Shown here: in pieces, positions 1-64,000 of the stretch | Position numbering within the stretch: position 1 is the stretch's first letter | Layout: every line of letters begins with the position of its first letter | Virus record (IMG/VR): IMGVR_UViG_3300031801_001562 | Length of the DNA stretch: 64,000 bases | From: a virus | Taxonomy: Duplodnaviria > Caudoviricetes | Direction: 5' to 3' (one strand) | Program-made: the position numbers and the translations under genes | Notes under the pieces: model-generated | Database searches by the model: none | Seen by the model: the letters and a program-made list of their open reading frames with translations, nothing else | Told to the model about the DNA's origin: nothing

Positions 1-7
1 ACTTGCA

Positions 8-2524
8 TTAAGCAACCATTTCCGCAAATCTTTGAAGCATTATCCTTTTTTCTAATTTTCCTTTCTGAAATTTTTTGAATGCCTTAGTCAAAGAAGCAGT
101 TGAATTAACTTTATTAGAATCAATATTTATTTCATCCTCCATCATAACGGAGGTATGTTGTTTGATTACATAAAGTTCATCATATCCCTTATCATCTACA
201 ATCATGTATCCGTTTCGATTGTATCCGGCTTTTACATCTTGCCATTTGCTCCATCCGACCATGCGACCTGCATCATCGGAGGAAGTTGTAAGGAAAAATC
301 CTAAAACGTTTGAACCCGTCTTATATTTAAAATAATTTATAAAATTTTCTGTTTGGCGAAATCCATGACAGGCGGTCCAATCGAAAACTTTTTTTGTTTC
401 TTTATCTACCAACCTGATGTGAGAATCTCGAGTATCGATTCGTTCTATAAAAAGTTCATCTCCACTGTCTTCTCTTGTCACGAAAGATTTATGAGATGAA
501 TTAGATTCTCCGTCTGAAAGAATAATTGTGTTAACAATATCAAGATTATTTTCTCTTTGGAATCTTTTAACATTTGCTGAACTTATCATGATTGCATCAT
601 TCAAAGGAGTTCCGCAAAGACGATGCAGCGGCCATTTAATATGACGACCTATTGAATTCCATTCCCAAGATGATCGACATTTATTTTCCGCACCCCAACT
701 GTCATAAATTATAGAAGGGATTGTATCTTTCGGAAGTTTGGTATTTCGACCAGTAAATGCATTTCTATTAATTATTTTCTCTCTTCTTTCTTCTAACCAG
801 TACGCGCCCATAAAATCTCTATCGCATCGAAGTATAGATAAAAGAAGATTTTCACGTTGATTCTTAAATTCTTTACTGGTCATTTTATTAGAAAATATTT
901 CCATTAATTGAGTAGATTTATCTCCCATTGCCATATCGCCTAATCGTTCTTTATAAGGGGTCCCAAATTTTTCTTTTTCTTTTCCTTCTTCATCAAAACT
1001 ATAATCAACAAAAGCATATGCCTCATGAGCGATATTACATTTCCTGCAGAAATCTATTAATTGAAATAATTGATTCAAAGTTGGAATCATTTTATCACTC
1101 ATAGATCCTGACCAATCCATTAAAAAATAAAGTCCGTGACTCTTACCTTCAGGAACAATCGTGATTTTCTTAAAAATATTATCACAATATTTGTACTTAT
1201 GAATATCTGAAAGAGATATAGTACCTGTGTTTGCGGTCATCGACCTTTTATATTCAGCTGCTTTCTTTTTCATTTCAAATTCTTTAACAAGATAATTAAC
1301 AACTGGTTTATTTTCCTTGTCGATATATTTCAAATATTCGCGCGCATATCCAAATGCTAATGAATATTCCCTTTCCCACTCACTCTCTCCCTTATTTGCC
1401 CCTATCAAATAATCCCTGCGTTCATCTAGTGCTTCCTGAGTTCTTTTTAAAAGTTCTTTATAACTAATAATTAAATTTTCACTTTTTAAATCAATTGTTG
1501 GTGAATTATAATATTTCAACTCTAGTGCATCTTCATGAACTAGTTCTTCCTCATGTTCACGAAAATTCTGATCGGTTAAGGATTTCGGTTCATGTTTCCA
1601 TTTCCATGGATCATCTTCATACCACTTATCATATCCTCCTACTCTCTCTCCTCCCAGCTTTTTTCCTTCTTCCTCTTTTTCTTCATCTGCTTCAGACTGA
1701 GAAGATTCTTGATCTCCATTATCTTCTTCTTTTTGATCTTCTTCTTGATCTCCATCAGTTCCTTCATTATCGCATTTATCTGCCGGCTTGTCACAATCAT
1801 CTTTTTCTGTTTCCTCTTTAGACTGATCCTGAATATCTGTTTCATTAAAATCATAATCAAAATCATTTTCCTCATCACTATCTTCTTCTTCCTCTTCATC
1901 TTCTTGATAATATTGATCCATAAAAGAATCATCCTGACAAGTTTGCTGTTCTTGTTCGTTTTCTTTAGCATAATCCCAAAGTTCCTCGGTCAGTTGTTCA
2001 ACATCTCCCCAAGTCTCAAGTTCTGCCATCTTATCAACAAATGGTTTCTCTGCTTCGGTGAATTGAACATTCTCTAAAGGTCCACCCTTAAAATGAATAT
2101 TAAGTTTATCAATTAATGAACCAGAATTGATATCAATATTATATTGCTTGAGGCCGAAAAAATCTCTATCATGCACTAAGATTTTATATCCCTTGCTCAT
2201 CGCCTTTCCGGCACCTGCGAACTTTCTTTTGATTAATTTTTCGATCCTGGCATCTTCCACAACGTTCAAAAAGCCCTTATAATTCGGTCCTTTTGTTTCA
2301 ATAACCTTGTGCCAACCATGAGCTGGAGTATTTAAAGCGTGTCCGACTTCATGACAAACAAATAAGTCATAAACCTCACCTTCCATCTCTTTGAGAATCG
2401 GTAAAATTAATGTTCTGCCTTTCGGATCGAATCCGGCGGTTGGAACTTTAGCGTGGCGAACAGTAATATTTTCTGTTGCCATGAGTTTTGCTAAAATGCT
2501 TTTTTGTTCTAATAATTCATCCAT
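8..2524 (-). CDS. HEXXH metallopeptidase-like N-terminus + acidic linker + VWA domain (CobT-like partner of phage AAA ATPases)
   Basis: CHEVGH motif, D/E-rich linker, MIDAS DWSGS, later ILSDGE. Confidence 0.75.
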   Translation of the reverse strand: MDELLEQKSILAKLMATENITVRHAKVPTAGFDPKGRTLILPILKEMEGEVYDLFVCHEVGHALNTPAHGWHKVIETKGPNYKGFLNVVEDARIEKLIKRKFAGAGKAMSKGYKILVHDRDFFGLKQYNIDINSGSLIDKLNIHFKGGPLENVQFTEAEKPFVDKMAELETWGDVEQLTEELWDYAKENEQEQQTCQDDSFMDQYYQEDEEEEEDSDEENDFDYDFNETDIQDQSKEETEKDDCDKPADKCDNEGTDGDQEEDQKEEDNGDQESSQSEADEEKEEEGKKLGGERVGGYDKWYEDDPWKWKHEPKSLTDQNFREHEEELVHEDALELKYYNSPTIDLKSENLIISYKELLKRTQEALDERRDYLIGANKGESEWEREYSLAFGYAREYLKYIDKENKPVVNYLVKEFEMKKKAAEYKRSMTANTGTISLSDIHKYKYCDNIFKKITIVPEGKSHGLYFLMDWSGSMSDKMIPTLNQLFQLIDFCRKCNIAHEAYAFVDYSFDEEGKEKEKFGTPYKERLGDMAMGDKSTQLMEIFSNKMTSKEFKNQRENLLLSILRCDRDFMGAYWLEERREKIINRNAFTGRNTKLPKDTIPSIIYDSWGAENKCRSSWEWNSIGRHIKWPLHRLCGTPLNDAIMISSANVKRFQRENNLDIVNTIILSDGESNSSHKSFVTREDSGDELFIERIDTRDSHIRLVDKETKKVFDWTACHGFRQTENFINYFKYKTGSNVLGFFLTTSSDDAGRMVGWSKWQDVKAGYNRNGYMIVDDKGYDELYVIKQHTSVMMEDEINIDSNKVNSTASLTKAFKKFQKGKLEKRIMLQRFAEMVA

Positions 2525-2733
2525 GCTTTCTCCATTTTGGTAAGTGCTCTAACTACTCCATTGTCTGTAATATGTTCGCTCTCCGGAAGGCAACTTTTGA
2601 CCTGATACTGATCTCTGAAAATACTCATTTTACTGTACGCATCTTCAAAGCTAGTCGCGGTAAGATATAGAGGTGATACATATTCCATGGTATCCCAAGT
2701 CCGCATCCAAATCTGATATTTCTGGGGTTTCAT
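2509..2733 (-). CDS. hypothetical early protein
   Basis: ORF downstream of consensus promoter; probable start MKPQ. Confidence 0.55.
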   Translation of the reverse strand: MKPQKYQIWMRTWDTMEYVSPLYLTATSFEDAYSKMSIFRDQYQVKSCLPESEHITDNGVVRALTKMEKAWMNY

Positions 2734-2826
2734 AATTTCTCTCTCGTTTGTGTTTGTGTTTGCCGCCATCCCACCCAACTCTTCGCTTCGGCGGTTGTCG
2801 CCGGTATTTTTTTATTCTTTATATAT

Positions 2827-2855
2827 ATTATAACATATCTAGCTCAACATGTCAA
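2827..2855 (-). promoter_or_regulatory. sigma70 early promoter
   Basis: TTGACA-17 nt-TATAAT on minus strand. Confidence 0.9.
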
Positions 2856-2977
2856 CATATTTGATTTCTTGTAATATCAACTGGTTACCTGTATCTCATT
2901 AAAATCATTGAAAATCTTTTTTGATAAATATTAGAATTGGAGAGAATATTTAATGAATTTTTTTGGAAAGGAACAAC

Positions 2978-3811
2978 TTGACCAGTTTAATTATGCCTAC
3001 AGATTTTGATAATGCCGTTACCAGTCTTCGTAAATTTTTTCATTCCCGTGGTTTTCTCGAAGTACACACCCAAAACAGATTATCCATATTAGCCGCTTGC
3101 GAAGATCCCACAACTGTCGCAACATATAATTATAATGACATCATATGGCCTTTGCCTCAAACAGGTCAAATGTGGTTAGAATATGAGCTATTAAATAATC
3201 CAGATTTAAGAGGTGTATTCTGTGTTTCAACATCTTATAGACAAGAGCAGAACCCCGTTGAAGGTAGACATGAAGTTATATTTCCCATGTTTGAATTTGA
3301 AGCACCTGGCGACTTTCAGGACTTGCTTAATATGGAAAGAGATTTAATTAAGCACTTAGGTTTCATAATTCCAGATAACAATTCATTTCCTGAAAAAACC
3401 TACGGTATGTGGTGCGAGGATTTTGATTGTGATGAATTAGATCATGACCACGAACAAATGATATCTGATTCCCATCCATCCGGAGTTGGATTTATAACTC
3501 AATTTCCTTATCATACTTCCCCCTTTTGGAATATGAAAAAAGAAGGTGATCTTGCTAACAAATGCGATGTAATTATGGGGGGCATGGAAACTATTGGTTC
3601 CGCTGAAAGGTCTGCTGATCCGAAAGAGATGGAAGACCAGTTTCATACAATTTCCGATGGAGAATATGCTGAATTATTATTTAAATTATTCGGTAAAGAA
3701 CGAGTAGAAAAAGAATTGAAAGAATTCTTAAGTCATAAATTTTTTCCAAGATATGGTGGTGGAATAGGTCTTACCAGACTTATAAGTGCCCTGAAGATTA
3801 ATAATGCGTGA
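2978..3811 (+). CDS. class II Asp/Asn-tRNA synthetase-like catalytic core without anticodon-binding domain (AsnA/AsnRS2-like)
   Basis: motif 1 FFHSRGFLEVHT, motif 2 YRQE..RH..FPMFEFE, motif 3 GGGIGLTRL; no N-terminal OB fold; probable TTG start at 2978 after AGGA. Confidence 0.85.
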   Translation: MTSLIMPTDFDNAVTSLRKFFHSRGFLEVHTQNRLSILAACEDPTTVATYNYNDIIWPLPQTGQMWLEYELLNNPDLRGVFCVSTSYRQEQNPVEGRHEVIFPMFEFEAPGDFQDLLNMERDLIKHLGFIIPDNNSFPEKTYGMWCEDFDCDELDHDHEQMISDSHPSGVGFITQFPYHTSPFWNMKKEGDLANKCDVIMGGMETIGSAERSADPKEMEDQFHTISDGEYAELLFKLFGKERVEKELKEFLSHKFFPRYGGGIGLTRLISALKINNA

Positions 3812-3814
3812 TAC

Positions 3815-3925
3815 TCTGGGGTGGCGAAATAGGGAAACGCGGCACGTTGTTTGCGTGTTATCTTTGGTTTGATCGATATAATCTAGATCAAAGATGTGTT
3901 GGTTCGAGTCCAACCCCCAGAGCCA
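3815..3925 (+). tRNA. atypical tRNA, anticodon GUU (Asn), 39-nt variable region, encoded CCA
   Basis: acceptor TCTGGGG/CCCCAGA+G+CCA; D arm GCG-AAATAGGGAAA-CGC; anticodon arm GCACG-TTGTTTG-CGTGT; T arm GTTGG-TTCGAGT-CCAAC. Confidence 0.8.
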
Positions 3926-3950
3926 TTAGTAAAGATATATTTATATCATT

Positions 3951-4388
3951 TTAAAACTTAGATATAAATTTCGCTATGGGTTGAATAAGTGGAAGAAGTG
4001 CAATTGCCATAAGAGTATTCACTCCTGTATGAATTATTGCAATCTGTTTAGTTATTCCTGTGGGCATCCCATCAGAAACCATTATTCCAGCCAACCAAAT
4101 AGTTCCAGTAGTTCCTATATTTGCGCCAAGTACAGCTGCGATTGCAGATGGTAAAGGTAAGGCACCAGATGCAACTAATCCTATAATTGCAGTAGTAGAA
4201 AGTGAACTAGATTGCCAGAGAAGGGTACATCCAATTGCTCCGAAAAACATATAATAAGGATTTCCTAAAAACCATTCAAGATGTTCTAAATGACTCATTG
4301 ATTTCATTCCACCCGAGAACATCTTTAAGCCAATGTAAAAAATTACCAAACCTAAAAGGGTCTGAAATACTGGGTTATTAAATTCCAT
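3951..4388 (-). CDS. half-size Na+/Pi cotransporter family membrane protein (one repeat)
   Basis: LLWQSSS and GANIGTT motifs, hydrophobic helices, AGGAGG before ATG at 4388. Confidence 0.8.
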   Translation of the reverse strand: MEFNNPVFQTLLGLVIFYIGLKMFSGGMKSMSHLEHLEWFLGNPYYMFFGAIGCTLLWQSSSLSTTAIIGLVASGALPLPSAIAAVLGANIGTTGTIWLAGIMVSDGMPTGITKQIAIIHTGVNTLMAIALLPLIQPIAKFISKF

Positions 4389-4416
4389 AAATCCTCCTTT
4401 TTTATATTTCCACGAA

Positions 4417-4614
4417 TCATAAAGTTTTCTGTCTTTCTTTTTCATACCTTTCCATCCATTCAATATTTTGTTGTGCATTCTTATTCTGCATATCCTTGAT
4501 TATCTTGTCACGTTGATCATCAAAGTACTTTCCAAAAGATGTTTTTTTCTTTTTGAACGTTGCATCTAATTCTTTCATACATTCTTCGTAAATAAAATTA
4601 TCTTTTACTCCCAT
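4417..4614 (-). CDS. hypothetical protein
   Basis: ORF in coupled minus-strand run. Confidence 0.5.
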   Translation of the reverse strand: MGVKDNFIYEECMKELDATFKKKKTSFGKYFDDQRDKIIKDMQNKNAQQNIEWMERYEKERQKTL

Positions 4615-5522
4615 TTGTTTTCTCCTAAAGCTTCCTTCAATTCTTTGTTTCCTAAAATATATTCAAATAAAACTTCTCGCTGAGCATCTTCTCCCAAATG
4701 CCCTTTATATTTTTTATACTCATGATACACTAATCTTTTTGCTTCTAGGGAAGTCACATTAAGAGTTGATGTCCAATGTTCTACTAACCAATCATATATT
4801 GTTTTGGGCCAGTCAACTTTATCCCTAAGATTTTTTCCAGTTAAAAACTCGGACATAAAAAGAGGAACTTTATCTTTTATTTCTACTACAGATTGATCAC
4901 TACTACTAGGACCATAACTTAAAGTTGGAACCCACAACATAGAATAAAAATGTTTAAATAATTTTTTATATATTTCATTACAATTATAAAAAGTCTCCGC
5001 CATTTCATTAAAATATTCATTATCGATGAATATATCTAATAAGACTTGGGGCAATTCATATGCATTAAGTTCTATATCTAATTCTTTTATTCGATTCCTA
5101 GCATCCCAATGTCCACCTACCATAACGCATTTGCGTTCAACTACATAATTCTTTATGGAAAGAGATCTTATTTTTTGTTGTTGTAAAATAAAATTATCTC
5201 TTCGCTGAGTATTATACCAGGAATCAAGTGTTCCATCAGACTTTTTTGAAACTCTATCCAATTGTGTTGGATATAATTGTCGCTGCGTTGTAAATTGGAG
5301 AAGCACAACATCAAAGTTTTCAATAAGACATGTTCTTAAAGCTGACTCCATATTATTTTGACCTCCTCCAGGAGAAGCAAATAAATGAACTTCGTGCTGA
5401 GGATATGCTTTAGCCAATTCTCTCGGCCAACCTCTCCAAGCGTTAAAACCACCGGACTTTTTTAAAAGTCCTCCTTCAGCTAATCCGGAACTATGACTAC
5501 AACCAATTATTCCAATTTTCAT
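4605..5522 (-). CDS. divergent SGNH-like protein
   Basis: N-terminal IIGCSHS, ASPGGG and C-terminal GHL resemble the GDS paralogs. Confidence 0.45.
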   Translation of the reverse strand: MKIGIIGCSHSSGLAEGGLLKKSGGFNAWRGWPRELAKAYPQHEVHLFASPGGGQNNMESALRTCLIENFDVVLLQFTTQRQLYPTQLDRVSKKSDGTLDSWYNTQRRDNFILQQQKIRSLSIKNYVVERKCVMVGGHWDARNRIKELDIELNAYELPQVLLDIFIDNEYFNEMAETFYNCNEIYKKLFKHFYSMLWVPTLSYGPSSSDQSVVEIKDKVPLFMSEFLTGKNLRDKVDWPKTIYDWLVEHWTSTLNVTSLEAKRLVYHEYKKYKGHLGEDAQREVLFEYILGNKELKEALGENKWE

Positions 5523-5976
5523 AATCTTCTAAATGACAATAACTAAAACTATAAAATACTTTTTTATAATATTCCAAGGTCTTTAAATATTTTTCATATT
5601 CTATTTTCCAAAATTGATTATCAATATAAAATTGTAAAAAAGGAGTCCAATGACAATTTTTAAAAACGGATCCTTTCCCATATTTTTTTTTCATTTTCTC
5701 ATTAAGATTATCTGTAGAACATGTTGTTTCTGTTTTATATCCTTCTGCTGAATCATTTGGAAATATTTTTGTTCGATCAAAGCCAGCACTCTTTTGATAA
5801 TCTTCATATATTAAAAAAAGATATATATCGGGCCCCTCTTCATTAAAAACTTTTCGGATTAAATGTTCTTGATAATCAAATCCATAACTTTTATCATCAA
5901 AGATTTTTAAGTTTTCTATTGGAGAATCAGTTAACTTATTCTTCGGTGCTATCATTACATGCGGTAAATCAATCAT
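5497..5976 (-). CDS. hypothetical protein
   Basis: 159-aa ORF in operon-like run. Confidence 0.55.
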   Translation of the reverse strand: MIDLPHVMIAPKNKLTDSPIENLKIFDDKSYGFDYQEHLIRKVFNEEGPDIYLFLIYEDYQKSAGFDRTKIFPNDSAEGYKTETTCSTDNLNEKMKKKYGKGSVFKNCHWTPFLQFYIDNQFWKIEYEKYLKTLEYYKKVFYSFSYCHLEDYENWNNWL

Positions 5977-6038
5977 ATATAAATGGATCTAAATCTTCTT
6001 TTTCTTTAACAAATTTATATTTAATTCTCAAATAATGT

Positions 6039-7466
6039 TTAAGAATATACGTTGACACCCGTTTTCTTAATGAAGGCTTTGGCATCTTCTTTGGTATTGA
6101 CAATTGGTTCTCCCTTAATATTTAAAGACGTATTTAATAACACTGGACATTTTGTAATATCTTTCCAAATTTGTAATAACGTTTTATGAGGCTCGTGCTT
6201 AACTACTTGTAATCTAGAAGTTCCATCTAAATGAACAACTCCCGGATATTTAATTTTAAATTCTTCTGTTGCTTGAAGAGCACAACTCATATACGGCGAA
6301 AAAAATCCTCCATTAAAATATTTTGAAACATCTTCTTCTAATATCATTGGCGCAAAAGGTCTAAAAGGTTCTCTCCCTTTTATTTCATTAATTTTATCTT
6401 TAATTCTAGGATCTCTTGGATCCCCAAATAAAGTTCTATTACCTAAAGCTCTCGGCCCAAATTCACATCTACCATTGGCAACTCCAACCACTCTTTTAAC
6501 CATTAATTCATCTATTATTTCTTGGAACGGAAACGGTCCTTGAATATCATAACCAAGATAAGGAGAAGGATCAATGTGGTTTCTTGTTCTTGCAAGAATG
6601 CATCCCACAGCAGAACCAGAGTCACCTGGATTAGATGGAATATGGATACGAGAAAAATAATCTGATAAAAATCTATTGGCACTAACATTTAAAGCACATC
6701 CTCCCACAAAAACTATATTACCTGTTTCATTTAATTTATGAATACTAACTCTTTTTATTATGTCTCTAAAAATATCTTCATATACTGCTTGAGCAGCAGT
6801 AGGAACATCTTCAGGATGAACTTCAGGTTTTCTTGTCCATTCTTTTAATTTAAGTAAACCTCTATGCCAGGACGCTCCATTATTCCAAAGTTCAAATATT
6901 CTTCTATAAACTGGTTCATATGGATATGTCTGTCGAGCCGCGGCTCCCATCATAATATATTCTTCTTCATTAGGTTTCCATCCAGCATATTGAGTTAATG
7001 CTGAATACATTAAACCTAAAGATTTAGGATATTTCCAATTCCATAACTTCTTTAACTTTTTACCTTTGGCTTTCCATACGGTTAATGTCTCCCACTCTCC
7101 AATTGCATCAATAACCAAAACCATAGTATTATCAAAAGGAGAAGTATAATAACCATATGCTGCATGTGATAAATGATGTGAAGTATATTTCAGTTTATAA
7201 TTATAAGGAAACTCGGGTGGTTTATAAAATGGTTTTTGACCGGCATACCAACGTCGCGACATTTTTACAAATGGATTTTCATAAAAATAAACTTTGGCTG
7301 GTTGCCCATATTCTTCTAAAACATAATTGAAAAGATTTTCAGGGATTGCCGGATCGTTCTTTTTTCTAGAAAATCTTTCTGCATCGGTTGCAAATAATAG
7401 TTCGCTATTTTCAAATACTGCTATAGCGCCATCATGTGAGCCACAAGTTAATCCCCAATAGATCAT
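6039..7466 (-). CDS. carbamoyltransferase (NodU/CmcH/TobZ family)
   Basis: HDGAIAV, HHLSHAA, GGCALNV, FGPRALGNR, KGREPFRPFAP, LLNTSLN. Confidence 0.92.
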   Translation of the reverse strand: MIYWGLTCGSHDGAIAVFENSELLFATDAERFSRKKNDPAIPENLFNYVLEEYGQPAKVYFYENPFVKMSRRWYAGQKPFYKPPEFPYNYKLKYTSHHLSHAAYGYYTSPFDNTMVLVIDAIGEWETLTVWKAKGKKLKKLWNWKYPKSLGLMYSALTQYAGWKPNEEEYIMMGAAARQTYPYEPVYRRIFELWNNGASWHRGLLKLKEWTRKPEVHPEDVPTAAQAVYEDIFRDIIKRVSIHKLNETGNIVFVGGCALNVSANRFLSDYFSRIHIPSNPGDSGSAVGCILARTRNHIDPSPYLGYDIQGPFPFQEIIDELMVKRVVGVANGRCEFGPRALGNRTLFGDPRDPRIKDKINEIKGREPFRPFAPMILEEDVSKYFNGGFFSPYMSCALQATEEFKIKYPGVVHLDGTSRLQVVKHEPHKTLLQIWKDITKCPVLLNTSLNIKGEPIVNTKEDAKAFIKKTGVNVYS

Positions 7467-8140
7467 ATTAAATTCTTTTCAAAAATTATATCTTCAACAC
7501 TCTCATTATTAAACTTCCTCTTTATATATATTGATAATATTTCATGATTAGATTCGCAAAAATGATTTGATCTCTGGTCTCTAAATTCGGGATCATAATC
7601 ACTATTAATTTCCCCTCTGGAAACATCCATCAATATTATATCGGCTATTTCGAATTTATCAATTGCTTGTATTTCAAGAACATTATAATTATTACGATTA
7701 CGTGATGTGGAAAAATATAATACTTTTTCATATTGATCGGACAATGCTTTCAGAACACATCTTGCTTTTGTTGCCTTATGATAATCTTTATAGTTGTTAT
7801 GAAAGTGTTTAACAAATTGTTTATGTTTATGAACATATTTCATGCCGGGTTCAGAAAGCCATTTATTATTTTCCCAATCATGACCCCACATTACAGCAGC
7901 ATCGTGTTTTGGGGTTTTTAAAAATTCAAAATGAAATCGACGTGGTATGGATTCTATAAAAATTATTTTGCCAGATCTTTCCACGTGCCCATTAATAAAA
8001 TTATCTAAAGACCAATCTATACTTGATCCAGCTAATCCGTAAATAAAAGTTGGTTCCCCGAGATTATTATACCATCTTTTACTTTGATCTAGTTGACCGC
8101 TACAAGGATCACAATATGAATCACCGAATACGTGTATCAT
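7463..8140 (-). CDS. SGNH/GDSL-like protein
   Basis: FGDSY at N-terminus, RSNHFCESNH at C-terminus. Confidence 0.6.
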   Translation of the reverse strand: MIHVFGDSYCDPCSGQLDQSKRWYNNLGEPTFIYGLAGSSIDWSLDNFINGHVERSGKIIFIESIPRRFHFEFLKTPKHDAAVMWGHDWENNKWLSEPGMKYVHKHKQFVKHFHNNYKDYHKATKARCVLKALSDQYEKVLYFSTSRNRNNYNVLEIQAIDKFEIADIILMDVSRGEINSDYDPEFRDQRSNHFCESNHEILSIYIKRKFNNESVEDIIFEKNLI

Positions 8141-8849
8141 GAACTTTAAAGTGTGAGCTATCTTGTTCGTGGTTTCCGGTATTCATATCATATGATAAAT
8201 CAATACCAGTAAATAAACTCATACCATCAACAAATGGTTTATTTCTAACATGGAGCCTATAAGACCAATCAGTTCTGGTCCACCTATACATATCCCAATT
8301 TTCTTTTTGAGATGGAGCGAGATCAAAGATCCATTTCTTATCATTAATATGTATTATATGTAATCTAAATTTGCGCAACGGTACAGATTTATTATACACC
8401 TTATGTTGCCAATTACCTATTTCTGTAGAAACTGCTGAATAGAATAATTCAGATGGTGGTTTATATATTTTCTCAAATCTTATAGTAGGAAATTCATCTG
8501 GATGATATTGGGTTACTACATTATCTTCTTCAACATAAATCGTTGATTTATCGTACTCGCAAACATCTATGCACCAACCTTTTCCTTTAAAAGGATCGCT
8601 TCTTATCCATCTTTCTTCATTTCGCCATATTACATCGAAAGGTTTAAAAAAATATGCTTGGTCGGGTATACCTAGTTTATTTCTAGGTGGATGTTCTTCA
8701 TCAAAAACATTATCACTTCTAAGGTCGGGTATGTTCCAAGAAAAATCAAATAATAATTTTCTGGGTTTATCTTTCCAATAATTATAAGCCGCTTCAGTCA
8801 ATTCCCAGGTTGATACTGTGCCGCCTGGACCATTGAGAAATATTTCCAT
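8121..8849 (-). CDS. hypothetical protein
   Basis: 242-aa ORF overlapping neighbour. Confidence 0.6.
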   Translation of the reverse strand: MEIFLNGPGGTVSTWELTEAAYNYWKDKPRKLLFDFSWNIPDLRSDNVFDEEHPPRNKLGIPDQAYFFKPFDVIWRNEERWIRSDPFKGKGWCIDVCEYDKSTIYVEEDNVVTQYHPDEFPTIRFEKIYKPPSELFYSAVSTEIGNWQHKVYNKSVPLRKFRLHIIHINDKKWIFDLAPSQKENWDMYRWTRTDWSYRLHVRNKPFVDGMSLFTGIDLSYDMNTGNHEQDSSHFKVHDTRIR

Positions 8850-8860
8850 ATCATTTTATA

Positions 8861-9112
8861 TTAATTCAAATAATAACTTTTTACATCATCACCCTGACAT
8901 TCAGGAGACAGCTCTGCCATTTTTTCAATTATAGAATTAAGACTATCTACATCTTCATCACCTTGTGGCCAAAATTGAGATGATTTATATCCATTTTCTT
9001 GAAAATATTGTTTCACTTCCCTGAGTTCATGTAATTCGAACACAGTCCTATCCACACACAATTTGCCATCTACAATAGAAATAAAAGCTTCATTCATATC
9101 CATATCATTCAT
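8861..9112 (-). CDS. hypothetical protein
   Basis: ORF coupled to upstream acyltransferase. Confidence 0.5.
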   Translation of the reverse strand: MNDMDMNEAFISIVDGKLCVDRTVFELHELREVKQYFQENGYKSSQFWPQGDEDVDSLNSIIEKMAELSPECQGDDVKSYYLN

Positions 9113-9731
9113 ATCTATATTTAGATCTTTTATCTTTAATAGATCTGTATCTTTGATATTCTTTATTTAATATAATATCATCAACTTTATGTCTGTTTAA
9201 ACCTATTACATTCGTTTTAGAAAATTTTCCTGGATTACCATACCATAATCCACCTGGCACGACAGTTTCTTTACTCGTTATAATTGTTCCCATTCCGAAC
9301 ATACAATAAGAACCTAGGGTTTGATATTGATGAATAATAGTTCCGAAACCTAATTGACATCCTTTCATTATATAAACATGGCCACCTAACACTACGTTAT
9401 TGGTCATTATAACATCATCTTCTATAACACAATCATGGGCGATATGAGAAAGAACCATAAAATAACAATTATTTCCTATAATAGTTTTTTCAGACCATCT
9501 AGTAGGTAAATGTATTGTTGCATATTCTCTAATAATATTATTATCACCTATAATAATTTCACCAACAGAATCTTCTTTTCGATGTTGTGCATTTGTACCA
9601 ATACAAACTCCCGGTCCAATTTCATTACCAGAACCCATAGAAACTTTTTCCCAATTTACTACTGCTGATTCATGTATTAGATTTCCCTCGCCGTCCTCAT
9701 GCCACTGGTGTTCAAATCCATTTAAACTCAT
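9105..9731 (-). CDS. LpxA-like left-handed beta-helix acyltransferase
   Basis: hexapeptide repeats (IIIGDNNIIRE, TIIGNNCYFM, HIAHDCVIED). Confidence 0.85.
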   Translation of the reverse strand: MSLNGFEHQWHEDGEGNLIHESAVVNWEKVSMGSGNEIGPGVCIGTNAQHRKEDSVGEIIIGDNNIIREYATIHLPTRWSEKTIIGNNCYFMVLSHIAHDCVIEDDVIMTNNVVLGGHVYIMKGCQLGFGTIIHQYQTLGSYCMFGMGTIITSKETVVPGGLWYGNPGKFSKTNVIGLNRHKVDDIILNKEYQRYRSIKDKRSKYRYE

Positions 9732-10471
9732 TTCATTCCTTTTACAAATAAAGGTTCATAAAGATATTTTTGTTCTTTACCTTCTGTTAAATATTGTTTC
9801 GGTTCAAGTTCATATATGATACTGGGCGTTTCATTTCCAACTAACCATTTATGTTTTAAAGGTGACCAACCTTGTCGAAGATGTCTACAAAAGGCATCTC
9901 GATGTGTCCATATTTTATATTTCCCATCTCTTTGAATTCTATAAGAAATGTGATGATCTGAAGCATTTGTATTACTATACGTTTGTAAAGGATACTCTAA
10001 TAAAATATTTCTCTTAAAACTACTTATACAAAAACATACAATGCTTACTTCAAAATTATTTGATGTACTTAATACTTCATCTATTGTAAGATATTTGGGA
10101 AAATCTTCTCTCTCAGGCCATCGCGTTTGATCGATGATCGGTAATCTACTTGTAGCCACATTAGAGATTGTACTCATCTCCTCACCATTCATATGCATAT
10201 TCACCCATGCGGTAAAAATATCACACTTAGGGGCATTTTGTAATACCGTATCAACAGCTCTTTTATAAAGAATAGCGTCGTCTGAATTTACCAAATAATG
10301 TGAATAATTTGTTTCTCTTACAAACTTATTCATTTGTTCACATACCTGTGGTTCTGTAAACGCCCTGAACCACACTTTCGGGATACTTATATTGGCACGA
10401 TTAGTTTCTATTGGAATAGCCAATTCTCTTGGCTGCATTTGCATTAAAACAGGATTAAACGTCATACCCAA
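9728..10471 (-). CDS. possible GT-A fold glycosyltransferase
   Basis: YLVNSDD (DxD-like), context between GT and acyltransferase. Confidence 0.4.
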   Translation of the reverse strand: MGMTFNPVLMQMQPRELAIPIETNRANISIPKVWFRAFTEPQVCEQMNKFVRETNYSHYLVNSDDAILYKRAVDTVLQNAPKCDIFTAWVNMHMNGEEMSTISNVATSRLPIIDQTRWPEREDFPKYLTIDEVLSTSNNFEVSIVCFCISSFKRNILLEYPLQTYSNTNASDHHISYRIQRDGKYKIWTHRDAFCRHLRQGWSPLKHKWLVGNETPSIIYELEPKQYLTEGKEQKYLYEPLFVKGMK

Positions 10472-11181
10472 TTTTTTAATAATTCTATATTAAAACTTTT
10501 ATTATGAAGTTGATGTGTTTTAGGTATACCATGAAAATATACGATACTTGTAGTTTTCAAAAGTATTGGGTCTTTCATTATATGCATTTTATAACTATGA
10601 ATTCTATCAGGATATCCGATATCTATTCTAGGGACTTTTCCGTCAGCATTAAATAATCTTCTCATCATTGCTAATTCTGATGGTGTATTCCATGGAGGCA
10701 AAGTACATTCTTTTATAACCCATTCTTTTTGGTTTGTCCAAATATTCCATATATAAGCTGCATTTTTATCACTAACAATACTAATAGCATTACACACTTC
10801 ATCTTTCTTTATTATTCCTTCTCCAGACATTGGATCAGATACAAGTCCAATATTTAAAGGAAAAGAAAGAATATCATCTATATTAGAACAAATAATCGTA
10901 TCTAGACCAATAGTCATTCTACGATTTGTTGTAATATCTGGTCTATATAATTCTGCTAGGAGAGACCAACCTGGAACAGTTGGATCTAGGAAAGGAATTG
11001 GTTTTACTGGTTCTTTAAAATTATAATCTTCGTCAACTAAACAAAACAATTCCCAATCAATTGTGATATTCCTTTTTAACCCCCGATATAATTTATCTAC
11101 CCACTCTGGAGAATAAATGTCTACCGAATGAGGTAAACCCCTTCCGGTTCCTTTAAAGAGCCCACATATAATTGAAATCAC
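10462..11181 (-). CDS. glycosyltransferase (GT8-like)
   Basis: IGLDTII..NIDD and C-terminal IVYFHGIPK. Confidence 0.7.
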   Translation of the reverse strand: MISIICGLFKGTGRGLPHSVDIYSPEWVDKLYRGLKRNITIDWELFCLVDEDYNFKEPVKPIPFLDPTVPGWSLLAELYRPDITTNRRMTIGLDTIICSNIDDILSFPLNIGLVSDPMSGEGIIKKDEVCNAISIVSDKNAAYIWNIWTNQKEWVIKECTLPPWNTPSELAMMRRLFNADGKVPRIDIGYPDRIHSYKMHIMKDPILLKTTSIVYFHGIPKTHQLHNKSFNIELLKNWV

Positions 11182-11420
11182 GTTCCGTTAAAATGTTCTA
11201 CCAGATCATTATAATCACCGACAAATTCTCCATTTAAAATTATCTGGGGAACTTTTTTACTATGAGTGACTTGCATTAAATTCCAAAAAAACTTTTTATC
11301 ACTATCTATAATTGTATATTTAATACCTTTTTGATCTAATAAGTCTTTTGATTTATCACACCAATCACATTCGGGAACTGATTGATGTCTCACTAGAACA
11401 TTATTTAATTCAATATTCAT
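11178..11420 (-). CDS. glutaredoxin
   Basis: CDWC active site, KVPQIILNGEFVG. Confidence 0.9.
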   Translation of the reverse strand: MNIELNNVLVRHQSVPECDWCDKSKDLLDQKGIKYTIIDSDKKFFWNLMQVTHSKKVPQIILNGEFVGDYNDLVEHFNGT

Positions 11421-11434
11421 TGTTTAATTCTATT

Positions 11435-11644
11435 TCAATATTTACCATCTTGTTTTATACGAGTATGATAACCCTGTTCTTGTAAACTAGTACAGAAATT
11501 TTGGGCTTCTTTATGTGTATTAAAAAATCTTCTTTGAATTTTATCTACAGCAAAATCCGTACAGACTAAACCTTCTTCAAGATTTCTTCGTCTGTCTTTC
11601 ACTTGAACATTATCATATCTAAAATATTCTACCCAAATATTCAT
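11435..11644 (-). CDS. hypothetical protein
   Basis: short ORF in run. Confidence 0.55.
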   Translation of the reverse strand: MNIWVEYFRYDNVQVKDRRRNLEEGLVCTDFAVDKIQRRFFNTHKEAQNFCTSLQEQGYHTRIKQDGKY

Positions 11645-11659
11645 ATCAAATAATATTAA

Positions 11660-12391
11660 TTAGTTCGCAATCCCACCAAGTTTTCCGGAACTCAATCCAT
11701 CTGAACCTAAACCAACTCCTACGCCTTCGTCTTTTGAAGGAGAAAACTCAGTACCTGCACCGAATTTTTTGATGTCTCTTTTTCTCCTGTTCTCACCACT
11801 GTGCATATCCTGCCCTACTGATTTTTCCCCTCTGCTCTTCTCACCTGCCGCACTCTTTAGTCTTTTGGTTTGTCTGCGTTGAGCGGCAGAGTCTGGGTCA
11901 CCTTGCGGCTGATAATATGAAGCAGACTTTTTCGCTGCACGATCAAGGAGCTCTGCAGAAAGTTCATCAATAGGTTTTGCGTCCTCACCTACAACTTTCT
12001 TTGCGACGTTCTTTATACCCGTTCCAATTTTTGACAATAGGCCGGGTTCTTTCTTCGGCTTTTCACTTTCCTTCTTTTTGTTTGCATGCCAGGCAGCTTT
12101 ACGAGCGGCAAATTCTCTAGATACAGCTTTTTTCCCTCTCTCACTTGCCTCATCGTCGTATCTTTTTTCTGCTGCAGCATAATCAATTTCTTCAACTGGA
12201 ACCTTCAGTTGGTTGAACATGATTCCACTTTTGCGTTTGTTATCATCATCATCGTCATCCGATGTATCAAGCTGAAAACCTTTTCCCTGCTTGTCTTTTG
12301 GTATTCCTTTCTTCTTTCGTTCTTGTTCGCTTTTGGACAGACGAGGAAGCGTAGGAGTGAAGAATTCTGTAAACTCTTTATAAGTTTTCAT
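11660..12391 (-). CDS. charged T4-like late protein (putative internal head protein)
   Basis: MKTYKEF start; DELSAELLDRAA module. Confidence 0.55.
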   Translation of the reverse strand: MKTYKEFTEFFTPTLPRLSKSEQERKKKGIPKDKQGKGFQLDTSDDDDDDNKRKSGIMFNQLKVPVEEIDYAAAEKRYDDEASERGKKAVSREFAARKAAWHANKKKESEKPKKEPGLLSKIGTGIKNVAKKVVGEDAKPIDELSAELLDRAAKKSASYYQPQGDPDSAAQRRQTKRLKSAAGEKSRGEKSVGQDMHSGENRRKRDIKKFGAGTEFSPSKDEGVGVGLGSDGLSSGKLGGIAN

Positions 12392-13401
12392 CTTCGTTTT
12401 CCTGCTAAATTGTCTGCCACCTGTTGTACAAAAGAATCTTTAGGAAGTTCTACATTTGCACTTGCTTCACCTGGATCGAAAGATTGTTCAGGATCAAAAT
12501 GGTCAGCGTATCCCCCGCTAAGGCTCCCCCCTGGGGCTTTTCCGTAGCGGTGATCACCTGGCCTACTCATTTTCTCTGGCCCGTATGGGTTTCCTGTGGC
12601 TCTCTCCGGGCGTTTTTTAAGCCCTAACTTTTCCGCTCCTTTTGTTGCTGCCTTCTTCACTTTGTCTCCAACAGAAAGTTTCCGGACTCCGTGAGTGGTT
12701 CTATCTGAAACCGATATCGGTTTACCGTCAGCGGTTCTATCTTGTTGTTGTGCTCTTTTGAATTTGGCTCCCTGTTCTGCTGCCTTTTTGGATCCAGCAA
12801 GCGCCATTTCACCCGCTTTGTTTTGTGCATCTCTATAAGTTTTGTTTGAAAGTTCATCAACAGGTTCTACTTCTTCTTTTTTATCTTTGTCTTTTTCAGG
12901 AGGAATACCCTGTCGAACTTGGCCATACTTCTTTGCCATAGCGCGGTTATGAGCTATCGCTTTTTCATTCGCTTCTGGGTCACCGGTGATCCCTTCTTCA
13001 GTTTTTTTTGCAAATTGAGGTGGGACTTTTCCTTTTTTGGGTTTGTCATCATCATCGTCATCATCATCGTCATCTGAATCATCTGAATCCGAATCATCAT
13101 CATCCGAATCATCATCGTCATCGTCATCTGAATCGTCGTCATCATCTTTATCTTTTCCTTTTAGAAACTGAGGTGGGATTTTTCCTTCATCGGCTTCTTC
13201 CTCATCTTCAGCAAATAATGTTTGAGAAATTTTATGTTTTTCTTCTTCAATAGATTCGACTACTTTATCTTCAATAATCGAATTAAACTTCTGATTAGCC
13301 GCGTGTAACTCTCCGGTAAGGATCAACTCTACCAATTCTTCCGCGGGAGCTACCACTGTATTTTCATCATTTAATTCTTCTGTTCCTTCTACTTCCGACA
13401 T
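12388..13401 (-). CDS. gp67-like prohead core protein with poly-Asp tract and long C-terminal extension
   Basis: LILTGELHAANQKF..EEEKHKISQTLFAEDEE followed by acidic tract, resembling the T4 gp67 layout; TATAAATA upstream. Confidence 0.6.
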   Translation of the reverse strand: MSEVEGTEELNDENTVVAPAEELVELILTGELHAANQKFNSIIEDKVVESIEEEKHKISQTLFAEDEEEADEGKIPPQFLKGKDKDDDDDSDDDDDDDSDDDDSDSDDSDDDDDDDDDDKPKKGKVPPQFAKKTEEGITGDPEANEKAIAHNRAMAKKYGQVRQGIPPEKDKDKKEEVEPVDELSNKTYRDAQNKAGEMALAGSKKAAEQGAKFKRAQQQDRTADGKPISVSDRTTHGVRKLSVGDKVKKAATKGAEKLGLKKRPERATGNPYGPEKMSRPGDHRYGKAPGGSLSGGYADHFDPEQSFDPGEASANVELPKDSFVQQVADNLAGKRR

Positions 13402-13452
13402 TGTTACACTCCGTTAAATATTTGTCAGTTATAATCTGGTTGTTTATAGGTA

Positions 13453-13460
13453 TATTTATA
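13453..13460 (-). promoter_or_regulatory. T4-type late promoter
   Basis: TATAAATA 52 nt upstream of the gp67-like gene; motif is frequent by chance in AT-rich DNA. Confidence 0.5.
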
Positions 13461-13479
13461 CATTTAGTAATCTACAATT

Positions 13480-13833
13480 TTACCTTGTTCCTCCGCTGGG
13501 AAACCAATCTTCTGAATTATAAGATTTATCACAAATATACATATCAAACCACGGTTTACCACCTACAATAAGTGAATGAAACTTGGCGCCCCATTCCTGT
13601 AATTGTTTTTCTGTATCATTATACCAATATTGTGGATCATCTTTAAATGACTCTCCACCTCTACCTGTCCAATATATAATCTCATGTCCTTGATCATAGA
13701 GATCGTTTACTATTTGAATTCGTTCCGAATATGGTTCCATATCTAGATATGTTAAAGTATCATCTTTTTTTTCTTTTCTAACTTCTTCACGATTAGTACA
13801 AATGGTACCATCTATATCAAAAGCATATCTCAT
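13480..13833 (-). CDS. small HAD-superfamily phosphatase
   Basis: FDIDGT, WTGRG, GGKP..DMYICDK. Confidence 0.8.
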   Translation of the reverse strand: MRYAFDIDGTICTNREEVRKEKKDDTLTYLDMEPYSERIQIVNDLYDQGHEIIYWTGRGGESFKDDPQYWYNDTEKQLQEWGAKFHSLIVGGKPWFDMYICDKSYNSEDWFPSGGTR

Positions 13834-14237
13834 ATATTATCTTCTTTATAATTTCCTTTACATGGAATCACATGCCTGACACCGCCTCTTGGATTTGGTG
13901 TATCACCTTTTCTTCTGGGAATCATATGTACGTGGGGCCACATTACTGATTGTCCTGCTTCTACTCCATTGTTGATACCTATGTTAAATGCTGTCCATTT
14001 GTAATCCATTATACCTTCTATACCCCATTTGTATGCATATTCAAAACAAATTGTAATATCTTCTCTTCGTAGTTTTTTCTTTGGAACAAACAATAAGTGT
14101 CCTTCAGTTACAGGATATCCGTCTTTAAATACTATTACGTTTTCATCTTCATGTACCATGTTTTTATGGGGCCATGGCCCATCTTGGTAGGAATCCAAAT
14201 ATGGATCATCCTCTAACATCTTTGTGGAATCTTTCAT
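13830..14237 (-). CDS. HIT family nucleotide hydrolase
   Basis: PVTEGHLL, AGQSVMWPHVHMIPR. Confidence 0.9.
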   Translation of the reverse strand: MKDSTKMLEDDPYLDSYQDGPWPHKNMVHEDENVIVFKDGYPVTEGHLLFVPKKKLRREDITICFEYAYKWGIEGIMDYKWTAFNIGINNGVEAGQSVMWPHVHMIPRRKGDTPNPRGGVRHVIPCKGNYKEDNI

Positions 14238-14248
14238 AATAAATGTTT

Positions 14249-14830
14249 CTAATATGTTCCTTTTATTTCATCACACAATCCTAGTTTTTTTGCTTCCCTT
14301 GCGGAAAGCCATACATCGGATGCCGGAAGAAGATATTCCCGAATTTCCTTTTCCGATAATCCGGTACATTTTTTATAGTGAGCAATCATTCTTTCTGTGG
14401 TTAGGTCGTATTCTTTTATCTGGGCAAATAATTCGTGCTCTTTTCCAAAACTACCCCAAGAATATTGATGAGAAAGTATAGACGTATTTGGTGTAAGGAT
14501 TCGTCTTCCTTTAGTTCCTGAAATAAACATCACCAATCCGCAAGAAGCAATCATTCCCATACCGATAGTACGAATAGGGATTTTAGAACCTTTCATTACA
14601 TCTACTAAAGCAAAACATGCATTTAAATCTCCGCCGGGAGAACATATCCCCAACGTTAACTCCTTGTGCTTTTTCTCCTTAGTAAAATTCGCGGAAACTA
14701 TCCAATTAATTATTGGACTCATTGTTTCCATAGTCACTTCGCCCATGAATACATGAACCCCTCTCTGGAATAAATCCGCAGCGGGGTCTGTTGTACTCTG
14801 TGGTTTTTCACCTTTTTCTTCGTCTGTCAT
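14249..14830 (-). CDS. clpP: ClpP-family protease subunit
   Basis: CSPGG, GMIASCG (catalytic Ser), ILSHQ (His), WLSAREAKKLGLCD. Confidence 0.85.
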   Translation of the reverse strand: MTDEEKGEKPQSTTDPAADLFQRGVHVFMGEVTMETMSPIINWIVSANFTKEKKHKELTLGICSPGGDLNACFALVDVMKGSKIPIRTIGMGMIASCGLVMFISGTKGRRILTPNTSILSHQYSWGSFGKEHELFAQIKEYDLTTERMIAHYKKCTGLSEKEIREYLLPASDVWLSAREAKKLGLCDEIKGTY

Positions 14831-15011
14831 TTTCTTTTCCTAACTCGTGTAAAAGTTGTCGTCCATCCTCCCTTTTCTCTTTTCTTTTGATTGGGATCGT
14901 GTAGACTAGTCACTTGTCCATGTTCATCATATCTAATTGTTAAAAAAGTTTTAAATTCATAATCTCTATATAATAGCTGGGGTATAATTTTTTTTTCTTT
15001 AATTGATTACC

Positions 15012-15170
15012 TTAAAATTGTCGATCATCCGGATACAATGGTTCATTTTCACTATCGTGTTCTGCTACTGTGGAATATTCAGTGCATCCACACTGAACGG
15101 TTGGCGAACATTCACATGGGTCGCAGCTACAATTATCTTGTGAATCGCAATATTCGTTTGTACATGCCAT
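15012..15170 (-). CDS. 52-aa Cys-rich metallothionein-like peptide
   Basis: hand translation MACTNEYCDSQDNCSCDPCECSPTVQCGCTEYSTVAEHDSENEPLYPDDRQF; AGGAG RBS; below ORF-track cutoff. Confidence 0.65.
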   Translation of the reverse strand: MACTNEYCDSQDNCSCDPCECSPTVQCGCTEYSTVAEHDSENEPLYPDDRQF

Positions 15171-15366
15171 AATTTTCTCCTATGTTAATCCCACAAATCT
15201 TTATCCCATTCTTTATTAAAGTGTTCGCGGGTAATATGTTTCTTATTTTTCTTTGTTTTTTTCCCGGCTTCATCCCGTGCTTTCATTCGCATAGCGCTAG
15301 CGCCACGTTCAAGAAAACTGGGGCCGTTCCATATGTTGCTAAAACTCATTTTCTCTCTCACATAGA

Positions 15367-15374
15367 TATTTATA
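15367..15374 (-). promoter_or_regulatory. possible T4-type late promoter
   Basis: TATAAATA upstream of small ORFs and clpP; could be chance. Confidence 0.35.
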
Positions 15375-15603
15375 AATCATAACTTCCTTGTCTATGTAAT
15401 TTCCGTTGGTGAGAACACTTAAAACAAAGTTGACCTGCTCCTTCAATATAACCAGATCTAAAAATTACATTATCTGTTTTTTTATATCGAGTAGCCGTTC
15501 CACAACGAACACAATATTCAGTTTCATCATTTTCTTCAACTAATTTAAACGGTGCCGACATAGGCATTCTAGTTGCGGTTATTTTTTCTTTTTTAATACC
15601 CAT
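15370..15603 (-). CDS. small Zn-finger-like protein
   Basis: CVRC...CFKC. Confidence 0.5.
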   Translation of the reverse strand: MGIKKEKITATRMPMSAPFKLVEENDETEYCVRCGTATRYKKTDNVIFRSGYIEGAGQLCFKCSHQRKLHRQGSYDL

Positions 15604-15806
15604 TTCGTTGTACTCCCGTGCTGAATATAATCACATTTTTCGTTTAACTGTTTCATGGCTAAACCAAACGGACAAGGTATTTCTGTATGGTAAGCACAAG
15701 ATGTAATTAACAAAAAAATCACTGCGCTTAAAACCCGTGAGGTTGTCCCCAATGTTGTATGATAGCATTGACCCATAGAATATATATTAAATTTTTCCAT
15801 AACCAA
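15579..15806 (-). CDS. possible small lipoprotein
   Basis: hydrophobic AVIFLLITSC; true start uncertain. Confidence 0.35.
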   Translation of the reverse strand: MVMEKFNIYSMGQCYHTTLGTTSRVLSAVIFLLITSCAYHTEIPCPFGLAMKQLNEKCDYIQHGSTTKWVLKKKK

Positions 15807-15813
15807 TATTCTA

Positions 15814-16044
15814 TCATTTTAATTGGACTTTCTTTTTTACCAAGCTCTCAAATACATTAAATAATTTCTTGCATCTAATATCGTGTAATTCACTTAAACC
15901 GATCAGAACATTCGCAATATCATCTTCTGTCATTGGGTCTGGATCATCCATCATACGGCTAGTTATCGCATTTAGATCGTCTTTCGTATTCCAAACGCTC
16001 ATGATTTCTGCTTCTAAATTAAATCTATCATATTCTTGTACCAT
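15814..16044 (-). CDS. hypothetical phage protein
   Basis: ORF with RBS in run. Confidence 0.6.
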   Translation of the reverse strand: MVQEYDRFNLEAEIMSVWNTKDDLNAITSRMMDDPDPMTEDDIANVLIGLSELHDIRCKKLFNVFESLVKKKVQLK

Positions 16045-16050
16045 ATGCTC

Positions 16051-16266
16051 TTACCACTTTCTAAAAGATTTTAATATTTTCATTCGTTTTTCTTTATATT
16101 CATCAAAGGTAGAAAAATTAAAAATACGAACTCCAAGATAAATTAATACAATCCCCAACAATGATGTATGCATATGAGGCCAAATAAAATATGCACCAAT
16201 AAGTATTGTAGTCAGAGAGAGTAACCACCCTCCAAGTTTCATCCATTCCATTTTCATTAATCCCAA
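16051..16266 (-). CDS. small two-TM membrane protein
   Basis: two hydrophobic segments, basic C-terminus. Confidence 0.55.
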   Translation of the reverse strand: MGLMKMEWMKLGGWLLSLTTILIGAYFIWPHMHTSLLGIVLIYLGVRIFNFSTFDEYKEKRMKILKSFRKW

Positions 16267-16772
16267 AGCCCATTATAATATTTTCCGAACAACTTAAATC
16301 CTTTAGTTATCCGATCTTGATATTTTTCTCTGCCTTCTACATCATATTCACGAGTATGGTTTGGACCATATTCCCATGTGAACAATGGTTCACCTTCTTC
16401 ATCTTTCTTATTAGGGATTTCAACAAATGATACATCATTTTCTCCTGACGCAAATTCATCTTCCCAATCTTCCAATTTAGATTGAAACGCAAAAATCATC
16501 TGATCCATTACATAATCCCAACGAGTAAAATAATGTTTATCAGACTCTCCGCCATCCCAGTGTTCTTTTAGTTCTTCTTCTGTTGCCTGAAGAAACTTTG
16601 GTACATCTTCATTATCTACAAAAGGTGCTCCTTGCTTAACTTCTTTGAGCCTCTTTAGTAGTGGTACAATAATATGTGCGAGTGTTATGTCAACATTCCA
16701 AGTATCGTAATCATGAATTTTAATTGTTTCTGCCCTATTTTTTCTGGCAGGGCTTCCAAGTTTTACATACAT
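16257..16772 (-). CDS. hypothetical phage protein
   Basis: 171-aa ORF. Confidence 0.65.
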   Translation of the reverse strand: MYVKLGSPARKNRAETIKIHDYDTWNVDITLAHIIVPLLKRLKEVKQGAPFVDNEDVPKFLQATEEELKEHWDGGESDKHYFTRWDYVMDQMIFAFQSKLEDWEDEFASGENDVSFVEIPNKKDEEGEPLFTWEYGPNHTREYDVEGREKYQDRITKGFKLFGKYYNGLWD

Positions 16773-16778
16773 ATAATT

Positions 16779-17009
16779 TTATTGGGGAAATTGTAATCCA
16801 TTTTCTTCCATCATCTCATGCAATTGATTTCGAAGAAATTCTAATTCTTCTTTTGCACTAGACGTTTCAAGTTTTTCAGATTGATATTTGAGTCTGTTTC
16901 GGATATACTGCTCTATGTCCCATGCCAAGATAGACCAATCCATTGCTTTCGATGCAACTTCAAACTCCTCCTTATCTTCTGGTAAATCAAATTCTAGTAT
17001 TGCTTTCAT
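16779..17009 (-). CDS. hypothetical phage protein
   Basis: MKAILEFDLPED start typical of small phage proteins. Confidence 0.6.
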   Translation of the reverse strand: MKAILEFDLPEDKEEFEVASKAMDWSILAWDIEQYIRNRLKYQSEKLETSSAKEELEFLRNQLHEMMEENGLQFPQ

Positions 17010-17011
17010 AA

Positions 17012-17356
17012 TTAGTTTTCAGTTAATTCGAACTCCCATCTTTCAACACGTTCTTTGGAAGTTTCTATATTGTTTCCTAAAAGATCCGTTGGATATCCTA
17101 TGGCTCTTTTCATTTCTAATTCTTCTGTCTGATCCAAAAATTCATCCCGCACTGATTTATATTGCCAATCAAAATCTTTATCGTTTTGATTATAGATCCA
17201 GCGCCAACCTTGGTTCCAATGTTCCACACAAAACTTTCCTGATTGAATATATTTAACTTTAACTATATTCCCAAGTTGATTTAAAGCAGCGCCTCCTAGT
17301 CTTGTCTTTGGTGTTAATACTAAAACGTCTCCGTTTTTCATTCTGCTCCCTCCCAT
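17012..17356 (-). CDS. hypothetical protein
   Basis: ORF in run. Confidence 0.55.
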   Translation of the reverse strand: MGGSRMKNGDVLVLTPKTRLGGAALNQLGNIVKVKYIQSGKFCVEHWNQGWRWIYNQNDKDFDWQYKSVRDEFLDQTEELEMKRAIGYPTDLLGNNIETSKERVERWEFELTEN

Positions 17357-17513
17357 TCTCTTACTGCTTTACCGGCTTCTACAATAGTGTAAAAAAATTC
17401 ACCACTCATTTCGAGCCCATCTTCAAATCTTCGTACCATGTATTCACCTCTGGTAGGGGAACCTAAAACTAATTCACCTTTTTCTAAAATTTCAACTGTT
17501 GCTGTTTTCTTTT

Positions 17514-17930
17514 TCATAATCCCTCATATCTACTTTTTAAATCACATGTTAACCAGACTGATCCTTCTCCGTCTTTACCTCTATATGTTCTTATAGGATA
17601 TTCTAAGTAATCTGGACCAAAATGGAAATCTTTAGTTGGTGGGTTGTCTTGATGATCTAAGTGTTGTGAACCGAATCTACTTTCTCCTGTACCACCTTCA
17701 TAGAAATTCCAACACTCTACTTCACTAGTAAATTCTTTATCTATTACTCTAACAACAGGATTCCAAGTCAAGACTACTGCGACCCATGTTGTATCATCAC
17801 TAGCATTTGCTGTTTTATTTTGTTGTTCTTCAGCGGGTGTGGTTGCTGTTGAGTCTTCGGCTTCTGCAGTATCTGCACATCCGTTAAGACTTAGTGCTGC
17901 CACCAATATGACTATAATATTCTTTAACAT
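17514..17930 (-). CDS. putative lipoprotein
   Basis: MLKNIIVILVAALSLNGC lipobox-like signal. Confidence 0.6.
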   Translation of the reverse strand: MLKNIIVILVAALSLNGCADTAEAEDSTATTPAEEQQNKTANASDDTTWVAVVLTWNPVVRVIDKEFTSEVECWNFYEGGTGESRFGSQHLDHQDNPPTKDFHFGPDYLEYPIRTYRGKDGEGSVWLTCDLKSRYEGL

Positions 17931-18147
17931 GTTCCGATGCTTCTTCTGAGGTATCATATAAAGATACTCTTTTTGTTTTCTTTCTCTCAGAATATTCTTT
18001 AAGAGAAATTAGTGAGCTAGCAACTTCTTTCATACCAATACATTCTTCATCAAATTCTGTTACTACATATTTATGTTTACCAAATTTATTTTTACCACTA
18101 CCTTTTAAAATTTGAATAGTTACTGTTTTCAAATGAGGCCCCACCAA
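17884..18147 (-). CDS. hypothetical protein
   Basis: ORF in run. Confidence 0.45.
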   Translation of the reverse strand: MVGPHLKTVTIQILKGSGKNKFGKHKYVVTEFDEECIGMKEVASSLISLKEYSERKKTKRVSLYDTSEEASEHVKEYYSHIGGSTKS

Positions 18148-18421
18148 TTATTATAATGCCCCGAAAAAAATATATTTGTCCATCATCGCCCAGGCTGTAT
18201 CTGGCAACTCTATCCATCTACAAAAATCTATAAAGTTACTATTAACAAAATAATACCACTCTGCGCTAACAAAACTGAATGCGTAACCTAATATAAATCC
18301 TAAAAAGATATATTTAAACATAAGCTATTTTAAAACTATCCAAGTCCAGGCTAGTATCATAAAGATAAATCCCAAGTAAGCAGCAACACCTCCTAAAAAA
18401 TATAATATATCATAAACCATA

Positions 18422-18634
18422 TTACCTCAATCCTGACCAATTCATAACTGGATCATTATACATTTCTTCCTGTTCACGGCAGTAATGATAAAATCTCATA
18501 TCCTGTGCATCCAGGTCTGCTTGAAACTCTTCTTCAGAATCCGGCATAAACATGTCCTCCATAGATTCTTCTGCAACCTTTCTTGCTATATTATCTACCA
18601 TTCCATCACTCCAAAGATAGGTTAAATTACTCAT
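18422..18634 (-). CDS. hypothetical acidic protein
   Basis: ORF in run. Confidence 0.5.
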   Translation of the reverse strand: MSNLTYLWSDGMVDNIARKVAEESMEDMFMPDSEEEFQADLDAQDMRFYHYCREQEEMYNDPVMNWSGLR

Positions 18635-18805
18635 ATTATTTTTGTATTTTTAATTGTTGTTTGAGCTCTTTCTATTTTTTTCTTTAATAGTTTTTTCTCA
18701 TTATCATCTTTACAAGATTTTAGCTTCTCTTCGTATACAAGAATAGATGCTTCTGTTCGTTTGATTGCGCCTTCTTGGCGAGCTTGTTTTCCGTGTTGTT
18801 TCATT

Positions 18806-19183
18806 TTACCAACCTCTTAAATAAATATAACATCCTTGTTCATTACGCGTCGCCCATGCATTTACTCCCGTCATGGCACATTTTTCGAATTTTATTAAAG
18901 ACGCCGTAGAAGCATTTGGAAATCTTATGTGTACATTCTCAGCTGTCTCTTCTTTAAGTGTATGTATAACTTCATAGACACCTACAAATTTCTTTGGTTC
19001 TTCTTCATGTGTATGTGTAACTTCTCGTCTTTCCATTACACAATCTGGACATTCGCCAGTTTTCGTATCCACCCAACACCCAGATATTGCGGGACAAACC
19101 TCTTCTGTCACATACTCATCTCCTGTTAGTGCTGTTGAACCCAAAAATATAATAAACCATAATGTAATAACTAAATGTTTCAT
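18806..19183 (-). CDS. putative exported Cys-containing protein
   Basis: N-terminal signal-like segment, CPAISGC..CPDC. Confidence 0.55.
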   Translation of the reverse strand: MKHLVITLWFIIFLGSTALTGDEYVTEEVCPAISGCWVDTKTGECPDCVMERREVTHTHEEEPKKFVGVYEVIHTLKEETAENVHIRFPNASTASLIKFEKCAMTGVNAWATRNEQGCYIYLRGW

Positions 19184-19189
19184 AGTATA

Positions 19190-19507
19190 TTATTTTCCTT
19201 TGTAAACGTAGAATTTGGAACTATTGAAATGATCAAGAGGAATCTTAGGATCTCCTGGTTCCATCATCGAATAACAAGTATCGCATGGTTTTTTCCCTTG
19301 CTTCTTCAGTGAATTTCTTAGAGCTTGAAGAAAACTATCCACTTCTTCATCGACTATTTCTTGTGCATCTTGTTCTGATGTGGTAAACAACGATACGAGC
19401 TGCTTCTTGCCCCACTCAAAAAAACTGGTTTCAGCAAATACCGGCTTCGCACCAAAGACACTCGCTCCGAGTGCTATTGATAAAAATAATATAGTTAATT
19501 TTTTCAT
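19190..19507 (-). CDS. putative exported protein
   Basis: MKKLTILFLSIALGASVFG signal peptide. Confidence 0.55.
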   Translation of the reverse strand: MKKLTILFLSIALGASVFGAKPVFAETSFFEWGKKQLVSLFTTSEQDAQEIVDEEVDSFLQALRNSLKKQGKKPCDTCYSMMEPGDPKIPLDHFNSSKFYVYKGK

Positions 19508-19666
19508 GATATTCTCTCTCAATTTTATAATACAAAAAATATAATCATAGCCCAAGTTCCAGCGAACATCGCTACGGTTCCAACAAATCTAACAATTTCT
19601 GTTAGTATAATTCTTTTCGACATATCTCTCTCCATAATTTAAGTTATTATTTTATTCTCTACTTAT

Positions 19667-19695
19667 ATTATAACATATCTAGCTCAACATGTCAA
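19667..19695 (-). promoter_or_regulatory. sigma70 early promoter
   Basis: TTGACA-17-TATAAT, spacer identical to the promoter at 2827-2855. Confidence 0.9.
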
Positions 19696-19778
19696 CGTTT
19701 TTGTTTCGCAATAATAACAATCGGTTACTAGAATCTCGTTGAAATCATTAAGAAACAAAATTGAAAATAATTGAGCGA

Positions 19779-20312
19779 TCAATTCACTGCGATCAAATTT
19801 TTAGCAGGAACTGGAATTTTATCAATAGATCCGGTGACATAATGAAGAAGCAATTGGATTTGATAGATTCCATCAAAGGATTCTCGCCAATGTTCATACC
19901 TCTTCTCTTTTTGATCATAGAGTAAAGCATCCCCTACATCGCAATGAATGGGTGAATTGTCGATATATAAAGGCCAAGTAGTCCCTTGATAGCTATCACC
20001 GTAAAGGTGACCTGTATGTATAGTAATAGAAATTTCGCAAGCATCGGTATCTATGTGTTTGTGTAAGTTGTGACCGTTCTCATAAACAATATAGAACGAA
20101 TATGATGGATGAATATCTTCTTTAAAATATTTTTGTACTCGTTCCCGGAAACTATATAAACAAGCTTCTGCGAATGGATCTTTATAAACACCATGAGTGT
20201 TAGGAAGTTCTTTTCCATATGATTTAAAATTATCTAATCGTTCTCTTAGCGCATAAGTTGTAAAACTCTGACATAAATCTTCACCAAGAAAGCCCTTTAA
20301 TACATGTAACAT
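19779..20312 (-). CDS. 2OG-Fe(II) oxygenase
   Basis: HKHID (HxD), later HWR. Confidence 0.8.
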   Translation of the reverse strand: MLHVLKGFLGEDLCQSFTTYALRERLDNFKSYGKELPNTHGVYKDPFAEACLYSFRERVQKYFKEDIHPSYSFYIVYENGHNLHKHIDTDACEISITIHTGHLYGDSYQGTTWPLYIDNSPIHCDVGDALLYDQKEKRYEHWRESFDGIYQIQLLLHYVTGSIDKIPVPAKNLIAVN

Positions 20313-21007
20313 TCTTTAATCCGGTCTAATCTATTACAGGGTCTATATAAATCACCTGTCCAAAAATCTCTAAGATCAAAATTATGTCCCTTCCATGGCA
20401 TTGTTTGATTAAAATAACATATAGTAGGAACTTTCATTAATCTAGATAAATGAGCTATACCACCTTCAGAGCAAATACTAAAAGAACAATTCTTTAATAT
20501 AGATTGTACCAAATAACTATACTGTTCAAAATCATAATCTATATCATATAACGTTTCGCCAGCAGATTTTTTAAAACTAGGAATCAATACAATTTTATAT
20601 CCCCCCTCTTTGAGATCTTTAAATAATTTCTGTAAAGTATAATGACTTACAACTTTATCTTGATGATGAGGTGACTGCGAATGATGTTTTGTATATAACC
20701 ATATAGCACAAAACTTTTCATCACAGGAACTATGTAACACTTTAGCAGGCCAATACTCATGATCCTGTTGACTATATGGTGTTTCTTTTCTTTCTATATG
20801 CTCACCGAACTCATGTTTAATTAAAGGATTAGATTTAAAAAATTTAATAACCCTTTGTATTTGTCTATGTGTGCGAGGTTGTAAATGCCATTTTATAATA
20901 GTCGGTTCTTTGGCTTGTTGATATTCATATGATAAATGATTTATTATATCACCAAAACCAGTACCAAATCCCCTATGAGTCCAAAATTTATTAATTGTTT
21001 TCATCAT
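20297..21007 (-). CDS. possible GT9-like glycosyltransferase
   Basis: SEGGIAHLSRLMKVPTICYF resembles the GT9 C-terminal motif. Confidence 0.45.
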   Translation of the reverse strand: MMKTINKFWTHRGFGTGFGDIINHLSYEYQQAKEPTIIKWHLQPRTHRQIQRVIKFFKSNPLIKHEFGEHIERKETPYSQQDHEYWPAKVLHSSCDEKFCAIWLYTKHHSQSPHHQDKVVSHYTLQKLFKDLKEGGYKIVLIPSFKKSAGETLYDIDYDFEQYSYLVQSILKNCSFSICSEGGIAHLSRLMKVPTICYFNQTMPWKGHNFDLRDFWTGDLYRPCNRLDRIKECYMY

Positions 21008-21764
21008 CTACATTAATACATCCTACAATATGTATTCTACTTACCTTTCGCGATAAATTAATTCCTGAATGATATACCTCTGTATTCATTAAATGAACCT
21101 CTCCCGGATATATGTGGTATACTTCTTTATTACCTTCTATGTTTTCTATAAGATGAAAGCTATCACTATCACCACATAAAGGTATATGAATCCTCATACT
21201 GGGATCATGATGCCATGACAGACACGATTTAGGTTTTAATAACATCAATCGTGATCTATACATTTTTAATTCTTTAAGTAAATTATTAGTATAATTCATC
21301 TCCGGAAATAAAGGAATTATAAAATCCTGTTCATTATATCCTGCTTCTGCTATTTCTTTAAACTCTCTGGAACCAAAATAAACATCATCTTCTTTTCCCT
21401 CAGCTCCTTGAATCATGATTTGACATATACCCTCTGTTTTCCAGTCTTCTCCAACAACCTTTATCTCTTCAAGGATTTTATCAACATCAATATCATGTCT
21501 GAGAGGCATTGTTCGATTATCGCCTATGTCTGCTCGTAAAGTCATTCTTCCCCTAATATTCGAAAAGTGTTCACATTTTTTAGCAACTCCAGGAATCACT
21601 GGTAGTTTTATTTTTTTATTTCCTACAAAAATTCTATATTGATTTTTTTCATTTCCACATCTTACTCCCTGACCTAAAGCAACCATCCAAGACATATATT
21701 CACAATTATAACAACATTCATAATCTTTAGGGATTTGATTTCTAGTATGTAAATTATATTCCAT
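20991..21764 (-). CDS. Asp/Asn beta-hydroxylase-like 2OG-Fe(II) oxygenase with Cys-rich N-terminal extension
   Basis: RSRLMLL, SWHHD, RIHIPL, HSGIN..RIHIV. Confidence 0.7.
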   Translation of the reverse strand: MEYNLHTRNQIPKDYECCYNCEYMSWMVALGQGVRCGNEKNQYRIFVGNKKIKLPVIPGVAKKCEHFSNIRGRMTLRADIGDNRTMPLRHDIDVDKILEEIKVVGEDWKTEGICQIMIQGAEGKEDDVYFGSREFKEIAEAGYNEQDFIIPLFPEMNYTNNLLKELKMYRSRLMLLKPKSCLSWHHDPSMRIHIPLCGDSDSFHLIENIEGNKEVYHIYPGEVHLMNTEVYHSGINLSRKVSRIHIVGCINVDDENN

Positions 21765-21838
21765 GGAGTTGCCGACAGGAGTCGAACCTGCATAAAACGG
21801 GGTTGCAATCCGTTGCCTTGCCTTTCAGCCACGGCAAC
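21764..21838 (-). tRNA. trnC: tRNA-Cys(GCA)
   Basis: acceptor GTTGCCG/CGGCAAC, U73, CCA, loop TTGCAAC, T arm GCAGG-TTCGACT-CCTGT. Confidence 0.9.
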
Positions 21839-21846
21839 ATTTATTT

Positions 21847-22170
21847 TTAAATTTCTTCTACTGTTACCATTAAAGGAAATTGATTTTCTTTTGCATGCAT
21901 CATTGATTCATATACTTTTGTTTCTGCTAACTCAAATGAATAAATGCCTGCTACACCTTTTCCTTTTTGATGAACATTCAACATTATAGCTTCTGCTGCT
22001 GCTTCCGAATGATTAAAAATTATTTGTAGTAGATATACTACAAATTCCATTGGGGTAAAATCATCGTTGTGGAAAACTACTTGATATTTATTTGGAGCTT
22101 TCAGTTTTTGTTTAGACTTCTTCTTTTCCGCTACCGTCGTTTCCTGATCGTCCAATTCCTCCGAATCCAT
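21847..22170 (-). CDS. clpS: ClpS N-degron adaptor
   Basis: YQVVFHNDDFTPMEFVV, MLNVHQKGKGVAGIY. Confidence 0.93.
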   Translation of the reverse strand: MDSEELDDQETTVAEKKKSKQKLKAPNKYQVVFHNDDFTPMEFVVYLLQIIFNHSEAAAEAIMLNVHQKGKGVAGIYSFELAETKVYESMMHAKENQFPLMVTVEEI

Positions 22171-22172
22171 CT

Positions 22173-22544
22173 TTATACCATATCATATCGGGGTGATTCG
22201 TCATCGAATCGAGATTCATCGCCTAGATCAATTTCACAGATCTGTTTAATTAATTCAGCTTCTACTTTCTTATACTCTTCTGTTCCTGGCGTCAGGTGAA
22301 GTAGAGGTGAAGGGTTTTCCTTATTCCTTTGGATATCATCTAGATAATCTACACCTTCTTTTAAATGGTCATAAGGTCCTTCGAGTTTTCCTTCGAATTG
22401 CTTTAGGAATTCTTTCCGTTGTTTTTTGATGGCCCTCTTTGTTAGTTTCTTTATCTCTTTTTTAGTAGGCATTGTAGGTGTCTCCCTTGAATTGTTCTCT
22501 TTAGGATTTATAATATCCATCTGAAAGATAATAGATAAGAGCAT
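22173..22544 (-). CDS. hypothetical protein
   Basis: ORF; start uncertain. Confidence 0.45.
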   Translation of the reverse strand: MLLSIIFQMDIINPKENNSRETPTMPTKKEIKKLTKRAIKKQRKEFLKQFEGKLEGPYDHLKEGVDYLDDIQRNKENPSPLLHLTPGTEEYKKVEAELIKQICEIDLGDESRFDDESPRYDMV

Positions 22545-22654
22545 CGATCAAATCGGGATCACCCCAAGCTGATGCTGTCCATATTACTAACAAAACCATA
22601 AACAAAAATCCATACATAGAATCATTCTCCTCATTCATATTTTTTTCTTATTTT

Positions 22655-22730
22655 TGGTAGGCGATATTGGAATCGAACCAATGACCTGATGCTTGTAAAA
22701 CACCTGCTCTCCCAACTGAGCTAATCGCCT
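22655..22730 (-). tRNA. trnV: tRNA-Val(UAC)
   Basis: AGGCGAT/ATCGCCT-A-CCA, loop TTTACAA, canonical D and T arms. Confidence 0.92.
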
Positions 22731-22733
22731 ATG

Positions 22734-22817
22734 TGGTGGGGAGAGATGGAGTCGAACCATCACAGCCTCAGGCGGCAGATTTACAGTCTGTTGAGCTCAC
22801 CAATGCACAGCCTCCCC
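22734..22817 (-). tRNA. trnY: tRNA-Tyr(GUA)
   Basis: GGGGAGG/TCTCCCC-A-CCA, loop CTGTAAA, type II variable arm. Confidence 0.88.
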
Positions 22818-24146
22818 ATTAAGTATTTCTACTAACAAAGGATCTAAGTAATCTTTATAACTTTGATCCCTTACTTCATCTAAAATAATTATTTCCGTTT
22901 TCATTTTTTTAACATCACTGGTATTATTTTTTAATGCATTTTGTAATTGACCAACTAAATTATGAATATTAAATCTATACCACTTCTTATATTCTTTCCC
23001 TCTTATAGTTGCGTGTACAGTATCAGATTGTGCAACGGTAGCTATTCCGGATTCAGTAATATCTATAATCCGATCAAGAGCAATCTCTAATAATTCCTTT
23101 GGCATATTCCTAATTGATGTTCCTCTATTATCTGGATACATTTCTGAAAAATGAATATACCAATCAGGAATTTTATAGTATGCACATTTATTACATATCC
23201 ATTCTATATAATCAGCAACATTTAAAATATTTAAAGATGACAATACCATATTAAAATATTGATGTTTAATATTAGTACATGTACTAAGATAATGATCTAA
23301 GCTTTCATTTAATTTTTTCCAATCAGAATTATGCCGGATATAATTATATGTTCCATGGGTGCCGTCTATGCTGAACGTATGTCCTTGCTCTTTGAAATTA
23401 TTTAAAATTTTTGATAATTCAGGAGTGAACTGTGTAGCATTAGTATGAAACTTTAAAATTGTATTTTTACTTGCTTCCGTTTCGACATATCGTTCTAATA
23501 CTTTAACTACTCTTCTATCATAAAATGGTTCTCCTCCAGAAGCTTTTAACATTGTTATCTTGTGTGTATTATTCAATAGCCAATCAATAACACTGTTATT
23601 ATCTTTATCATAGATAACACCTTTTATATCAGGCATTGCATTATTACTGACTCTCATGAAGGAATTATGTAAGCCCTTTGCCTTCATCTTCTCAACGTCT
23701 TTACCTAATTGATGAGATGAACCCACATTACACATTCTACAAGCTAAATTGCACAGGTTAGAAAGGGTTATATCAAACTCAAACAAACCTTCCTGATTGG
23801 GATGCGGGGGATCAGAAGAATCAGAACATTGTCTAAATGATTCTAAGCCATCTTCCTCCATCCTCCAACAAACGGTACATGCTTCATTCTTTATACCATT
23901 AGATAAATCATTTCTGAGTTTTTTAAAAGATTCATGATTAAATATTTCTTCTGGACTTAAACCTTTTAAAGAGCCATGGCCTAGGCTATGATGTTTAACG
24001 GAACCATCTTCTTCTGAAGTAACAGGGTTCATCATCATACAACAAGGAGTTACATTAATAGGATCTCTTCCATTTTTAGACCATTTCTTAAAAGTCATGG
24101 CATGAAATGGATAATGACAATATGTTGGATGTGTTTTAGGATTCAT
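22797..24146 (-). CDS. radical SAM protein with N-terminal twitch/SPASM-like Cys cluster
   Basis: CNLACRMC, ASGGEPF, N-terminal CHYPF..PCC..CTVCW. Confidence 0.9.
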   Translation of the reverse strand: MNPKTHPTYCHYPFHAMTFKKWSKNGRDPINVTPCCMMMNPVTSEEDGSVKHHSLGHGSLKGLSPEEIFNHESFKKLRNDLSNGIKNEACTVCWRMEEDGLESFRQCSDSSDPPHPNQEGLFEFDITLSNLCNLACRMCNVGSSHQLGKDVEKMKAKGLHNSFMRVSNNAMPDIKGVIYDKDNNSVIDWLLNNTHKITMLKASGGEPFYDRRVVKVLERYVETEASKNTILKFHTNATQFTPELSKILNNFKEQGHTFSIDGTHGTYNYIRHNSDWKKLNESLDHYLSTCTNIKHQYFNMVLSSLNILNVADYIEWICNKCAYYKIPDWYIHFSEMYPDNRGTSIRNMPKELLEIALDRIIDITESGIATVAQSDTVHATIRGKEYKKWYRFNIHNLVGQLQNALKNNTSDVKKMKTEIIILDEVRDQSYKDYLDPLLVEILNGEAVHW

Positions 24147-25078
24147 TCAAATAAAATAGAAATTGATTCATTATGATTAATTCTTCTAATCGCTTCTGAA
24201 AACATAGGTGCTATTGTTAATACTTTTACACTATTAGTTTCAAGATTTGGTATAGTATCTGTTATTACCAAATTAGATAAAGCTTCAGACTCTTGCATTT
24301 TACGTCCACCATTCTTACTCAACACTCCGTGAGTAATATAAGCCATAACTTCAATAGCCCCTTCTCTCTTTAATGCCTCGGCAGCTTTAATAAGTGTATT
24401 ACCTGTATCTACAATATCATCTACTATTATACATTTTTTCTTATTCACATCTCCAATAACATTCATCGAAGCAACTTGATTAGCTTGCTCTCTACGTTTA
24501 TCGATGATCGCTATATCTAATTGTAATTTCTTAGCCACCTTTCTTGCTCTGGCAACGCCACCCGCATCAGGAGAAACTATAACACCATTCTTTGCTATTA
24601 TCATTCGCTTTGGATGAGTTTCTAAATCATTAACAAACAATGGCATAGCCCCTAGATCATCTACTGGAATATCAAAGAACCCTTGTATCTGTCCGGCATG
24701 TAAATCCATTGTTACTATTCTATTAGCTCCTGCCATCTCTAACATGCTTGCTACTAACCTAGCCGTTATAGGTGTTCTTGAAACAGGCTTTCTATCTTGT
24801 CTTGCATAACCGAAATAAGGAATCACTGCAGTAATTCTACCAGCCGATGCTCTCTTACAAGCATCTATTATAATTAACAATTCCATTAAATAATCATTAG
24901 CAGGATTACAAGTACTTTGAATAATGAATACATCCTCACCACGAACATTCTCTTTAATCATACACGAGAGTTCATTATCTGCAAATTTAATAAGTTCTAC
25001 TTCACACAAGTGCTGTCCACAATGATGTGCAATAGACTCGGCCAAATTTTTATTTGAATTTCCAGCAATTAATTTCAT
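24143..25078 (-). CDS. prs: ribose-phosphate pyrophosphokinase
   Basis: KFADNE, PYFGYARQDR, DLHAGQIQGFFD, VSPDAGG, IIVDDIVDTG. Confidence 0.97.
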   Translation of the reverse strand: MKLIAGNSNKNLAESIAHHCGQHLCEVELIKFADNELSCMIKENVRGEDVFIIQSTCNPANDYLMELLIIIDACKRASAGRITAVIPYFGYARQDRKPVSRTPITARLVASMLEMAGANRIVTMDLHAGQIQGFFDIPVDDLGAMPLFVNDLETHPKRMIIAKNGVIVSPDAGGVARARKVAKKLQLDIAIIDKRREQANQVASMNVIGDVNKKKCIIVDDIVDTGNTLIKAAEALKREGAIEVMAYITHGVLSKNGGRKMQESEALSNLVITDTIPNLETNSVKVLTIAPMFSEAIRRINHNESISILFE

Positions 25079-25255
25079 TTAACCTTTATGATTTCAATTT
25101 CATTACCTACCTTTTTAGTCTTTATATATCCTTCTGCTTCAAGCATTTCTAAAGTTCTGCTAGCAACCTTATCTACTGCTATATGCCAAGCAATGCGATA
25201 TCCCATATAAGTTCCTACTACATAAACTATTGTAAGCCAAATAAACGTTTCCATA

Positions 25256-25828
25256 TTATCTATCTATTGGGTAAGGGAAGAACCCTCGATTTGGCACAAG
25301 CCCAAAAGGCATGGCCTTAGTTTCTCCATTAAAATAATCGAAATTTATAACAACCCTCACTTTCGCATCCGTACAAGATGTTCCACGATGTTTTAAATTA
25401 GCAGGAAAAGTAATCATTCTATTTTCAACACTATGAATTTTTGTGCCATCCTCAAATTCTGTATAGCCATCATTAGTATTCACATAAAAAATAGAAGTAG
25501 TCCATTGTTGTAGTTTTTCTTCTGATGTTAGCTGACCTATATCAACATGAAATGATTTTTCAATAACATCAGGTGTTCTCGTAAGTAAATTTGCCTTTAT
25601 TCGCCATATTGATATTGTGTCTATTTTAATCAATAGAGAATTTAATTTTTCTATTTTAGTAGAACTTGGAGAATTATTAATATAAAATAAATGCTCAAAC
25701 TGAAATTCATTGTCGGAATCGTACAAGCCGGCGGAGTCATTATAACGCCAAGCAATTTGATCACTCATAAAAAATGATTGCAATTGATTTAATTCTTCTT
25801 GGTCTAAAAAATTATCTTCTACTTTCAA
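25256..25828 (-). CDS. 2OG-Fe(II) oxygenase
   Basis: FHVD, SIFYVNTNDGYT, HRGTS..RVVINF. Confidence 0.8.
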   Translation of the reverse strand: MKVEDNFLDQEELNQLQSFFMSDQIAWRYNDSAGLYDSDNEFQFEHLFYINNSPSSTKIEKLNSLLIKIDTISIWRIKANLLTRTPDVIEKSFHVDIGQLTSEEKLQQWTTSIFYVNTNDGYTEFEDGTKIHSVENRMITFPANLKHRGTSCTDAKVRVVINFDYFNGETKAMPFGLVPNRGFFPYPIDR

Positions 25829-26029
25829 TGTTCTTATTCTTTTCTAATTTATTTTCCTTGTCCACGATATATTTTAAAATCCTTTTTTTTGTGTTTACTT
25901 TTTGGACTAGTCCTTCTAGACTTGCCTATAGAAGTTCTTTTTTTCATTCCTGTTTTTTTTCTATTCAATATTTTTAATTTACTTGTTGCCACTTATCTTA
26001 TTCCTCCCTTTTATTAGTGTTCTATTTAG

Positions 26030-26218
26030 TTACGTGTCATGTCCTCTTCCATAGCATTCCAACTCACATTGTTCTAGTTCGTACATGAGTTCGTCGTTTG
26101 CGTTCACCAGGTATTCGATTCGTTTTGAATACTTGGCTTCTACTCTTTCTTCTATCTGTTTTTTCACCCCGATGTCATAAACAAGGCGAGCAAGATAATT
26201 TGATGGATTATTAATCAT
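26030..26218 (-). CDS. hypothetical protein
   Basis: short coiled-coil ORF. Confidence 0.45.
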   Translation of the reverse strand: MINNPSNYLARLVYDIGVKKQIEERVEAKYSKRIEYLVNANDELMYELEQCELECYGRGHDT

Positions 26219-26448
26219 GGTGTATCATGCCTGTTCTTCTGTATTGATTTTTCTTTAGCTTCGAGCTGAGCCTGATATTCTTTTTGTTTCCTATGGTCTT
26301 TCAGGGAACGTAATCGCAAGTTTAGTTCATCCAGATCATCGTTTGTCAGATAGGATAGGAACGTAAGAAGAAACTGCATTATATTCTTATGTGAGTACAG
26401 CATCTCTTTATCATCAATGTATACTCTAATCGTCGTTTTATTTTCCAT
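26215..26448 (-). CDS. hypothetical protein
   Basis: short ORF downstream of tRNA. Confidence 0.45.
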   Translation of the reverse strand: MENKTTIRVYIDDKEMLYSHKNIMQFLLTFLSYLTNDDLDELNLRLRSLKDHRKQKEYQAQLEAKEKSIQKNRHDTP

Positions 26449-26467
26449 TTAATATATTTAGGTGGTG

Positions 26468-26542
26468 TGGCTGCCTAGGCTGGGCTCGAACCAGCGACAT
26501 TCTGATTAACAGTCAGATGTTCTACCACTGAACTACTAGGCA
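26468..26542 (-). tRNA. trnN: tRNA-Asn(GUU), canonical
   Basis: TGCCTAG/CTAGGCA-G-CCA, TCTGA-CTGTTAA-TCAGA. Confidence 0.95.
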
Positions 26543-26550
26543 TTAAAACA

Positions 26551-26759
26551 TGTGGGGTAGAGCCTAGACTATCCTGAAGGACAACTCTCGCAAGGCACTC
26601 GGGCCTCGTTTATCAAAAGTTATCCACTCCCTCACCCTGTGGCACGTACCGGCGGTCTTATTGGAGAGGCTTCTTAACTTCATCTAGGTAGAGTCACTTA
26701 GTCGCACTCAGTACTAGGGTTCGTCTCCCGCTCCTGGCTTTAGTGTCGTTTACCCCACA
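26551..26759 (-). ncRNA. candidate structured ncRNA (~209 nt) adjacent to tRNA-Asn
   Basis: 9-bp terminal helix TGTGGGGTA/TACCCCACA, internal stems GGATAAC/GTTGTCC and CGAGGC/GCCTTG, GC-rich island with no ORF in the track. Confidence 0.6.
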
Positions 26760-26761
26760 AT

Positions 26762-27010
26762 TTAAATCATCTTATACCATTCAGTAGGTATCTTATCTAA
26801 CATTATACAGCTTTTATAAGGGTGCGGCCGTTTCTTCATGAAGCTACGGGCGATCATATTATTATTATATATCCGTCCTTCAAATCGGCCATCGTTAAAT
26901 CCAACTATCAATCCACAATTCCATCTGCTAACAGTTAATGGCTCCATCGCTTTCACAGGAACTTCAGTAACTCCACACGCCGACAGCGCGCGCCTTATAA
27001 GTTTACCCAT
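26762..27010 (-). CDS. hypothetical protein
   Basis: short ORF. Confidence 0.45.
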   Translation of the reverse strand: MGKLIRRALSACGVTEVPVKAMEPLTVSRWNCGLIVGFNDGRFEGRIYNNNMIARSFMKKRPHPYKSCIMLDKIPTEWYKMI

Positions 27011-27055
27011 ACTCTCTTTTCATTTAGCCGTAGGCTGATTATCTATTAGAGGTTT

Positions 27056-27072
27056 AGGGCGCGAAGCGCCCT
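27056..27072. other. GC-rich hairpin AGGGCGC-GAA-GCGCCCT
   Basis: perfect 7-bp stem after the HTH gene; no U-tract, so not called a terminator. Confidence 0.4.
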
Positions 27073-27080
27073 TCGGCACG

Positions 27081-27878
27081 TCACTTCTTCTCCAGACTAT
27101 CGCCAAAGGCTGTTTCCGGTAAAGAACGTTCTAGTTCCGTTAGTTGTTCATCTGATGCAGCTAAGTGTAGGACTTCCCCATATGCTTTCCTCTGATCTCT
27201 CTCACTCTCTAATTCTGCAATGAAATCATTTACATTCACTGTTGATCCTTTCTCATCTGGCCGGCTCTTCGCCGCCTTCTTCGACGCAAGTGTAGTTCTT
27301 TTTCTCCACGACTTCTTTGCTTGGTCCTTCCAGCTCTGGCCATCTATGTTTCCATCCGCTTGTAGTTTCTGTATTTTTCCACCGGCTGCTAAATAGTCCT
27401 CGACTGCGTTACTGATTTCTAAACTAGACATATCCCGTACATCAATCTCTGGCTCTTTCTTTGCAGTTACTCTCAGCTTGTTCTTATCAGCTCTCACTGT
27501 TCCTGAGAGTTTCTTTATTGCACTCATCCTGGCCCGTACATTAATCAGTGATTTAATCTTTTTCTTCTTTAGTAGATCTGATCCGGTTACTCCGCGTTTG
27601 ATCTTACCACTGATTGCTGCATTAGAGTATCCTGTAACATCTGCAATTTCTGCTACGGTCATTCTAGTATTCCCATGCAAGTCTACAGTGAATACTCTAG
27701 GATTTTTTCCCGAACGTTTTGCACCCTCTGAATTCCGCTGTAAATAAATTGTGTCTGCATCGTGATTAAACTTATGCATTAGATTACTCATCCTACAATA
27801 CGAAAGTCCAAAGAGCTCAGCTAGCTCTTTCATCGTGTATAGGGATTCGTGGAAACTGTATGTTTTCGCTTTAGCCAT
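27081..27878 (-). CDS. early DNA-binding protein with two HTH-like segments
   Basis: TMKELAELFGLSY and MTVAEIADVTGYSNAAIS; directly behind early promoter. Confidence 0.6.
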   Translation of the reverse strand: MAKAKTYSFHESLYTMKELAELFGLSYCRMSNLMHKFNHDADTIYLQRNSEGAKRSGKNPRVFTVDLHGNTRMTVAEIADVTGYSNAAISGKIKRGVTGSDLLKKKKIKSLINVRARMSAIKKLSGTVRADKNKLRVTAKKEPEIDVRDMSSLEISNAVEDYLAAGGKIQKLQADGNIDGQSWKDQAKKSWRKRTTLASKKAAKSRPDEKGSTVNVNDFIAELESERDQRKAYGEVLHLAASDEQLTELERSLPETAFGDSLEKK

Positions 27879-27924
27879 AATATATTTTTTCTTAGTTGGT
27901 TAATTGTTTAAATAATATTCTATT

Positions 27925-27953
27925 ATTATAATGTATTTTGGGCAACATGTCAA
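27925..27953 (-). promoter_or_regulatory. sigma70 early promoter
   Basis: TTGACA-17-TATAAT. Confidence 0.88.
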
Positions 27954-28150
27954 GGTTTTTCTTTCGCAACTGGAAAAAAAAATTTAGAAGCCCCCTCGGG
28001 CCTGCTCTTGATTCGGGATATCTATAAATAGACATTAACGGTGAGAGATATAAAATAATAAAAAAATTTTGGATAAGGTTAAGTTATAGCCTCAGTCCTA
28101 AGCCTATAGGGTCGAGCGATTTCCTTTTCATCGTATTACAGGTGGGGGGG

Positions 28151-28280
28151 GTGTACATTTATCTCTCCATACTATACAACAGCTGTGTATATCTATCTCT
28201 CTATACTATCGCTACCGCTGTGTACTTTTAACTCTCTATAGAACGAGCAGAGCGTGTAGCCCGTTTCATATCTCTACTAA
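28151..28280. repeat. four degenerate direct repeats (GTGTA...CTCT) at 34-35 nt period in non-coding DNA
   Basis: GTGTA at 28151, 28185, 28220, 28254, each followed by an (A)TCTCT/ACTCTCT block; preceded by a G-run. Confidence 0.6.
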
Positions 28281-28662
28281 GCTTGTAGCTAGCACTTACT
28301 TAGCCGCGTCATGTGCGTTGCAGATATACTACACTAGTTTGACGACACTGAATCCGCTGCTTCAATCATGATGAGCAGGCGGACTACTCTGCTCGAGTAT
28401 ATAAGAAAAAAAAATATAGCAGAGGACAATTCTATTACGTAGCTCTGAGCTTATTCCACGTTCACATTGTCCTCCATAACACATATAGCTCGAGTCTCGT
28501 ACTGCATATTCACGCGGGTCGTATACACGGCTACGTAGGAGCTGACGTCATCGAATGGTATATATGCTTAGCTATATACGTCGTATCTCTCGTTAGTAAA
28601 TTAGACAGGGACCCCGGCGGCGAGAGAGATGGAAGCGCGAGGCCCCTGTTGAAGGCGCGTTA

Positions 28663-28911
28663 CTAATTAAGTAATTCGCCATCATGTATGTACTGCAGCA
28701 GTTCAAACTCTGCTACGTCTTGTTCATATATGTCTACAGCACCGGTCAGATGCTCTATGGTTTTTTGCAGTCTATTATAGAGAGTTAAATCTGACCGGTC
28801 CGTATTCTTGTATATCTCTAATAGTGTATCTAGTTCATCTAACTGATTATCAATCCGACTTGATAAATCATTGCACATTATAGCAGCTTCGTCCATGGGT
28901 GAATTATGCAT
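28663..28911 (-). CDS. hypothetical early protein
   Basis: ORF. Confidence 0.5.
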   Translation of the reverse strand: MHNSPMDEAAIMCNDLSSRIDNQLDELDTLLEIYKNTDRSDLTLYNRLQKTIEHLTGAVDIYEQDVAEFELLQYIHDGELLN

Positions 28912-29332
28912 AACTCTCCATCATGGATTTACACACTTCAAGATTCTCTTCGAGGTTTCCTTCAAAACCAGAAAGCAATTTATTAGTTGGAAATTTTTCG
29001 AAACGGGAATTCCACTCTACACGAGTAGCACTAAGGTAGTGACGCATCTCGGATTTCGAAATAGCAATCTCCATCTCGGTTTTGAAACCTTCAGAGACTT
29101 CTACACCGCCAAGAATTTCTTCGTTGAAATATTCATTAGGGTCACCGACAATATAACTGTAAACGAAATCTACAGCGTCTGCAACAGATGGAGCACCGGA
29201 GATAATATAGTCATCTCCACCTTTGTTCTTCCACATCTGCGGACAGTCGCCTGAGCCGTCCCAGTCGTGGGCTCCATAGTTTTCACGTACTGCTGATTGT
29301 ACATGCACTTCAATACTCATAATCTCTCTCAT
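28904..29332 (-). CDS. hypothetical early phage protein
   Basis: ENYGAHDWDG..CPQMWKNKGG, phage-like early ORF. Confidence 0.6.
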   Translation of the reverse strand: MREIMSIEVHVQSAVRENYGAHDWDGSGDCPQMWKNKGGDDYIISGAPSVADAVDFVYSYIVGDPNEYFNEEILGGVEVSEGFKTEMEIAISKSEMRHYLSATRVEWNSRFEKFPTNKLLSGFEGNLEENLEVCKSMMESYA

Positions 29333-29340
29333 TATAATTA

Positions 29341-29535
29341 TTATAATTCGTCCATCTTATACAGATAACCTTCGAGATCCAGGAACGGACCTCCTCCAGC
29401 TTTACTCTCTGCTAGACTGATTCTGCCAATGTCGGCATCATTCTCATCAACGAACTGATGATATGCAGCAACCAAATCACGATGTGGTTGACACAAATCT
29501 AAATCACTCTTATCTATTTCTCTCAAATTTCTCAT
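29341..29535 (-). CDS. hypothetical early protein
   Basis: start moved to MRNL because the longer frame runs through the promoter. Confidence 0.5.
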   Translation of the reverse strand: MRNLREIDKSDLDLCQPHRDLVAAYHQFVDENDADIGRISLAESKAGGGPFLDLEGYLYKMDEL

Positions 29536-29572
29536 AATATACTCTCTCTCTTTTTCTTTATTCTCTATATAT

Positions 29573-29601
29573 ATTATACTACTATTTAAGAGAAATGTCA
29601 A
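29573..29601 (-). promoter_or_regulatory. sigma70 early promoter
   Basis: TTGACA-17-TATAAT. Confidence 0.88.
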
Positions 29602-29767
29602 CCTTTTTCTTTCGCAACAACTTCAATGAGTTACCCAGAGTACGTTGATATCATTGATAATCTTTTATCTTCAATAATTTCAGAGACTTACAGCGAAGCT
29701 GGCACATTGCTGCAGTTGTTGATTCAGTATATCACTATTCATATGGGCCTGAAAAGTCTATAGTTTT

Positions 29768-29812
29768 CATGCCGGTAGTCATGCCGGTAATGCCGGTAGT
29801 CATGCCGGTAGT
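29768..29812. repeat. tandem repeat, 4 copies of core TGCCGGTA
   Basis: CATGCCGGTAGT-CATGCCGGTA-ATGCCGGTAGT-CATGCCGGTAGT. Confidence 0.8.
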
Positions 29813-30133
29813 AGAAAATTATAATTGTTTTGTAAATTTTTCGGATTTTTGCGCGAGGCGCCGTTTAAATCCACTCTCTGGGACTATTTAACTCTCTTCT
29901 ACTCCGCGTAAACCATATTAATTAACCGTTTATAAACGGTCTCGTATCCGAGATTCCTGTTCGATAAAAGAGATTCCGGGATATGGGATAGTATACGGGA
30001 TACGAGATATGCATGGAAACGGCTGCAGTTACCGCTGAGAAACTAGTAGAAAAAGCGAACCCAGCGGGTGAGCTTCTATCTATTACTCTCTATATATGAC
30101 GCGAAACGACTTTCTATATATGAAGCGACGCGA

Positions 30134-30376
30134 CTACTTAGTGGGACCCATGTAAGTATCCATATAAGTATCTGGTTGATGAATCTCATCGAAGTCTTCC
30201 TCAAACTTTCTCTTTAAATAGTCTTTACATTCTTGTGAAATCTCTGTCATATTTTCAGCACACTCTTTAATCTCCTTCTCATACTTTTCATCCTCCAACA
30301 TGTAGAGAGGCGGTTCCTTTCCTTCTTCTCGTAGATGTTGCTTTAATGCTTTTTCAATTTCGTTATCTGTTATCAT
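30134..30376 (-). CDS. hypothetical acidic protein
   Basis: ORF. Confidence 0.5.
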   Translation of the reverse strand: MITDNEIEKALKQHLREEGKEPPLYMLEDEKYEKEIKECAENMTEISQECKDYLKRKFEEDFDEIHQPDTYMDTYMGPTK

Positions 30377-30390
30377 TGACTGTCTCTATG

Positions 30391-31317
30391 TTAGTTAATC
30401 TGTTGTTCCCAATTCTTTTCATCATGATTCAAACGTAGCTTATCCTGCAAGTACTCTTCAGAAGAAATTGGTGAGTGTTTATCTGGTTCATCTGTAAAAT
30501 TTTTGATCAATGCATCTCTACCAGGATCAACAAAGTAGGGCATCGTATAACGAGATTTTGTATGATCTCTATTAATGACTCTATGATTGGTTGATCTCAA
30601 CGTATCATTAGACCATCTTTGAAACATGTCTGCAACGTTCAATACTATAGAGTTTTCTACTGGTGGAGCTTCAATCCATTCTCCTGTTTCTCTATCCTCA
30701 ACCTGAAGACCTCCTACATCGTCGAATCGCCAGAGTAGAGTGATTGAACCGTAATCTGTATGTTCTCCTCCTCTATAGGTTTGTGGTCCGCGAACTGCAC
30801 AGTATGCAACAGCTGGATAATGAATCATTCTCATATTGACATATCCATTAACATGTCTATCTATTAAATATTTTTTTTTGAGTTTGAACATGCTTTCGAA
30901 CTTGTCGAAAAACTGATGAGAGAGTTGTTGGGAGATCTGAAGGATCTGTTGAGCGGATGATTTGAACTCTGGAATCTCTGTCGGCCAGTATTGCTCTTGC
31001 ATTCTAGCTGAATCAATCCAGTTATAGGACTCTTTCATATCACCTGGTCGACTCTGAATATGACCCATCTCTCCCCAGCCGGCGCGACACGTTAATGAGC
31101 CTCTTACTCCGCTGTATGTGTATTTCTTTTTCACTTCTAACGGTAGTTGGAAGAACTCTTCCATAAGTTGCTTCCAGTCTTGGAATTCTGATAGCCACTC
31201 ATTATAAACATTGGTGAAGACGGCGAACCCACAGGTAGTATATGCTCTGTGCATTTCTTCTATGCAAGTTTTACTTCTGAAATCAATTATTGGGATGGCC
31301 ATTTTTGTTCGAACCAA
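30391..31317 (-). CDS. isopenicillin N synthase-family 2OG-Fe(II) dioxygenase
   Basis: IPIIDF, HTDYGSITLL, LNVADM, HRV, SRYTMPYF. Confidence 0.92.
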   Translation of the reverse strand: MVRTKMAIPIIDFRSKTCIEEMHRAYTTCGFAVFTNVYNEWLSEFQDWKQLMEEFFQLPLEVKKKYTYSGVRGSLTCRAGWGEMGHIQSRPGDMKESYNWIDSARMQEQYWPTEIPEFKSSAQQILQISQQLSHQFFDKFESMFKLKKKYLIDRHVNGYVNMRMIHYPAVAYCAVRGPQTYRGGEHTDYGSITLLWRFDDVGGLQVEDRETGEWIEAPPVENSIVLNVADMFQRWSNDTLRSTNHRVINRDHTKSRYTMPYFVDPGRDALIKNFTDEPDKHSPISSEEYLQDKLRLNHDEKNWEQQIN

Positions 31318-31598
31318 GCCTCGTCAGGGAATTTCTTTCCAATCAAAGGGTCATTATTAGTCTTTTTTAACATGTTGATTGTATCTTTTCTTTGATGCTC
31401 TGGCAGTTCTTGAATCATACGTTTAACTGTGCCCCACTTTTCATTCAATGCATGTCTTTGTAGTATCTGTAGCATTTCGTGCTGCTGAAGATGTTCTGGA
31501 TGTTTCACCTGACCATCTGGATGAGGACTAGTGATATGACCTATTTCCTTATCTGCTAGTCTCTTCTCTGTAGCGTTTTCAAAATTGTATTTGTGCAT
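31287..31598 (-). CDS. hypothetical protein
   Basis: ORF. Confidence 0.5.
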   Translation of the reverse strand: MHKYNFENATEKRLADKEIGHITSPHPDGQVKHPEHLQQHEMLQILQRHALNEKWGTVKRMIQELPEHQRKDTINMLKKTNNDPLIGKKFPDEAWFEQKWPSQ

Positions 31599-31606
31599 AG
31601 GTAACT

Positions 31607-32008
31607 CTAAATTGCTGCTGTTAGACGTTCGACGAACTTTACGTGTTCTTTTGGTCGCTTGCCTTTATATTGAAAAGTATATGTTCGCTTCTCTAAATCA
31701 TCTAAAACCATCTGTAACTGCTCTTTACTAAAATCATTTATCTCATCACTCACATCTTCTAAGACATAGTAAATCTCATGTTCAGCTTCATGCAGCCATC
31801 CATCAAGAGCTTCCCGATAGATTATCTTATTACTATTACTCGCAGACATTATAGACATCCGCAACCAATTTTTAATTCTATTAATATTATCGTAAGCATT
31901 AAACTCAAATAACCAATCATGCATAAAATCGACTTTCTCCTGAACGTCTTTTATACGCTTCGCCCTTACTCTAGCTACCTGCCAACTAATATTCCAATTT
32001 GTTTTCAT
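31607..32008 (-). CDS. hypothetical early protein
   Basis: start MKTNW just downstream of promoter. Confidence 0.6.
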   Translation of the reverse strand: MKTNWNISWQVARVRAKRIKDVQEKVDFMHDWLFEFNAYDNINRIKNWLRMSIMSASNSNKIIYREALDGWLHEAEHEIYYVLEDVSDEINDFSKEQLQMVLDDLEKRTYTFQYKGKRPKEHVKFVERLTAAI

Positions 32009-32015
32009 AATATAT

Positions 32016-32044
32016 ATTATACTACAATATAGAAAACAAGTCAA
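32016..32044 (-). promoter_or_regulatory. sigma70 promoter
   Basis: TTGACT-17-TATAAT. Confidence 0.75.
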
Positions 32045-32209
32045 GTTAATTTTACAACATTAACCACACGAGTTCTTCTTTAAACACAATCATAGATATT
32101 ATCACACTGAATGCGATCACTAGAGCAACTCGTGTCTCGAAATCTCCCTGTGGCGACTCGTAATTCATCTCTGAATGTATCGGATATCCCCACTGGTCGT
32201 ATTCGACTT

Positions 32210-32395
32210 TCATTTCTTCTTCTTAGTTTTCTTTTTAACAAGACCTTTTACTTTCTTAGCGGTCTTCTTAACCTTTTTTGCTGTGTCCACAACTTTTTCT
32301 GCTGTGTCTACGGCGCTCTTAGTTTCTTCAATAATCTCTTTGTGATTACCCATCAGCGTTTGTGCATGATGCTTCAATTTACTCAAAAATCCCAT
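32210..32395 (-). CDS. small Lys-rich protein
   Basis: ORF with RBS, repetitive AVDTA/KKVK. Confidence 0.5.
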   Translation of the reverse strand: MGFLSKLKHHAQTLMGNHKEIIEETKSAVDTAEKVVDTAKKVKKTAKKVKGLVKKKTKKKK

Positions 32396-32448
32396 ATTTA
32401 CCTTTCATTATGAGTTTGTTTTTTAACCACCTAGGGCCGGGGTGGCTT

Positions 32449-32967
32449 TTATATTTCGATTCCGGCATCGAACTTTATGTGTTCTACTTCTTTCATCCCT
32501 ATTCCTTTTATGCGATAGGCTTTACCGAAGCCCTTTATATAAGTTCCACGCATAGGAAGAAAACGAAACATCTTAAAGTCATCTAAGGACACTAAAGTAT
32601 TTATTATATCTCCAAATTTTGCAGTAAATCGGGATACCAAATCATCCCAGAGTAAGTGTCCGGCTCCCATTTCTCTAGCTATTTGCAATGTGCTGCAATA
32701 AAAAATAAGGCGAGTTCTAACGTATATCTGTTCACACTGTTCTTCTGACTCAATGAACATCAATGAAGTATTACGTTGTGCGATTAGAGATGCGGTGCGT
32801 TTTGAAAGGGTACTTACTAGAATGTAAATGTTCTTATTTTCATCTACTATACAAGGCGAGTAACTTATCTCTGGTGCCACTCCACCTCGAAACTCGTTCA
32901 CTGTTGAGATGTAGACACTTTTTGCGATATTCATGAATTCAACGTATTCATCATAAATCTTTTTCAT
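32449..32967 (-). CDS. HutZ/HugZ-like split-barrel protein (PNPOx-like, heme utilisation family)
   Basis: SYSPC..IYILVSTLSKRT, SLMFIESE, RTRL, DFKMFRF..GTYIKGFGKAY. Confidence 0.75.
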   Translation of the reverse strand: MKKIYDEYVEFMNIAKSVYISTVNEFRGGVAPEISYSPCIVDENKNIYILVSTLSKRTASLIAQRNTSLMFIESEEQCEQIYVRTRLIFYCSTLQIAREMGAGHLLWDDLVSRFTAKFGDIINTLVSLDDFKMFRFLPMRGTYIKGFGKAYRIKGIGMKEVEHIKFDAGIEI

Positions 32968-32982
32968 AATATATTTTATGCT

Positions 32983-33213
32983 TTATTTTTTTGGTTCGTC
33001 TGGAAGGTATCGTCTGCTCTTTTTAATAATCCTATCTTTTCGCTTCTTTTTTTCTTTTTGCTTCTCTTTCTCTTTATCCGTTAGAGCTAACATAGGTGGA
33101 CTCTCTTGAGTATCTGAATACGTAGGTCTTACGGCAGCAGCAAATGATGTGGTTGAGAGTTTTTCTGTAGGATGGGCTTTGAAGTATTCTCCAAATTCTT
33201 TAAATGTTTTCAT
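32983..33213 (-). CDS. small T4-like protein
   Basis: MKTFKEF start. Confidence 0.5.
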   Translation of the reverse strand: MKTFKEFGEYFKAHPTEKLSTTSFAAAVRPTYSDTQESPPMLALTDKEKEKQKEKKKRKDRIIKKSRRYLPDEPKK

Positions 33214-33215
33214 AT

Positions 33216-33578
33216 TTACATATTTCCTATTGCCCTTCGTTTCTTCATGGACATTTCTACTTTGACGTTATCTTGCTCGGCTTTCTTTATTGTGTTGTCG
33301 CGGCTTTTAGCAAGAAATATTTTATCCCGAGATTTCTTCTGACCGCCGACCGACCTGGCCATCATCTCATTTTTACTTGTTACCTTAATCTTCTTAGGTG
33401 GGTGTTTGTGTATCTGTTCTTTTGTTATTGTAACTTCTGATGCTTCTAGAGTCATTGTCTGACCATGTTGATGCGCGCCAAATGGAGGATTAACTTCATA
33501 TTGTTCTATATTACCCCTTTTATCTAAGCTATGACTAAGCACTTCTAACTCTTCCTCACCCAAACTTGGATGCCGCAC
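33216..33578 (-). CDS. hypothetical basic protein
   Basis: ORF in run. Confidence 0.5.
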   Translation of the reverse strand: MRHPSLGEEELEVLSHSLDKRGNIEQYEVNPPFGAHQHGQTMTLEASEVTITKEQIHKHPPKKIKVTSKNEMMARSVGGQKKSRDKIFLAKSRDNTIKKAEQDNVKVEMSMKKRRAIGNM

Positions 33579-33587
33579 ATGGGTAGC

Positions 33588-33860
33588 TCAATTATGTTCC
33601 AGAGCTTTTTCGGAGATTGTATCTAATTTATCTGCTATCCATTCATAGGGATCACCGGAGCGAGCTTTCATCACTCCGTATGGCATATCCGTCTGCCAGT
33701 GATTAATTAATGCATCATATAACTTTGGCAAATCTAACAAATCTTGCTTACCGTCTTTAAATGCTTTGTAATCTTTAGCATGCGCTCTGAGGATCGTTTG
33801 GAGATCGCGATCCATGCGCAGTTCTTGTTCATTAATTATATGCTCTATGAACGATTTCAT
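33588..33860 (-). CDS. small T4-like protein
   Basis: MKSFIEH start. Confidence 0.55.
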   Translation of the reverse strand: MKSFIEHIINEQELRMDRDLQTILRAHAKDYKAFKDGKQDLLDLPKLYDALINHWQTDMPYGVMKARSGDPYEWIADKLDTISEKALEHN

Positions 33861-35839
33861 CCGGTTATTTTCCTTTTCTTATTCCACACACCGAGAAAAC
33901 CACCTTTATAATATATGTGTGGTTCTCCGCCTTTTTTGAATGACTTCGATAAGGTCTTTTCAGCTTTCATTACATCTTTTTTGTCTACCCATAGCTTGCC
34001 ATCTTCCCAATAGCTTTTAATACCAGCGTCATCTAACGCCATATCGGCCTGAAGCTTATTACTTTCGTCAACTTTCTTTTTAGAAGCTCTATCGAATTTA
34101 AATGCTTGATAATCTTTCTTAGCTGCTTGGAAATCTGCACGTTTCGATTTAATATTTTGTCCCGGTGGTTGACTAGTGTCTCCAACCCTTGAAGCGGCTA
34201 CTTTAGATACAGCTCTTTGTTGATCAGCTTTTCTGTTAGCTGCAACTGCCGCGCGATCTAAATATTTTTTTGTAATTTCGCTGACGGTCTCTTCTTTATC
34301 TTCTGTCGCTTTCTTTATTGCTTTCTTAGCTACGTGCTTTATTGCTGCTCTGGCAACGAACGCACCGATTGGTCCGAGTTCTTTAACCTCAACTTCGTCA
34401 TAAAAAGTATCTCTGGTAGCTTGCTTTCCTGGATTTCTCCGCTTCTCTCTTCCGACTGTAGTTCTAAACAGACTTTTGGAAATTGGACCTTCCGGTTGTT
34501 TTTCAACTTTTCCACCTTTCTTTTTAAAAGCAGCGATTTTGTCAGCGTAATCGCTTTCTTTTTCATCAATAACATCTTCCTTTTTAAAAGCTGTGTTCCG
34601 TTGTTTGACATCGACAGCCGCATCGAATTTTGCTGCTTGTTTCTCTCTCTTTGCTGCCTTTTCACCTGCCTCTTTCGCACCAAAAGCGTGTCCTTTACCA
34701 GGAACTCTTTTTGCCCAAGCTTGTGCATCTCTTTGTGTTGCGGCATCCTTCTTTGCTGCGCTCGATGCGCGTTGTAATATGCCACCGGGTTCTGTTGAAA
34801 GTTCAGCGAAAGTCTTCTTATTACCTTCAACTCTCTCATCAGTATAACCAGTGTACTTATCTTTCTTAGGATTCTGATTTGGGTAGCCGTGTTCCTTCTC
34901 ACTTCTTTTCTTCTTTATTGTTCCGACATATTCATCTATCATTTTTCCATCCTTGTAATGAGCGGCATGTTTATGATCACCGCCGCCGCTACGAATCTTA
35001 TCTAATTTTTTATCATCCTGATATTTACTTACAGAATATCTTTGACCAGTTTTTGTATTTTTAATACTATACAAACCTTCATCAATCTCAACTTCTTCGG
35101 TCGTTCGGAAGCCGGCTTGTACTGGATTATCTATTGTACCAAAAACATATTGGTGCAGATCTTTAGGTATAATCTTTTTGGCTTTGACCTCATTGTCTCT
35201 CTGAACATATATTCTGTCTCCAAACATCTGCGAGCTGGCATACTTTGCTGGTATACCCTTTTTCTTTAAGAGTCCTATTGCTTTCTCAGAATCTTTTTTA
35301 ATTTCTGGATGTTTTCTACCTTTAGGATCAGGTTTTGACTTGTCTCTGCTGTCTTCATTTACTTCTTCCCACCTCTTCTTACCTTTAGGTGGATCAAGCT
35401 GAGGATTTGGCTGTCCTTTCTTAAACTTTCTAACACTTGTTTCGCCTTCTCTAGTATGTCCTTGTAATTGACGTTTTAGAGTTTTTGATTCTCTTTTCGA
35501 TAATCCGCCGATTCCATCAACCCATGCGTCTTTGTCTACTGTAGAAGTTTTATTGCCCATTTTCATTTGATATTTTTTAACATAGTCGTTCAGATTCGCT
35601 TCTCTTATTCTTTTAGTAAATCTTTGAAATGTCTCGGTACTTGGACGACTTGTAAGGTTTAGCTTCTGCAACCTTTTCCTTTTCTCGTCTGTATCTGTTA
35701 GTGCTTTGGATTTTATGTCCGGACGATCAGGCTTCACTTGACCCATAGAATCTGGTTTACACTGCGACGCCAGAGCAGACGTTTTGGACAATCCGGGAGT
35801 GTCGCAATATGCGGGTCTCTCTTGGAGGTTATCTGTCAT
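33857..35839 (-). CDS. large basic modular protein with EEV/IDE linkers (putative protease-processed internal head protein)
   Basis: basic modules separated by EEVNE, EEVEIDE, EDVIDE, DEVEVKE, EETVSE. Confidence 0.55.
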   Translation of the reverse strand: MTDNLQERPAYCDTPGLSKTSALASQCKPDSMGQVKPDRPDIKSKALTDTDEKRKRLQKLNLTSRPSTETFQRFTKRIREANLNDYVKKYQMKMGNKTSTVDKDAWVDGIGGLSKRESKTLKRQLQGHTREGETSVRKFKKGQPNPQLDPPKGKKRWEEVNEDSRDKSKPDPKGRKHPEIKKDSEKAIGLLKKKGIPAKYASSQMFGDRIYVQRDNEVKAKKIIPKDLHQYVFGTIDNPVQAGFRTTEEVEIDEGLYSIKNTKTGQRYSVSKYQDDKKLDKIRSGGGDHKHAAHYKDGKMIDEYVGTIKKKRSEKEHGYPNQNPKKDKYTGYTDERVEGNKKTFAELSTEPGGILQRASSAAKKDAATQRDAQAWAKRVPGKGHAFGAKEAGEKAAKREKQAAKFDAAVDVKQRNTAFKKEDVIDEKESDYADKIAAFKKKGGKVEKQPEGPISKSLFRTTVGREKRRNPGKQATRDTFYDEVEVKELGPIGAFVARAAIKHVAKKAIKKATEDKEETVSEITKKYLDRAAVAANRKADQQRAVSKVAASRVGDTSQPPGQNIKSKRADFQAAKKDYQAFKFDRASKKKVDESNKLQADMALDDAGIKSYWEDGKLWVDKKDVMKAEKTLSKSFKKGGEPHIYYKGGFLGVWNKKRKITG

Positions 35840-35864
35840 AATTTCTTTCTAGAAAAATTATTAA

Positions 35865-36012
35865 ATAGTGGCGACGCCGGAACACATGACTTGGCCATGC
35901 TTTAGCTTCTTTCGGAAGCTTCCTTGTGAACGATCAGAGTCGGACTCGTAAACGATTGTAATCCCCTACGGGGACATCTCACCAATGACTTAACGCCCCA
36001 CTTCGCCACTAT
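35865..36012 (-). ncRNA. candidate structured ncRNA or leader (~148 nt)
   Basis: 10-bp terminal helix ATAGTGGCGA/TCGCCACTAT, internal hairpins TCCCC/GGGGA and AGCTTC/GAAGCT, AAGUCAU twice. Confidence 0.55.
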
Positions 36013-36038
36013 ATGATATCTCTTCTATTTATTATAAT

Positions 36039-36173
36039 TCAGTCCGCAGCACTCATTTGTCGATAATATGAGTGTCGTTTACGTCCTTTAGAATTTCCTA
36101 ACCATCTGTAGTAGGTACACATCGTACATCTAGGGCTTCTTTTTCTCCAACCTTTTCGCTTCCTCTTGCCCAC
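36039..36173 (-). CDS. 44-aa very basic CxxC peptide
   Basis: hand translation MGKRKRKGWRKRSPRCTMCTYYRWLGNSKGRKRHSYYRQMSAAD (GTG start). Confidence 0.45.
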   Translation of the reverse strand: MGKRKRKGWRKRSPRCTMCTYYRWLGNSKGRKRHSYYRQMSAAD

Positions 36174-36366
36174 TTTCTTACTCAAATCCCCGCCACTGGC
36201 TCTTCTTCGACCAGCAATTGAGGTTCTTCTTGGCGTGCTCTCATTTCTTCTCCGATTCCCTCTCTAAATTTGATTTCTGCTTGTAATTTACCGAGTAAAC
36301 CCCTCATTTCTGAGGTTGACATATTTTTAATATCTATTACGCTCCAAGTTTCCATTATTATATCCT

Positions 36367-36591
36367 CTAGTCATTTGTTAAAGTTGGTTCGCCTCTGTCA
36401 TAATATTTCCAGCCTCTGTGACAAGGGCTCTGCTTTCTTTTAGCATATGCCTTATCTGTATAAGTTCCACCTTCTCCTTCACACTCTGCAAAAAATGGTG
36501 TCATTCCACTAGGCCAATTGTTGCTCTTTGTTGAACAAGATATTCCTATTGTTATTGCAAATACTATTATTGCTATTAGTTTCCATTTCAT
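36367..36591 (-). CDS. putative small lipoprotein
   Basis: MKWKLIAIIVFAITIGISC lipobox-like. Confidence 0.6.
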   Translation of the reverse strand: MKWKLIAIIVFAITIGISCSTKSNNWPSGMTPFFAECEGEGGTYTDKAYAKRKQSPCHRGWKYYDRGEPTLTND

Positions 36592-37007
36592 CCGTATATT
36601 CCCTCTTGATAAATTGGGCTCGACTCATGAGCTGGAGTCGAATGAGTTAATGTTTTAATCTCTACTGCCCTATCCAAGAGCATGTGCTCGATCTTAATGG
36701 GTTCCATCTCCACAAATTCCACTAGAACTTCATTTGAAGAAAATTCTGCACATGAATATACATCACATTGCACTAATGCCGGAGACGTTTCATCCCAGAT
36801 ATGTATTGCTATGTGACTTGTTTCTATCATTACTATTGCTGTTAAACCACGATTACCTTCCTTGGACACATATGCAGCATATGGGCCCTTGATAATGTTC
36901 ATATCTATTTTGTTTACTAAATTTCGAAGCCATTTTTTAATTTCTTTTTCACCCGTCATCGGGTTATTCACCTCAGCCCTAATAATCAAATGCTTATGTT
37001 CAGGCAT
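36588..37007 (-). CDS. speD: pyruvoyl-dependent decarboxylase, S-adenosylmethionine decarboxylase family
   Basis: HKHLII, GLTAIVMIETSHIAIHIWDE, CDVYSC. Confidence 0.85.
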   Translation of the reverse strand: MPEHKHLIIRAEVNNPMTGEKEIKKWLRNLVNKIDMNIIKGPYAAYVSKEGNRGLTAIVMIETSHIAIHIWDETSPALVQCDVYSCAEFSSNEVLVEFVEMEPIKIEHMLLDRAVEIKTLTHSTPAHESSPIYQEGIYG

Positions 37008-37072
37008 CCTCTCTCTCCTGTTATAAATGCTGAGGGCGTGTCGTCGGAACGACACTCCGAGCCCCCAACAAA

Positions 37073-37393
37073 TTATTTACATTTATATAATGTATAACTC
37101 CAAGTAAGTTCTTCTCCGGATTCAATGTCTCTTAAAGCACCGATCCACCAAGTTTTAGGGTCCATCAAAAGTTTGAAACAATTAGGATCTTCAGAATGAT
37201 TACCAAATCCTCCTAGAGGAGTTCTAATGAATCCGTTTTCAGAGCTTTCATTTGCATGATGGGTAACCCCAATTATTGTTTGCGCTACAATTTTGGCTGT
37301 TGCGAAAAGTCCTAGTCCGGAGACAGGAGATTCTTTAATTGTTATATAGTGGGGTAATGGTTTATACATATTATCTTTATTTATATTTCTCAA
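37073..37393 (-). CDS. minimal SET-domain protein (lysine methyltransferase family)
   Basis: SPVSGLGLFAT, FGNHSEDPN, ALRDIESGEELTWSY. Confidence 0.88.
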   Translation of the reverse strand: MRNINKDNMYKPLPHYITIKESPVSGLGLFATAKIVAQTIIGVTHHANESSENGFIRTPLGGFGNHSEDPNCFKLLMDPKTWWIGALRDIESGEELTWSYTLYKCK

Positions 37394-37860
37394 TTATAAA
37401 CTATATCTTCTTCCTCTTCCGATTTTTCAATTGGTTTTATATTTTTCCTTTGTATTTCCGCATGGTACTTCATATGTGCTTCGATAAGTTTATCTTCGTT
37501 AAAAGGCTTATCAGATTGTATCTGCTGAGCTATTTCAATTGCATCATCTGGAGAATCAAACCATTCACTTTTCCACGTTCCTTTAGCTACAATTGTTCTA
37601 GGGTTTGTATATACAATTCCAGATTCTTCAGGTGTCCACCAAAGATGTAACATTCCAATAAATCCTATTTCCGGTGGAGCTTCAAATCCTTGTAAAATAT
37701 GTCTTATGCCCATGCTTTGAAGAAATGGAAACTCTGTTGAATTATAAAACTTATAACGAAATTGAGTTTCCATAGCATGTCTCAAATCTTTTCGCATCTT
37801 CTCTCTATTGTTCATTTCGTCAGAGCTACTCATATATAAACTCCGATATTTCTTCTCCAT
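37390..37860 (-). CDS. hypothetical phage protein
   Basis: 156-aa ORF. Confidence 0.6.
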   Translation of the reverse strand: MEKKYRSLYMSSSDEMNNREKMRKDLRHAMETQFRYKFYNSTEFPFLQSMGIRHILQGFEAPPEIGFIGMLHLWWTPEESGIVYTNPRTIVAKGTWKSEWFDSPDDAIEIAQQIQSDKPFNEDKLIEAHMKYHAEIQRKNIKPIEKSEEEEDIVYN

Positions 37861-38620
37861 CTTTTATATGATATAGATCTTCATGAAACTCTTCTGAGAA
37901 TTTTGTATTATAAAAGAAATTAGAAATAATATTATACAAAACTATATGATTTGGATATGATAAATGATTCTTACGTTTACTTTCAATTTCACTGCGAATA
38001 ATTCCATCATGAAATTCATTACCGCATACTTCACGTAATTGGGTATCTACGATTTTAAAGTTTGAGTCATTAAGAGTCGACCAATCATACGGCACGTCTT
38101 TAAATACATTCTTTTCCGTTGTTAATACTAACGTTTTCATATTGAGATGTTTTAAAAACAAACATGTATAAAACGCCCACATTTTAATCTCAGGTTTAAA
38201 GGTATCATATGCGCCTATAACTTTTTCCATATTATTATAGACACTACCTCCAATTTCATAGCCCTCGCCAGCTTCACCCTTTCTACAAAAATCATCTATA
38301 TTTTCTCCAGATTTATATGCCCTATACATATCGTCTGCGGCTCCAGCATGTGTTGGTTTGTCAAGAAAAGGAAAAGGTATCCGGGTTCTATCTGTTAATA
38401 GAAATATAACTTTATCACCCCGTAAATAACCCTGCCTTGGTAATTTTTCTTGTAATATGCGCAATGACTCATATGTACTTCGACCGCCATTTGAATTAAC
38501 ATCAATGGCTTCATGTTTTTTTAATTGATTTTGCCAGCACAGATCGCCGTTATCAAAATCCCAGTTATAGTCTGGTTCTTCATTATAATCACAATAACTA
38601 TCACCGTATATTAAATACAT
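37826..38620 (-). CDS. SGNH/GDSL-like paralog
   Basis: YGDSY, RKNHLSYPNH. Confidence 0.6.
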   Translation of the reverse strand: MYLIYGDSYCDYNEEPDYNWDFDNGDLCWQNQLKKHEAIDVNSNGGRSTYESLRILQEKLPRQGYLRGDKVIFLLTDRTRIPFPFLDKPTHAGAADDMYRAYKSGENIDDFCRKGEAGEGYEIGGSVYNNMEKVIGAYDTFKPEIKMWAFYTCLFLKHLNMKTLVLTTEKNVFKDVPYDWSTLNDSNFKIVDTQLREVCGNEFHDGIIRSEIESKRKNHLSYPNHIVLYNIISNFFYNTKFSEEFHEDLYHIKDGEEISEFIYE

Positions 38621-39770
38621 ACTTATCCTGATCTTTATTAAATATTTCTAAAACCTCGGTGTCGCTTTTAGTTAAGCCTTCTTCGCGAAACATATCAACC
38701 ATATCTATGTGTTGTAATTTGTCTAAAGCCTTATAATTATATTCCCTCTTCTCAGAAAGATTCTTACACTTATCTATTAATTCTGACGTAGGTATTTTTA
38801 AGATTTCTTTTATTTGAGTTATAACTGAATTCAATCTTTCCTTGTAAGGTTTTTCATCGAATGAATAGTCAAATAATTCATCATATAATTTAAAACCCAT
38901 ATTCTTAAGAGCTTGATGGATATATCTTGGACCTAAAATAATGAATGGTTTCTTATATAACATAGGTTTATATGCTTTTTCTGTTAATACAGTACCAGCT
39001 GAGATACAATAAGCTTCCGTCACGAGATCAATACAACTTTCAATATATTCTAAGGGTACGCTTTCTTCCCGTGATTGCTGTTTCAGTTCCCATTCCTCTA
39101 ATAAATCTTCTCGAGTTCGTTCCTTTAAAGGTTTTTTATTTTTATCTGTCTCGTTTAACTCTGTTAATTCATTTAATAATTCTACTTCACCATCATCTTT
39201 AAAAAACGAATTAATTTGATCTTCATCTTCAAACGGATAGTATGAATATATAAACCTCTCCTCGCCCTGTAAAGCTCTCAGTAAATCTATTCTGTGAGGT
39301 TTTCGAGTACAATTTAATGATACTACATTATATTTTAAATCTAAATCTAATTCATAAGAACGATTCCTATCTCGCGTATTTCTTAAAAACTGTGGTATAC
39401 ATACTTCGGGATAGATTATAGGCTTTAAATTACTATCTACTTCGAATCGTTCTATGTTAGAATGTATATTAAAATCACCTGTAATATAATATACGTTTTT
39501 GCCTTTAAAATCTAAAGTTAAAAGATTATATAAAACATAATCAGTATATTGATATCTATCATCTGATGTTTTTAATGGACTAAACCTATCTGTCTCTCCA
39601 TCAAAAAATATCATATTATCATCTAATAACTCATCTAATAGTGCTTGATTTACTTGATGGTTATTACTTTGTCGTATTCCTAAAATAAAAGATGTTCTGT
39701 CTCCAGGAACATAGAATCTCATAGATAGAATCCAGATATTTGAAGAGTATATTTGTCTTTCAATCCACAA
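38601..39770 (-). CDS. putative glycosyltransferase (GT10-like C-terminus), paralog 1
   Basis: IDLVTE..LTEKAYKPMLYKKPFIILG..GFKLYDELFDYSFD. Confidence 0.5.
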   Translation of the reverse strand: MWIERQIYSSNIWILSMRFYVPGDRTSFILGIRQSNNHQVNQALLDELLDDNMIFFDGETDRFSPLKTSDDRYQYTDYVLYNLLTLDFKGKNVYYITGDFNIHSNIERFEVDSNLKPIIYPEVCIPQFLRNTRDRNRSYELDLDLKYNVVSLNCTRKPHRIDLLRALQGEERFIYSYYPFEDEDQINSFFKDDGEVELLNELTELNETDKNKKPLKERTREDLLEEWELKQQSREESVPLEYIESCIDLVTEAYCISAGTVLTEKAYKPMLYKKPFIILGPRYIHQALKNMGFKLYDELFDYSFDEKPYKERLNSVITQIKEILKIPTSELIDKCKNLSEKREYNYKALDKLQHIDMVDMFREEGLTKSDTEVLEIFNKDQDKYVFNIR

Positions 39771-40255
39771 TTACCACTTAAATGTAAATGGCTTGGATCC
39801 CATAGATATCCTTCAGCCGCACTCCAATGGGTGCTTGATTGCCAATCATGATTTTCATCTTGATAATGCATCAGGTGTCCTGGTTCCCAATCTTGCAAAT
39901 ATATATTTGCTCTTACTTTGGGTCTAGTATCATTTGGATATTCATTTTTAAATTTAAAAAATGTATCTCTATGTAGAGTAACAGTATTACCTGGTGGCTG
40001 AAGTATTGTGCTAACTGTAATTACCTCCATCTTTAATTGTTCACCCAATACTTTATAATCTACATCTCCATCATTAAACCATAATTGTTGTATTCTTGTA
40101 TTATCTTCGGTATAGGTTTCAGGAAAACCTCCTGCTATTTCATGTAAATCTTTTTGTTCTGCAGTTTGATAGCTGATACAACTACCACGATGTTGGTTAT
40201 AATCTGCATCTAAAAATACACTCAAATCATAATCTAATTTAATATCTTCAATCAT
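39719..40255 (-). CDS. 2OG-Fe(II) oxygenase
   Basis: PPGNTVTLHRD, HLSGNCG..KYTLQISG. Confidence 0.7.
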   Translation of the reverse strand: MIEDIKLDYDLSVFLDADYNQHRGSCISYQTAEQKDLHEIAGGFPETYTEDNTRIQQLWFNDGDVDYKVLGEQLKMEVITVSTILQPPGNTVTLHRDTFFKFKNEYPNDTRPKVRANIYLQDWEPGHLMHYQDENHDWQSSTHWSAAEGYLWDPSHLHLSGNCGLKDKYTLQISGFYL

Positions 40256-41517
40256 GTTATACCTTTCTCTTTATCTATTTGCTTTGTGATCTTAAACACA
40301 TCGGTATATTCTCTACACTCTAATAATTGTTTTTTATTATAATATATTTTGTCCTGAATATCTAGTATTTTTTTATCAAATTCACTTTTATCCATATTTA
40401 AAATGTCTTTCATTTGAGTCATGATTGCTTCATGCCTGTATCTAAATGATTCTATTTCATCAAAACTGTAATCAAATAATTCATCATATAATTTAAACCC
40501 TAATTGTTCAAATATCTTATACCATCCAGTGCACCCAACAACGAGAAATGGCTTACAATGAACCAATGCTTTACATGTCTTATCACTCAAACCAAATGCT
40601 CTTATATGATATGTTTCAATAATTAAATCTATCTCCGACTCTAACCACTCCTGCACTGGTAAGAAATCATGATATGCATCTGTGTCGTCTTCAAAACCTT
40701 GTGTAAAAGGCGTTTTAAAATGGATTCGTTTAGTTTGATCAAACCTTTCATTACTCATATTAAATCCACATGATAGATCAACATACTTTGTCTCATCACT
40801 TCTATTATTAAATTCTATAGCGTCTCCATTCTTTACCCACTTCCAAGAGCTCTTAGGATGCATTCTTTCTACGAATGATGTAAAGAACTCATCAGTTTCG
40901 GAGCCGTCTCTTCCTATGCTATTAACTTCTGTGCAGTTGAATGAATATATGAATCCAGGTATACCTGCTAATTCTCTAAGTGTTAATACTCTAGATATCT
41001 TCGGTTGATTAACCATGCTAATCACCCGATATTTTACAGGGATACCCATATCTTCTACAGGTTGATACAACTCATAAAATTTTCGTAATCTGGAGGCACA
41101 GATATCTCTAGCACTTGATGGTACTAGAGGATACATAGTAATTCTCATTTTAGGCTTAACTAATTCACACCAATCATTATAGATATGTTCCGCATTTGCA
41201 TCGCCATTAAGATACCATATTTTATTATCGGGATGAGAATAATTATGAATTATCTCTAATACATTATCATACTGATCACCTAATAACGGATGGTATCCTC
41301 CTGATTCATTAGCATTCCATATCATTATATTTTTATCTGTCTTCTCCTTTAACCTTTCAAGAGAATAATTCCAATGATCAAATCCAGGCGGCTTTGGGAC
41401 GTCCGGTGGTGTTAAAAATTCTTCTTTTGATTCGTATGCGCGGCCGTGACTAATGTATAGCCAATTCCCTGATTCGTTTTGCATTGTACTCCAATTTAGG
41501 TTGTAATCTCTTTTCAA
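40252..41517 (-). CDS. putative glycosyltransferase (GT10-like), paralog 2
   Basis: IDLIIET..SDKTCKALVHCKPFLVVG..GFKLYDELFDYSFD. Confidence 0.5.
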   Translation of the reverse strand: MKRDYNLNWSTMQNESGNWLYISHGRAYESKEEFLTPPDVPKPPGFDHWNYSLERLKEKTDKNIMIWNANESGGYHPLLGDQYDNVLEIIHNYSHPDNKIWYLNGDANAEHIYNDWCELVKPKMRITMYPLVPSSARDICASRLRKFYELYQPVEDMGIPVKYRVISMVNQPKISRVLTLRELAGIPGFIYSFNCTEVNSIGRDGSETDEFFTSFVERMHPKSSWKWVKNGDAIEFNNRSDETKYVDLSCGFNMSNERFDQTKRIHFKTPFTQGFEDDTDAYHDFLPVQEWLESEIDLIIETYHIRAFGLSDKTCKALVHCKPFLVVGCTGWYKIFEQLGFKLYDELFDYSFDEIESFRYRHEAIMTQMKDILNMDKSEFDKKILDIQDKIYYNKKQLLECREYTDVFKITKQIDKEKGIT

Positions 41518-42523
41518 TTTTTTTTATTTCTTCTTTATCCATATCTAATATCTTATCACATTGTCTCATTATATTTTTCCATCTATCTTCAAATAAGGGG
41601 TTAGAATCAAAACTGTAATCAAATAATTCATCATATAATTTAAATCCCATTCTTTCAAACTCTCTATACCAATTAGGTCCTCCTATAGTTAAGAATATCT
41701 TTTTCCAGTATAGCGGCTTGCATGATTTATCTGATAGGTAATTTGCTACACATACTTTATTTTCTTGAACTAAATCTATATACGATTGCCACCATTCTTT
41801 AGGAGGAAATATGTCGTGTTGACATGAAGTGCCTATTGCTTCTCGAGGACATTCTTCAGTTAATAATACTCTCTCTCGTGCATTAAAATTTCTAAAACTC
41901 AAATCACATGGCGCCGGATAATCCGCAGGATATATCATATCTAATGTTTCAATACTATTGCCGTCGTGCCAGTCCCATTTCTTACCTAACCAGGCTTCCG
42001 TAGTATTTTTCCAATTCTCTCCAATCGCTTCTTCATCGTTTAATAAATGAGTGGGGGTGACTCTGTAAGAATACTTAAACCAAGAATTACCTGTTAAACG
42101 TCCTAGAGTAAGTAATCGAAATATTCTGGGATTATTAACTAATGTAACAATCTTATAGAGTCGTTTATGGGTAGGTGCTTGATACTCACTCCACAAGGAA
42201 TTCATCGTATTCACATACTTTGATATCATAAACCTCCAATTTGGGTTTACTTTTATCTTAAATTCCGGTTTAACTATTTGACACCATCTATCATAATTTT
42301 GTTGTAATAAACTATCGTGATTGGAAAACGTCACATTATTGTCAGGATGTGCAAAATCATGAATAACCTGTAATAATTTGTCGTCTTCTCGCCCATGCAA
42401 CGGATAATAGCCCTGTGCTTCCCACTCGTCTTTAATAACTATAGGTTCATCAATTGGATTAGATATAATTTCTAATTCTGGATACTCTGTTTTTCCTATA
42501 GTGGACTCTACTTTTATAATCAT
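41450..42523 (-). CDS. putative glycosyltransferase (GT10-like), paralog 3
   Basis: IDLVQE..SDKSCKPLYWKKIFLTIG..GFKLYDELFDYSFD. Confidence 0.5.
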   Translation of the reverse strand: MIIKVESTIGKTEYPELEIISNPIDEPIVIKDEWEAQGYYPLHGREDDKLLQVIHDFAHPDNNVTFSNHDSLLQQNYDRWCQIVKPEFKIKVNPNWRFMISKYVNTMNSLWSEYQAPTHKRLYKIVTLVNNPRIFRLLTLGRLTGNSWFKYSYRVTPTHLLNDEEAIGENWKNTTEAWLGKKWDWHDGNSIETLDMIYPADYPAPCDLSFRNFNARERVLLTEECPREAIGTSCQHDIFPPKEWWQSYIDLVQENKVCVANYLSDKSCKPLYWKKIFLTIGGPNWYREFERMGFKLYDELFDYSFDSNPLFEDRWKNIMRQCDKILDMDKEEIKKIEKRLQPKLEYNAKRIRELAIH

Positions 42524-43197
42524 AATCCTTTTTCATAATCAATGATATAGCTTTTTATGCTAGGCCTCACATATCGATGATTTATAAATGTTTTCTTTAT
42601 TATCTCTTTATTAATTTTGTTTTCATCGTTGACAACAAATTGTATAATTGGAAACTCTGGAAAGGTATCAGCCATAAAAGATTCAGGAATCTTTATTTGT
42701 AAATCAGCAGAAGTAGTTTCAGGAACTCTGGGAGGATAAACGGAAATCACTTCTAAAATTATTCTATCTATTAAGAGATCTTTTACATTATTTAAAAACT
42801 CTTTAAATTCGTGATATTCATCAGACTCAAATAGATGATAAAAGTCTCCATTATTTACATGTATAGTTCTATATTCTCTGTATATATTCCATTCTATAGA
42901 TGTATTAGATCTATCAAAATCAACTGTTAGACATTTTTTTAATATATTAACATAATCATGATTCCTAAAACATCCTTCAAATAGCTTTACATCTACAAAA
43001 CGAGTTTGTTCATAATCAATTTCATCAATATTTACTGAGGGTGTTATACTATCATCGTCATAATCTGAACATGAACGATATAATTCTCTGCCAAATACTA
43101 AATTATCTAGATGCAGCATATTTTGTCTATACAAAAAACCTCTCTGTTCTCCTACCCCACCACATACATTCACGAGCCCACTTTTCCAAATTACCAT
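42520..43197 (-). CDS. hypothetical protein
   Basis: coupled ORF within the tailoring cluster. Confidence 0.55.
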   Translation of the reverse strand: MVIWKSGLVNVCGGVGEQRGFLYRQNMLHLDNLVFGRELYRSCSDYDDDSITPSVNIDEIDYEQTRFVDVKLFEGCFRNHDYVNILKKCLTVDFDRSNTSIEWNIYREYRTIHVNNGDFYHLFESDEYHEFKEFLNNVKDLLIDRIILEVISVYPPRVPETTSADLQIKIPESFMADTFPEFPIIQFVVNDENKINKEIIKKTFINHRYVRPSIKSYIIDYEKGL

Positions 43198-44935
43198 TAT
43201 ATACTTCGTAAGGGTCTTTCATCTTATTATACTGAGTATCAACTATTGAATGATTAAACCCATACTCATCTTTTAAATAATCTCCTATTTCTCCATAGAA
43301 ACGGTCTTTTTCTTTAGCAATATGTATAGCAGTTGCTTCTTCATATTCCCAATATATATTAGAGGCTCCCGGAACTTTACGCCCCCATGGAATCTCTCTA
43401 TCAAATACCTTCTTTAATAGTCTCATTGTTACTGTATATTCTCTATATAGTAATGACTTATCGTTTTCATTAAACCACTCGAATAATCCATTATAAAACT
43501 CTCTCATTGATATATTATGATTATTCTTTAATTCTAATGCTAATATTCTAAGCCATCCTAAAAAATGTAGAGATATCATAAACCACTTCCATCCAGAGGC
43601 ATCTAAGTATTCATCAAACGTCATATTACTAGAACCGACTACTACAGAATTAGTGTCTTTTAATAATTGGTCTGGAGGATGTTCATGGTGAAAAAATGCA
43701 GGTGATGTTTGTTTTATTAGTACATTATATTTTCTGCAATATTCAGGATCCCCAAATGGGGTTTGGGGAAGAGCCACCATTATATATATGCCGATGTAAT
43801 TGTGATAATCTATATCATCAATCAATCTAAAGAGACCTTCTTTAAAGCTATGTAGTGATTCCTCTGGTAGTCCAAGAATAGTTTCTATGTAACATGGTAC
43901 TCCTCTACTTTTTAAATAATCTATCACCTCTTTTAGATTAGTATTCTCATTAGATCTTTCAATCGCTTTTAATGTATCATCATTCATCGATTGTAGAGCG
44001 ATTGTAACACTTTTATTAAGGCCTACCTTCCATAAGTCTTCTGCTATATCAAATAGCCATGCCTTCTTATGCTTCGCCCATGTTATATTAAGTGTATCCG
44101 GATATCCAGTAGATTTTTTAGTATCAATCAGTAAATCAGATATAATCTTATGATCTTTGAACATGCCAAAATTATTATCAATAAGGTGTAAGTATTCTAT
44201 CTTTTTATCAGCTATCCAATCAATCTCTTTTATTAACTTATCATTGTCTTGTCTATGCACTTTGGTCCAGTGCCTATCACCTGTCTCACAAAAAGTACAC
44301 ATATATGGACAGCCACGCGATAATTCTACTAAGCCCTCCCATTCATATGGATAATCTTTAATTTCCAGGAGATCATCAAATAACCCATCTAAATATGGGC
44401 TTGGTAGTGTTTTGATGTCTTTTATTCTCTCTCTGTCTCCTCCATTTTGAAATAACGATGTTGTAATACCCTTGACCATACTGAGGTCTTGCTCGTGTAA
44501 TAGCGCTTTAAGGATGTGTTTAAACCCTGTCTCACCTTCATTATGTACTGCCACATCAATGAATGGTTTATCTTTTAAGAACTTTTTACATCTGTTGGGA
44601 TGTGGTAAATTTAGCCCGCCGTATATAATTAAACAATTAGGGTTTATCTTTTTTATTTCAGCACATAACCTATCACTCGCGTGCTCATTCCATACAAAAT
44701 AAGAAGTAGCTATGATATCACATTCGGCCAACTTTCTAGCCGTAGCTGAATAATCAAAATCGCCATCAAGTACATACACCCAGTCATTAACATCAAAAGA
44801 ATAATTATCAGTAATCTCTTTATCAGTCCTGCAATAACTCCAAATACAACCTGTTGAGTATGGCAACTTAATCTGGTTGGAAAATATATGTGTTAATTCA
44901 ACAAACGCGATGCGCTTAGAAGTCGTATTGTTCAT
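43127..44935 (-). CDS. cobalamin-binding radical SAM protein
   Basis: N-terminal B12-binding-like domain (LPYS.G..SYFVWN..GGLN), RGCPYMCTFC. Confidence 0.9.
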   Translation of the reverse strand: MNNTTSKRIAFVELTHIFSNQIKLPYSTGCIWSYCRTDKEITDNYSFDVNDWVYVLDGDFDYSATARKLAECDIIATSYFVWNEHASDRLCAEIKKINPNCLIIYGGLNLPHPNRCKKFLKDKPFIDVAVHNEGETGFKHILKALLHEQDLSMVKGITTSLFQNGGDRERIKDIKTLPSPYLDGLFDDLLEIKDYPYEWEGLVELSRGCPYMCTFCETGDRHWTKVHRQDNDKLIKEIDWIADKKIEYLHLIDNNFGMFKDHKIISDLLIDTKKSTGYPDTLNITWAKHKKAWLFDIAEDLWKVGLNKSVTIALQSMNDDTLKAIERSNENTNLKEVIDYLKSRGVPCYIETILGLPEESLHSFKEGLFRLIDDIDYHNYIGIYIMVALPQTPFGDPEYCRKYNVLIKQTSPAFFHHEHPPDQLLKDTNSVVVGSSNMTFDEYLDASGWKWFMISLHFLGWLRILALELKNNHNISMREFYNGLFEWFNENDKSLLYREYTVTMRLLKKVFDREIPWGRKVPGASNIYWEYEEATAIHIAKEKDRFYGEIGDYLKDEYGFNHSIVDTQYNKMKDPYEVYNGNLEKWARECMWWGRRTERFFV

Positions 44936-45971
44936 TTTTACCTTCTCTATGTAAGTCCAATGTCACACAATGAAATCCACCCCCTAATGTTTTAGCATGT
45001 CTTAGGCGCATGGGGATTGAATCAATATTATATTTTTTTAATTCTTTTATTAGTGGCGTTTGACTTTCTTCTACAATAACTACTTTTTCATTAATACTTA
45101 AAATATTTAGTCCTATTGCGGGTGATGCAATAGCAATGCTAGCGTCAGATGAACCACTGCTGCTTCTAATACCCTGATCTACTATATCTGTAAAGAATAT
45201 CTTATCCCATTTCTTAAATATTTCAGGATAATTATCTTCACTACATCTATGTCCGTTTAATAATACGAGACCTGGTCTTAACGGTATTACTGTGCTGTCA
45301 AAATGTGCTCCTGAATACTGATATGCTAGATGTACATTATATTCTGGAAACATTGATTGAAGCCATTTGCCTCCTTTTTCATTACCGCTATTACTCACCT
45401 GATATAATAAATCTTTGCCCATTCTTACAACATTTGCGGCGTCAAAAAGAATTTCTTTATTCATTAATGTTGGTTTCGATAAGTCTTCAAAATTAAACGA
45501 TGCATCTAATAATTGAGGTCTAGGAGCTGAAAACCATTTACCGGAACATTGATTCAAAATACGTCTATAGGCGTGCATCTCAAAGTACCGACTACGCATT
45601 ACATTGGGAGTTTCAATTAAACAATCATTTAGTACTAAAAATATATCACGCGGGCAATAATTATACCATCCTTGTGCTATCCATTCCGAAGACATTACTC
45701 TTCTTTTGTGATTTGTTTTATCTGGTCTATGAACTTTTATATCCAAACTTGTCAGAACCTTACAAAACAACCCTAAATCTTCATTGGTCTCTTCTATAAC
45801 TTGTTTATCATACGATCCAACTAGAGATTTAATTTTATTATCACTCAAATTCGCATACATGAAATTCTTCATGGATAAATCAAACGAAGGTATCCGAGCA
45901 CCGGTAGCATCTCCAACGATTACCTCTTTAAGAGGGTCCCATCCGTTACAGGATTGTATAATAGTTTCCAA
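44916..45971 (-). CDS. amidinotransferase (glycine/inosamine-phosphate amidinotransferase family)
   Basis: NGWDPLKEVIVG, YCPRD, FDAAN, HFDST, GGGFHCVTLD (Asp/His/Cys triad). Confidence 0.92.
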   Translation of the reverse strand: METIIQSCNGWDPLKEVIVGDATGARIPSFDLSMKNFMYANLSDNKIKSLVGSYDKQVIEETNEDLGLFCKVLTSLDIKVHRPDKTNHKRRVMSSEWIAQGWYNYCPRDIFLVLNDCLIETPNVMRSRYFEMHAYRRILNQCSGKWFSAPRPQLLDASFNFEDLSKPTLMNKEILFDAANVVRMGKDLLYQVSNSGNEKGGKWLQSMFPEYNVHLAYQYSGAHFDSTVIPLRPGLVLLNGHRCSEDNYPEIFKKWDKIFFTDIVDQGIRSSSGSSDASIAIASPAIGLNILSINEKVVIVEESQTPLIKELKKYNIDSIPMRLRHAKTLGGGFHCVTLDLHREGKNEQYDF

Positions 45972-46647
45972 TTTTAAATAATTCTTTTTGTGTTTGCCAT
46001 TTGCCTCTCTTTCTTACTTTTACATCAGAAAGACTTTCATTATTATATTCACTCCAACCACATGCTTTGAAGTCCATAGAAACTCTAGTATTTTTAGATT
46101 TATTATGCACGTAGCCACCATGCAACACTTGATCAAACACAACCATTTCTCCATGTTTAGGTGTTTGCATTACATCATCTACAAATATGCCGTTATCCTC
46201 ATCCATATCTGTTAAAGGAATTATAAAATTAGTTTCAAACTCTGGGTGATGAAAAGGAAAATCCATTTCATAATGTATATTAGCTTCTCTATCGTTTATT
46301 AGAGTTGTATCTTCATAAAATTTCCAATCATATCCTGATGGGAATATTTTAATTGATGGTAATTGTTGTATTACCGTATTCTCACCAAACCAAGATTTCA
46401 CTACATCTTTTTGAAACTCCCACCACATAAATCTAAACGCATAGGACTCATGCAATAATACTCTATAGAGTTTTTCAATCAATCCATATTGTGTATCTTC
46501 TTCAGGTAAATGTACTCCGCCTGCAGTATTATAAGTCACTGGTTTAATGTCATGATTCAAATGTATATCTTCAAGTCGACCTAAGCAGTCTTCAAACCAT
46601 TTTCTAAAGTTATATTTCTCTATGTCATATTTGATTATCTCAATCAT
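45946..46647 (-). CDS. StrG-like protein (probable non-heme iron oxygenase fold)
   Basis: QQLPSIKI, HYEMDF..HHPEFETNFIIPLT, HGGYVHNKSKNTRVSMDF. Confidence 0.55.
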   Translation of the reverse strand: MIEIIKYDIEKYNFRKWFEDCLGRLEDIHLNHDIKPVTYNTAGGVHLPEEDTQYGLIEKLYRVLLHESYAFRFMWWEFQKDVVKSWFGENTVIQQLPSIKIFPSGYDWKFYEDTTLINDREANIHYEMDFPFHHPEFETNFIIPLTDMDEDNGIFVDDVMQTPKHGEMVVFDQVLHGGYVHNKSKNTRVSMDFKACGWSEYNNESLSDVKVRKRGKWQTQKELFKIGNYYTIL

Positions 46648-47428
46648 ATACAAACTCGTCTTTATTATATGTGCCTTTATACACATTCTTTAAAAATTTA
46701 GGAATTTCCTTACCGTCTACAAACCCAGCTATTTGTTTGTACATTACCTCATGATTGACATCTGTAAGGTGATTAACTCTAAAATGAAGATCATCGGATA
46801 TTTTATGAATTAACCTTTCTTCTTCTACATATTCATTCCAAACAACTCTCTCTAATCCTTCATCATGGACGTAAAAATATTCATCATTTAATGAATTTTT
46901 AATATAAGATTCTTCCATACTTAAATGGTATATGAATATTTTACATTTTTGTATTCTTGAAGCTGTATATAATAATGATTCATATTTCCAATTACCATAG
47001 ACAGTTTCATCGCGGAATGTATCTACAGCAAAGCGTGCCTTGTCTTTATTTATTTTTATCCATTTATCATATTCAGATTCTAATTCGATACCATCTCCTG
47101 CTTTGTCCGATGATTCTGAATCCGTAATATTTCTTACTATCCTACCATTCCATTGGTGTATTTCGCCGCCGGCTTCTTCAATGTTAAAATATATTCTAGG
47201 AGCTCCTGACACAACAAATACAATTAAATCCTCATGAGTATAACTATGAAGACTCTCATAAAATTTTTTAAATGAATACATCGGCCCTGAACCGGATTTA
47301 CCATAATTTACAGTTTCAGGCCACCTCTTTCTCAATAATCCATACCATGTAATTTCTTGCCACCTGGAGGGATCACTCCAACTAGGATCTGCAAAGCTAT
47401 CACCATATATTGTTACTCTTTCAATCAT
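46640..47428 (-). CDS. SGNH/GDSL-like paralog
   Basis: YGDSFADP, NYGKSGSGP, RVNHLTDVNH. Confidence 0.65.
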   Translation of the reverse strand: MIERVTIYGDSFADPSWSDPSRWQEITWYGLLRKRWPETVNYGKSGSGPMYSFKKFYESLHSYTHEDLIVFVVSGAPRIYFNIEEAGGEIHQWNGRIVRNITDSESSDKAGDGIELESEYDKWIKINKDKARFAVDTFRDETVYGNWKYESLLYTASRIQKCKIFIYHLSMEESYIKNSLNDEYFYVHDEGLERVVWNEYVEEERLIHKISDDLHFRVNHLTDVNHEVMYKQIAGFVDGKEIPKFLKNVYKGTYNKDEFVYD

Positions 47429-48191
47429 ATATAAATCTGTCTGTTGGTTGATCTGGTTCTTCTAACAGATTATAATTAAATTCTGGTATCGTTCGAATAC
47501 CTTGAACAAAATTATTAATAATATTATACATCACTTTATGATTCTCTTCAGACAAATGATTATTTCTTTTATTGTCTTCATAAAAAGGTTCGCCTGGATT
47601 TTTATATTCATTTCTAGATATATCTTGTAAAGCCATAGGATTTATATAAAATAATCCATCATTAAGGCTATCTTTTATATACGAATCATCATAGTTTAAA
47701 AAGAATATACAAATTTTACATTTATGTATTCTGGATATTGTATAGAGAAATGATTCATTCTTTTTATTACTGTTTATTACTTCTCTTTCAAATGTCTTCA
47801 TCGTATAAGACATATGATCTTTATGAGATTGATGAAAAGATGGATCAAAGACATCATTGCATTTCATTTTTTGATTTTTAAAATCCCAATAAGATTCATG
47901 AACTAACATAATATCATTGTGTTCATAGGTTCTATACTCTTTGGGAAGATGATATTGAATTCTTTCTTCTCCAGATAAAATCCATATGACTAAATCTTCT
48001 TTATCAAATTGTTTATATCGTCTATAAAACTCTTTCATACTATAATGAGGCCCAGTACCAGCCTTAGCGAAGTTATTATACTCGAGTTGTTTAGCTAACG
48101 TTTCATACCAAGTCTCATGCACATATCTTTCTTTTCCCCAATTTGGATCAGCATAGCTATCACCAAATATCCATACTCTTTTAATCGTCAT
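47421..48191 (-). CDS. SGNH/GDSL-like paralog
   Basis: FGDSYADP, NFAKAGTGP, RNNHLSEENH. Confidence 0.65.
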   Translation of the reverse strand: MTIKRVWIFGDSYADPNWGKERYVHETWYETLAKQLEYNNFAKAGTGPHYSMKEFYRRYKQFDKEDLVIWILSGEERIQYHLPKEYRTYEHNDIMLVHESYWDFKNQKMKCNDVFDPSFHQSHKDHMSYTMKTFEREVINSNKKNESFLYTISRIHKCKICIFFLNYDDSYIKDSLNDGLFYINPMALQDISRNEYKNPGEPFYEDNKRNNHLSEENHKVMYNIINNFVQGIRTIPEFNYNLLEEPDQPTDRFIYD

Positions 48192-48816
48192 ACCAATCTA
48201 AATTACTAATATCTTTATAATGATTATTATCAGCTATATCTTTATCGTCGAAACCAAAATTAATGCGATCATTAAAATTAAATAATCCTAATTCTGCAGT
48301 TTCTGGAGTCATATACATATTATACCCAGATGCCATAAGCTTGTCATCTACATACTTTACATCTTTATTTCTGCCCATATAAATCATTGGTCTTGCCCAG
48401 TCAACAAAATCTTTATTATCTGTTAATATCATACCACCTCTAACAGTAGATATTGTTTTTCTATGATGGAAACTAAGACAATAATAAGTATCCGAAAAAT
48501 ACATGTTTTCGGTAAATCTACATGCAGAATCAACAATATCCAGTGATTCTATCGGATAATATCCCTTCCATTTGAAATCTATAAATTTTAATTTATAGCC
48601 GGCATGATGAAGTGATTGGGGTACACTTATATATGTTTGTTTAGGTAATTCTGCTATGTTATTATATGTTTCAAATGGCTTAATTTTTTTATTCCATAAT
48701 GCTGCTATAAAAATTGCATTAGTACAGCTGTCTGTAGCTACTGCATATTTGGAGCCGCCAAATTCTGCAATTGTTTCTTCAAATTCTTTTACTTTGTTCC
48801 ACATTAAATAACTCAC
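48181..48816 (-). CDS. compact DegT/DnrJ/EryC1/StrS PLP aminotransferase
   Basis: FEETIAEF..YAVATDSCTNA, VDSA, SFHHRK, GGMILTD, GYNMYM. Confidence 0.85.
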   Translation of the reverse strand: MSYLMWNKVKEFEETIAEFGGSKYAVATDSCTNAIFIAALWNKKIKPFETYNNIAELPKQTYISVPQSLHHAGYKLKFIDFKWKGYYPIESLDIVDSACRFTENMYFSDTYYCLSFHHRKTISTVRGGMILTDNKDFVDWARPMIYMGRNKDVKYVDDKLMASGYNMYMTPETAELGLFNFNDRINFGFDDKDIADNNHYKDISNLDWYDD

Positions 48817-49681
48817 AATAATGATTATAATTAAATACTATTTTATCTTTAACTGTTTTAATCTTCTTCGTAAATATATCGGGCTCCATTTGCATATAAG
48901 GTTCTATTGAATCGTTTAATCTGTTTAGGCGTCTCCAATTTGGATCAAACACTCCGCCGTCAAAACTATAATCAAATAATTCATCATATAACTCAAAACC
49001 AAGATCTTTTAACTTAGCATGGATTCCTTGACCACCCCAAACTAAGAAAGGTTTTTGAAATACTATAGGTTTCCATGTTTTTTCTGTAATGAAAAGAGAA
49101 TCAATGGTTGATTCTAATACCAAATCACAATTAGATTGATAATATTCAAGGGGCACTAATTCTTGAAATCCTCGATGATCGGATTCTATCTCCGTAAGCT
49201 TTATTATATCAAGATTAGAAAAACCATTTTTACCTTTATATTCTTCTAATGGAGTGTCCGGATGCCATTTATACTCTATTTCATTAACTTTAGAATAAGG
49301 ATTATTAGAATATATAAAATATTTATTAGTATATAATTTATCTAATAATTCATACTTGTGTTCTCTGGGGGCTGAGCATAAGCTAATAAAATTATATTTT
49401 ATAGGACCGTGAAGTACTGGGCGATTATAATATATGTCTCTACTGCGTTGGCTAATTTCTGTTAGGAAGGAGTAAGGATCATAAACTATTTTAAGTTTAT
49501 CATTCTTCAGATTACCATCAGCAGTGTAATACGTTACTTCATTAGGTAAGTCTTCTAAAAACTTGATAATATCTTCTCTGAACACCTCCCATACATCATA
49601 GACCTCTATAGGGCCTTCAACTTTTAATAAGGGTGTTAGATCTGGATCATTAACTGTTGGTGGGTTAATATAAAATTTCAT
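48779..49681 (-). CDS. putative glycosyltransferase (GT10-like), paralog 4
   Basis: CDLVLES..ITEKTWKPIVFQKPFLVWG..GFELYDELFDYSFD. Confidence 0.5.
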   Translation of the reverse strand: MKFYINPPTVNDPDLTPLLKVEGPIEVYDVWEVFREDIIKFLEDLPNEVTYYTADGNLKNDKLKIVYDPYSFLTEISQRSRDIYYNRPVLHGPIKYNFISLCSAPREHKYELLDKLYTNKYFIYSNNPYSKVNEIEYKWHPDTPLEEYKGKNGFSNLDIIKLTEIESDHRGFQELVPLEYYQSNCDLVLESTIDSLFITEKTWKPIVFQKPFLVWGGQGIHAKLKDLGFELYDELFDYSFDGGVFDPNWRRLNRLNDSIEPYMQMEPDIFTKKIKTVKDKIVFNYNHYCELFNVEQSKRI

Positions 49682-50532
49682 TCATATATAAAGTCTACTA
49701 ACTTATTTGGATCCGGATCATGTCGATTTTCACCGGCTTCTACATCACGAATAAAGTGTTCATGAAACTTGGTAGGCAAATCTGTTTTATTAAAATGATT
49801 TGTCATTATATTACTTAGCACTATATGATTACGATGTGTAAAATGATTAATCATACCAGCATGATGAATAATTTCATCTGACCATTCTTTTTTTGAATGA
49901 TCAAATAAGGGAAGTGAATAAAAATGAAATAAATCATCGTTAAGAATTGTAAAATCAAATAGCTCTTCCTTGTATACTCTACTAAAAGGATTGGGAGTCA
50001 TACCCCATACACGAAAAACTATCATTGGCCAATTGTTCAACTTAGATAGTGCATGAAGATATGTAACATTCTTTAAGTTTTGATGATCAAATTCATCCCA
50101 CATACTTTCATAAAGAGATGTTATACTAAATTCCTCTTCTGGTGTATAATAATATTCAGCAAGTTCCGGATTTCCTTCACGTTTAGCCATCCAATCTTGA
50201 TATGCTGAAGATGAGTCTATACCACCTTTCCGGTTTCTTTTATCACTAGGGTTTTTTGTACTATCTGTAGTTCCTTCTAGCCAAGTCCAAGGAATTCTAT
50301 ATGTACTAGATAATACAAATACGAACTTAGGATTTAATCCAAAACATTCTTGCTCATAATGCCGGTGAAATTTTGCTAATGTCTCAGCAGGTCCTTCACC
50401 ACACTTTCCATGATTATCATGTTCTTCATCTAGATTTTTAGAAAGCATTTGATACCAACGTTCATGGTCGTGCATTCCTAATTTTTCTGCTCGTTCATTT
50501 TCTACAAAACTATCACCATACAAATATATCAT
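49678..50532 (-). CDS. SGNH/GDSL-like paralog
   Basis: YGDSF, NHGKCGEGP, INHFTHRNH. Confidence 0.6.
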   Translation of the reverse strand: MIYLYGDSFVENERAEKLGMHDHERWYQMLSKNLDEEHDNHGKCGEGPAETLAKFHRHYEQECFGLNPKFVFVLSSTYRIPWTWLEGTTDSTKNPSDKRNRKGGIDSSSAYQDWMAKREGNPELAEYYYTPEEEFSITSLYESMWDEFDHQNLKNVTYLHALSKLNNWPMIVFRVWGMTPNPFSRVYKEELFDFTILNDDLFHFYSLPLFDHSKKEWSDEIIHHAGMINHFTHRNHIVLSNIMTNHFNKTDLPTKFHEHFIRDVEAGENRHDPDPNKLVDFIYE

Positions 50533-50534
50533 AA

Positions 50535-51155
50535 TTAACTATTTGAGGACATCTTCTTTTGAGGGTTATAAGCTTTTTCACCGTCATAATAATATAAAGA
50601 TTGATGAGGATCTTCAATAGGAGTGCTATTACTTTGATAATAAAATTTTCTTATAGCATATCTAGTTCCACTTGTTATTTCTTTAACGCCATGAGGTGCA
50701 ACTTCATTATTTTTAAATAATATAGTTGTATTATGACTGGGAACGTGTCTCCATACAACATTTTCTCTTTTCTCATCCCAGATTTGAAATTCACCTCCTT
50801 TACAATCTCCGAGATAAATTGTTAAACTTAATGCTCTATTTAATTTAACCCTATCATTCCAATTAAAATCTATATGAGGATCGAGTTTACATCCTCTAGT
50901 CATTTTAGAGATTCCTTCACCTACACCCATAGGATCAAATAACAATCCTTCCAGATTTGTTTCTTCTTCTAAATTTTTAATTGTTTTTTGTGAATGGAGT
51001 TGATTATATACTTCTCTGAGATCTACATGCTGTTCCCAATCATAATATTCATACATCAAACTATTATTTCTCTCAAAAATTTTCCAATCCTCAATACCTT
51101 CAAGAGTTTTAAGACAGCTCGTTGCCAATTTTTCATCAAGAAACCAAGACTTCAT
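50535..51155 (-). CDS. prolyl-4-hydroxylase-like 2OG-Fe(II) oxygenase
   Basis: LDPHIDFN, GGEF, PHGV, RYAIRKFYY. Confidence 0.85.
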   Translation of the reverse strand: MKSWFLDEKLATSCLKTLEGIEDWKIFERNNSLMYEYYDWEQHVDLREVYNQLHSQKTIKNLEEETNLEGLLFDPMGVGEGISKMTRGCKLDPHIDFNWNDRVKLNRALSLTIYLGDCKGGEFQIWDEKRENVVWRHVPSHNTTILFKNNEVAPHGVKEITSGTRYAIRKFYYQSNSTPIEDPHQSLYYYDGEKAYNPQKKMSSNS

Positions 51156-51351
51156 TATGTTCCATAAGATTGGTTAATAAAGCGGATGAAACAAATTCCG
51201 CCTCATCTCTATCTACTACTACAAAATCACCGTCCACATCTACAACTACAAAATTACCAGTTTCTTTAAATATTCTAATTTGATATTGTTTTGATTGAGC
51301 AAGGAGATCAGTATGAATTTCTATTTCAGGATGTCTCGATATGTTCATCAC
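51136..51351 (-). CDS. hypothetical protein
   Basis: short ORF. Confidence 0.5.
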   Translation of the reverse strand: MMNISRHPEIEIHTDLLAQSKQYQIRIFKETGNFVVVDVDGDFVVVDRDEAEFVSSALLTNLMEHNEVLVS

Positions 51352-51502
51352 TTCCCTCTATTTCGCTGTTTTCATCTAATTCTTCGAGATTAGCTAGCCT
51401 TAGGCGTTCAATGTTTTCATCTTTTAAAGGAAAAGGAATTATTTTTGCAGGTCCTCTTAGTTCTTGAATTTTTCTACTTATCCAATCTTTCATAATTCAT
51501 GC

Positions 51503-52960
51503 TCACGCGGCATATTTTAATAAGGTTTCCCACCTAGGCATCCCTGATTTCATAATATTTATTGCAGCGGGTAGAGTTCTCAACGTTGGTTGTGATATTT
51601 TCTTTGCGGCTGCTAATTCTTTTAATTTATTTAACACCATTCCCGCTTCTCCTTCAGAAACTTTAGTTTCTTTAGCTATAACAGGAATTACTGCTTCCAT
51701 CCTTTCCATCATTTCGCCGGGCGATAATGTTACATCAATTGTTAAAGATCTGGATAAAACTGGCTGGGGTATTTTATCTTTTGGAAGATTCGATACAAAA
51801 ATAACTCTACCTTTAAATTCAAAAGTATTTGGTAATCTTGGTAATTTGCCTTCTTCATCTCCTCCGGCGTATAGAGCATCCTCAATACCGTCTTCAATTT
51901 GTTCTATAGAAGCCCGTGGTAAAGATTGATCAATAGGGACTGTTGATTTTGAAGACCATGAAATTTCTCTTTCTTCATAACTATCTAATGCTGCTTTTAA
52001 AAGATTTTGAGATGTCATATCTTTAAATATATCATCATTATCATCAAAAACTATCAATTTGCCTTTTCTTGCCATAAAAAATTCAGTATATAATCCAAAT
52101 ACAGATGTAGCACCTTTACTAATCTTATAATCATTTTTAGAAAGGCCTGCTTTTTTTATACGTTCTTTTACTGTGAAGGTTTTTCCTGTTCCACCTCCTC
52201 CTGTAACCAAAAGAGCCGGGCGAGCATTTTTAAGAACAAGATCAACAAGATCAGATAAATCTTGAAATAAAACATCCACTGGAACTTTATCGGCGGCGGC
52301 TTCTATTTTTTTCTGGGCGGGATCATCACTAACAGTTTCATTTTCACCTACTTCGGTATCCAATAACATGGTTACATTAACCGTTCCACGTTTACCTCTG
52401 GGTAATTTTGATAATTGATATTGATTTACTTTTCTACCTAATTTTCGGGCTATATCTTTTAATTCTGATACTTTAACTTCTGAACTTCCAAATTCATGAT
52501 AAGCTGCTCTTGCTACACTAGCAAGATCTAAAGTGCCTGTCGCTTCTGAAACTGTAATTTTAAGTTCACGTGCGGCTGGGGCTTTGATGAAATCTGCAAT
52601 AGCATCCACTAAATGAACGATATTAAAATATTGAAGACCGTGTATAGTTCGTGTCGGCCAAGGAAATTCGGTATTCCAACTTTCCCAATAATCAACAGAA
52701 GTAATTTGGGTTTGTTTAGCGTTCTTCTTTTCCCAATTTAATCTAACGGCTTTACCCCTATCGCCGATGAGAAATAAAATACCTACACCAAGCCCGGTTT
52801 TTGTTTTTTTAAATTCCTGTGATCCTCCTTCACCGCCGTATTGATAAAATTTATCACTAACTCTTCTTTCCAAAATGATTCTTATTTTATCAACAACAGT
52901 GACTAAGGATTTGACATTAAATGCCGCCTCAGCAATTAAAGATTTTCTGAATGTTTCCAT
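51503..52960 (-). CDS. AAA+ ATPase with N-terminal extension
   Basis: Walker A GGGGTGKT, Walker B IVFDD, sensor FVSN, SRS. Confidence 0.85.
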   Translation of the reverse strand: METFRKSLIAEAAFNVKSLVTVVDKIRIILERRVSDKFYQYGGEGGSQEFKKTKTGLGVGILFLIGDRGKAVRLNWEKKNAKQTQITSVDYWESWNTEFPWPTRTIHGLQYFNIVHLVDAIADFIKAPAARELKITVSEATGTLDLASVARAAYHEFGSSEVKVSELKDIARKLGRKVNQYQLSKLPRGKRGTVNVTMLLDTEVGENETVSDDPAQKKIEAAADKVPVDVLFQDLSDLVDLVLKNARPALLVTGGGGTGKTFTVKERIKKAGLSKNDYKISKGATSVFGLYTEFFMARKGKLIVFDDNDDIFKDMTSQNLLKAALDSYEEREISWSSKSTVPIDQSLPRASIEQIEDGIEDALYAGGDEEGKLPRLPNTFEFKGRVIFVSNLPKDKIPQPVLSRSLTIDVTLSPGEMMERMEAVIPVIAKETKVSEGEAGMVLNKLKELAAAKKISQPTLRTLPAAINIMKSGMPRWETLLKYAA

Positions 52961-53003
52961 ATTTCACCCCAAAGTTATGTTATATTTATCCAAGTGAATC
53001 TTT

Positions 53004-54140
53004 CTAGGGTTTTGGTTTCGGCAACGCATTTGGTTTTTTTTGTGGATATAATTCTGCTGTATTTACTGGAAATACTTTTAATGTTACCTCTACTTTGCGA
53101 AAAACACGCTTTCGTATAATTGTCAATGTAACCTTTTCTCCAATATTATATTTTCCTAATTGATCTGAAAACCCTAAACCATCATTAATCATCACGTCAT
53201 TGACACCAATAATAGTATCATTAGCTTTCAATTCTTCTGGTACTTTGCCCGGCCTTACCCATAAACCAAGAGTATTCGGCACATGACCAGGTTTAACATT
53301 AGGATAATCTTTTATTATTTTGTCTCTAGTTTTAGGATTAATTAATCCCATAATCATTATGCCGATTGCCGGCCTATCAACTCTACCATTGTCTAACATA
53401 GATTCTAAAGACTTTTTTACAACATCTCCTCTGACTGCTATACCAATCCCAGCGTTTTCTGTAATCTTAGAAATAATCATAGAATTAATTCCTACGATTT
53501 CCCCTTTCATATTCAGAAGAGGGCCGCCTGAATTTCCTTTATTTATTGCTGCATCAGTTTGCAATGATTTAATATAAGGATGTCTCATATATCTTTCATT
53601 GCTTGAAATAATTCCTTTGGTTAAAGTCCAAGCCATACCCATCGGATGTCCGAATGCAAAAACTTCAGTTCCTGGTAATATGTTTTCTACATCATCTGCA
53701 AATTTTATATAAGATTTTGGTTTCACATCTGATGTAACCTGAAGCAATGCCAAATCTGCAAGAGGATCTAATCCAATTACATTTACATCATGAAGTTCAT
53801 AATCATCTTCAGAATAATAAATTAACTTAATATAATTTTGTTGGTAGACGCAGTGAAAATTTGTAAGTATATGTCCTAAATCAGATACGGCAACTCCTGC
53901 ACATAACCCATTTGATCTGGGATTCGTTTCTGGATCAACATTAGGACTTGTAGAAAGCATAACTATAGCTTCTTTAGCCCTTTGAAGAATTGATTCGTAT
54001 TTTAATGTTTTTCTAGCTTCTACTAGAACTGGTTCGTTCGTTTGGATTTCTGAAGAGTTGTCAGCAAATGATGTGCTCCAACCAAATATTAACAATAACA
54101 AAGTATAACACATCAAACCCAAAGATTTGAATTTTTTCAT
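53004..54140 (-). CDS. HtrA/DegS-like trypsin serine protease with PDZ domain and signal/anchor
   Basis: TNFHCV, DLALL, DAAINKGNSGGPL. Confidence 0.92.
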   Translation of the reverse strand: MKKFKSLGLMCYTLLLLIFGWSTSFADNSSEIQTNEPVLVEARKTLKYESILQRAKEAIVMLSTSPNVDPETNPRSNGLCAGVAVSDLGHILTNFHCVYQQNYIKLIYYSEDDYELHDVNVIGLDPLADLALLQVTSDVKPKSYIKFADDVENILPGTEVFAFGHPMGMAWTLTKGIISSNERYMRHPYIKSLQTDAAINKGNSGGPLLNMKGEIVGINSMIISKITENAGIGIAVRGDVVKKSLESMLDNGRVDRPAIGIMIMGLINPKTRDKIIKDYPNVKPGHVPNTLGLWVRPGKVPEELKANDTIIGVNDVMINDGLGFSDQLGKYNIGEKVTLTIIRKRVFRKVEVTLKVFPVNTAELYPQKKPNALPKPKP

Positions 54141-54143
54141 GTA

Positions 54144-54701
54144 CTATCCTTGAAAAATTAGCCCTGGCTCCTCCGCGGATTTTATCGATTTTTGGCCTTG
54201 TGGCTCTTCGGGGGGATCCAGAGGAACATCTGGAATTATTGTTTTATTATCTTTTTCCTTTTCTATTGTTTTATTATCTGATGGTATTACTAAATTTGTA
54301 AAAAAACTTGGAAGAGTTTGATACTCTCCGACACATTCTACTGCTTTAACCATAAAAGTGTTCCCGGTCCATTTGGAATCGATAACTTTTTTAAGGTATT
54401 CTCTAAAATTATTTTCTTTTCTAATCTTATCCACTACACAAAAGCAATGCTCTATCATTTGTCTTTGTGCTGCTATACTCGGCAATTGATTTCCAAGAGA
54501 TGGTTGACTCAATACTACCCATCTTATAGTTCCTTGATAACATGCATTTATTGTATCATATAAACTTTGTGATGGCCATTTATCTTCTTTTAATATTTTT
54601 GGATAGCCCATCGGTGTTCGCGGCAAAGGTTCATTTTCACCTTTAACATATCCCGCAAAAAATAGAATTAACACAAACATTAAAATTAGAGAGTTTTTCA
54701 T
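54144..54701 (-). CDS. putative exported protein
   Basis: signal peptide MKNSLILMFVLILFFAG, four Cys. Confidence 0.55.
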   Translation of the reverse strand: MKNSLILMFVLILFFAGYVKGENEPLPRTPMGYPKILKEDKWPSQSLYDTINACYQGTIRWVVLSQPSLGNQLPSIAAQRQMIEHCFCVVDKIRKENNFREYLKKVIDSKWTGNTFMVKAVECVGEYQTLPSFFTNLVIPSDNKTIEKEKDNKTIIPDVPLDPPEEPQGQKSIKSAEEPGLIFQG

Positions 54702-54715
54702 ACTTCCATCCTATC

Positions 54716-55354
54716 TTATTTAGTATTTTTTAAGCCATCCCTCGGTCCGTGGAATATAATTTGGCCATGTTCTTTTGATTGTTTGAATAATCTTCTTCTT
54801 AATGGTTCTTTCCCGTTTTTTAGTTCTATATAATACGATAAAAATGTATCTGCTTGCATGTTTAGACCATCCTGTAATTCCATATACTTATAGGTAGCTT
54901 TTACAATACCTTCTGCAAATTCCGGAGATATCATGTATGAAGTGGCGGGTGGAATGCCCAAGATAGCAATACCATTATCTCTTTTATAATCTTTACCTTT
55001 ATCTATAAATCTTTCAAACTTTAATCTAAGATCATAGTCGTCCACAATTTCTGGATTTTTACGTGCGTCATGTTCAAAACAAGCAATAGACCGATTTAAT
55101 TTAAGACACCGTTTCCATAATTCAAAATGAGTACAAAAACATGCTTTTTCTGTGTTATGAATCGGGAGTTTTAATTTACGTCCATGCGTTGATACTTTAT
55201 ATTCTTGAAAACGTAATTCAGGAGAAAGTAATTCCGGCGAACGTGCGGGAAACATTTCCAAATCAATATCAAATTCTTTTTTAAAATGTTTTATGCCTTC
55301 TTCAAAATATTGTTCGGATATAGGATTTCCCTCAATCAAGTGCATGAAATACAT
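54716..55354 (-). CDS. glycosyltransferase family 25-like
   Basis: EKACFCTHFELWK, CFEHDA, ATSYMISP. Confidence 0.75.
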   Translation of the reverse strand: MYFMHLIEGNPISEQYFEEGIKHFKKEFDIDLEMFPARSPELLSPELRFQEYKVSTHGRKLKLPIHNTEKACFCTHFELWKRCLKLNRSIACFEHDARKNPEIVDDYDLRLKFERFIDKGKDYKRDNGIAILGIPPATSYMISPEFAEGIVKATYKYMELQDGLNMQADTFLSYYIELKNGKEPLRRRLFKQSKEHGQIIFHGPRDGLKNTK

Positions 55355-55365
55355 TATTACATTTT

Positions 55366-55608
55366 TTATCCGACCTGTTCAGTATAGCAATTGGGGCATT
55401 TCAACTTGGTTTGATGTTTAGCTGACCCAGAAGGCATATTTTGCGTGAAAGGAAGTTTACATCCAATACATGTAAAATGTCTCACGTCGGAATTACCAAC
55501 GGAAAAATCATGTTCTTGTTTTACTAATACAGGTGTTTTAATATCTGGAGCTCTAAAAATTCCAGTTCCCCGTTGAGAAGTTCCTCTGTTAGTTACTCTC
55601 ATTGCCAT
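55366..55608 (-). CDS. Zn-ribbon protein
   Basis: CIGC...CPNC. Confidence 0.55.
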   Translation of the reverse strand: MAMRVTNRGTSQRGTGIFRAPDIKTPVLVKQEHDFSVGNSDVRHFTCIGCKLPFTQNMPSGSAKHQTKLKCPNCYTEQVG

Positions 55609-56000
55609 CCTAATTGTTCTTTACCATCTTTCATATCTTTAAGTGGCGTGAAACTCTCTCCGCAGCCACATGTCTGTCCAAATTTAAGACGATTAAATAT
55701 AAAACCTTGTTCGACTAAATTTCCTATTTTATAATCAACTTCAACGTCTCCCATTATATTATTTAGCAACTCATTATTAACAACTAAATTTACTCCGTGT
55801 TGTTCAAAAATCAAATCAGTTGAACCTACAGTATTTTCATAATCTAAGCTATACTTCCATCCTGAACATCCACCTTCTTTTGCACCAACTCTAAGATAAG
55901 ATGTTTCTAAATCTCTATCTTCATGTAAGCACATATTTGAAAATTCTATGGCTGCTTTTTCTGTTATTTTAAGTTCACATCCAGCTTGGTTTGTATCCAT
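55599..56000 (-). CDS. iscA: A-type Fe-S carrier (IscA/HesB family)
   Basis: ITEKAA, LRVGAKEGGCSGWKY, CGCGESF; start at MDTNQ. Confidence 0.9.
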   Translation of the reverse strand: MDTNQAGCELKITEKAAIEFSNMCLHEDRDLETSYLRVGAKEGGCSGWKYSLDYENTVGSTDLIFEQHGVNLVVNNELLNNIMGDVEVDYKIGNLVEQGFIFNRLKFGQTCGCGESFTPLKDMKDGKEQLGWQ

Positions 56001-56343
56001 CTTCTTGTTCCTTATGTTCGTACATAAATGATGTTCTGCATCCGCATGCGCCTTTTGCTGATGGATTATTAAATTTAAGTCCACGATCATTTAAATCGTT
56101 AGACCAATCTATTTCTGTTCCTTTAATATATAAATGACTCTTTTTATCTACCACGCAAGTGAGACCATGGCTTTCAAATTCTAGATCGAATTTAGTTTTT
56201 CTACTATCAAAATCTACAGTATAAGTAAATCCAGAACATCCACCACCTTTTACACCTATTCTACAAAATGTTTTACTATCAACACTTTGTTCAGCCATTA
56301 TATCTAATACAACTTTAGCTGCCATCTCTGTGAAAGATATCAT
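55975..56343 (-). CDS. iscA: A-type Fe-S carrier (IscA/HesB family)
   Basis: RIGVKGGGCSGFTY, FNNPSAKGACGCRTSF. Confidence 0.92.
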   Translation of the reverse strand: MISFTEMAAKVVLDIMAEQSVDSKTFCRIGVKGGGCSGFTYTVDFDSRKTKFDLEFESHGLTCVVDKKSHLYIKGTEIDWSNDLNDRGLKFNNPSAKGACGCRTSFMYEHKEQEDGYKPSWM

Positions 56344-57107
56344 GCATTTAATTTAGCGGCGATTGCCATCTCTCTCTTTTTTTCTTTAGATTTCCCTTTA
56401 AATTGGGGTGCATCAGAACTTTGAAAATCTTTAACTACATCTCCCATATCCGCATTTTTAACATCTATGCCTTCTATTCGGATTCTGGGTTCTCTCTTCT
56501 CTTCGTTATTTGCTTTCTCTTTTTTCTTTTCTAAAACTTTCGCAAAAGCTTCGCGAAGCCCCTCTTCGGTCTCTTCTTCACTTGGTGGCCCTTCTTTTGC
56601 TAGTCGACGATACATTTTTACCATATTAGGTTTAGTAATTCTTTCAATTGAGACGTCTTTCCACACATCTGGCTTTAATTGACTTCGTAAATCTTTTCTG
56701 ATTGATGCTTTTGAAGAACTTTCAATAAAAATAGGATTTGGTATACCAGGAATTTGTATTTGCCAGAAAGCTTCACTCAATTCTTCATTTTTTGATTCCG
56801 CATCGTATCCTGGATGACTAACTGTCTTCATAATTTCTTCTTTTTTCTTCTTTCTCTTTAAAGGATCATCTGGTAGACCTCCCATAGAAGCTTCCGCATG
56901 CATATGTTTTTTCCAATTATCACCTGTCTTTAAATCAGTCTTTCTTGTTTTTACATGAACATGTCCGTCAGGCAGTTTCGGGTTCCTTATCGCCTTTTGC
57001 ATTTCTCGCTCTGAGCCCGAATGTGTAATTTTACCCTTTTCGGTACTACCTTGAACTATATGATGACTAAATTGTTCTTCTTCGATATGATCTTTAAATT
57101 TTTTCAT
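56340..57107 (-). CDS. T4-like charged modular protein
   Basis: MKKFKDHIEEE start, EELSE/EEETEE linkers. Confidence 0.5.
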   Translation of the reverse strand: MKKFKDHIEEEQFSHHIVQGSTEKGKITHSGSEREMQKAIRNPKLPDGHVHVKTRKTDLKTGDNWKKHMHAEASMGGLPDDPLKRKKKKEEIMKTVSHPGYDAESKNEELSEAFWQIQIPGIPNPIFIESSSKASIRKDLRSQLKPDVWKDVSIERITKPNMVKMYRRLAKEGPPSEEETEEGLREAFAKVLEKKKEKANNEEKREPRIRIEGIDVKNADMGDVVKDFQSSDAPQFKGKSKEKKREMAIAAKLNA

Positions 57108-57484
57108 GTTGCCTGCTTCTGTTTATAATCCGCTATCGCTGCTTTAATTGCATCTTCTGCGAGAACAGAACAATGAATTTTAACTGGTGGAAGAGATAAC
57201 TCATCAACAATTTCTACATTATTTAAAGTCATAGCCTCTTCAACAGTTCTATTTTTAACCCATTCTGTAGCTAATGACGATGCTGCTATAGCTGAGCCGC
57301 ATCCAAATGTTTTAAATTTGGCATCAACAATTTTGTTATCTCTAACTTCAATTTGAAGTTTCATTACATCACCGCATTCTGGTGCTCCTACTAGGCCGGT
57401 ACCAACATGGATATCATTTTTATCCAGGCTTCCTATATTCTTCGGGTGCTCAAAATGATCTAAAACTTTATCACTATATGCCAT
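57104..57484 (-). CDS. iscU: Fe-S cluster scaffold IscU
   Basis: MAYSDKVLDHFEHPKN, GAPECGDVMKLQI, FKTFGCGSAIA, LPPVKIHC. Confidence 0.97.
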   Translation of the reverse strand: MAYSDKVLDHFEHPKNIGSLDKNDIHVGTGLVGAPECGDVMKLQIEVRDNKIVDAKFKTFGCGSAIAASSLATEWVKNRTVEEAMTLNNVEIVDELSLPPVKIHCSVLAEDAIKAAIADYKQKQAT

Positions 57485-57510
57485 ATTTTCCTTTCAATCT
57501 ATTTATGAAA

Positions 57511-57888
57511 TTAAGTATCTGAATTAACTTGGCCGGTATTATAATTTAATATAGCAGATACAAATGAATGATATACACCAAGAGCTTCAGGCCTAGGACT
57601 CGAAACGATCATCACAAACTTTTTATCAATTTCATATCTGCCTAAATTAGCATTAGTAGGAAATGTATTGGGTGATAACCTTTCAACGTTGCGGCTCAAA
57701 TCCACATCCCATTCCATAGACCACCGAAATTGAACGGATTCTATTAATTCATATTTATCTCCCAAATCTCTAATTTTTGAGACCACTTCTTCGCCGGTAG
57801 TTAATTTAAGTACCTTTAGTTCATGGTCAAAAACCGCTTTAGATAAGGCTGCATCATGGTCGATCCTATGATCATTCACTTCATTCAT
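57511..57888 (-). CDS. Sm/SH3-like small phage protein
   Basis: VLKLTTGEEVVSKI. Confidence 0.5.
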   Translation of the reverse strand: MNEVNDHRIDHDAALSKAVFDHELKVLKLTTGEEVVSKIRDLGDKYELIESVQFRWSMEWDVDLSRNVERLSPNTFPTNANLGRYEIDKKFVMIVSSPRPEALGVYHSFVSAILNYNTGQVNSDT

Positions 57889-58079
57889 ATCGGAAATCCT
57901 TCTTTCAATTTTGTTATTTGATAGTGACCACAATGAGGGCACCATAATTTTTCATTATCAGGGAGACTTAAATCCATCTCTAATTTACTAGGAGTATGAG
58001 TATAACTCCACCATTCTTGACAACAGCCACAGGTAAAATGATATAAAATTTCTATTGTGTATTCATGAATTGGAGCCAT
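57885..58079 (-). CDS. Zn-ribbon protein
   Basis: CGCC...CPHC. Confidence 0.55.
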   Translation of the reverse strand: MAPIHEYTIEILYHFTCGCCQEWWSYTHTPSKLEMDLSLPDNEKLWCPHCGHYQITKLKEGFPI

Positions 58080-58102
58080 AATATATTCGCTTTTAAATCT
58101 AT

Positions 58103-58131
58103 ATTATATAATAAAATTTATAAAAAATCAA
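58103..58131 (-). promoter_or_regulatory. sigma70-like promoter
   Basis: TTGATT-17-TATAAT. Confidence 0.6.
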
Positions 58132-58315
58132 GCATTATCTACGCTTATCTTGCTGGCCGTTTTGATATGCTTCAAAAAGAGCTCTCTCTGCGAATAAAGC
58201 AATAGTTTTTTCATGATCCATAGGTAATTGAGTCATTACATAGCTCATAAGACTATCCTTAAATTTTCTCTTAGATTTTGGATTTTGTTTTAGTTTTTCT
58301 TCGTAATTCAAATGT

Positions 58316-58558
58316 TTATCCCCACATTTGTTGTTCCAGTCTTTCGACCTGTTTAATGTCTTTGCGAAAATCTTTTATTCGCTGTCTAGCCGCTTCTTCC
58401 TTTTTTAACCTTTTTGCCATAGAAGGTTTAACAAAATATCTTCGTTTTTTCACATCATTGAGAGTACCTTCACGTGACACCACTTGTTTTAATTTTTGTA
58501 AAGCTTTTATAATATTTCGCTGGTCTGAATCCTTATGACCAATCTTTATTGAAATCAT
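58316..58558 (-). CDS. rpsU: ribosomal protein bS21
   Basis: ALQKLKQ..EGTL..VKKRRYFVKPS..KRLKK..A.QR. Confidence 0.85.
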   Translation of the reverse strand: MISIKIGHKDSDQRNIIKALQKLKQVVSREGTLNDVKKRRYFVKPSMAKRLKKEEAARQRIKDFRKDIKQVERLEQQMWG

Positions 58559-59240
58559 ATTCTTCCATTTCTATCCAATGTTTATCATATGTTGATTTAA
58601 GATACTCTTTATCAACGTTAGTTTTATACCAGGGACCGCCTAAAGTAAAATGAGCGGCGCCAATATCCTCCTTATCAGGATAATTTGGTTCATTTACTAA
58701 CCAATTCCACTCTAAAGGAATTGATCCTATATATTTTTCTTCGGGTTCTGCCCACTCCATTTGATGTAAATAACTCATGGGTGCATGAAATATTTCTTTG
58801 CAAGTCAATGAATATTTTTCTTTATTAAATATCATAAAACTTGACCAATTCTTTCTAGGATAATTCACATTTTTATATTGTCCGCCCATTTTAACTTCGC
58901 CTCTTGAAACATAATTCTCATGCTTACAACAATATACCATTTTATTTTCATCTAAATCTCTAGCTAAACTCAAGGGATTTTTAAAAAATATAAAATCATC
59001 ATCGACAAACGCTACCCATTTATTATCTTCATTATAATCAATTAACGGAACTAAGTATCTTGTTCTGGCAAAAGGATTGTTCGTATTTTTAACATAATAA
59101 TGAGGAACACTATGAGTTTTTACTCCGAATTTTTCTAAAGAAAATCTACATTTCCTATTAACCTGTTCGCGTCCTGGCGTATATCCAACCCAAAAATCTA
59201 TCATACTGATTCCATTATTTGATAACACGCATCTTTCCAA
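58533..59240 (-). CDS. GT-A glycosyltransferase (GT8-like phage family)
   Basis: FVDDDF, RKNWSSFMIFN, IPLEWNWLV, HFTLGGPW. Confidence 0.8.
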   Translation of the reverse strand: MERCVLSNNGISMIDFWVGYTPGREQVNRKCRFSLEKFGVKTHSVPHYYVKNTNNPFARTRYLVPLIDYNEDNKWVAFVDDDFIFFKNPLSLARDLDENKMVYCCKHENYVSRGEVKMGGQYKNVNYPRKNWSSFMIFNKEKYSLTCKEIFHAPMSYLHQMEWAEPEEKYIGSIPLEWNWLVNEPNYPDKEDIGAAHFTLGGPWYKTNVDKEYLKSTYDKHWIEMEEYDFNKDWS

Positions 59241-60637
59241 AGACTTATATCTTTTGAATCATTCGCTATATTTGTATTATTAATGTGATTGTAGAGTTCA
59301 TTCATGTATCCTGAAAAACCTTGTTTTTTAGGCGGGGCAAACTTAAATTCTTTCTTAAATATTTCTACTAATTTTTCTTTTCCTATATCATTTACAAAAG
59401 CATCATTATAAAATATAGTATGATCTAAAAAAGGATTTCTTGACTCTATACAGCTCATTCCTAATGCCAAATTTGCGCCAATAGCTGCACAAGGGAGAAA
59501 GGATCTCTGATCCAAATACTTATTTGTTTGAGTTACATTATTAACTTTAGAGATTTGTTTTGCTACTTGATGTTTGTATTTAGCATTTAGGTTTTTTCCG
59601 TCAGCTACTCTAGAATATTTGGAAAGCTTATTATCTTTATATAAATCATAACCCCCAAATATTTCATCTGCTCCCTCTCCCGTCAACATTACTTTTACAC
59701 GAGGGCTCATTGCTTTACCCATTATGTAATATCCAACATAACTCCAAGTATAGGGAATCATATATGATTTTTGAATATATTCTATTGCTGCTTCACACCA
59801 TTGTTTTTCATCGTTTTTAACTTCCACTCTAGGCTCAAATCCATATTTTTTAATATCCGCCGAAGCCCAACATTTATCTTCATTAATTGTCGTTACATAA
59901 TGATCTAAACTATCTTTAAAAAGAGCAGATATAACAGAACTATCTACTCCACCCGAAACTATTCCACAATTGACTCGATGACTCGAATATGAACGTTGCA
60001 TGTTTTTTAACAATTGTAATATATTGCCATCATAAACATGTTTCGGTTTAATAACGCGCGATTTAAGAGCTCTACCGCGCATGTTATAAGTGATTATTAA
60101 ACCCTTGGGAAATAACTTAATATCTCTATAATGAGTTTTATCAAATATATAATGACGTGTTTGGTGCCAACGTTTGAGGAAGTCTTTATCTAATTTTGTT
60201 TTAACAGTTGTGGCAATAGATTTTATAGTATTACTATAAATTAAACAATTTTTATTATAATAGAAAAGAGGTACTTGCCCTATAGGATCTCTAATTAATG
60301 TTATAGTTAAATTTTTTTTGTCATAAACAGAAATTGCATATTGTCCGTTCACTTCATCAAAATTATAATCCTGTCTTCTTATTTTTTCTGCTAACCATTC
60401 CGTATCATTAGCGAAGCCCTTTGTAGGCGCGTTATATATTTCACCCACATATGTAAAATAATAATCGCCTGTATCAAATACTTGAGGACCCGGGAATGTT
60501 CCGGTGACGGGAAGAATACTTTGATGGAAAAATGAAGGGTTAAAGATAGCAGAAAAACTAATTTCTCCTCTTTCATCTATATCACTGAAATCAGTATCAA
60601 TTAAGGATCTGTCACTTATACCAAAAAAACCACACAT
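59201..60637 (-). CDS. asparagine synthetase B-family glutamine amidotransferase
   Basis: N-terminal MCG (Ntn Cys), RDPIGQVPLFY, SGGVDSS, TGEGADEIFGGY, SRNPFLD. Confidence 0.88.
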   Translation of the reverse strand: MCGFFGISDRSLIDTDFSDIDERGEISFSAIFNPSFFHQSILPVTGTFPGPQVFDTGDYYFTYVGEIYNAPTKGFANDTEWLAEKIRRQDYNFDEVNGQYAISVYDKKNLTITLIRDPIGQVPLFYYNKNCLIYSNTIKSIATTVKTKLDKDFLKRWHQTRHYIFDKTHYRDIKLFPKGLIITYNMRGRALKSRVIKPKHVYDGNILQLLKNMQRSYSSHRVNCGIVSGGVDSSVISALFKDSLDHYVTTINEDKCWASADIKKYGFEPRVEVKNDEKQWCEAAIEYIQKSYMIPYTWSYVGYYIMGKAMSPRVKVMLTGEGADEIFGGYDLYKDNKLSKYSRVADGKNLNAKYKHQVAKQISKVNNVTQTNKYLDQRSFLPCAAIGANLALGMSCIESRNPFLDHTIFYNDAFVNDIGKEKLVEIFKKEFKFAPPKKQGFSGYMNELYNHINNTNIANDSKDISLWKDACYQIMESV

Positions 60638-60674
60638 AATAACAATAATATTTAAGCTACATCCTTAATGTAGG

Positions 60675-61043
60675 TTATTCTTTTGGAATATCTGATTTAA
60701 CTAGTGCAATAGCATCTTTCCATGTTGTAGTACCATTTATTTCATCATCATATAGCATTTCAAGTTGTGTGTCCCATTTTGGATATGAAGCCATCCGAAG
60801 CCTTGTCCATTCTGGCAGAGCTACCCACTCAGCATGTTCACCTTCTAGGCGCGCAAGATATGACGCGTTGTCGGTAGCCGTCTTATCCTCAATAGCCTGC
60901 TGCCTGTCCATCTCAGCTTGTATAACATCAACAGCTATTTCAGTTGCACCTTCTTTCCATACAATACTATTAATGTCCTCACCCAGATAATGAGTGTATT
61001 CTGCACCAAGTTCTGCTAGTGCATGTTTTATTTGAATAATCAT
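60675..61043 (-). CDS. tail-fibre-associated/chaperone-like protein
   Basis: RLRMASYPKWDTQLEMLYDD..TTTWKDAIALVKSDIPK; ATGA-coupled to fibre gene. Confidence 0.65.
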   Translation of the reverse strand: MIIQIKHALAELGAEYTHYLGEDINSIVWKEGATEIAVDVIQAEMDRQQAIEDKTATDNASYLARLEGEHAEWVALPEWTRLRMASYPKWDTQLEMLYDDEINGTTTWKDAIALVKSDIPKE

Positions 61044-62818
61044 GTTTGTATCTCTTTTACTGTTAATGTTGAAGACTGCGACAGTATCTCCGCTGTCGTT
61101 GTTCCATTTACTCTGGCTGTTACTGTTACAGTAGCACCCTTTGCGATTGTGGACGTATATAAAAAGGAAGCAAAAACAGGCAGTATCCAATCCGTTCCCA
61201 CCGGTGAAGCTAACATCGTCTGTGCCTGGCCGCCTGGGCCGCCTTGTTGAATCCATTTATTATTGTAAAATTGCGGATGTCCGCCTGACATTCCGCCTCC
61301 TATCGCGATGGGATCAGAATGACCTAAATCTGAACTACCGTTAACGATCCATTGTAATCCAATTTGATCTCCATCTCCCAAAATAACCGCTGTCCGCGTC
61401 TGTAGTAAATATTTAGAATTAGCTGCTTTTGCTGTAAAAGTAACCGTTAATGGACCGCCCAACACATGTGTAAATGTTACGGGAGTGACTTGTCCAGAAC
61501 CCAGTGCAGGCAGAGTCAAGGTTATTGTGGTAGCATCAACAATTGTTGCAACTGCGGTTCCATTAGTCAACCATCCGGCACCGGAAGTGGACAGTACTGC
61601 TCCAGGCAAAATAGCTGGAGGAAAAGCAGTCGTGTAGTTAAATGTAGAAGAAGGGATCGCGGTTCCGCCTGAGCAAGGGAGCGCCGAGGACAAATTTAAC
61701 GATATCCTGGACCCGGGAATATTTACAACCGTGAGATTAGTTGGGCCATACGAGCCGCCAGAAATGGTTGAGGCAGAAGAAGTACCTGAAGCTAACGGAG
61801 TAGAACTTAACGTCATTGCTGACGAACTAGTAAGTGCAGTAATCGTAGCCGTGCCGCCCGCACCCGAAAGATAATCCGTTGTCGATCCTGGATTTGTAAA
61901 TGTCAATGGGCCATATCCACTACCCACTGCAGGCTGGCTCATTATTATCGAAGTGGCGTTGACGACTATAGCTGTTGTTCCGCCGGCAATCCAACCTTGC
62001 GATCCGGATATTGTTGCTCCAACTGCAACAGGTCCGTATGGAGGGTTGTTGGTGAAAGTGAATCCACCTGCGTTAATGGTAGTCGAGCCGGCATTAACTG
62101 AGACTGAACCTCCATTAGGAGGGCCGGCCATTCCAGTATAATATGAACTGCCGGATACAACAGTAGGAGGAAGGGTAATGGTTGCTCCAACTGTAATTCC
62201 TGCCGGTAGATTACCTGAGCTAGGGCTTATTGAAGTACTGGAAGTTGATAAAGTCCATGTTCCGGGAGTAATAGTAGGAGGAGTGGCTTGGCTTGGAACG
62301 AATTCCGATCCAACATGAATTCTGGTATCCATGAGGGCGCCGCCATCTGTGTTAAGCGCAGTTTGACCAGTAATTACAGTGTCCCATAAACCTCCATCAG
62401 CGAATCCTTCGTTGAAGGTAGCAGTAGTTGAACCACCAGTGAACTGCCAGTTCTGCCCATCTGTAACGTTTGTTTCTCCAAAAGTTAGATCTGTGGCACT
62501 GGGCGCGCCCGATTTGGTCATGTTTGTTGATGATCCAACCATCGCATGTTCTTGGATTCCCGAACCACCAAAGTCAAGTACGACACCAGGGCCTGTGGTT
62601 GTCGCTCCCGTAGTTGCTGCTATCTTTATCTGCTCTACACCTTGATCATCATTAAAAGAAATGTCCCCACCTGTTGCAGGCTGAAATATTAATTTTTGAT
62701 TAGGTCTGGCCTTTATGATAGTATCGCCAGAGGCAGGAACACTAATTATGTTTGTTCCGCCCTCATCCTGTATTTTCAGGTTATCACCTGTCCCTGCTTT
62801 TATAATTGAATCTGCCAT
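61040..62818 (-). CDS. tail fibre/adhesin-like protein (G/T/S/P-rich)
   Basis: beta-rich repeats TITA..IT(L/M)S.PA.GSG; termini shared with the adjacent paralog. Confidence 0.7.
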   Translation of the reverse strand: MADSIIKAGTGDNLKIQDEGGTNIISVPASGDTIIKARPNQKLIFQPATGGDISFNDDQGVEQIKIAATTGATTTGPGVVLDFGGSGIQEHAMVGSSTNMTKSGAPSATDLTFGETNVTDGQNWQFTGGSTTATFNEGFADGGLWDTVITGQTALNTDGGALMDTRIHVGSEFVPSQATPPTITPGTWTLSTSSTSISPSSGNLPAGITVGATITLPPTVVSGSSYYTGMAGPPNGGSVSVNAGSTTINAGGFTFTNNPPYGPVAVGATISGSQGWIAGGTTAIVVNATSIIMSQPAVGSGYGPLTFTNPGSTTDYLSGAGGTATITALTSSSAMTLSSTPLASGTSSASTISGGSYGPTNLTVVNIPGSRISLNLSSALPCSGGTAIPSSTFNYTTAFPPAILPGAVLSTSGAGWLTNGTAVATIVDATTITLTLPALGSGQVTPVTFTHVLGGPLTVTFTAKAANSKYLLQTRTAVILGDGDQIGLQWIVNGSSDLGHSDPIAIGGGMSGGHPQFYNNKWIQQGGPGGQAQTMLASPVGTDWILPVFASFLYTSTIAKGATVTVTARVNGTTTAEILSQSSTLTVKEIQT

Positions 62819-62832
62819 GGTTTAGCGACCTC

Positions 62833-63543
62833 TTATCCTATTTCTTCTACGGTTAAAGTTGTAGCTGTCGATTTTAAAGTAAGATCTCCGGTAGGAGCAC
62901 TTACCATTCCTATTATAGTAACAGTTGCAAGAGCCGCAATTGAAGACTGATATGTAAAACTTGAAGACACTGGTAAAGTGAGTGCTCCCACTGTTGGACT
63001 AGCGGCTACGGTCTGATTACCATCATTGTTAGTGAATGCGACATGACCACCGGTCACTGACATACCGGAGAAAACTGTTGAGGTAGATCCTACCACGGTT
63101 CCGTTTACAGACCAATTAAAAAAAGCTGAATCAGATCCAGTGATAACAGTATCTAACTGCATAGCATATTTAGAGTTTGCAAATTTCGATGTAAATACCA
63201 CTTGTAATATTCCGCCTCCAAAAGTAATATTATTTACTCCTGTGCTAGCAGTCATATCTGTGCCGGAACCTTGTACCACTTGTAAATTACCTCTCATTCC
63301 TCCGGTAGGATTATAAGATCCAAATGTAGTGGCTCCGGTTGTAGCCAATATCTTCAATTGTTCAGTACCTTGATCATCATTGAAAATAAGGTCACCGCTT
63401 GTCGCCTGTAAAACTAAATTTTGACCTGAAGAGGATTTTATTGTAGTATCTGCTCCAGCCATCACAGAAATGGCAGCTCCTCCTGCCGCATCTTGGATTT
63501 TTAGGTTATCACCTACTGCTGGTTTTATAATAAAATCTGCCAT
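62833..63543 (-). CDS. short tail fibre-like paralog
   Basis: MADFIIKPAVGDNLKIQD N-terminus; FTSKFANSKY..TLTVEEI C-terminus. Confidence 0.65.
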   Translation of the reverse strand: MADFIIKPAVGDNLKIQDAAGGAAISVMAGADTTIKSSSGQNLVLQATSGDLIFNDDQGTEQLKILATTGATTFGSYNPTGGMRGNLQVVQGSGTDMTASTGVNNITFGGGILQVVFTSKFANSKYAMQLDTVITGSDSAFFNWSVNGTVVGSTSTVFSGMSVTGGHVAFTNNDGNQTVAASPTVGALTLPVSSSFTYQSSIAALATVTIIGMVSAPTGDLTLKSTATTLTVEEIG

Positions 63544-63559
63544 TTTTTTCCTTTTTAAA

Positions 63560-63811
63560 TTATTCTGGTTTAGTAGGCCAAACTGGGTCAACTAACACAT
63601 CATCATCCGCACCGGGAAATGAAAAATCCCTGAGTGCTTGTCTGTAAGTTTTCCATGCAGCTTTTTTAGCTGTTGGATAATCCGTAACAATATATTTATC
63701 ACTTTCAGCTAATAGATTGTTGCGCTCTGCTCTAGCAACTGCAATATCCATGCGCTCGTCATTTTCATAAAAAACTGGATCGCCGGTTCCCATTTGTATC
63801 TTATTTGCCAT
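63560..63811 (-). CDS. phage tail assembly chaperone
   Basis: RAERNNLLAESD..WKTYRQALRD..WPTKP. Confidence 0.8.
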   Translation of the reverse strand: MANKIQMGTGDPVFYENDERMDIAVARAERNNLLAESDKYIVTDYPTAKKAAWKTYRQALRDFSFPGADDDVLVDPVWPTKPE

Positions 63812-63849
63812 ATTGCTCTTTTTATTAATTGATCTTGTTATTAAATATT

Positions 63850-64000
63850 TTATGCACCATCAAAGCCGTAACCAACTCCATAATGTGTATATTGTGTAGA
63901 ACTAGTGTTTTCTGCTATTCCATTCCTTAATCCATAAAGATATGCTCCTTCTCCTATCGTATCTTCACCCATGCCGCCCATGGGGTTCGAGTGCGTGTGG
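63850..64000 (-). CDS. C-terminal fragment of a probable tail protein (runs off window)
   Basis: open frame HTHSNPMGG...GVGYGFDGA*. Confidence 0.4.
   Translation of the reverse strand, partial: HTHSNPMGGMGEDTIGEGAYLYGLRNGIAENTSSTQYTHYGVGYGFDGA

Follow-up and report, generated by a model that had tools for sequence, protein, structure and literature searches.

What could a phage gain from the catalytic core of an aminoacyl-tRNA synthetase that has no anticodon-binding domain, encoded directly in front of an aberrant tRNA? The question is raised by one small plus-strand unit in the window, as we call the whole 64-kb stretch of marine phage DNA analysed here, in which the ORF of such an enzyme (ME) is followed on its 3′ side by a 111-nt tRNA(GUU). 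The initial annotation had described it as the only clear plus-strand unit in 64 kb, and this description held, because every other plus-strand ORF of at least 150 amino acids was found to overlap a minus-strand gene. The features of the locus are the following.

2908..2937, plus strand: promoter candidate, sigma-70-like, TTGAAA-18-TAGAAT (10/12 consensus positions)
2978..3811, plus strand: ME gene, encoding a 277-aa class IIb aminoacyl-tRNA synthetase-like catalytic core without anticodon-binding domain (phrog_29758, 8e-112)
3815..3925, plus strand: tRNA(GUU), 111 nt, encoded CCA, type II (tRNA-Leu-like) body, U1-A72, G73 (RF00005, 41.5 bits; own covariance model R1, 86.3 bits)
3847..3853, plus strand: anticodon loop UUGUUUG, with G34 U35 U36 at 3849–3851 and U37 at 3852 (direct reading and relatives)
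3859..3897, plus strand: 39-nt variable region, long hairpin with outer stem AUCUUUG/CAAAGAU (fold and relatives)

The site at 2908..2937 is considered a promoter candidate only, because sigma-70-like sites were no more frequent in this region than in shuffled sequence. Metatranscriptome contigs identical to the window start at 2948 and 2957, although a contig start cannot prove a transcript start. The ME ORF is covered by such contigs, from which ends, strand and processing are not readable and in which DNA carry-over is possible. One contig from a relative spans the end of the ORF into the tRNA, and the ending of several contigs at 3781–3788 is best explained by strain variants there. ME and the tRNA are probably co-transcribed. 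The window lacks the mini-ORF that lies between the enzyme and tRNA genes of relatives. Furthermore, the window encodes a canonical tRNA-Asn (26468–26542, minus strand) with A37 and a short variable loop; U1-A72, G73, CCA and GUU were found in both tRNAs, as had been noticed initially. Asparagine accounts for 5.6% of codons, with AAT used 692 times vs 159 for AAC.

The same arrangement was found in P-SSM2, P-SSM5, P-SSM7 and many IMG/VR contigs, and the pairing occurs in hundreds of marine phages. The expectation that homologues of the enzyme would have such a tRNA directly downstream was borne out from both sides. The tRNA follows the enzyme in 74 of the 83 phage loci with enough flank, and a scan made with the tRNA pattern only returned loci with the enzyme directly upstream in 104 of 110 cases with enough flank (94%). 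The spacing between them is 3–10 nt in many loci, and an overlap of 18 nt was seen in some. At least 8000 protein clusters belong to the enzyme lineage. About one-tenth of phage loci and ~385 cellular genomes (CPR, Rickettsiales, Dependentiae) have the enzyme alone, and two huge-phage genomes encode it with no such tRNA within the 3-kb flank on each side. The tRNA in turn does not need the enzyme, since two complete 195-kb genomes of phages have it alone. What the enzyme forms with the aberrant tRNA(GUU) is a real, conserved cassette, and to this extent the proposed enzyme–tRNA module stands; the pair is not obligate, and the solitary occurrences on both sides do not fit the label ‘orthogonal’.

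The proposed tRNA was recognised by RF00005, which matched 3815–3922 above its gathering value (29 bits) with an insertion of ~36 nt in the variable region, and was not called by ARAGORN, which reported four canonical tRNAs in the window and likewise missed the long-armed relatives. Because of the very long arm, this miss is taken as a limit of the tool and not as counter-evidence. The acceptor stem reads UCUGGGG/CCCCAGA, with G73 at 3922 and CCA at 3923–3925; the D arm is of tRNA-Leu type with a 3-bp stem (GCG/CGC) and an 11-nt loop, and the T arm is GUUGG-UUCGAGU-CCAAC. The minimum free energy fold gives a cloverleaf plus the long hairpin (z = -3.0). Rfam, direct reading and folding therefore agree with the 111-nt tRNA starting at 3815, with U37, a Leu-like 3-bp D stem and a hairpin-forming variable region of 39 nt, that had been read at first sight. 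When compared with published identity sets, the tRNA has G73, G34, U35 and U36 of the bacterial tRNA-Asn set and U in place of A37, carries the GatCAB substrate mark U1-A72, and has G73 on its Leu-like body where tRNA-Leu has A73 (PMC9976931). Charging by LeuRS, SerRS or TyrRS was rejected because G73 and A72 are always present, against the identity sets of these enzymes (PMC9976931). Thus, tRNA(GUU) is a combination of Asn acceptor and anticodon marks with a Leu-like type II body and U37. In agreement with the nature of this body, a covariance model built from the phage tRNAs found its best matches in bacterial genomes among tRNA-Leu (60–71 bits).

A blastn search with the tRNA region against the phage collection gave no match; relatives were gathered through ME protein homologues instead, and 55 distinct tRNAs linked to ME were compared. 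All five helices showed covariation: 98.4% of cells were paired, 22 of 25 pairs had compensatory change and none of 500 shuffles reached the observed value, so that a covariation-supported cloverleaf accompanies the RF00005 score. GUU and G73 are present in all 55 and U1-A72 in 54; the T loop has the canonical form, and 40 of the genes encode CCA. At position 37, 44 tRNAs have U, 8 have G and 3 have A; at position 33 the counts are 43 for U, 7 for A and 5 for C. These patterns indicate selection on tRNA(GUU) for a folded tRNA with acceptor function. The arm behaves differently. The variable region ranges from 5 to 39 nt, nine tRNAs are without any arm, and the arm sequence differs wholly between clades; its pairing alone is kept, with covariation in five basal pairs, and the outer stem is unchanged within the clade of the window (L006, L010, L013). 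Of the two expectations for the arm among homologues, covariation in its pairing was observed and constancy of the long arm was not. A length of 5 to 39 nt does not suit a fixed identity element, and together with the armless tRNAs and the clade-specific sequences it led us to reject the role of identity element that the initial annotation had proposed for the arm.

The ME ORF may start at TTG 2963, TTG 2978 or ATG 2993 and stops with TGA at 3809–3811, giving 272–282 aa. The start is likely TTG 2978, since it fits the MTxLIxP N-terminus of the relatives and is preceded by AAGGA. Pfam tRNA-synt_2 (PF00152) aligned with residues 8–267 over profile positions 28–292 of 308 (2.3e-18; 66.7 bits vs gathering 25), and motifs 1, 2 and 3 are present, as expected of a class IIb catalytic domain. 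Both the OB domain and the hinge are missing, and all 66 distinct relatives are 263–315 aa long. The AF2 model (pLDDT 89.6) aligned with the catalytic cores of AsnRS, AspRS and LysRS only, and from residue 1 it aligns to the start of the catalytic domain, for example human AsnRS 245–531. Pfam, length and model are together in agreement with the class II core with motifs 1–3 and no OB domain, ending at 3811, that had been recognised from the letters.

Across 48 relatives, the RxE of motif 2 (YRQE), GRH, D192, E199, R206 and the motif 3 GGGIGxTR (GGGIGLTRL in ME) are invariant, and as judged from these alignments ME retains all the residues required to form an aminoacyl-adenylate. In an alignment that included six AsnRS and seven ND-AspRS sequences, ACE-DP of ME was found to be the counterpart of NACE-G in AsnRS with the Glu retained, a residue to which the alpha-amino group is bound in AspRS and AsnRS. 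Similarly, QTGQMWLE of ME corresponds to QSGQLYLE of AsnRS, and the Lys of ND-AspRS (QSPQLYKQ) and of AS-AR (SMIFHKQ) is absent. ME thus has both marks of an AsnRS-type pocket, ACE-G and QSGQLYLE without the AspRS Lys, and these motifs show its predicted amino-acid pocket to be of AsnRS type; with no Lys to bind Asp, ND-AspRS-like aspartylation was rejected as a first choice. AsnRS also gave the best matches in a profile search against solved structures (Brugia AsnRS, 1.9e-10) and by fold (human and Brugia AsnRS, Z 27, 24–25% identity). A Glu-Arg pair is common to ME (SAER) and AS-AR (GGERE), whereas AsnRS and AspRS have Gln-Arg. With a net charge of -21, ME exceeds true synthetase cores in acidity (about -9 in AsnRS cores); it has its own motifs TSPFWNM, SAER and RxGGGIGxTR, and a motif 2 loop that is non-basic and longer by one residue.

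The known families did not accommodate ME. On the AsnRS models TIGR00457 and NF003037 it scored 27.6 and 31.6 bits vs cut-offs of 342.6 and 414, and the N-terminal OB-fold domain of canonical AsnRS is missing. On the NCBIfam AS-AR models (NF005052-55), the best score was 27.2 bits over a 60-residue stretch (cut-offs 322–389, 389 for the best), where true AsnRS and ND-AspRS reached 140–197 bits; the AS-AR active-site signature, Lys in SMIFHKQ with the synthetase Glu replaced, was absent from ME in comparison with eight Thermoplasmatota AS-AR sequences. The EpmA/GenX models TIGR00462 and NF006828 gave 18.2 and 23.4 bits vs 286.9 and 264, and the pocket is un-LysRS-like. In the tree, the ME family (100/99) and AS-AR (100/98) formed separate clades, with ME on a long branch outside (AS-AR,(AsnRS,ND-AspRS)). 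These sequence comparisons show ME as a deep lineage of its own among class IIb synthetase cores, outside AsnRS, AspRS and AS-AR. The likeness to archaeal AsnA/AsnRS2 suggested earlier was not sustained as membership, since AS-AR model scores, active-site residues and tree all place ME outside. A functional study of the enzyme was not found in the literature, where it bears only the label ‘tRNA ligase’ (T4-GC 194) in P-SSM2 and P-SSM7 (PMC3037559).

Among the cellular genomes that carry the enzyme, a canonical AsnRS was found in 2 of 42 and was absent from 40; the asnS-like matches in the remaining carriers are ND-AspRS. As AsnRS is not significantly rarer in carriers than in a Patescibacteria sample (19/151; Fisher p = 0.26), only the plain fact that carriers are mostly without it is used here. 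Because it is mostly absent, free asparagine could not feed translation in these cells through a canonical AsnRS. AS-AR occurs alongside AsnRS, and such company is seen in only those 2 of 42 carrier genomes. GatB was detected in 5/5 carriers examined and Tgt in 5/5 carrier cells, and 14 of 52 cellular loci have Dus, a tRNA-modifying enzyme, as the upstream neighbour. For cellular homologues at ~60% identity, a special tRNA was found neither close to the gene nor in the rest of the genome.

Our leading reading, held tentatively, is that ME is an anticodon-blind AsnRS-type enzyme for the direct supply of Asn-tRNA together with the extra tRNA, which would make the unit a cassette by which marine T4-like phages supply the decoding of asparagine codons. 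One RNA would probably be made from a host-type promoter, and an RNase P cut at 3814/3815 would free the tRNA. ME would then activate asparagine and transfer it to the CCA end of tRNA(GUU), reading the acceptor end (U1-A72, G73) and not the anticodon or the arm. The result would be a one-step route to Asn-tRNA(Asn) beside the host AsnRS or ND-AspRS/GatCAB route, and the linked tRNA would add decoding capacity for the abundant AAU/AAC codons of an AT-rich phage. Since each partner can exist alone, the pair would be synergistic rather than orthogonal, and host enzymes could still use the tRNA because GUU, G73 and U1-A72 are kept. A37 is among the bacterial AsnRS identity elements (PMC9976931), and as U37 removes it, a helper enzyme would make sense. 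A phage tRNA-Leu gene as ancestor, or evasion of host enzymes that act on the anticodon loop of tRNA-Asn, may account for the Leu-type body, U37 and the fast-changing arm.

Charging of the AsnRS type is supported by the linkage in both directions, by the selection on the tRNA as a folded acceptor, by the invariant catalytic residues in 48 relatives, and by the AsnRS-like pocket together with AsnRS as the best profile and fold match. The scarcity of AsnRS in carriers with GatB in 5/5, the Dus gene in 14/52 cellular loci and the codon demand (Asn 5.6%) point in the same direction. Against it, no characterised class IIb core without an anticodon-binding domain is, to our knowledge, known to charge tRNA; AsnA and AS-AR are asparagine synthetases and EpmA acts on EF-P. 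In addition, hinge and OB domain are both missing, ME is unusually acidic (-21 vs about -9), the Glu-Arg pair is shared with AS-AR and not with AsnRS/AspRS, and bacterial tRNA-Gln bears the same U1-A72 and G73 marks (PMC9976931) and would also be seen by an enzyme reading only these. The solitary enzymes in about one-tenth of phage loci, the solitary tRNAs in two complete phage genomes and the ~60% identical cellular homologues without special tRNA also speak against it, as do non-U33 in 12 of 55 tRNAs and pyrimidine 37 in 44, both unusual for a ribosomal decoder.

The main rival, which we regard as somewhat unlikely, has ME synthesise asparagine independently of tRNA (Asp + NH3 + ATP → Asn), as AsnA and AS-AR do, and makes the tRNA an extra tRNA-Asn charged by the host, so that Asn-tRNA supply would be raised from both ends. 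Asparagine synthesis is the only activity we know of for Asx-type class IIb cores without anticodon domain; the fold match to AS-AR is nearly as good as that to AsnRS (Z 24.4 vs 27), and the Glu-Arg pair (SAER/GGERE), the acidity of ME and the separate occurrence of enzyme and tRNA would all suit it. The tRNA also retains GUU, G73 and U1-A72, marks read by host AsnRS, ND-AspRS and GatCAB (PMC9976931). However, ME scored at most 27.2 bits on AS-AR models with cut-offs of 322–389, well below true AsnRS/ND-AspRS (140–197), branches outside (AS-AR,(AsnRS,ND-AspRS)), and is the opposite of AS-AR at both positions where the latter has Lys and has lost the synthetase Glu. Furthermore, 40 of 42 carrier cells have no canonical AsnRS to use free asparagine, and the 94% tRNA–enzyme linkage would be left as mere co-regulation. 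That ME is a ligase acting on a target other than the 3′ end, whether a nucleoside of the GUU(U) anticodon loop (GluQRS/YadB-like) or a translation factor (EpmA-like), with the tRNA as substrate or mere neighbour, appears unlikely. Both precedents, GluQRS/YadB as a truncated GluRS paralogue acting on Q34 of tRNA-Asp and EpmA acting on EF-P, are synthetase cores from which the anticodon domain has been lost, and a deep lineage with unique motifs (TSPFWNM, RxGGGIGxTR), the Dus neighbour and Tgt in 5/5 carrier cells would agree with such a role. The invariant G34 U35 U36, preferred U37 and relaxed U33 are also more readily explained by an enzyme that recognises the loop than by constraint from the ribosome alone. 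Bacterial Tgt, however, needs U33 to insert Q, so that with 12 of 55 linked tRNAs lacking U33 a Q34-based reaction cannot be general; the EpmA models gave only 18–23 bits with a pocket that is not LysRS-like, and no candidate protein target is linked to the ME gene.

It is quite unlikely that the ME family of phages, CPR bacteria, Rickettsiales and Dependentiae performs a tRNA-directed chemistry beyond any known synthetase paralogue, such as non-Asn loading of tRNA(GUU) or aminoacylation of a GUUU loop nucleoside; if it does, the Leu-bodied phage tRNA with U37 would be a purpose-built substrate and not a plain decoder. The tRNA could also be mainly a spare or decoy resisting host nucleases directed at tRNA-Asn, or modification dependence (U37, non-U33, foreign body), beside a functionally separate enzyme. 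This we consider very unlikely, although the anticodon-loop changes fall exactly at positions 33 and 37, a normal tRNA-Asn is also present in the window, and the tRNA persists without the enzyme in two complete phage genomes. Such a role gives no reason for 104 of 110 tRNAs lying directly behind one enzyme, a decoy does not need the conserved U1-A72, G73 and CCA, and we know of no nuclease targeting tRNA-Asn in the hosts of cassette-bearing phages.

If ME does charge tRNA in the AsnRS-type manner that we favour, it would be a natural synthetase working with the catalytic core alone, which bears on synthetase evolution, and a compact anticodon-blind enzyme–tRNA pair would be available as a starting point for genetic-code engineering. 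A direct Asn-tRNA route would then exist in phages of the most abundant marine bacteria and in reduced-genome symbionts thought to rely only on ND-AspRS/GatCAB. As an asparagine synthetase or a modifier, ME would still represent a very abundant lineage, annotated only as ‘tRNA ligase’, that moves between phages and cells. The tRNA itself is a clear natural identity transplantation, with Asn marks on a Leu frame and a pyrimidine at 37, and its long-armed forms are missed by standard tRNA finders.

Among known systems, ME is structurally closest to the AsnRS core (human 8TC8, Brugia 2XGT, Pyrococcus 1X54; Z 25–27, rmsd 2.2–2.5 over ~245 residues, 21–25% identity), with which it shares motifs 1–3, the ACE motif and the Q-x-G-Q-x-x-L-E motif; it differs in lacking OB and hinge, in its 27.6 bits on TIGR00457, in its long branch outside AsnRS+AspRS+AS-AR and in its unique motifs. 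AS-AR (‘AsnRS2’; 3P8T/3REU/3REX) and AsnA are likewise stand-alone class IIb cores of ~290 aa without anticodon domain, and AS-AR resembles ME in fold (Z 23.7–24.4) and in the Glu-Arg before the pocket arginine. Unlike ME, AS-AR keeps the AspRS Lys and lacks the synthetase Glu, forms a separate clade from whose HMMs ME stays far under cut-off, and coexists with AsnRS, whereas ME is mostly found in genomes without it. EpmA/GenX/PoxA, a LysRS paralogue acting on EF-P, and GluQRS/YadB, which glutamylates Q34 of tRNA-Asp, also lack an anticodon domain and have a new acceptor, and the GenX fold matches ME with Z 23.4; EpmA has a LysRS-type pocket (TIGR00462, 18 bits for ME), GluQRS is class I, and a dedicated tRNA gene accompanies neither of them. 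Features common to bacterial type II tRNA-Leu and the phage tRNA are residues 8–25 (UGGCGAAAUUGGUAGACGC type), the 3-bp D stem, the A15-U48 pair and the long variable hairpin, whereas the phage tRNA has G73 instead of the Leu identity element A73 (PMC9976931), U1-A72, GUU and U37, and an arm of up to 39 nt vs at most ~16 extra nucleotides in normal type II tRNAs (PMC9976931). Finally, two of the huge-phage genomes known for their synthetase and tRNA sets (Al-Shayeb et al, 2020; PMC7162821) encode ME, and while those sets consist mostly of full-length, host-related synthetases, ME represents a separate lineage that lacks the anticodon-binding domain and is associated with a single remodelled tRNA.

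The enzyme gene, which encodes a class IIb aminoacyl-tRNA synthetase-like catalytic core, was held in the initial annotation to form the sole clear plus-strand unit of the window, and all the other plus-strand ORFs of at least 150 aa indeed overlap a minus-strand gene. The features of this unit upstream of the tRNA are as follows:

2908-2937, plus strand (towards the enzyme unit): sigma-70-like promoter candidate, from a pattern search
2963, 2978 or 2993 to 3811, plus strand: enzyme ORF with start TTG 2963, TTG 2978 or ATG 2993 and stop TGA 3809-3811, from ORF calling

TTG 2978 was the best-fitting start because it yields the MTxLIxP N-terminus of the relatives and is preceded by AAGGA. The protein belongs to Pfam tRNA-synt_2 (class II D/K/N family) over almost its full length (2.3e-18), its only PHROGs match was phrog_29758, labelled "unknown function", and none of the curated NCBIfam models came near its cut-off. 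The protein has no OB-fold, as claimed, and its AlphaFold2 model (pLDDT 89.6) superposed, from residue 1, only on the catalytic portions of AsnRS, AspRS and LysRS. Another candidate promoter, at 2827-2855 on the minus strand, matches the sigma-70 consensus perfectly (TTGACA-17-TATAAT and a TG upstream); it is oriented towards the gene 2509-2778 (minus strand), opposite to the unit, and the intergenic region with its opposed candidates therefore resembles a divergent promoter pair. Seawater metatranscriptome contigs were identical to the window at 2948-3399 and 3516-3788, and a contig of a related strain spans the ORF into the tRNA; these contigs show presence in RNA libraries and nothing beyond. 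At 8-2524 (minus strand), an 838-aa protein with a long acidic low-complexity stretch has only ~33% identity to genes labelled "peptidase/hypothetical" in myophages of Synechococcus and Prochlorococcus, and the known cyanomyophages are therefore only distantly related to the phage of the window.

The 111-nt tRNA(GUU) at 3815-3925 (plus strand), called here the odd tRNA, begins 3 bases past the enzyme stop. The Rfam tRNA model matched 3815-3922 with 41.5 bits (gathering threshold 29) and a long insertion in the variable region, and ARAGORN run on the window did not report the tRNA at 3815. On reading the sequence, all the features ascribed to it earlier were present, namely U1-A72, G73 and encoded CCA, a D arm (3-bp stem, 11-nt loop), GUU and U37 in an anticodon loop of sequence UUGUUUG, and a 39-nt variable region folding into a hairpin. 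The canonical tRNA-Asn at 26468-26542 has identical acceptor marks, as had been noted, but differs from the odd tRNA in its A37 and short variable loop. A37, an AsnRS determinant (PMC9976931), is lost in the odd tRNA. The window has four canonical tRNAs on the minus strand at 21764-22817 and 26468-26542 (Cys-GCA, Val-UAC, Tyr-GUA and Asn-GUU), all with encoded CCA, and the ORF at ~21890-22170 between tRNA-Cys and tRNA-Val is, by eye, a candidate Clp adaptor ClpS.

Homologues annotated as "tRNA ligase" were found in the Prochlorococcus myophages P-SSM2, P-SSM5 and P-SSM7 (61% identity), where an 85-88-nt tRNA-Asn(GUU) begins 7-9 nt past the enzyme stop; two huge-phage genomes hold further homologues, and no such tRNA was found at either locus. 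Literature searches returned the gene solely as a "tRNA ligase" entry in a gene table (PMC3037559), and a broader suggestion, that the charging of phage tRNAs may be done by the phages themselves, has been published (PMC7162821). The IMG/VR scan with the enzyme gave at least 597 relatives, from which 80 loci were retained. Among these, five phage records and the window, 83 loci had sufficient flank, and the expected conservation of the downstream tRNA held, with a same-strand tRNA(GUU) in 74 of the 83. Conversely, a search of IMG/VR with a DNA pattern drawn solely from the tRNA (type II D arm and GUUU) retrieved 120 loci; 110 of them extended far enough upstream, and 104 of these carried the enzyme gene directly upstream. 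An obligate pairing was not borne out, as enzyme-alone and tRNA-alone phage loci both exist: the enzyme occurs without the tRNA, with other genes directly downstream of it, in about a tenth of phage loci, and two ~195-kb genomes with the long-arm U37 tRNA(GUU) (L278 and L285; IMG/VR G195 and G196; complete, CheckV 100%) have no enzyme homologue genome-wide. Loci L233 and L317 are also listed with this enzyme-less lineage. At L014, L031 and L045, the tRNA begins 18 nt ahead of the enzyme stop codon, and its excision would therefore remove the mRNA end. Where 110-226 nt separate enzyme and tRNA (L015, L016, L022, L026-L028, L032, L033, L049, L061 and also L008), the interval contains a conserved 35-80-aa mini-ORF whose motif is IP(V/I)YKNGxGIHExxxELQRQ; some copies extend into a zinc-finger-like CFECDxTF...HQEEH, and tblastn found no copy in the window.

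When 55 distinct linked tRNAs were aligned and covariation was counted against shuffles and slid controls, 98.4% of alignment cells were paired and 22 of 25 pairs showed compensatory change; the observed value was unmatched by any shuffle and the slid controls were much lower. Covariation extends to all five pairs at the base of the variable arm, as anticipated for the arm. U1-A72 is kept in 54 of the 55, and G73 and G34 U35 U36 in all. The proposal of the long arm as an identity element failed, however, as the variable region spans 5 to 39 nt, nine tRNAs are armless and the arm sequences of different clades are unrelated; arms are longest in the window and in its nearest relatives. At position 37, 44 tRNAs have U, 8 have G (all of them armless) and 3 have A, and 12 tRNAs lack U at position 33. 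A divergent subgroup (L046, L053, L059) has the T loop UCCGA, in which position 55 is C, and differs in its D arm; the L053 tRNA has the anticodon GUC (Asp) rather than GUU.

The cellular scan, with one genome per prokaryotic species, gave 385 enzyme relatives (56-64% identity), mainly in Patescibacteria/CPR, Dependentiae and Rickettsiales and some on complete chromosomes; the family is patchily distributed (2 of the 151 Patescibacteria sampled). The long-arm tRNA was present in only 4 of 80 retained cellular loci, all marine MAG contigs taken to be putative binned phage DNA. The phage-tRNA covariance model found no long-arm GUU tRNA in the carrier genomes, and its top matches there were tRNA-Leu, which confirms the Leu-type body of the phage tRNA. 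Phage and cellular enzymes interleave in the tree, which points to transfer between phages and cells. Canonical AsnRS was found in only 2 of 42 carriers, their weaker asnS matches were archaeal-type non-discriminating AspRS (ND-AspRS), and GatB was present in all five genomes tested; the carriers therefore reach Asn-tRNA in two steps, and there is no canonical AsnRS in them through which free asparagine could be used. The AsnRS share did not differ significantly from the Patescibacteria background (19/151; p = 0.26). The upstream neighbour was the tRNA-modifying enzyme Dus at 14 of 52 loci and the downstream one a DNA polymerase III clamp-loader subunit at 11, the gene often lying between the two in the cellular loci L089-L165 (~60% identity to phage proteins). 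In eight CPR loci, the gene is followed at a distance of 0.15-2.1 kb by a tRNA-Gln(UUG).

The reading that we tentatively favour, and which may well be wrong, is that the enzyme charges the tRNA directly; it draws on the linkage, on a pocket resembling that of AsnRS, on acceptor marks that are invariant, on the missing A37 and on the occurrence of the enzyme in cells that lack AsnRS. The enzyme would act on tRNA-Asn-type acceptors as a direct route to Asn-tRNA, and the odd tRNA would add capacity for Asn codons, which are 5.6% of codons in the phage genome, four fifths being AAU. Against direct charging, we know of no class IIb core that charges a tRNA without its anticodon domain, the enzyme is acidic, and enzyme and tRNA each occur without the other. 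The occurrence of U1-A72 and G73 in tRNA-Gln also counts against it (PMC9976931).

That the enzyme is an asparagine synthetase is rather unlikely, as the family tests failed and the carriers are mostly without AsnRS, although GatCAB might take asparagine as an amide donor and the cyanobacterial hosts presumably have AsnRS. A YadB- or EpmA-like ligase with another acceptor appears improbable; a Q34 reaction would not be general, because Tgt requires U33, missing from 12 of the 55 tRNAs. Least probable is that the tRNA is a spare or a decoy and the enzyme unrelated to it; the genomes with the tRNA alone count for this reading and the linkage against it.

Fold, motifs and tree set the enzyme family apart as its own lineage among class IIb cores. 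The fold matched AsnRS (human, Brugia; Z 27, 24-25% identity), archaeal AspRS (Z 25.9), the archaeal asparagine synthetase A, AS-AR (Z 24.4), and GenX (Z 23.4), and the family profile hit Brugia AsnRS best among solved structures (1.9e-10). By maximum likelihood, the family's members form a single long-branched clade (100/99), outside the AS-AR, AsnRS and ND-AspRS clade (89/79) and with LysRS further out, a placement for which long-branch effects cannot be excluded. The adenylate-forming residues are intact in the alignment of relatives, and TSPFWNM and RxGGGIGxTR are peculiar to the family. In the pocket alignment with AsnRS, ND-AspRS and LysRS from CPR genomes and AS-AR from Thermoplasmatota, the family shares Glu-Arg with AS-AR (SAER and GGERE, respectively). 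Its ACE-DP corresponds to NACE-G of AsnRS, whereas this Glu is lost in AS-AR, and its QTGQMWLE corresponds to QSGQLYLE of AsnRS, whereas ND-AspRS (QSPQLYKQ) and AS-AR (SMIFHKQ) retain Lys at this site. Judged from these motifs, the pocket is nearer to that of AsnRS than to those of the aspartate-binding enzymes.

What the first reader, a model, noticed from the sequence alone, without database searches (positions are those of the whole stretch)
26551..26759. Unassigned ~209-nt structured RNA 8 nt upstream of tRNA-Asn
Seen: a GC-rich island with no ORF in the track, closed by TGTGGGGTA/TACCCCACA, with nested stems GGATAAC/GTTGTCC enclosing CGAGGC-CCGAGT-GCCTTG, plus GAGT/ACTC. GACUA/UAGUC and CCUAGA/UCUAGG pairings compete for the same 3' segment, which could indicate a pseudoknot or switch. 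Known: T4-type tRNA clusters carry stable RNAs of unknown function (T4 RNA C/D). I do not recognise an Rfam family.
Basis: partly seen in the sequence, partly recalled or inferred. Interest (0 to 1): 0.62.

Follow-up and report, generated by a model that had tools for sequence, protein, structure and literature searches.

The report
New structured RNA in marine phages
The 209-base GC-rich gap next to tRNA-Asn encodes a real, strongly conserved folded RNA found in over a hundred uncultured marine T4-like phage sequences. It matches no catalogued RNA family, and its function is still unknown.

Summary
Confirmed. Window 26759→26551 (minus strand), 8 nt upstream of tRNA-Asn, belongs to an unclassified structured-RNA family.

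**Homologues.** I found about 100 sequence-distinct copies in IMG/VR viral contigs and marine metagenomes. I found none in 50,697 deposited phage genomes, in 185,579 prokaryote species genomes (one exact-pattern scan), or in Rfam 15.

**Covariation.** On 85 distinct copies, 93% of cells pair. 32 of 46 pairs show compensatory changes, and 0 of 500 shuffles reach this.

**Architecture.**
- A closing helix P1 and a three-way junction.
- Two long arms joined at their tips by a 3-bp loop-loop contact. It co-varies: ACG:CGU, GCG:CGC, GUA:UGC, GCA:UGC, GUA:UAC.
- The window copy is a "long form" with an extra 51-nt hairpin domain.
- A divergent type B also exists.

**Context.**
- Copies often sit in tRNA clusters with 3-13 nt spacers.
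- 15 of 82 copies have a perfect TTGACA-N17-TATAAT promoter.
- In about half, a U-run starts right after P1.

**Reading.** The best reading is a stand-alone stable RNA, positionally like T4 RNA C/D but not homologous to them. Its activity is unknown. Riboswitch, ribozyme and self-assembling multimer readings remain open.

GACUA/UAGUC and GAGU/ACUC are not.

The parts
26551..26759 (-). Whole RNA, from the P1 5' strand to the P1 3' strand (209 nt; long-form type A member)
   Evidence: Model R1 hit at 26549-26762(-), 115.4 bits, E 2e-27. It is the only copy in the window.
26751..26759 (-). P1 5' strand, UGUGGGGUA
   Evidence: Pairs with 26551-26559. All 8 modelled P1 pairs show compensatory changes in 85 sequences.
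26551..26559 (-). P1 3' strand, UACCCCACA
26743..26750 (-). J1/2 (AAC) and P2 5' strand (GACAC)
   Evidence: P2 pairs with GUG(AC)UC at 26691-26697. The A-U pair swaps to U-A in 16 of 85 sequences. J1/2 is conserved in types A and B.
26704..26742 (-). Distal part of arm 1: internal loop UAAAG, P3a (GCCAG / CUG-AGU-GC), P3b (GGG/CCC) and the 7-nt loop L3 AGACGAA (26720-26726)
   Evidence: P3b has 3 of 4 pairs compensatory and 100% of cells paired. The L3 motif GACG is nearly invariant.
26691..26697 (-). P2 3' strand, GUGACUC (AC bulged)
   Evidence: helix 2: 98.4% of cells paired.
26682..26688 (-). P4 5' strand, CCUAGAU
   Evidence: Pairs with GUCUAGG at 26563-26569. 4 of 7 pairs are compensatory and 99.3% of cells are paired.
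26670..26681 (-). J4/5, GAAGUUAAGAAG: conserved single-stranded segment
   Evidence: UGAAGUUAAG is invariant in the first alignments, partly because copies were found with this motif. Variants found independently are GAAGCUAAAG, GAAGGUAAUAG and, in type B, GAAAUUUAAG.
26663..26669 (-). P5 5' strand, CCUCUCC
   Evidence: Pairs with GGAG (26627-26630) and AGG (26573-26575). Covariation is CCUAUCC/GGAUAGG, CCUAUAC/GUAUAGG, UUCUAUC/GAUAGAA.
26634..26662 (-). J5/6 (AAUAAG), P6, P6a (GGU/GCC) and the L6 tetraloop ACGU (26644-26647)
   Evidence: P6 changes ACCC/GGGU to ACUC/GAGU. P6a changes GGU/GCC to GCU/GGC. L6 CGU pairs with L3 ACG.
26576..26626 (-). Accessory hairpin domain (GGAUAAC...GUUGUCC enclosing GAGGC-CCGAGU-GCCUU), inserted in the P5 3' strand; found in long forms only
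   Evidence: Absent from about 160-nt short forms such as L002 and L009. 7 of 16 pairs are compensatory among 13 long forms.
26560..26575 (-). P5 3' strand part b (AGG), J5/4 (AUA), P4 3' strand (GUCUAGG) and J4/1 (CUC)
26543..26550 (-). Spacer UGUUUUAA with a U-run directly after P1
   Evidence: A run of at least 3 U starts 0-2 nt after the fully extended P1 in 50 of 82 copies. A run of at least 4 T lies within 20 nt in 46 of 82, against 10.8% background.
26468..26542 (-). tRNA-Asn (GTT), downstream neighbour on the same strand
   Evidence: ARAGORN and Rfam, 73.2 bits.

Best explanation
This is a gene for a stand-alone, compactly folded non-coding RNA. It belongs to a family not in Rfam and seen here only in uncultured marine T4-like phages.

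**Shown**
- It is transcribed from the minus strand, together with early genes and tRNAs.
- The core is about 160 nt: a closing helix P1, a three-way junction and two long arms (P2-P3 and P4-P5-P6).
- The terminal loops of the two arms are complementary over 3 base pairs, and this complementarity co-varies.
- The window copy carries an extra 51-nt hairpin domain.

**Inferred**
- The RNA is released as a discrete stable species.
- Its 3' end would be set in one of two ways. Either termination occurs at the U-run that directly follows P1, or RNase P cuts at the 5' end of the next tRNA, 3-13 nt away (8 nt in the window).
- Its 5' end would be set either by a promoter about 10 nt upstream or by 3' processing of a preceding tRNA.
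- It would then act in trans as a structured scaffold that binds a protein, an RNA or a small molecule. The conserved junction and J4/5 strand are the likely working surface.
- In position it resembles T4 RNA C/D, whose function is also unknown.
For: **Homologues.**
- A neighbour-protein search gave L002/L003.
- Motif scans of viral contigs gave 17, 28, 45 and 8 hits.
- A metagenome scan gave 88 marine hits; the 80 loci returned were all confirmed by model R1.

**Covariation.**
- With 22 sequences, 91% of cells pair and 22 of 40 pairs are compensatory.
- With 85 sequences, 93.3% pair and 32 of 46 are compensatory. 0 of 500 shuffles reach this, and slid controls give 22-43%.
- An unsupervised scan of column pairs returns the same helices as its top pairs.

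**Strand.** G-U pairs mark the minus strand: GC 43 / GU 42 at one pair, and U-G in 84 and in 78 sequences at two others.

**Loop-loop contact.** The combinations seen are ACG:CGU (76 sequences), GCG:CGC (L060), GUA:UGC (type B), GCA:UGC (L037) and GUA:UAC (L158, L013b, L041).

**Signs of an independent gene.**
- A perfect TTGACA-N17-TATAAT promoter ends 16 nt before the alignment start in 15 of 82 copies. The looser pattern I scanned with, which these 15 fit exactly, hits 1.2% of background windows.
- A U-run starts at offset 0 after the extended P1 in 43 of 82 copies.
- P1 extends to 12-15 bp in 29 of 85 copies. It should therefore be stable without a ligand.

**Embedding in tRNA clusters.**
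- 18 of 85 copies have a same-strand tRNA within 120 nt, and 13 within 20 nt.
- Some copies are sandwiched, as Asn-RNA-Asp or Pro-RNA-Tyr.

**Variable protein neighbours**:
- phrog_1574 followed by the gp45 clamp;
- NifU and 2OG-Fe oxygenase, followed by an SNase-type nuclease;
- a CmoA-like methyltransferase;
- a HIT-family protein followed by UvsX (these two named from reading the translations, not from a profile search).

**Paralogues.** Some contigs carry two copies: L013 (A+B), L005 (A+B) and L070 (short A + long A).
Against: - There is no expression data. Accumulation as a discrete stable RNA is inferred only.
- No partner or ligand is identified.
- About 16 loci place the RNA about 30 nt upstream of the same gene (phrog_1574). 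This could also mean cis-regulation.
- A U-run directly after P1, even when a tRNA follows, would reduce expression of that tRNA if it really terminates. The U-run may instead be a processing or binding site.
- The homologues were collected with exact conserved motifs. This inflates apparent sequence conservation and may hide more distant relatives, including cellular ones.
Confidence: 0.5

Rival explanations
1. It is a riboswitch or attenuator. The three-way junction would bind a metabolite or second messenger. Binding would stabilise P1, and P1 with the adjacent U-run would then stop transcription before downstream tRNAs or early genes.
For: - The architecture resembles an enlarged purine-type aptamer: P1, a three-way junction, two arms with kissing loops and conserved junction strands.
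- Some copies lie just after a promoter, with a start site about 10 nt before P1.
- A U-run follows P1 immediately in about half of copies.
- L013 has types A and B in tandem upstream of a gene.
- About 16 copies lie about 30 nt upstream of the same ORF.
Against: - I noticed no alternative (anti-terminator) pairing or ribosome-binding-site sequestration while reading the flanks. I ran no systematic search.
- P1 is 12-15 bp in 29 of 85 copies, so it should form without a ligand.
- Downstream genes are functionally incoherent: tRNAs, a clamp operon, nucleases and a HIT protein.
- Some copies follow a tRNA by 6-7 nt and are not at a transcript start.
Confidence: 0.17
2. It is a self-assembling RNA. 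The L3 and L6 loops would pair between molecules rather than within one, building rings or cages. This is what has been reported for phage-associated GOLLD, ROOL and manA RNAs.
For: - The two loops are complementary and co-vary.
- Comparative data cannot tell contacts within a molecule from contacts between molecules.
- GOLLD and ROOL are phage RNAs, often near tRNA islands, that form cages through kissing loops (bioRxiv 10.1101/2024.12.08.627333).
- The manA RNA, under 200 nt, forms a 60-mer through kissing loops (bioRxiv 10.64898/2026.07.01.735769).
Against: - By my count of stacked layers, the two arms are similar in length and leave the same junction. An intramolecular contact is therefore geometrically simple.
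- There are only 3 base pairs.
- No second pair of complementary loops is seen.
- The accessory domains are not conserved.
Confidence: 0.1
3. It is a ribozyme. It would either cleave itself to separate transcript segments or act on tRNAs.
For: - The junction and joining strands are highly conserved within a compact tertiary fold.
- It lies between genes and tRNAs in phage polycistrons. From my own knowledge, small self-cleaving ribozymes are common in such positions.
Against: - No match to any Rfam ribozyme family.
- No hammerhead core (CUGANGA / GAAA) at the junction, by direct reading.
- No conserved candidate cleavage site is evident.
Confidence: 0.06
4. It is a decoy or mimic that titrates a host factor acting on tRNAs. 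Candidates are an anticodon nuclease, a tRNA-modifying enzyme or a processing enzyme.
For: - It is embedded in tRNA clusters.
- A CmoA-like tRNA methyltransferase gene lies directly upstream in L031 and L043.
- Two paralogous types occupy the same slot before tRNA-Asp: L004 has type A and L040 has type B.
Against: - There is no tRNA-like T arm, D arm or anticodon-type loop, and ARAGORN and the Rfam tRNA model are silent.
- The distance from P1 to the loop-loop contact is about 28 stacked layers, against 12 bp in tRNA.
- No Ro60/TROVE gene was found in two related contigs of 105 and 124 kb.
Confidence: 0.1
5. It is a chance GC-rich spacer, or a DNA-level element such as an origin or packaging site.
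For: The single-sequence folding energy is unremarkable, z = -0.93.
Against: - About 100 sequence-distinct homologues with compensatory changes.
- Conserved G-U pairs would be A-C mismatches on the other strand or in DNA cruciforms.
Confidence: 0.01

Closest known systems
Bacteriophage T4 RNA C and RNA D (rnaC, rnaD; species 1 and 2 stable RNAs)
   Same: - Small RNAs of 119-139 nt encoded inside a T4-type tRNA cluster, on the same strand.
- Only 1-6 nt separate them from their neighbours.
- Their function is unknown (PMC3014915).
   Different: - No sequence or structure homology. Model R1 finds nothing in the T4 tRNA region.
- rnaC ends in a tRNA-like T arm, which this RNA lacks.
- This RNA is larger and has a three-way junction with kissing loops.
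GOLLD and ROOL RNAs (Rfam families; phage and prophage RNAs near tRNA islands)
   Same: - Phage-encoded and elaborately structured.
- Often next to tRNA genes.
- Function unknown.
- Kissing loops are important in their folds (bioRxiv 10.1101/2024.12.08.627333).
   Different: - From my own knowledge they are 3-5 times larger, at roughly 580 to over 800 nt.
- No Rfam match here.
- Multimerisation is not tested for this RNA.
Purine-riboswitch-type aptamers (three-way junction with loop-loop contact)
   Same: P1 closes a three-way junction. Two roughly parallel arms are tied together by base pairs between their terminal loops, and the junction strands are conserved.
   Different: - About twice the size.
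- No expression platform found.
- P1 is often 12-15 bp.
- Downstream genes are incoherent.
- No Rfam riboswitch match.
manA and wcaG RNA motifs of marine cyanophages
   Same: Structured RNAs of marine T4-like phages with unknown function. manA assembles through kissing loops.
   Different: - No Rfam match to either.
- manA is described as a 5'-UTR element, whereas this RNA often sits between tRNAs.

Membership tests
Any Rfam 15 family (4227 models) | Score at or above the family's gathering threshold | tested here: not met
   Only tRNAs pass in the window. In the 801-nt region at E up to 10, the best non-tRNA hit overlapping the element is YrlA at 15 bits against a threshold of 69, and it is driven by the tRNA. 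Three loci that hold short type A and type B copies give tRNA hits only at E up to 1.
T4 rnaC / rnaD | Sequence and structure homology to the T4 RNAs | tested here: not met
   Model R1 finds no hit in T4 69500-74500 (L021) at E up to 1. Direct reading of the rnaC and rnaD sequences shows no shared motifs.
T4 rnaC / rnaD | Encoded within a tRNA cluster, same strand, with spacers of a few nt | tested here: met
   The window spacer is 8 nt. In the family, 13 of 85 copies have a tRNA within 20 nt. The T4 spacers are 1 and 6 nt.
tRNA / tmRNA | Cloverleaf or tRNA-like domain recognised by ARAGORN or Rfam | tested here: not met
   ARAGORN and the Rfam tRNA and tmRNA models do not call the element.
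Bacterial RNase P RNA (lead from memory: CCUAGAUGAA resembles the J18/2 region) | P4 long-range helix (AAAGUCC / GGCUU type) and a match to an RNase P model | tested here: not met
   No RNase P model hit at E up to 10. In L031 the change from G to C in UCUAGG is compensated within P4 of this RNA (GCUAGA/UCUAGC), while AAAGCC stays unchanged. So AAAGCC does not pair with GGCU.
Y RNA / YrlA with Ro60 | Ro60 (TROVE) gene in the genome and a match to the YrlA model | tested here: not met
   PF05731 is absent from two related viral contigs of 105 and 124 kb, 59% and 69% complete, and the control genomes were positive. YrlA scores 15 bits against a threshold of 69.
Riboswitch | Ligand-dependent alternative structure (expression platform) | tested here: inconclusive
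   P1 followed by a U-run could act as an integrated terminator. I noticed no competing pairing when reading the flanks, but ran no systematic search. P1 is often 12-15 bp.
Riboswitch | Binds a specific ligand | not testable with these tools
   Needs in-line probing or ITC.
Intrinsic terminator | Stable stem immediately followed by a U-run | tested here: met
   A run of at least 3 U starts 0-2 nt after the extended P1 in 50 of 82 copies. A run of at least 4 T lies within 20 nt in 56% of copies against 10.8% background. The stem closes a 150-200-nt domain, which is atypical.
GOLLD / ROOL type phage RNAs | Match to the Rfam model and homo-oligomeric cage formation | tested here: not met
   No Rfam match. 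Oligomerisation cannot be tested here.

The most novel reading that the evidence does not exclude
The co-varying L3-L6 loop complementarity may act between molecules. This 160-210-nt RNA would then assemble into closed rings or cages. That would make it the smallest member of the functional class of tRNA-island-associated, RNA-only assemblies in phages (GOLLD, ROOL, manA). It would also give T4 RNA C/D-type genes a first testable role, such as sequestering tRNAs or host factors early in infection.
Probability: 0.1. Interest if true: 0.85.

Novelty: new variant of a known kind. Interest (0 to 1): 0.66.

Why it matters
Small stable RNAs in T4-type tRNA clusters have had no assigned function for about 50 years. 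Large phage RNAs near tRNA islands (GOLLD, ROOL) have only recently been shown to form RNA-only cages.

This family offers a compact new case that can be worked on directly:
- There are more than 100 natural copies.
- The secondary structure is well determined, and a tertiary contact is supported by covariation.
- Two subtypes and natural accessory-domain variants are available.
- The transcription signals are clear.

At 160 nt it suits synthesis, chemical probing, cryo-EM, and ligand or partner screens. It appears to be specific to phages of the open and deep ocean.

It is absent from Rfam, so genome annotation pipelines that rely on Rfam do not label it. It may be among the 8,495 unnamed IMG/VR candidate motifs of PMC10690425. 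I could not check this because the supplements are not held.

Tried and rejected
- **Rfam.** Gathering and permissive modes on the window, on the region, and on three loci that hold short type A and type B copies gave nothing but tRNAs.
- **Deposited phages.** blastn against 50,697 phage genomes with the window copy, a short form and type B matched only the tRNA or chance hits.
- **Nearest held virus record, G001.** No copy; the record is a 31% fragment.
- **82-aa upstream ORF as a search handle.** No relatives found.
- **Motif GGAGCGGGAGACGAACCC.** One chance hit, L001, inside a coding region.
- **Prokaryote genomes.** The genome-contig scan gave 3 hits. I read two: they are the same coding-region end, so chance matches. 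None of the three is confirmed by the model. This shows only that the exact motif is absent from prokaryote species representatives.
- **T4 rnaC/rnaD homology.** Rejected.
- **RNase P lead from memory (CCUAGAUGAA, AAAGCC).** Rejected by Rfam and by covariation.
- **Other RNA classes, by reading and Rfam.** tmRNA tag-like reading of GCAAACGAC..., SRP-like CCAGGUCCGG, 5S-like and hammerhead cores were all rejected.
- **Ro60/TROVE partner.** Absent in two large related contigs.
Not conserved.
- **Coding potential.** Homologues differ by indels that are not multiples of three, and by a 51-nt domain.
- **Further types.** A last scan for types sharing GTAAACGAC...AGTGCTCTAC gave only known types plus 2 coding false positives.
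- **Unsupervised covariation scan.** It found no convincing additional tertiary pairs.
- **15-nt identity between the type B L3 hairpin and an odd tRNA-Tyr-like gene in L009/L018.** It is not shared by other tRNA-Tyr genes, so I treat it as coincidence.

Full report
**1. The observation**

The element lies at window 26551-26759. All genes around it are on the minus strand. tRNA-Asn(GTT) occupies 26468-26542 on that strand. Read as RNA, the element is therefore 26759→26551 and ends 8 nt before the tRNA. It is a GC island: 0.47-0.51, against 0.27-0.40 in the downstream flank.

On its own the sequence does not fold better than shuffles, with z = -0.93 on the minus strand and +0.37 on the plus strand. 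A single-sequence argument would therefore not have been enough.

**2. Homologues**

- Rfam 15 gives only tRNAs, in both gathering and permissive modes.
- Deposited phage genomes match only the tRNA.
- The neighbouring HTH protein (27081-27878) led to two viral contigs, L002 and L003. These carry the same element before the same tRNA-Asn but 50 nt shorter.
- Conserved blocks from that pair then recovered further copies:
  - 17 viral stretches with a 19-mer;
  - 28 with a two-block pattern;
  - 45 with a 5' motif;
  - 88 marine metagenome stretches.
- A covariance model, R1, was built from 13 short copies with my structure. It scores the window copy at 115 bits (E 2e-27) and finds one copy only in the window.
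- R1 confirms all 80 metagenome loci that were returned.
- R1 also detects a divergent type B: L013:4931-5129, L005:10625-end, L036-L041, L158 and L161.
- No copy was found among 185,579 prokaryote species genomes. The 3 pattern hits are not confirmed by the model, and the two I read are a coding-region end.
- No copy was found among 50,697 phage records when searching with the window copy, a short form or type B.
- Two related viral contigs of 105 and 124 kb carry one copy each. Other contigs carry two: L013 and L005 (A+B), and L070 (short A + long A).

**3. Structure**

On 85 distinct type A copies aligned to the model:
- 93.3% of cells form standard pairs;
- 32 of 46 pairs show changes on both sides;
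- 0 of 500 shuffles reach any of the five measures;
- sliding the 3' partners by 1-3 columns drops pairing to 22-43% (the 22-sequence version is).

An unsupervised scan for co-varying column pairs returns the same helices at the top. That alignment was fitted to the model, which favours the structure somewhat. However, RNAalifold on plain MAFFT alignments had already found P1, P2, P3 and P4.

The helices, in window coordinates:

| Element | Sequence | Window coordinates |
|---|---|---|
| P1 | UGUGGGGUA / UACCCCACA | 26759-26751 / 26559-26551 |
| J1/2 | AAC | 26750-26748 |
| P2 | GACAC / GUG(AC)UC | 26747-26743 / 26697-26691 |
| Internal loop | UAAAG / GACUAA | between P2 and P3a |
| P3a | GCCAG / CUG-AGU-GC | within 26738-26704 |
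| P3b and loop L3 | GGG / CCC, loop AGACGAA | loop 26726-26720 |
| J2/4 | UA | 26690-26689 |
| P4 | CCUAGAU / GUCUAGG | 26688-26682 / 26569-26563 |
| J4/5 | GAAGUUAAGAAG | 26681-26670 |
| P5 | CCUCUCC / GGAG...AGG | 26669-26663 / 26630-26627, 26575-26573 |
| Internal loop | AAUAAG / (U)GAG | between P5 and P6 |
| P6, 3x3 loop, P6a | P6a is GGU / GCC | within 26656-26634 |
| L6 tetraloop | ACGU | 26647-26644 |
| J5/4 | AUA | 26572-26570 |
| J4/1 | CUC | 26562-26560 |

Conserved G-U pairs show that the constraint acts on RNA of this strand. One pair is GC in 43 and GU in 42 sequences, and two others are U-G in 84 and in 78 sequences.

The window copy is a long form. A 51-nt hairpin domain (26626-26576) is inserted in the 3' strand of P5. 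Among 13 long forms, 7 of its 16 pairs show compensatory changes. Short forms lack the domain. Type B instead has a different hairpin inserted in J5/4. Variable peripheral domains on a fixed core are typical of RNAs that fold into a defined three-dimensional shape.

**4. A tertiary contact**

The 7-nt loop L3 and the tetraloop L6 are complementary over three positions, and the complementarity is kept through changes.

| Copies | L3 : L6 |
|---|---|
| Type A (76 of 85) | ACG : CGU |
| L060 | GCG : CGC |
| Type B (L036, L038-L040, L161) | GUA : UGC |
| L037 | GCA : UGC |
| L158, L013b, L041 | GUA : UAC |

By my count of stacked layers, both arms are of similar length, about 23 and 28 layers, and leave the same junction. 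An intramolecular kissing contact is therefore the simple reading. Comparative data cannot exclude a contact between molecules.

**5. Genomic context and signals**

- *Orientation.* The RNA is co-oriented with its neighbours at most loci.
- *tRNA neighbours.* Of 85 distinct copies, 18 have a same-strand tRNA within 120 nt and 13 within 20 nt, with spacers of 3-13 nt. Some are sandwiched: tRNA-Asn, 7 nt, RNA, 12 nt, tRNA-Asp; or tRNA-Pro, RNA, tRNA-Tyr.
- *Shared slot.* Types A and B occupy the same slot before tRNA-Asp in different phages: L004 has type A and L040 has type B.
- *Promoter.* 15 of 82 copies have a perfect TTGACA-N17-TATAAT promoter ending 16 nt before the alignment start. This places the transcription start about 10 nt before P1. 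The looser pattern I scanned with hits 1.2% of background windows.
- *U-run.* A run of at least 3 U begins exactly where the maximally extended P1 ends in 43 of 82 copies, and within 2 nt in 50 of 82. A run of at least 4 T lies within 20 nt in 56% of copies, against 10.8% background.
- *P1 length.* P1 is 12-15 bp in 29 of 85 copies.
- *Protein neighbours.* They vary: phrog_1574 followed by the gp45 sliding clamp (about 16 loci); NifU and 2OG-Fe(II) oxygenase before the RNA and an SNase-type nuclease after it; and a CmoA-like methyltransferase. L013 has a HIT-family protein followed by UvsX; I named these two from reading the translations, not from a profile search.
- *The window.* No promoter-like site precedes the RNA on its strand. 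It is probably co-transcribed with the upstream genes.

**6. What it most likely is**

- *Shown:* a conserved structured RNA gene with a defined fold, specific to uncultured marine T4-like phages, frequently embedded in tRNA clusters, and with promoter-like and terminator-like signals.
- *Inferred:* it accumulates as a discrete stable RNA. Its ends would be set by its own promoter or by processing of an upstream tRNA, and by the P1/U-run or by RNase P cleavage at the next tRNA. It would act in trans through its conserved junction and J4/5 strand.

I put 0.5 on this reading. The rivals are:
- a riboswitch or attenuator, 0.17. The architecture and the U-run fit. The long P1, the lack of a platform and the incoherent downstream genes do not;
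- a tRNA-factor decoy, 0.10;
- a self-assembling multimer, 0.10;
- a ribozyme, 0.06.

That it is a real structured RNA family I hold at about 0.97.

**7. Comparison with known systems**

In position it behaves like T4 RNA C/D, which sit in the tRNA cluster with spacers of 1 and 6 nt and whose roles are unknown (PMC3014915). It is not homologous to them.

It shares with GOLLD and ROOL the phage origin, the tRNA-island association and the unknown function. It is much smaller and does not match their models.

Its topology resembles an enlarged purine-type aptamer.

No Ro60 gene was found in two related contigs.

The family may be among the 8,495 unnamed IMG/VR motifs of PMC10690425. The supplements are not held, so I could not check.

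**8. Verdict**

This is a new RNA family of a known general kind, namely phage RNAs of unknown function associated with tRNA clusters. Interest 0.66.

Noticed in passing
L009:5300-5390, L011:3845-3935 (coordinates approximate), L018 (about 10 nt after its RNA copy): A type-II tRNA-Tyr-like gene (anticodon GUA, long variable arm, encoded CCA) follows the RNA by about 10 nt. ARAGORN does not call it, and the Rfam tRNA model misses the L009 copy at E up to 1. Other contigs have an ordinary called tRNA-Tyr in the same slot. The L009 and L018 versions share 15 nt (GGAGGUAGACCGUAA) with the type B L3 hairpin, which is probably coincidence.
   Followed up: partly
L013:4732-5129: A perfect sigma-70 promoter is followed by a type A copy, then a type B copy 36 nt later, then a HIT-family gene and a UvsX-like gene (both named from reading the translations). 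The type A copy has a P1 3' strand that matches the 5' strand of the L012-type copy rather than its own. This suggests recombination between copies.
   Followed up: partly
window 26762-27010 (-): The 82-aa ORF directly upstream of the RNA shares its first residues (MGKLI) and last residues (KMI) with a 21-codon ORF at the same place in L002. The window seems to carry an insertion there, or L002 a deletion. No relatives were found in viral contigs.
   Followed up: partly
window 27057-27075 (-) and L002:4833-4855: A GC-rich hairpin (GGGCGC-UUCG-GCGCCC type) lies just after the stop of the HTH protein gene and is conserved between the window and L002. It may be a stabilising or terminator-like stem-loop.
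   Followed up: no
L031:9007-9807 (-), L043:8670-9383 (-): A CmoA-like SAM-dependent methyltransferase gene (phrog_4752, annotated 'tRNA methyltransferase') lies immediately upstream of the RNA in two contigs.
   Followed up: partly
L036, L037, L039, L161 (type B copies): These type B copies have an extra outer helix (UGUGGG...CCCACA) and a small 5' hairpin wrapped around P1. This is another natural variant of the periphery.
   Followed up: no
L049:10553-11722 (-), L050: A 389-aa protein with a DruA (Druantia) domain, Pfam PF14236 at E 7e-14, is encoded about 200 nt upstream of the RNA in two phage contigs.
   Followed up: no

What the first reader, a model, noticed from the sequence alone, without database searches (positions are those of the whole stretch)
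37826..51155. 13-kb translationally coupled tailoring cluster with a streptidine-pathway-like trio (amidinotransferase, StrG-like, StrS/DegT aminotransferase) and a B12 radical SAM
Seen: 15 abutting or overlapping genes in transcription order 2OG oxygenase, SGNH, GT10-like, DegT, SGNH, SGNH, StrG-like, amidinotransferase, B12-rSAM, unknown, GT10-like x2, 2OG oxygenase, GT10-like, SGNH. Known: aminotransferase followed by amidinotransferase installs guanidino groups on inosamine in streptomycin biosynthesis (StrS/StsC, StrB1); B12-rSAMs are typically C-methylases. Inference: the phage builds a guanidinylated/methylated amino-sugar or aminocyclitol and attaches it to virion glycans, host surface receptors or DNA. 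I know of no characterised phage pathway of this kind.
Basis: partly seen in the sequence, partly recalled or inferred. Interest (0 to 1): 0.8.

Follow-up and report, generated by a model that had tools for sequence, protein, structure and literature searches.

The report
Marine phage sugar-tailoring gene island
An uncultured marine T4-like phage carries a real, tightly packed block of 15-16 soluble enzyme genes that most likely builds and attaches an unusual modified sugar, possibly one bearing a guanidino group; islands of this kind have been noticed in phages before, but none has a known product.

Summary
Tools confirm:
- a StrB1-type amidinotransferase (PDB 1bwd, 7.6e-84; catalytic Cys/His/Asp kept);
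- a cobalamin radical-SAM enzyme of the TokK/CysS type;
- a P4H-like 2OG oxygenase;
- a conserved 'mini' DegT of about 210 aa that keeps the PLP lysine.

Two four-member paralog families have no Pfam model. By predicted fold they are GT-B glycosyltransferases (GT10 ranks first, but only weakly) and SGNH hydrolases.

The streptidine or aminocyclitol reading is not supported. No inositol, kinase or phosphatase genes were found. 'StrG-like' could not be verified. Bacterial homologs of the amidinotransferase sit in SbnA/SbnB plus NRPS-like operons, so the acceptor cannot be read from homology.

In 65 IMG/VR loci the amidinotransferase travels with this GT-B family (57 of 65 loci). Common companions are B12 or twitch radical-SAM enzymes, the mini-DegT, a small cupin oxygenase and UDP-sugar enzymes.

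The island sits at a fixed locus with variable content. It resembles the glycosyltransferase-rich hypervariable islands of pelagi- and cyanomyophages. Related modules were annotated but not explained in Synechococcus phage S-SCSM2R (2025) and Campylobacter phage CP220 (2010). This scan has already found similar islands in other genomes.

Best reading: a cytoplasmic pathway that builds and attaches a modified sugar. Its target is unknown.

The parts
50535..51155 (-). g1: 2OG-Fe(II) oxygenase, prolyl-4-hydroxylase-like (206 aa)
   Evidence: Pfam 2OG-FeII_Oxy_3 at 3.3e-16. PHROG 61 at 2.6e-10. Less conserved than the rest of the block: 84% DNA identity to G001 against 96%.
49678..50532 (-). g2: SGNH-like paralog (284 aa)
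   Evidence: Paralog of g5, g6 and g15. Carries the family motifs GDS, G, ND and NH..NH. The family folds as SGNH.
48779..49681 (-). g3: GT-B-fold glycosyltransferase-like paralog with the GF[KE]LYDELFDYSFD motif (300 aa)
   Evidence: AlphaFold model, pLDDT 72.6. VIA-align top hits are FUT11 (Z 8.7) and FUT13 (Z 8.6), followed by many other GT-B enzymes. No Pfam match.
48181..48816 (-). g4: minimised DegT/DnrJ/EryC1/StrS-type PLP enzyme (207-211 aa)
   Evidence: Pfam PF01041 at 1.3e-17. The Asp and the SFxxxK lysine are conserved in 17 distinct phage homologs. About 42 internal residues and most of the C-terminal domain are missing. hhalign against full-length DegT gives 95.6% probability.
47421..48191 (-). 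g5: SGNH-like paralog (256 aa)
   Evidence: AlphaFold model, pLDDT 77.9. AFDB best hit is an SGNH/GDSL protein at 1.9e-12, and all PDB hits are SGNH/GDSL, including PatB and rhamnogalacturonan acetylesterase.
46640..47428 (-). g6: SGNH-like paralog (262 aa)
   Evidence: 36% identical to g5. Shares the family alignment.
45946..46647 (-). g7: 2OG/Fe(II) oxygenase-like, PhyH-like lead (233 aa from the ATG at 46647)
   Evidence: Homologs are 233-235 aa. The family has 848 representatives and a conserved HxD/E...H...RxS motif. Atlas features point to PhyH-like (score 0.95). Weak matches to TIGR04324 (6e-4) and AndA (0.15).
44916..45971 (-). g8: L-arginine-dependent amidinotransferase, StrB1 type (351 aa)
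   Evidence: PDB 1bwd at 7.6e-84 over the full length, HsvA 5e-54, SxtG 2e-49, AGAT 4e-46. D109, D177, H223, D225 and C335 are invariant in 16 viral homologs.
43127..44935 (-). g9: cobalamin-dependent radical SAM enzyme, class-B methylase type (602 aa)
   Evidence: Pfam Radical_SAM at 2.3e-15 and B12-binding at 4e-4. PDB TokK at 7.5e-57 and CysS at 3e-42. NCBIfam KedN5 family at 3e-67. The CxxxCxxC motif is read in the translation.
42520..43134 (-). g10: unknown protein (about 199-204 aa), lineage-specific
   Evidence: No Pfam, PHROG or NCBIfam match. The Atlas gave nothing useful. Found only in the nearest relative.
41450..42523 (-). g11: GT-B-like paralog (357 aa)
   Evidence: 34% identical to g12. 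Shares the invariant motif.
40252..41517 (-). g12: GT-B-like paralog (410-421 aa)
39719..40255 (-). g13: small cupin, Asp/Asn-hydroxylase-like 2OG oxygenase lead (178 aa)
   Evidence: Atlas features score 0.97-0.99 to viral clusters, some carrying PF05118. The family occurs in 31 of 65 amidinotransferase loci. In S-SCSM2R it lies directly upstream of the amidinotransferase (profile 9.8e-26).
38601..39722 (-). g14: GT-B-like paralog (373-389 aa)
   Evidence: A start at 39722 gives a 4-nt overlap with g13.
37826..38620 (-). g15: SGNH-like paralog (264 aa)
37390..37833 (-). g16: small protein that travels with the island (weak GT-A-like hit)
   Evidence: Pfam Glyco_tranf_2_5 at 6e-4, below the cutoff. 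Conserved at the 3' end of the island in L006-L009 at 48-83% identity.

Best explanation
The block is a hypervariable glycan-tailoring island of an uncultured marine T4-like myovirus. It is of the same kind as the glycosyltransferase- and radical-SAM-rich islands of pelagi- and cyanomyophages.

All of its proteins are soluble. Working in the infected cell's cytoplasm, they most likely take a host nucleotide sugar or a growing glycan through these steps:
1. The 2OG/Fe oxygenases g1, g7 and g13 oxidise or hydroxylate it.
2. The minimised DegT-type PLP enzyme g4 installs an amine.
3. The StrB1-type amidinotransferase g8 converts that amine to a guanidino group, using arginine as donor through a covalent Cys335 amidino intermediate.
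4. The cobalamin radical-SAM enzyme g9 methylates an unactivated carbon, possibly more than once, as TokK and CysS do.
5. The four GT-B paralogs g3, g11, g12 and g14 transfer sugars.
6. The four SGNH paralogs g2, g5, g6 and g15 add or remove O-acyl groups.

The product is attached to a macromolecule. I favour the phage's own virion proteins over the host envelope glycan.

Shown here: the enzyme families, their catalytic residues, the tight gene packing, and the recurrent linkage of the core genes across phages. Inferred: the order of steps, the sugar nature of the substrate, the guanidino product and the target.
For: Enzyme identities.

Linkage. In 65 IMG/VR loci whose amidinotransferase is 41-94% identical, genes on the same strand within 9 kb include:
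- this GT-B family in 57 of 65 loci (132 copies);
- the g13-like cupin in 31;
- the B12-rSAM in 30;
- the mini-DegT in 26;
- twitch rSAM (NF033640) in 25;
- UDP-glucose/GDP-mannose dehydrogenase in 23;
- also GDSL, NTP transferase, full-length DegT, GT7, DUF5672 and carbamoyltransferase.

The nucleotide-sugar enzymes in relatives point to a sugar substrate. TIGR04324, the only family model that touches g7, is a 'sporadic carbohydrate cluster' oxygenase.

No transmembrane segment is predicted in any island protein, which fits cytoplasmic chemistry.

The island lies at a fixed locus, GT25-orf-HtrA-(AAA+)-[island]-orf-SpeD, in relatives L006-L009. A constant core (g1, g3, g4, g7, g8, g9, g16) is kept while the GT-B and SGNH copy numbers vary.

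Tandem GT-B fusions of about 680 aa exist in metagenomes, as expected for transferases that act in series.

The same window holds further sugar-tailoring genes: a carbamoyltransferase, a hexapeptide acyltransferase and a GT25.

Pelagimyophage islands with glycosyltransferases, UDP-glucose dehydrogenase and rSAM cassettes are described in PMC7029224.
Against: - No enzyme that makes a keto-sugar (4,6-dehydratase or 3-dehydrogenase) and no nucleotidyltransferase was found in this window, so the entry point of the pathway is not visible.
- The mini-DegT lacks about 42 core residues and most of its small domain, and may not be an aminotransferase.
- GT-B assignment rests on one model of moderate confidence. 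The matches have Z about 8, and the tool's own note says such scores can reflect only a common arrangement. The GT10 Pfam model does not match.
- The closest cellular homologs of the amidinotransferase appear to act in an amino-acid/NRPS context, so a non-sugar amine is a real possibility.
- No tail-fibre or capsid gene was recognised beside the island in this window.
- No guanidino-sugar glycan is known to me.
Confidence: 0.55

Rival explanations
1. Host-surface remodelling. The island modifies host lipopolysaccharide, O-antigen or capsule intermediates at the cytoplasmic face, giving serotype conversion that blocks superinfection. The virion is not the target. This differs from the best explanation only in the target.
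For: This is the published interpretation of glycosyltransferase-rich islands in pelagimyophages and of the 'LPS genes' of cyanomyophages (PMC7029224, read). A GT25 'LPS' glycosyltransferase lies nearby. SGNH enzymes commonly O-acetylate or de-acetylate surface polysaccharides; PatB and AlgX/AlgJ are among the fold matches.
Against: The window has no flippase, polymerase, ligase or lipid-carrier priming transferase, and no membrane protein in the island. The host is unknown.
Confidence: 0.25
2. Small-molecule pathway. The genes make an aminocyclitol or aminoglycoside-like guanidino compound, or another secondary metabolite. This is the streptidine-like reading of the first reader, and the 'antibiotic synthesis genes' reading of the S-SCSM2R paper.
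For: g8 is most similar to StrB1 among solved structures. B12-rSAM methylases, DegT enzymes, carbamoyltransferases and glycosyltransferases all occur in aminoglycoside pathways (established knowledge). PMC12801897 labels the S-SCSM2R homologs as antibiotic genes.
Against: No inositol-phosphate synthase, inosose dehydrogenase, kinase, phosphatase, exporter or resistance gene was found. Eight of the 15 genes are transferase or esterase paralogs whose number varies between close relatives. That pattern is typical of glycan diversification, not of a fixed metabolite. Bacterial homologs of g8 show that this clade is not tied to inosamine.
Confidence: 0.08
3. DNA hypermodification. The GT-B enzymes glycosylate a modified base in phage DNA, and the other enzymes tailor the appended group.
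For: T4 beta- and alpha-glucosyltransferases are among the GT-B fold matches (Z 8.1 and 7.4). Radical SAM and PLP enzymes take part in known thymidine hypermodification (established knowledge).
Against: These fold matches are no better than dozens of other GT-B enzymes. No hydroxymethylase, base-exchange enzyme or nucleotide kinase is linked to the island in this lineage.
Confidence: 0.08
4. Direct protein or peptide side-chain chemistry without a sugar. Examples are lysine or ornithine to homoarginine or arginine-like residues by g8, hydroxylation by the P4H-like and AspH-like oxygenases, and C-methylation by g9, on a virion protein or a peptide.
For: g1 is P4H-like, and its best NCBIfam hit is a peptide-modifying oxygenase, YhhC (1.9e-8). 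g13 has Asp/Asn-hydroxylase-like features. Bacterial homologs of g8 are in amino-acid/NRPS-like operons. Class-B rSAM methylases also act on peptides (TIGR03975 and ApyD hits).
Against: No precursor peptide gene was recognised. The near-universal partner of g8 in phages is a GT-B family (57 of 65 loci). Nucleotide-sugar enzymes recur in related loci.
Confidence: 0.1

Closest known systems
Module ORF301-310 of Synechococcus phage S-SCSM2R (PQ898602; PMC12801897, 2025), called 'antibiotic synthesis genes' there
   Same: A co-directional block holds a short DegT-like protein (195 aa; 37.5% identical to g4, profile 4.7e-80). A small g13-like cupin lies directly upstream of the amidinotransferase (profile 9.8e-26). 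The amidinotransferase is 37.6% identical to g8. The block also has a radical SAM enzyme, 2OG oxygenases and several glycosyltransferases. Its function is unknown.
   Different: No B12-type rSAM, no member of the GT-B (GF[KE]LYDELFDYSFD) family, no SGNH-like paralogs and no g7 homolog. Its glycosyltransferases are annotated as GT2 and GT25.
Radical-SAM plus amidinotransferase cluster of Campylobacter phages CP220/CPt10 (Timms et al. 2010, PMC2853527)
   Same: The amidinotransferase is 30% identical to g8 over 94% of its length. It is embedded among radical SAM genes and followed by two nucleotide-sugar-transferase-fold genes. It is described as an exchangeable module of unknown function.
   Different: The rSAMs are not cobalamin-type. 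None of the other island families was detected. The host and phage lineage are unrelated.
Host recognition cluster and LPS-type hypervariable islands of pelagimyophages and cyanomyophages (Zaragoza-Solas et al. 2020, PMC7029224)
   Same: Hypervariable islands in marine T4-like myophages, rich in glycosyltransferases, with UDP-glucose dehydrogenase and radical SAM cassettes. Content varies between close relatives at a fixed genomic position. The window's GC content (31-34% in the island) and its distant similarity to cyano- and pelagiphage proteins fit such phages.
   Different: That cluster is defined by tail-fibre genes between VrlC and gp14. No tail-fibre gene was recognised beside this island. 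The amidinotransferase, B12-rSAM, mini-DegT and the two Pfam-less families are not described in that paper.
StrB1, L-arginine:inosamine-phosphate amidinotransferase of streptomycin biosynthesis (PDB 1bwd)
   Same: End-to-end alignment (residues 4-351 against 3-348) at 7.6e-84, with the catalytic Cys, His and Asp residues conserved. The same chemistry is expected: amidino transfer from arginine through a Cys intermediate.
   Different: The rest of the streptidine pathway is absent. Equally similar bacterial homologs sit in SbnA/SbnB/NRPS-like operons, so the acceptor is probably different.
TokK / CysS / KedN5 class-B cobalamin radical SAM methyltransferases
   Same: Full-length similarity: TokK 7.5e-57 over residues 24-502, CysS 3e-42, KedN5 family 3e-67. 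An N-terminal B12-binding region precedes a CxxxCxxC rSAM core.
   Different: The score is far below the KedN5 family cutoff (227 against 700 bits). The gene is encoded by a phage next to sugar-type enzymes. No homolog exists in cultured phages apart from one weak hit.

Membership tests
Amidinotransferase (AGAT/StrB1 family, pentein fold) | Full-length sequence homology to solved amidinotransferases | tested here: met
   PDB phmmer: StrB1 7.6e-84, HsvA 5.3e-54, SxtG 2.4e-49, AGAT 3.9e-46, all near full length.
Amidinotransferase (AGAT/StrB1 family, pentein fold) | Catalytic Cys-His-Asp machinery and the two substrate-binding Asp residues | tested here: met
   The residues aligned to the StrB1 CPRD, FDAAN, HxDS and GGGFHC motifs are present. 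They are invariant in 16 viral homologs: D109, D177, H223, D225, C335. Which residues are catalytic comes from my memory of the StrB1 and AGAT literature.
Streptidine branch of streptomycin biosynthesis | Acceptor is scyllo-inosamine 4-phosphate | not testable with these tools
   Needs an enzyme assay. Homologs at 44-55% identity in bacteria are linked to SbnA-like, SbnB-like and NRPS-like genes in up to 65 of 80 loci, so homology does not fix the acceptor.
Streptidine branch of streptomycin biosynthesis | Accompanying inositol dehydrogenase, inosamine kinase and phosphatase genes | tested here: not met
   Pfam, PHROG and NCBIfam scans of the island proteins gave no such family. The unannotated proteins fold as GT-B or SGNH. 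g10 remains unknown.
Streptidine branch of streptomycin biosynthesis | StrG homolog | not testable with these tools
   No StrG sequence was available. A g7 profile found nothing in a Streptomyces locus that carries a StrB1-like gene. g7 is a 2OG/Fe oxygenase by motif, with PhyH-like leads only.
DegT/DnrJ/EryC1/StrS aminotransferases | Match to the family model, with the PLP lysine and the pyridine-binding aspartate | tested here: met
   PF01041 scores 64.6 bits against a cutoff of 19.8. The D-x-A and S-F-x-x-x-K motifs are conserved in the short family. hhalign to a full-length DegT gives 95.6% probability, 1.1e-8.
DegT/DnrJ/EryC1/StrS aminotransferases | Complete fold-type-I architecture (about 360-400 aa, large and small domains) | tested here: not met
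   The protein is 207-211 aa. About 42 residues of the large domain and most of the C-terminal domain are absent. The short form is conserved in 26 phage loci with a median length of 226 aa.
Class B cobalamin-dependent radical SAM methyltransferases | CxxxCxxC radical SAM core preceded by a B12-binding domain | tested here: met
   Radical_SAM 2.3e-15. B12-binding 4.3e-4, below the Pfam cutoff. TokK aligns over residues 24-502. The CPYMCTFC motif is read.
Class B cobalamin-dependent radical SAM methyltransferases | Membership of a named subfamily (KedN5, TokK or CysS) | tested here: inconclusive
   The KedN5 model scores 227 bits against a cutoff of 700.
GT10 fucosyltransferases | GT-B fold | tested here: met
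   The model of g3 (pLDDT 72.6, pTM 0.75) matches FUT11 (Z 8.7, rmsd 4.9, 194 aligned), FUT13 (Z 8.6) and many other GT-B enzymes at Z 7-8. Foldseek gives FUT13 a probability of 0.95.
GT10 fucosyltransferases | Match to the GT10 sequence model or its signature motif | tested here: inconclusive
   No Pfam family matched at E <= 0.01. The family keeps E190...T-E-K201 with the spacing I recall for the alpha-1,3-FucT motif. That recollection is from memory and was not tested.
SGNH/GDSL hydrolases | SGNH fold with block I (GDS), II (Gly), III (Asn) and V (His) | tested here: met
   All Foldseek matches are SGNH/GDSL, the best in AFDB at 1.9e-12. G-D-S, G45, N198-D199 and H230/H236 are invariant in the four paralogs, and invariant or nearly so (at least 90%) in the 31-member family alignment. 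The Asp of the usual DxxH is not conserved. No Pfam model matches.
Host recognition cluster of pelagi- and cyanomyophages | Hypervariable island at a fixed locus, rich in glycosyltransferases and radical SAM genes | tested here: met
   The flanks (GT25, HtrA-like, SpeD, the 660-aa ORF) are conserved in L006-L009 while the island content varies.
Host recognition cluster of pelagi- and cyanomyophages | Lies between VrlC and gp14 and contains the tail-fibre genes | tested here: inconclusive
   No tail-fibre, VrlC or gp14 gene was recognised in the window. The window's own genome is not held.

The most novel reading that the evidence does not exclude
Marine phages make a guanidino sugar: an amino sugar N-amidinated from arginine by a StrB1-type enzyme and C-methylated by a cobalamin radical-SAM enzyme. 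They attach it to their own virion proteins through a previously unrecognised GT-B family. This would be the first guanidinylated glycan of any virus, and a new way to tune adsorption or evade host recognition. It would also tie the phage to cobalamin-replete hosts.
Probability: 0.2. Interest if true: 0.8.

Novelty: new variant of a known kind. Interest (0 to 1): 0.55.

Why it matters
Large marine and freshwater phages devote tens of kilobases to soluble tailoring enzymes, and no product or target is known for any of them. This island is a compact and widely distributed example, present in seawater metagenomes from many studies. It has a clear, testable chemical core: a PLP enzyme, an arginine-dependent amidinotransferase and a cobalamin rSAM methylase. 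It also contains two abundant protein families that have no Pfam model.

A related core (mini-DegT, small cupin, amidinotransferase) exists in a cultured cyanophage, S-SCSM2R, so the question can be addressed experimentally now. If the product decorates virions or host surfaces, it bears on host range and superinfection in the ocean. The cobalamin requirement adds a link between phage fitness and B12 availability.

Tried and rejected
- **DNA search for cultured relatives.** megablast of the island against 50,697 phage records found no match. The window's own assembly is not held.
- **Sequence searches of the PDB.** The GT-B paralog profile, the SGNH profile and g7 (alone, with 14 homologs and with 49 homologs) gave nothing significant.
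- **Family scans.** Pfam on eight members of the GT-B family, including the 680-aa forms, gave nothing. NCBIfam on g11, g13, g15, g16 and four unknown partner families gave nothing useful.
- **g10.** The Atlas look-up gave only scores at noise level.
- **Complex prediction.** The adjacent pair g2 (SGNH) plus g3 (GT-B) gave no answer: score 0.00, below the mark, controls not run. This says nothing either way about binding.
- **f4 as a second PLP enzyme.** f4 is the 291-aa gene just upstream of the amidinotransferase in 29 loci, and it never co-occurs with the mini-DegT. hhalign shows no relation to DegT (probability 0.6-4.7%), and NCBIfam gave only a 0.039 transaminase hint. Rejected for lack of support.
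- **Gene conversion in the GT-B motif.** The 42-nt core is 81-98% identical between paralogs, but it is made of AT-rich preferred codons. I do not claim conversion.
- **Transcription signals.** The T4-type late promoter TATAAATA occurs 5 times in the window against about 13 expected, with none upstream of g1. Sigma-70 and terminator scans are at chance level.
- **Flanking ORFs.** tblastn of three large flanking ORFs against cultured phages gave no useful match, so the island could not be placed relative to tail genes.
- **Nucleotide-sugar genes in this window.** Searches for UGDH, NTP transferase and full-length DegT found none.

Full report
**Observation.**
The stretch 37826-51155 holds 15 ORFs, all on the minus strand. 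With the longest-ORF starts, 14 of 15 junctions overlap. With the most conservative start choice, every junction still has a start codon within -38 to +7 nt of the upstream stop, and several overlap by 4 or 8 nt. Sigma-70-like promoters and intrinsic terminators are no more frequent than in shuffles. This fits one transcription unit but does not prove it. An IMG/VR record (G001) carries the block at 96% DNA identity with all ORFs intact. Near-identical DNA is present in seawater or marine metagenomes of at least nine further studies. A 16th gene (37390-37833) travels with the block in relatives.

**What the genes are: the four with clear family matches.**
- g8 is an amidinotransferase. Its best solved relative is StrB1 (1bwd, 7.6e-84, end to end), well ahead of HsvA, SxtG and glycine amidinotransferase. 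D109, D177, H223, D225 and C335 are invariant in 16 viral homologs.
- g9 is a cobalamin-type radical SAM enzyme. Matches are TokK 7.5e-57 over residues 24-502, CysS 3e-42, and the KedN5 family at 3e-67, which is below that family's cutoff.
- g1 is a P4H-like 2OG oxygenase.
- g4 matches DegT/DnrJ/EryC1/StrS (1.3e-17) but is only about 210 aa. Alignment with 16 other distinct phage homologs and a full-length DegT shows what is kept and what is lost. The pyridine-binding Asp and the S-F-x-x-x-K lysine are conserved. About 42 residues of the large domain and most of the small domain are missing. hhalign to full-length DegT gives 95.6% probability. So g4 belongs to a conserved minimised form and is not a broken gene.

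**What the genes are: the two Pfam-less paralog families.**
Two families account for eight genes. Both occur almost only in marine metagenomes and viral contigs, without any source annotation.
- A model of g3 (pLDDT 72.6) has a GT-B fold. In a search independent of Foldseek, the two best solved matches are the GT10 fucosyltransferases FUT11 (Z 8.7) and FUT13 (Z 8.6). They are followed closely by many other GT-B enzymes. Foldseek agrees weakly. 'GT-B, perhaps GT10-like' is as far as the evidence goes.
- A model of g5 (pLDDT 77.9) matches only SGNH/GDSL proteins, the best in AFDB at 1.9e-12. The family keeps the GDS, Gly, Asn-Asp and His blocks.

**What the genes are: g7, g13 and g10.**
- g7 belongs to a large family with 848 representatives. 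It has a conserved HxD/E...H...RxS pattern typical of 2OG/Fe oxygenases. PhyH-like leads come from Atlas features (0.95), from TIGR04324 'sporadic carbohydrate cluster oxygenase' (6e-4) and from AndA (0.15).
- g13 has Asp/Asn-hydroxylase-like cupin features.
- g10 remains unknown and is confined to the nearest relative.
- None of the 16 proteins has a predicted membrane segment.

**Distribution and linkage.**
A scan of IMG/VR with g8 returned 65 loci at 41-94% identity. I clustered the same-strand neighbours within 9 kb. The families linked to the amidinotransferase are:
- the GT-B family in 57 of 65 loci (132 copies);
- the g13-like cupin in 31;
- the B12-rSAM in 30;
- an unknown 291-aa protein (f4) directly upstream in 29;
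- the mini-DegT in 26;
- twitch-type rSAM (NF033640) in 25, with up to five copies per locus;
- UDP-glucose/GDP-mannose dehydrogenase in 23;
- GDSL proteins in 22;
- g7 in 17 and the SGNH-like family in 14;
- also NTP transferase, full-length DegT, GT7, DUF5672 and carbamoyltransferase.

In the window's own lineage (L006-L009) the island lies between the same flanking genes: GT25, a small ORF, an HtrA-like protease and sometimes an AAA+ gene on one side, and a small ORF, SpeD and a 660-aa ORF on the other. Its content differs between relatives. g1, g3, g4, g7, g8, g9 and g16 are constant. The numbers of GT-B and SGNH genes change, and a twitch rSAM appears in some. So the core stays linked while the transferase and esterase paralogs turn over.

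**What StrB1 likeness does and does not show.**
A scan of one genome per prokaryote species found 153 relatives, of which the best 80 were kept, at 43-55% identity in many phyla. In up to 65 of these 80 loci the gene is followed by a protein of about 1,425 aa with adenylation, carrier and hexapeptide domains. In 39-42 loci it is preceded by a PALP enzyme and an ornithine-cyclodeaminase-family enzyme. By established knowledge that pair is the SbnA/SbnB type that makes L-2,3-diaminopropionate. These homologs therefore probably amidinate an amino acid. Only a handful of 'bacterial' contigs carry other island genes. One 27.5-kb 'Chloroflexota MAG' contig carries nearly all of them and is probably a phage contig. 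So the family and its chemistry are firm, but the acceptor cannot be read from homology. The streptidine analogy is not supported. No inositol, kinase or phosphatase genes were found. StrG likeness could not be tested.

**Most likely mechanism.**
The recurring partners are a GT-B family, nucleotide-sugar enzymes in relatives, an oxygenase family first defined in carbohydrate clusters, and SGNH proteins. Together they point to a sugar or glycan substrate processed in the cytoplasm. The proposed steps are:
1. oxidation or hydroxylation by the 2OG oxygenases;
2. amination by the mini-DegT;
3. amidination from arginine by g8;
4. C-methylation by g9;
5. glycosyl transfer by the four GT-B paralogs;
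6. O-acyl handling by the four SGNH paralogs.

Tandem GT-B fusions of about 680 aa in metagenomes fit transferases that act in series. The order of steps, the guanidino product and the target are all inferences. Weak points:
- no keto-sugar-forming enzyme or nucleotidyltransferase was found in this window;
- the truncated PLP enzyme may not be an aminotransferase;
- the fold scores for the GT-B assignment are middling;
- no tail-fibre gene was recognised nearby.

I put 0.55 on a glycan-tailoring island. Within that, I favour virion proteins slightly over host envelope as the target. The rivals are a small-molecule pathway (0.08), DNA hypermodification (0.08) and sugar-free protein or peptide modification (0.10).

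**Comparison with what is known.**
- Synechococcus phage S-SCSM2R has a block with a 195-aa DegT-like gene, a g13-like cupin directly upstream of an amidinotransferase, a radical SAM enzyme and glycosyltransferases. Its authors call three of these 'antibiotic synthesis genes' of unclear purpose (PMC12801897).
- Campylobacter phages CP220 and CPt10 carry an exchangeable cluster of radical SAM genes with an amidinotransferase (PMC2853527).
- Pelagimyophages have a hypervariable 'host recognition cluster' with glycosyltransferases, UDP-glucose dehydrogenase and rSAM cassettes. It is interpreted as O-chain modification (PMC7029224).
- Earlier notes of this scan describe similar rSAM and glycosyltransferase islands in other genomes. 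They gave me the lead to the pelagimyophage paper, which I read myself.

The present island is a variant of this kind. It uses a cobalamin rSAM, which has no counterpart in cultured phages, in place of the multiple twitch rSAMs. It is dominated by two Pfam-less families.

**Verdict.**
The specific streptidine-like interpretation is not supported, and the general idea of a modified amino-sugar pathway remains the best reading. The kind of island has been seen before, both in the literature and in this scan, but no member has a known product. I rate it a new variant of a known kind, with moderate interest.

Noticed in passing
window 37826-37840, 46640-46650, 47421-47431, 49678-49684: All four SGNH-like genes end in F-[IV]-Y-[DE]-stop. 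In each case the next gene's ATG is embedded in those last codons (TATATGA...). The conserved C-terminal tail is also present in almost every metagenomic family member. It may therefore be constrained partly by a translational-coupling junction and not only by protein function.
   Followed up: partly
window 50532-50535 (g1/g2 junction) and 51503-52960: This is a recombination breakpoint. Identity to G001 drops from 96% to 84% exactly at the g1/g2 junction. Contigs of two seawater runs follow the island up to 50532, and in one of them (X8) the contig then runs on into unlike sequence. The AAA+ gene upstream of g1 has no match in the nearest relative's locus.
   Followed up: partly
loci L071-L150 (bacterial genomes): StrB1-like amidinotransferases at 43-55% identity are widespread in Alphaproteobacteria, Halieaceae and other groups. 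They sit in a conserved operon: PALP (SbnA-like), ornithine-cyclodeaminase family (SbnB-like), amidinotransferase, and a protein of about 1,425 aa with adenylation, carrier and hexapeptide domains, often with a PPTase. This suggests a guanidino-diaminopropionate-derived product of unknown identity.
   Followed up: partly
L072 (PAAV01000010.1, 'Chloroflexota MAG', 27.5-kb contig): This contig carries homologs of 13 of the 16 island genes (all but g10, g13 and g16), including the B12-rSAM at 68% identity. It is probably a phage contig binned into a bacterial MAG.
   Followed up: no
metagenomic proteins P0087-P0121 (about 680 aa): These are tandem fusions of two complete GT-B modules of the GF[KE]LYDELFDYSFD family.
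   Followed up: partly
IMG/VR loci L006-L070: An unknown 291-aa family (f4) lies directly upstream of the amidinotransferase in 29 loci and never co-occurs with the mini-DegT (0 loci have both). Together with full-length DegT they cover 55 of 65 loci. hhalign shows no homology between f4 and DegT.
   Followed up: partly
window 6039-7466, 9105-9731, 22797-24146, 24143-25078, 30391-31317, 36588-37055, 53004-54140, 54716-55354: Further auxiliary and tailoring genes lie in the same window: an O-carbamoyltransferase (54% identical to one that lies near the amidinotransferase in other phages), a hexapeptide acyltransferase, a twitch-like radical SAM enzyme, a PRPP synthetase, a 2OG oxygenase, SpeD, an HtrA-like protease with a PDZ domain, and a GT25.
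   Followed up: partly
window 21764-26542: Four tRNA genes (Cys, Val, Tyr, Asn) lie on the minus strand.
   Followed up: no
whole window: The T4 late-promoter octamer TATAAATA occurs only 5 times, against about 13 expected from shuffles. One copy, at 37378-37385, lies just after g16.
   Followed up: no
window 43127-44935: A cobalamin-dependent enzyme in a phage implies a host that makes or imports (pseudo)cobalamin. By general knowledge SAR11 neither makes nor uses B12, so this would argue against a Pelagibacter host despite the pelagimyophage-like GC content and island style. This is an inference and was not tested.
   Followed up: no
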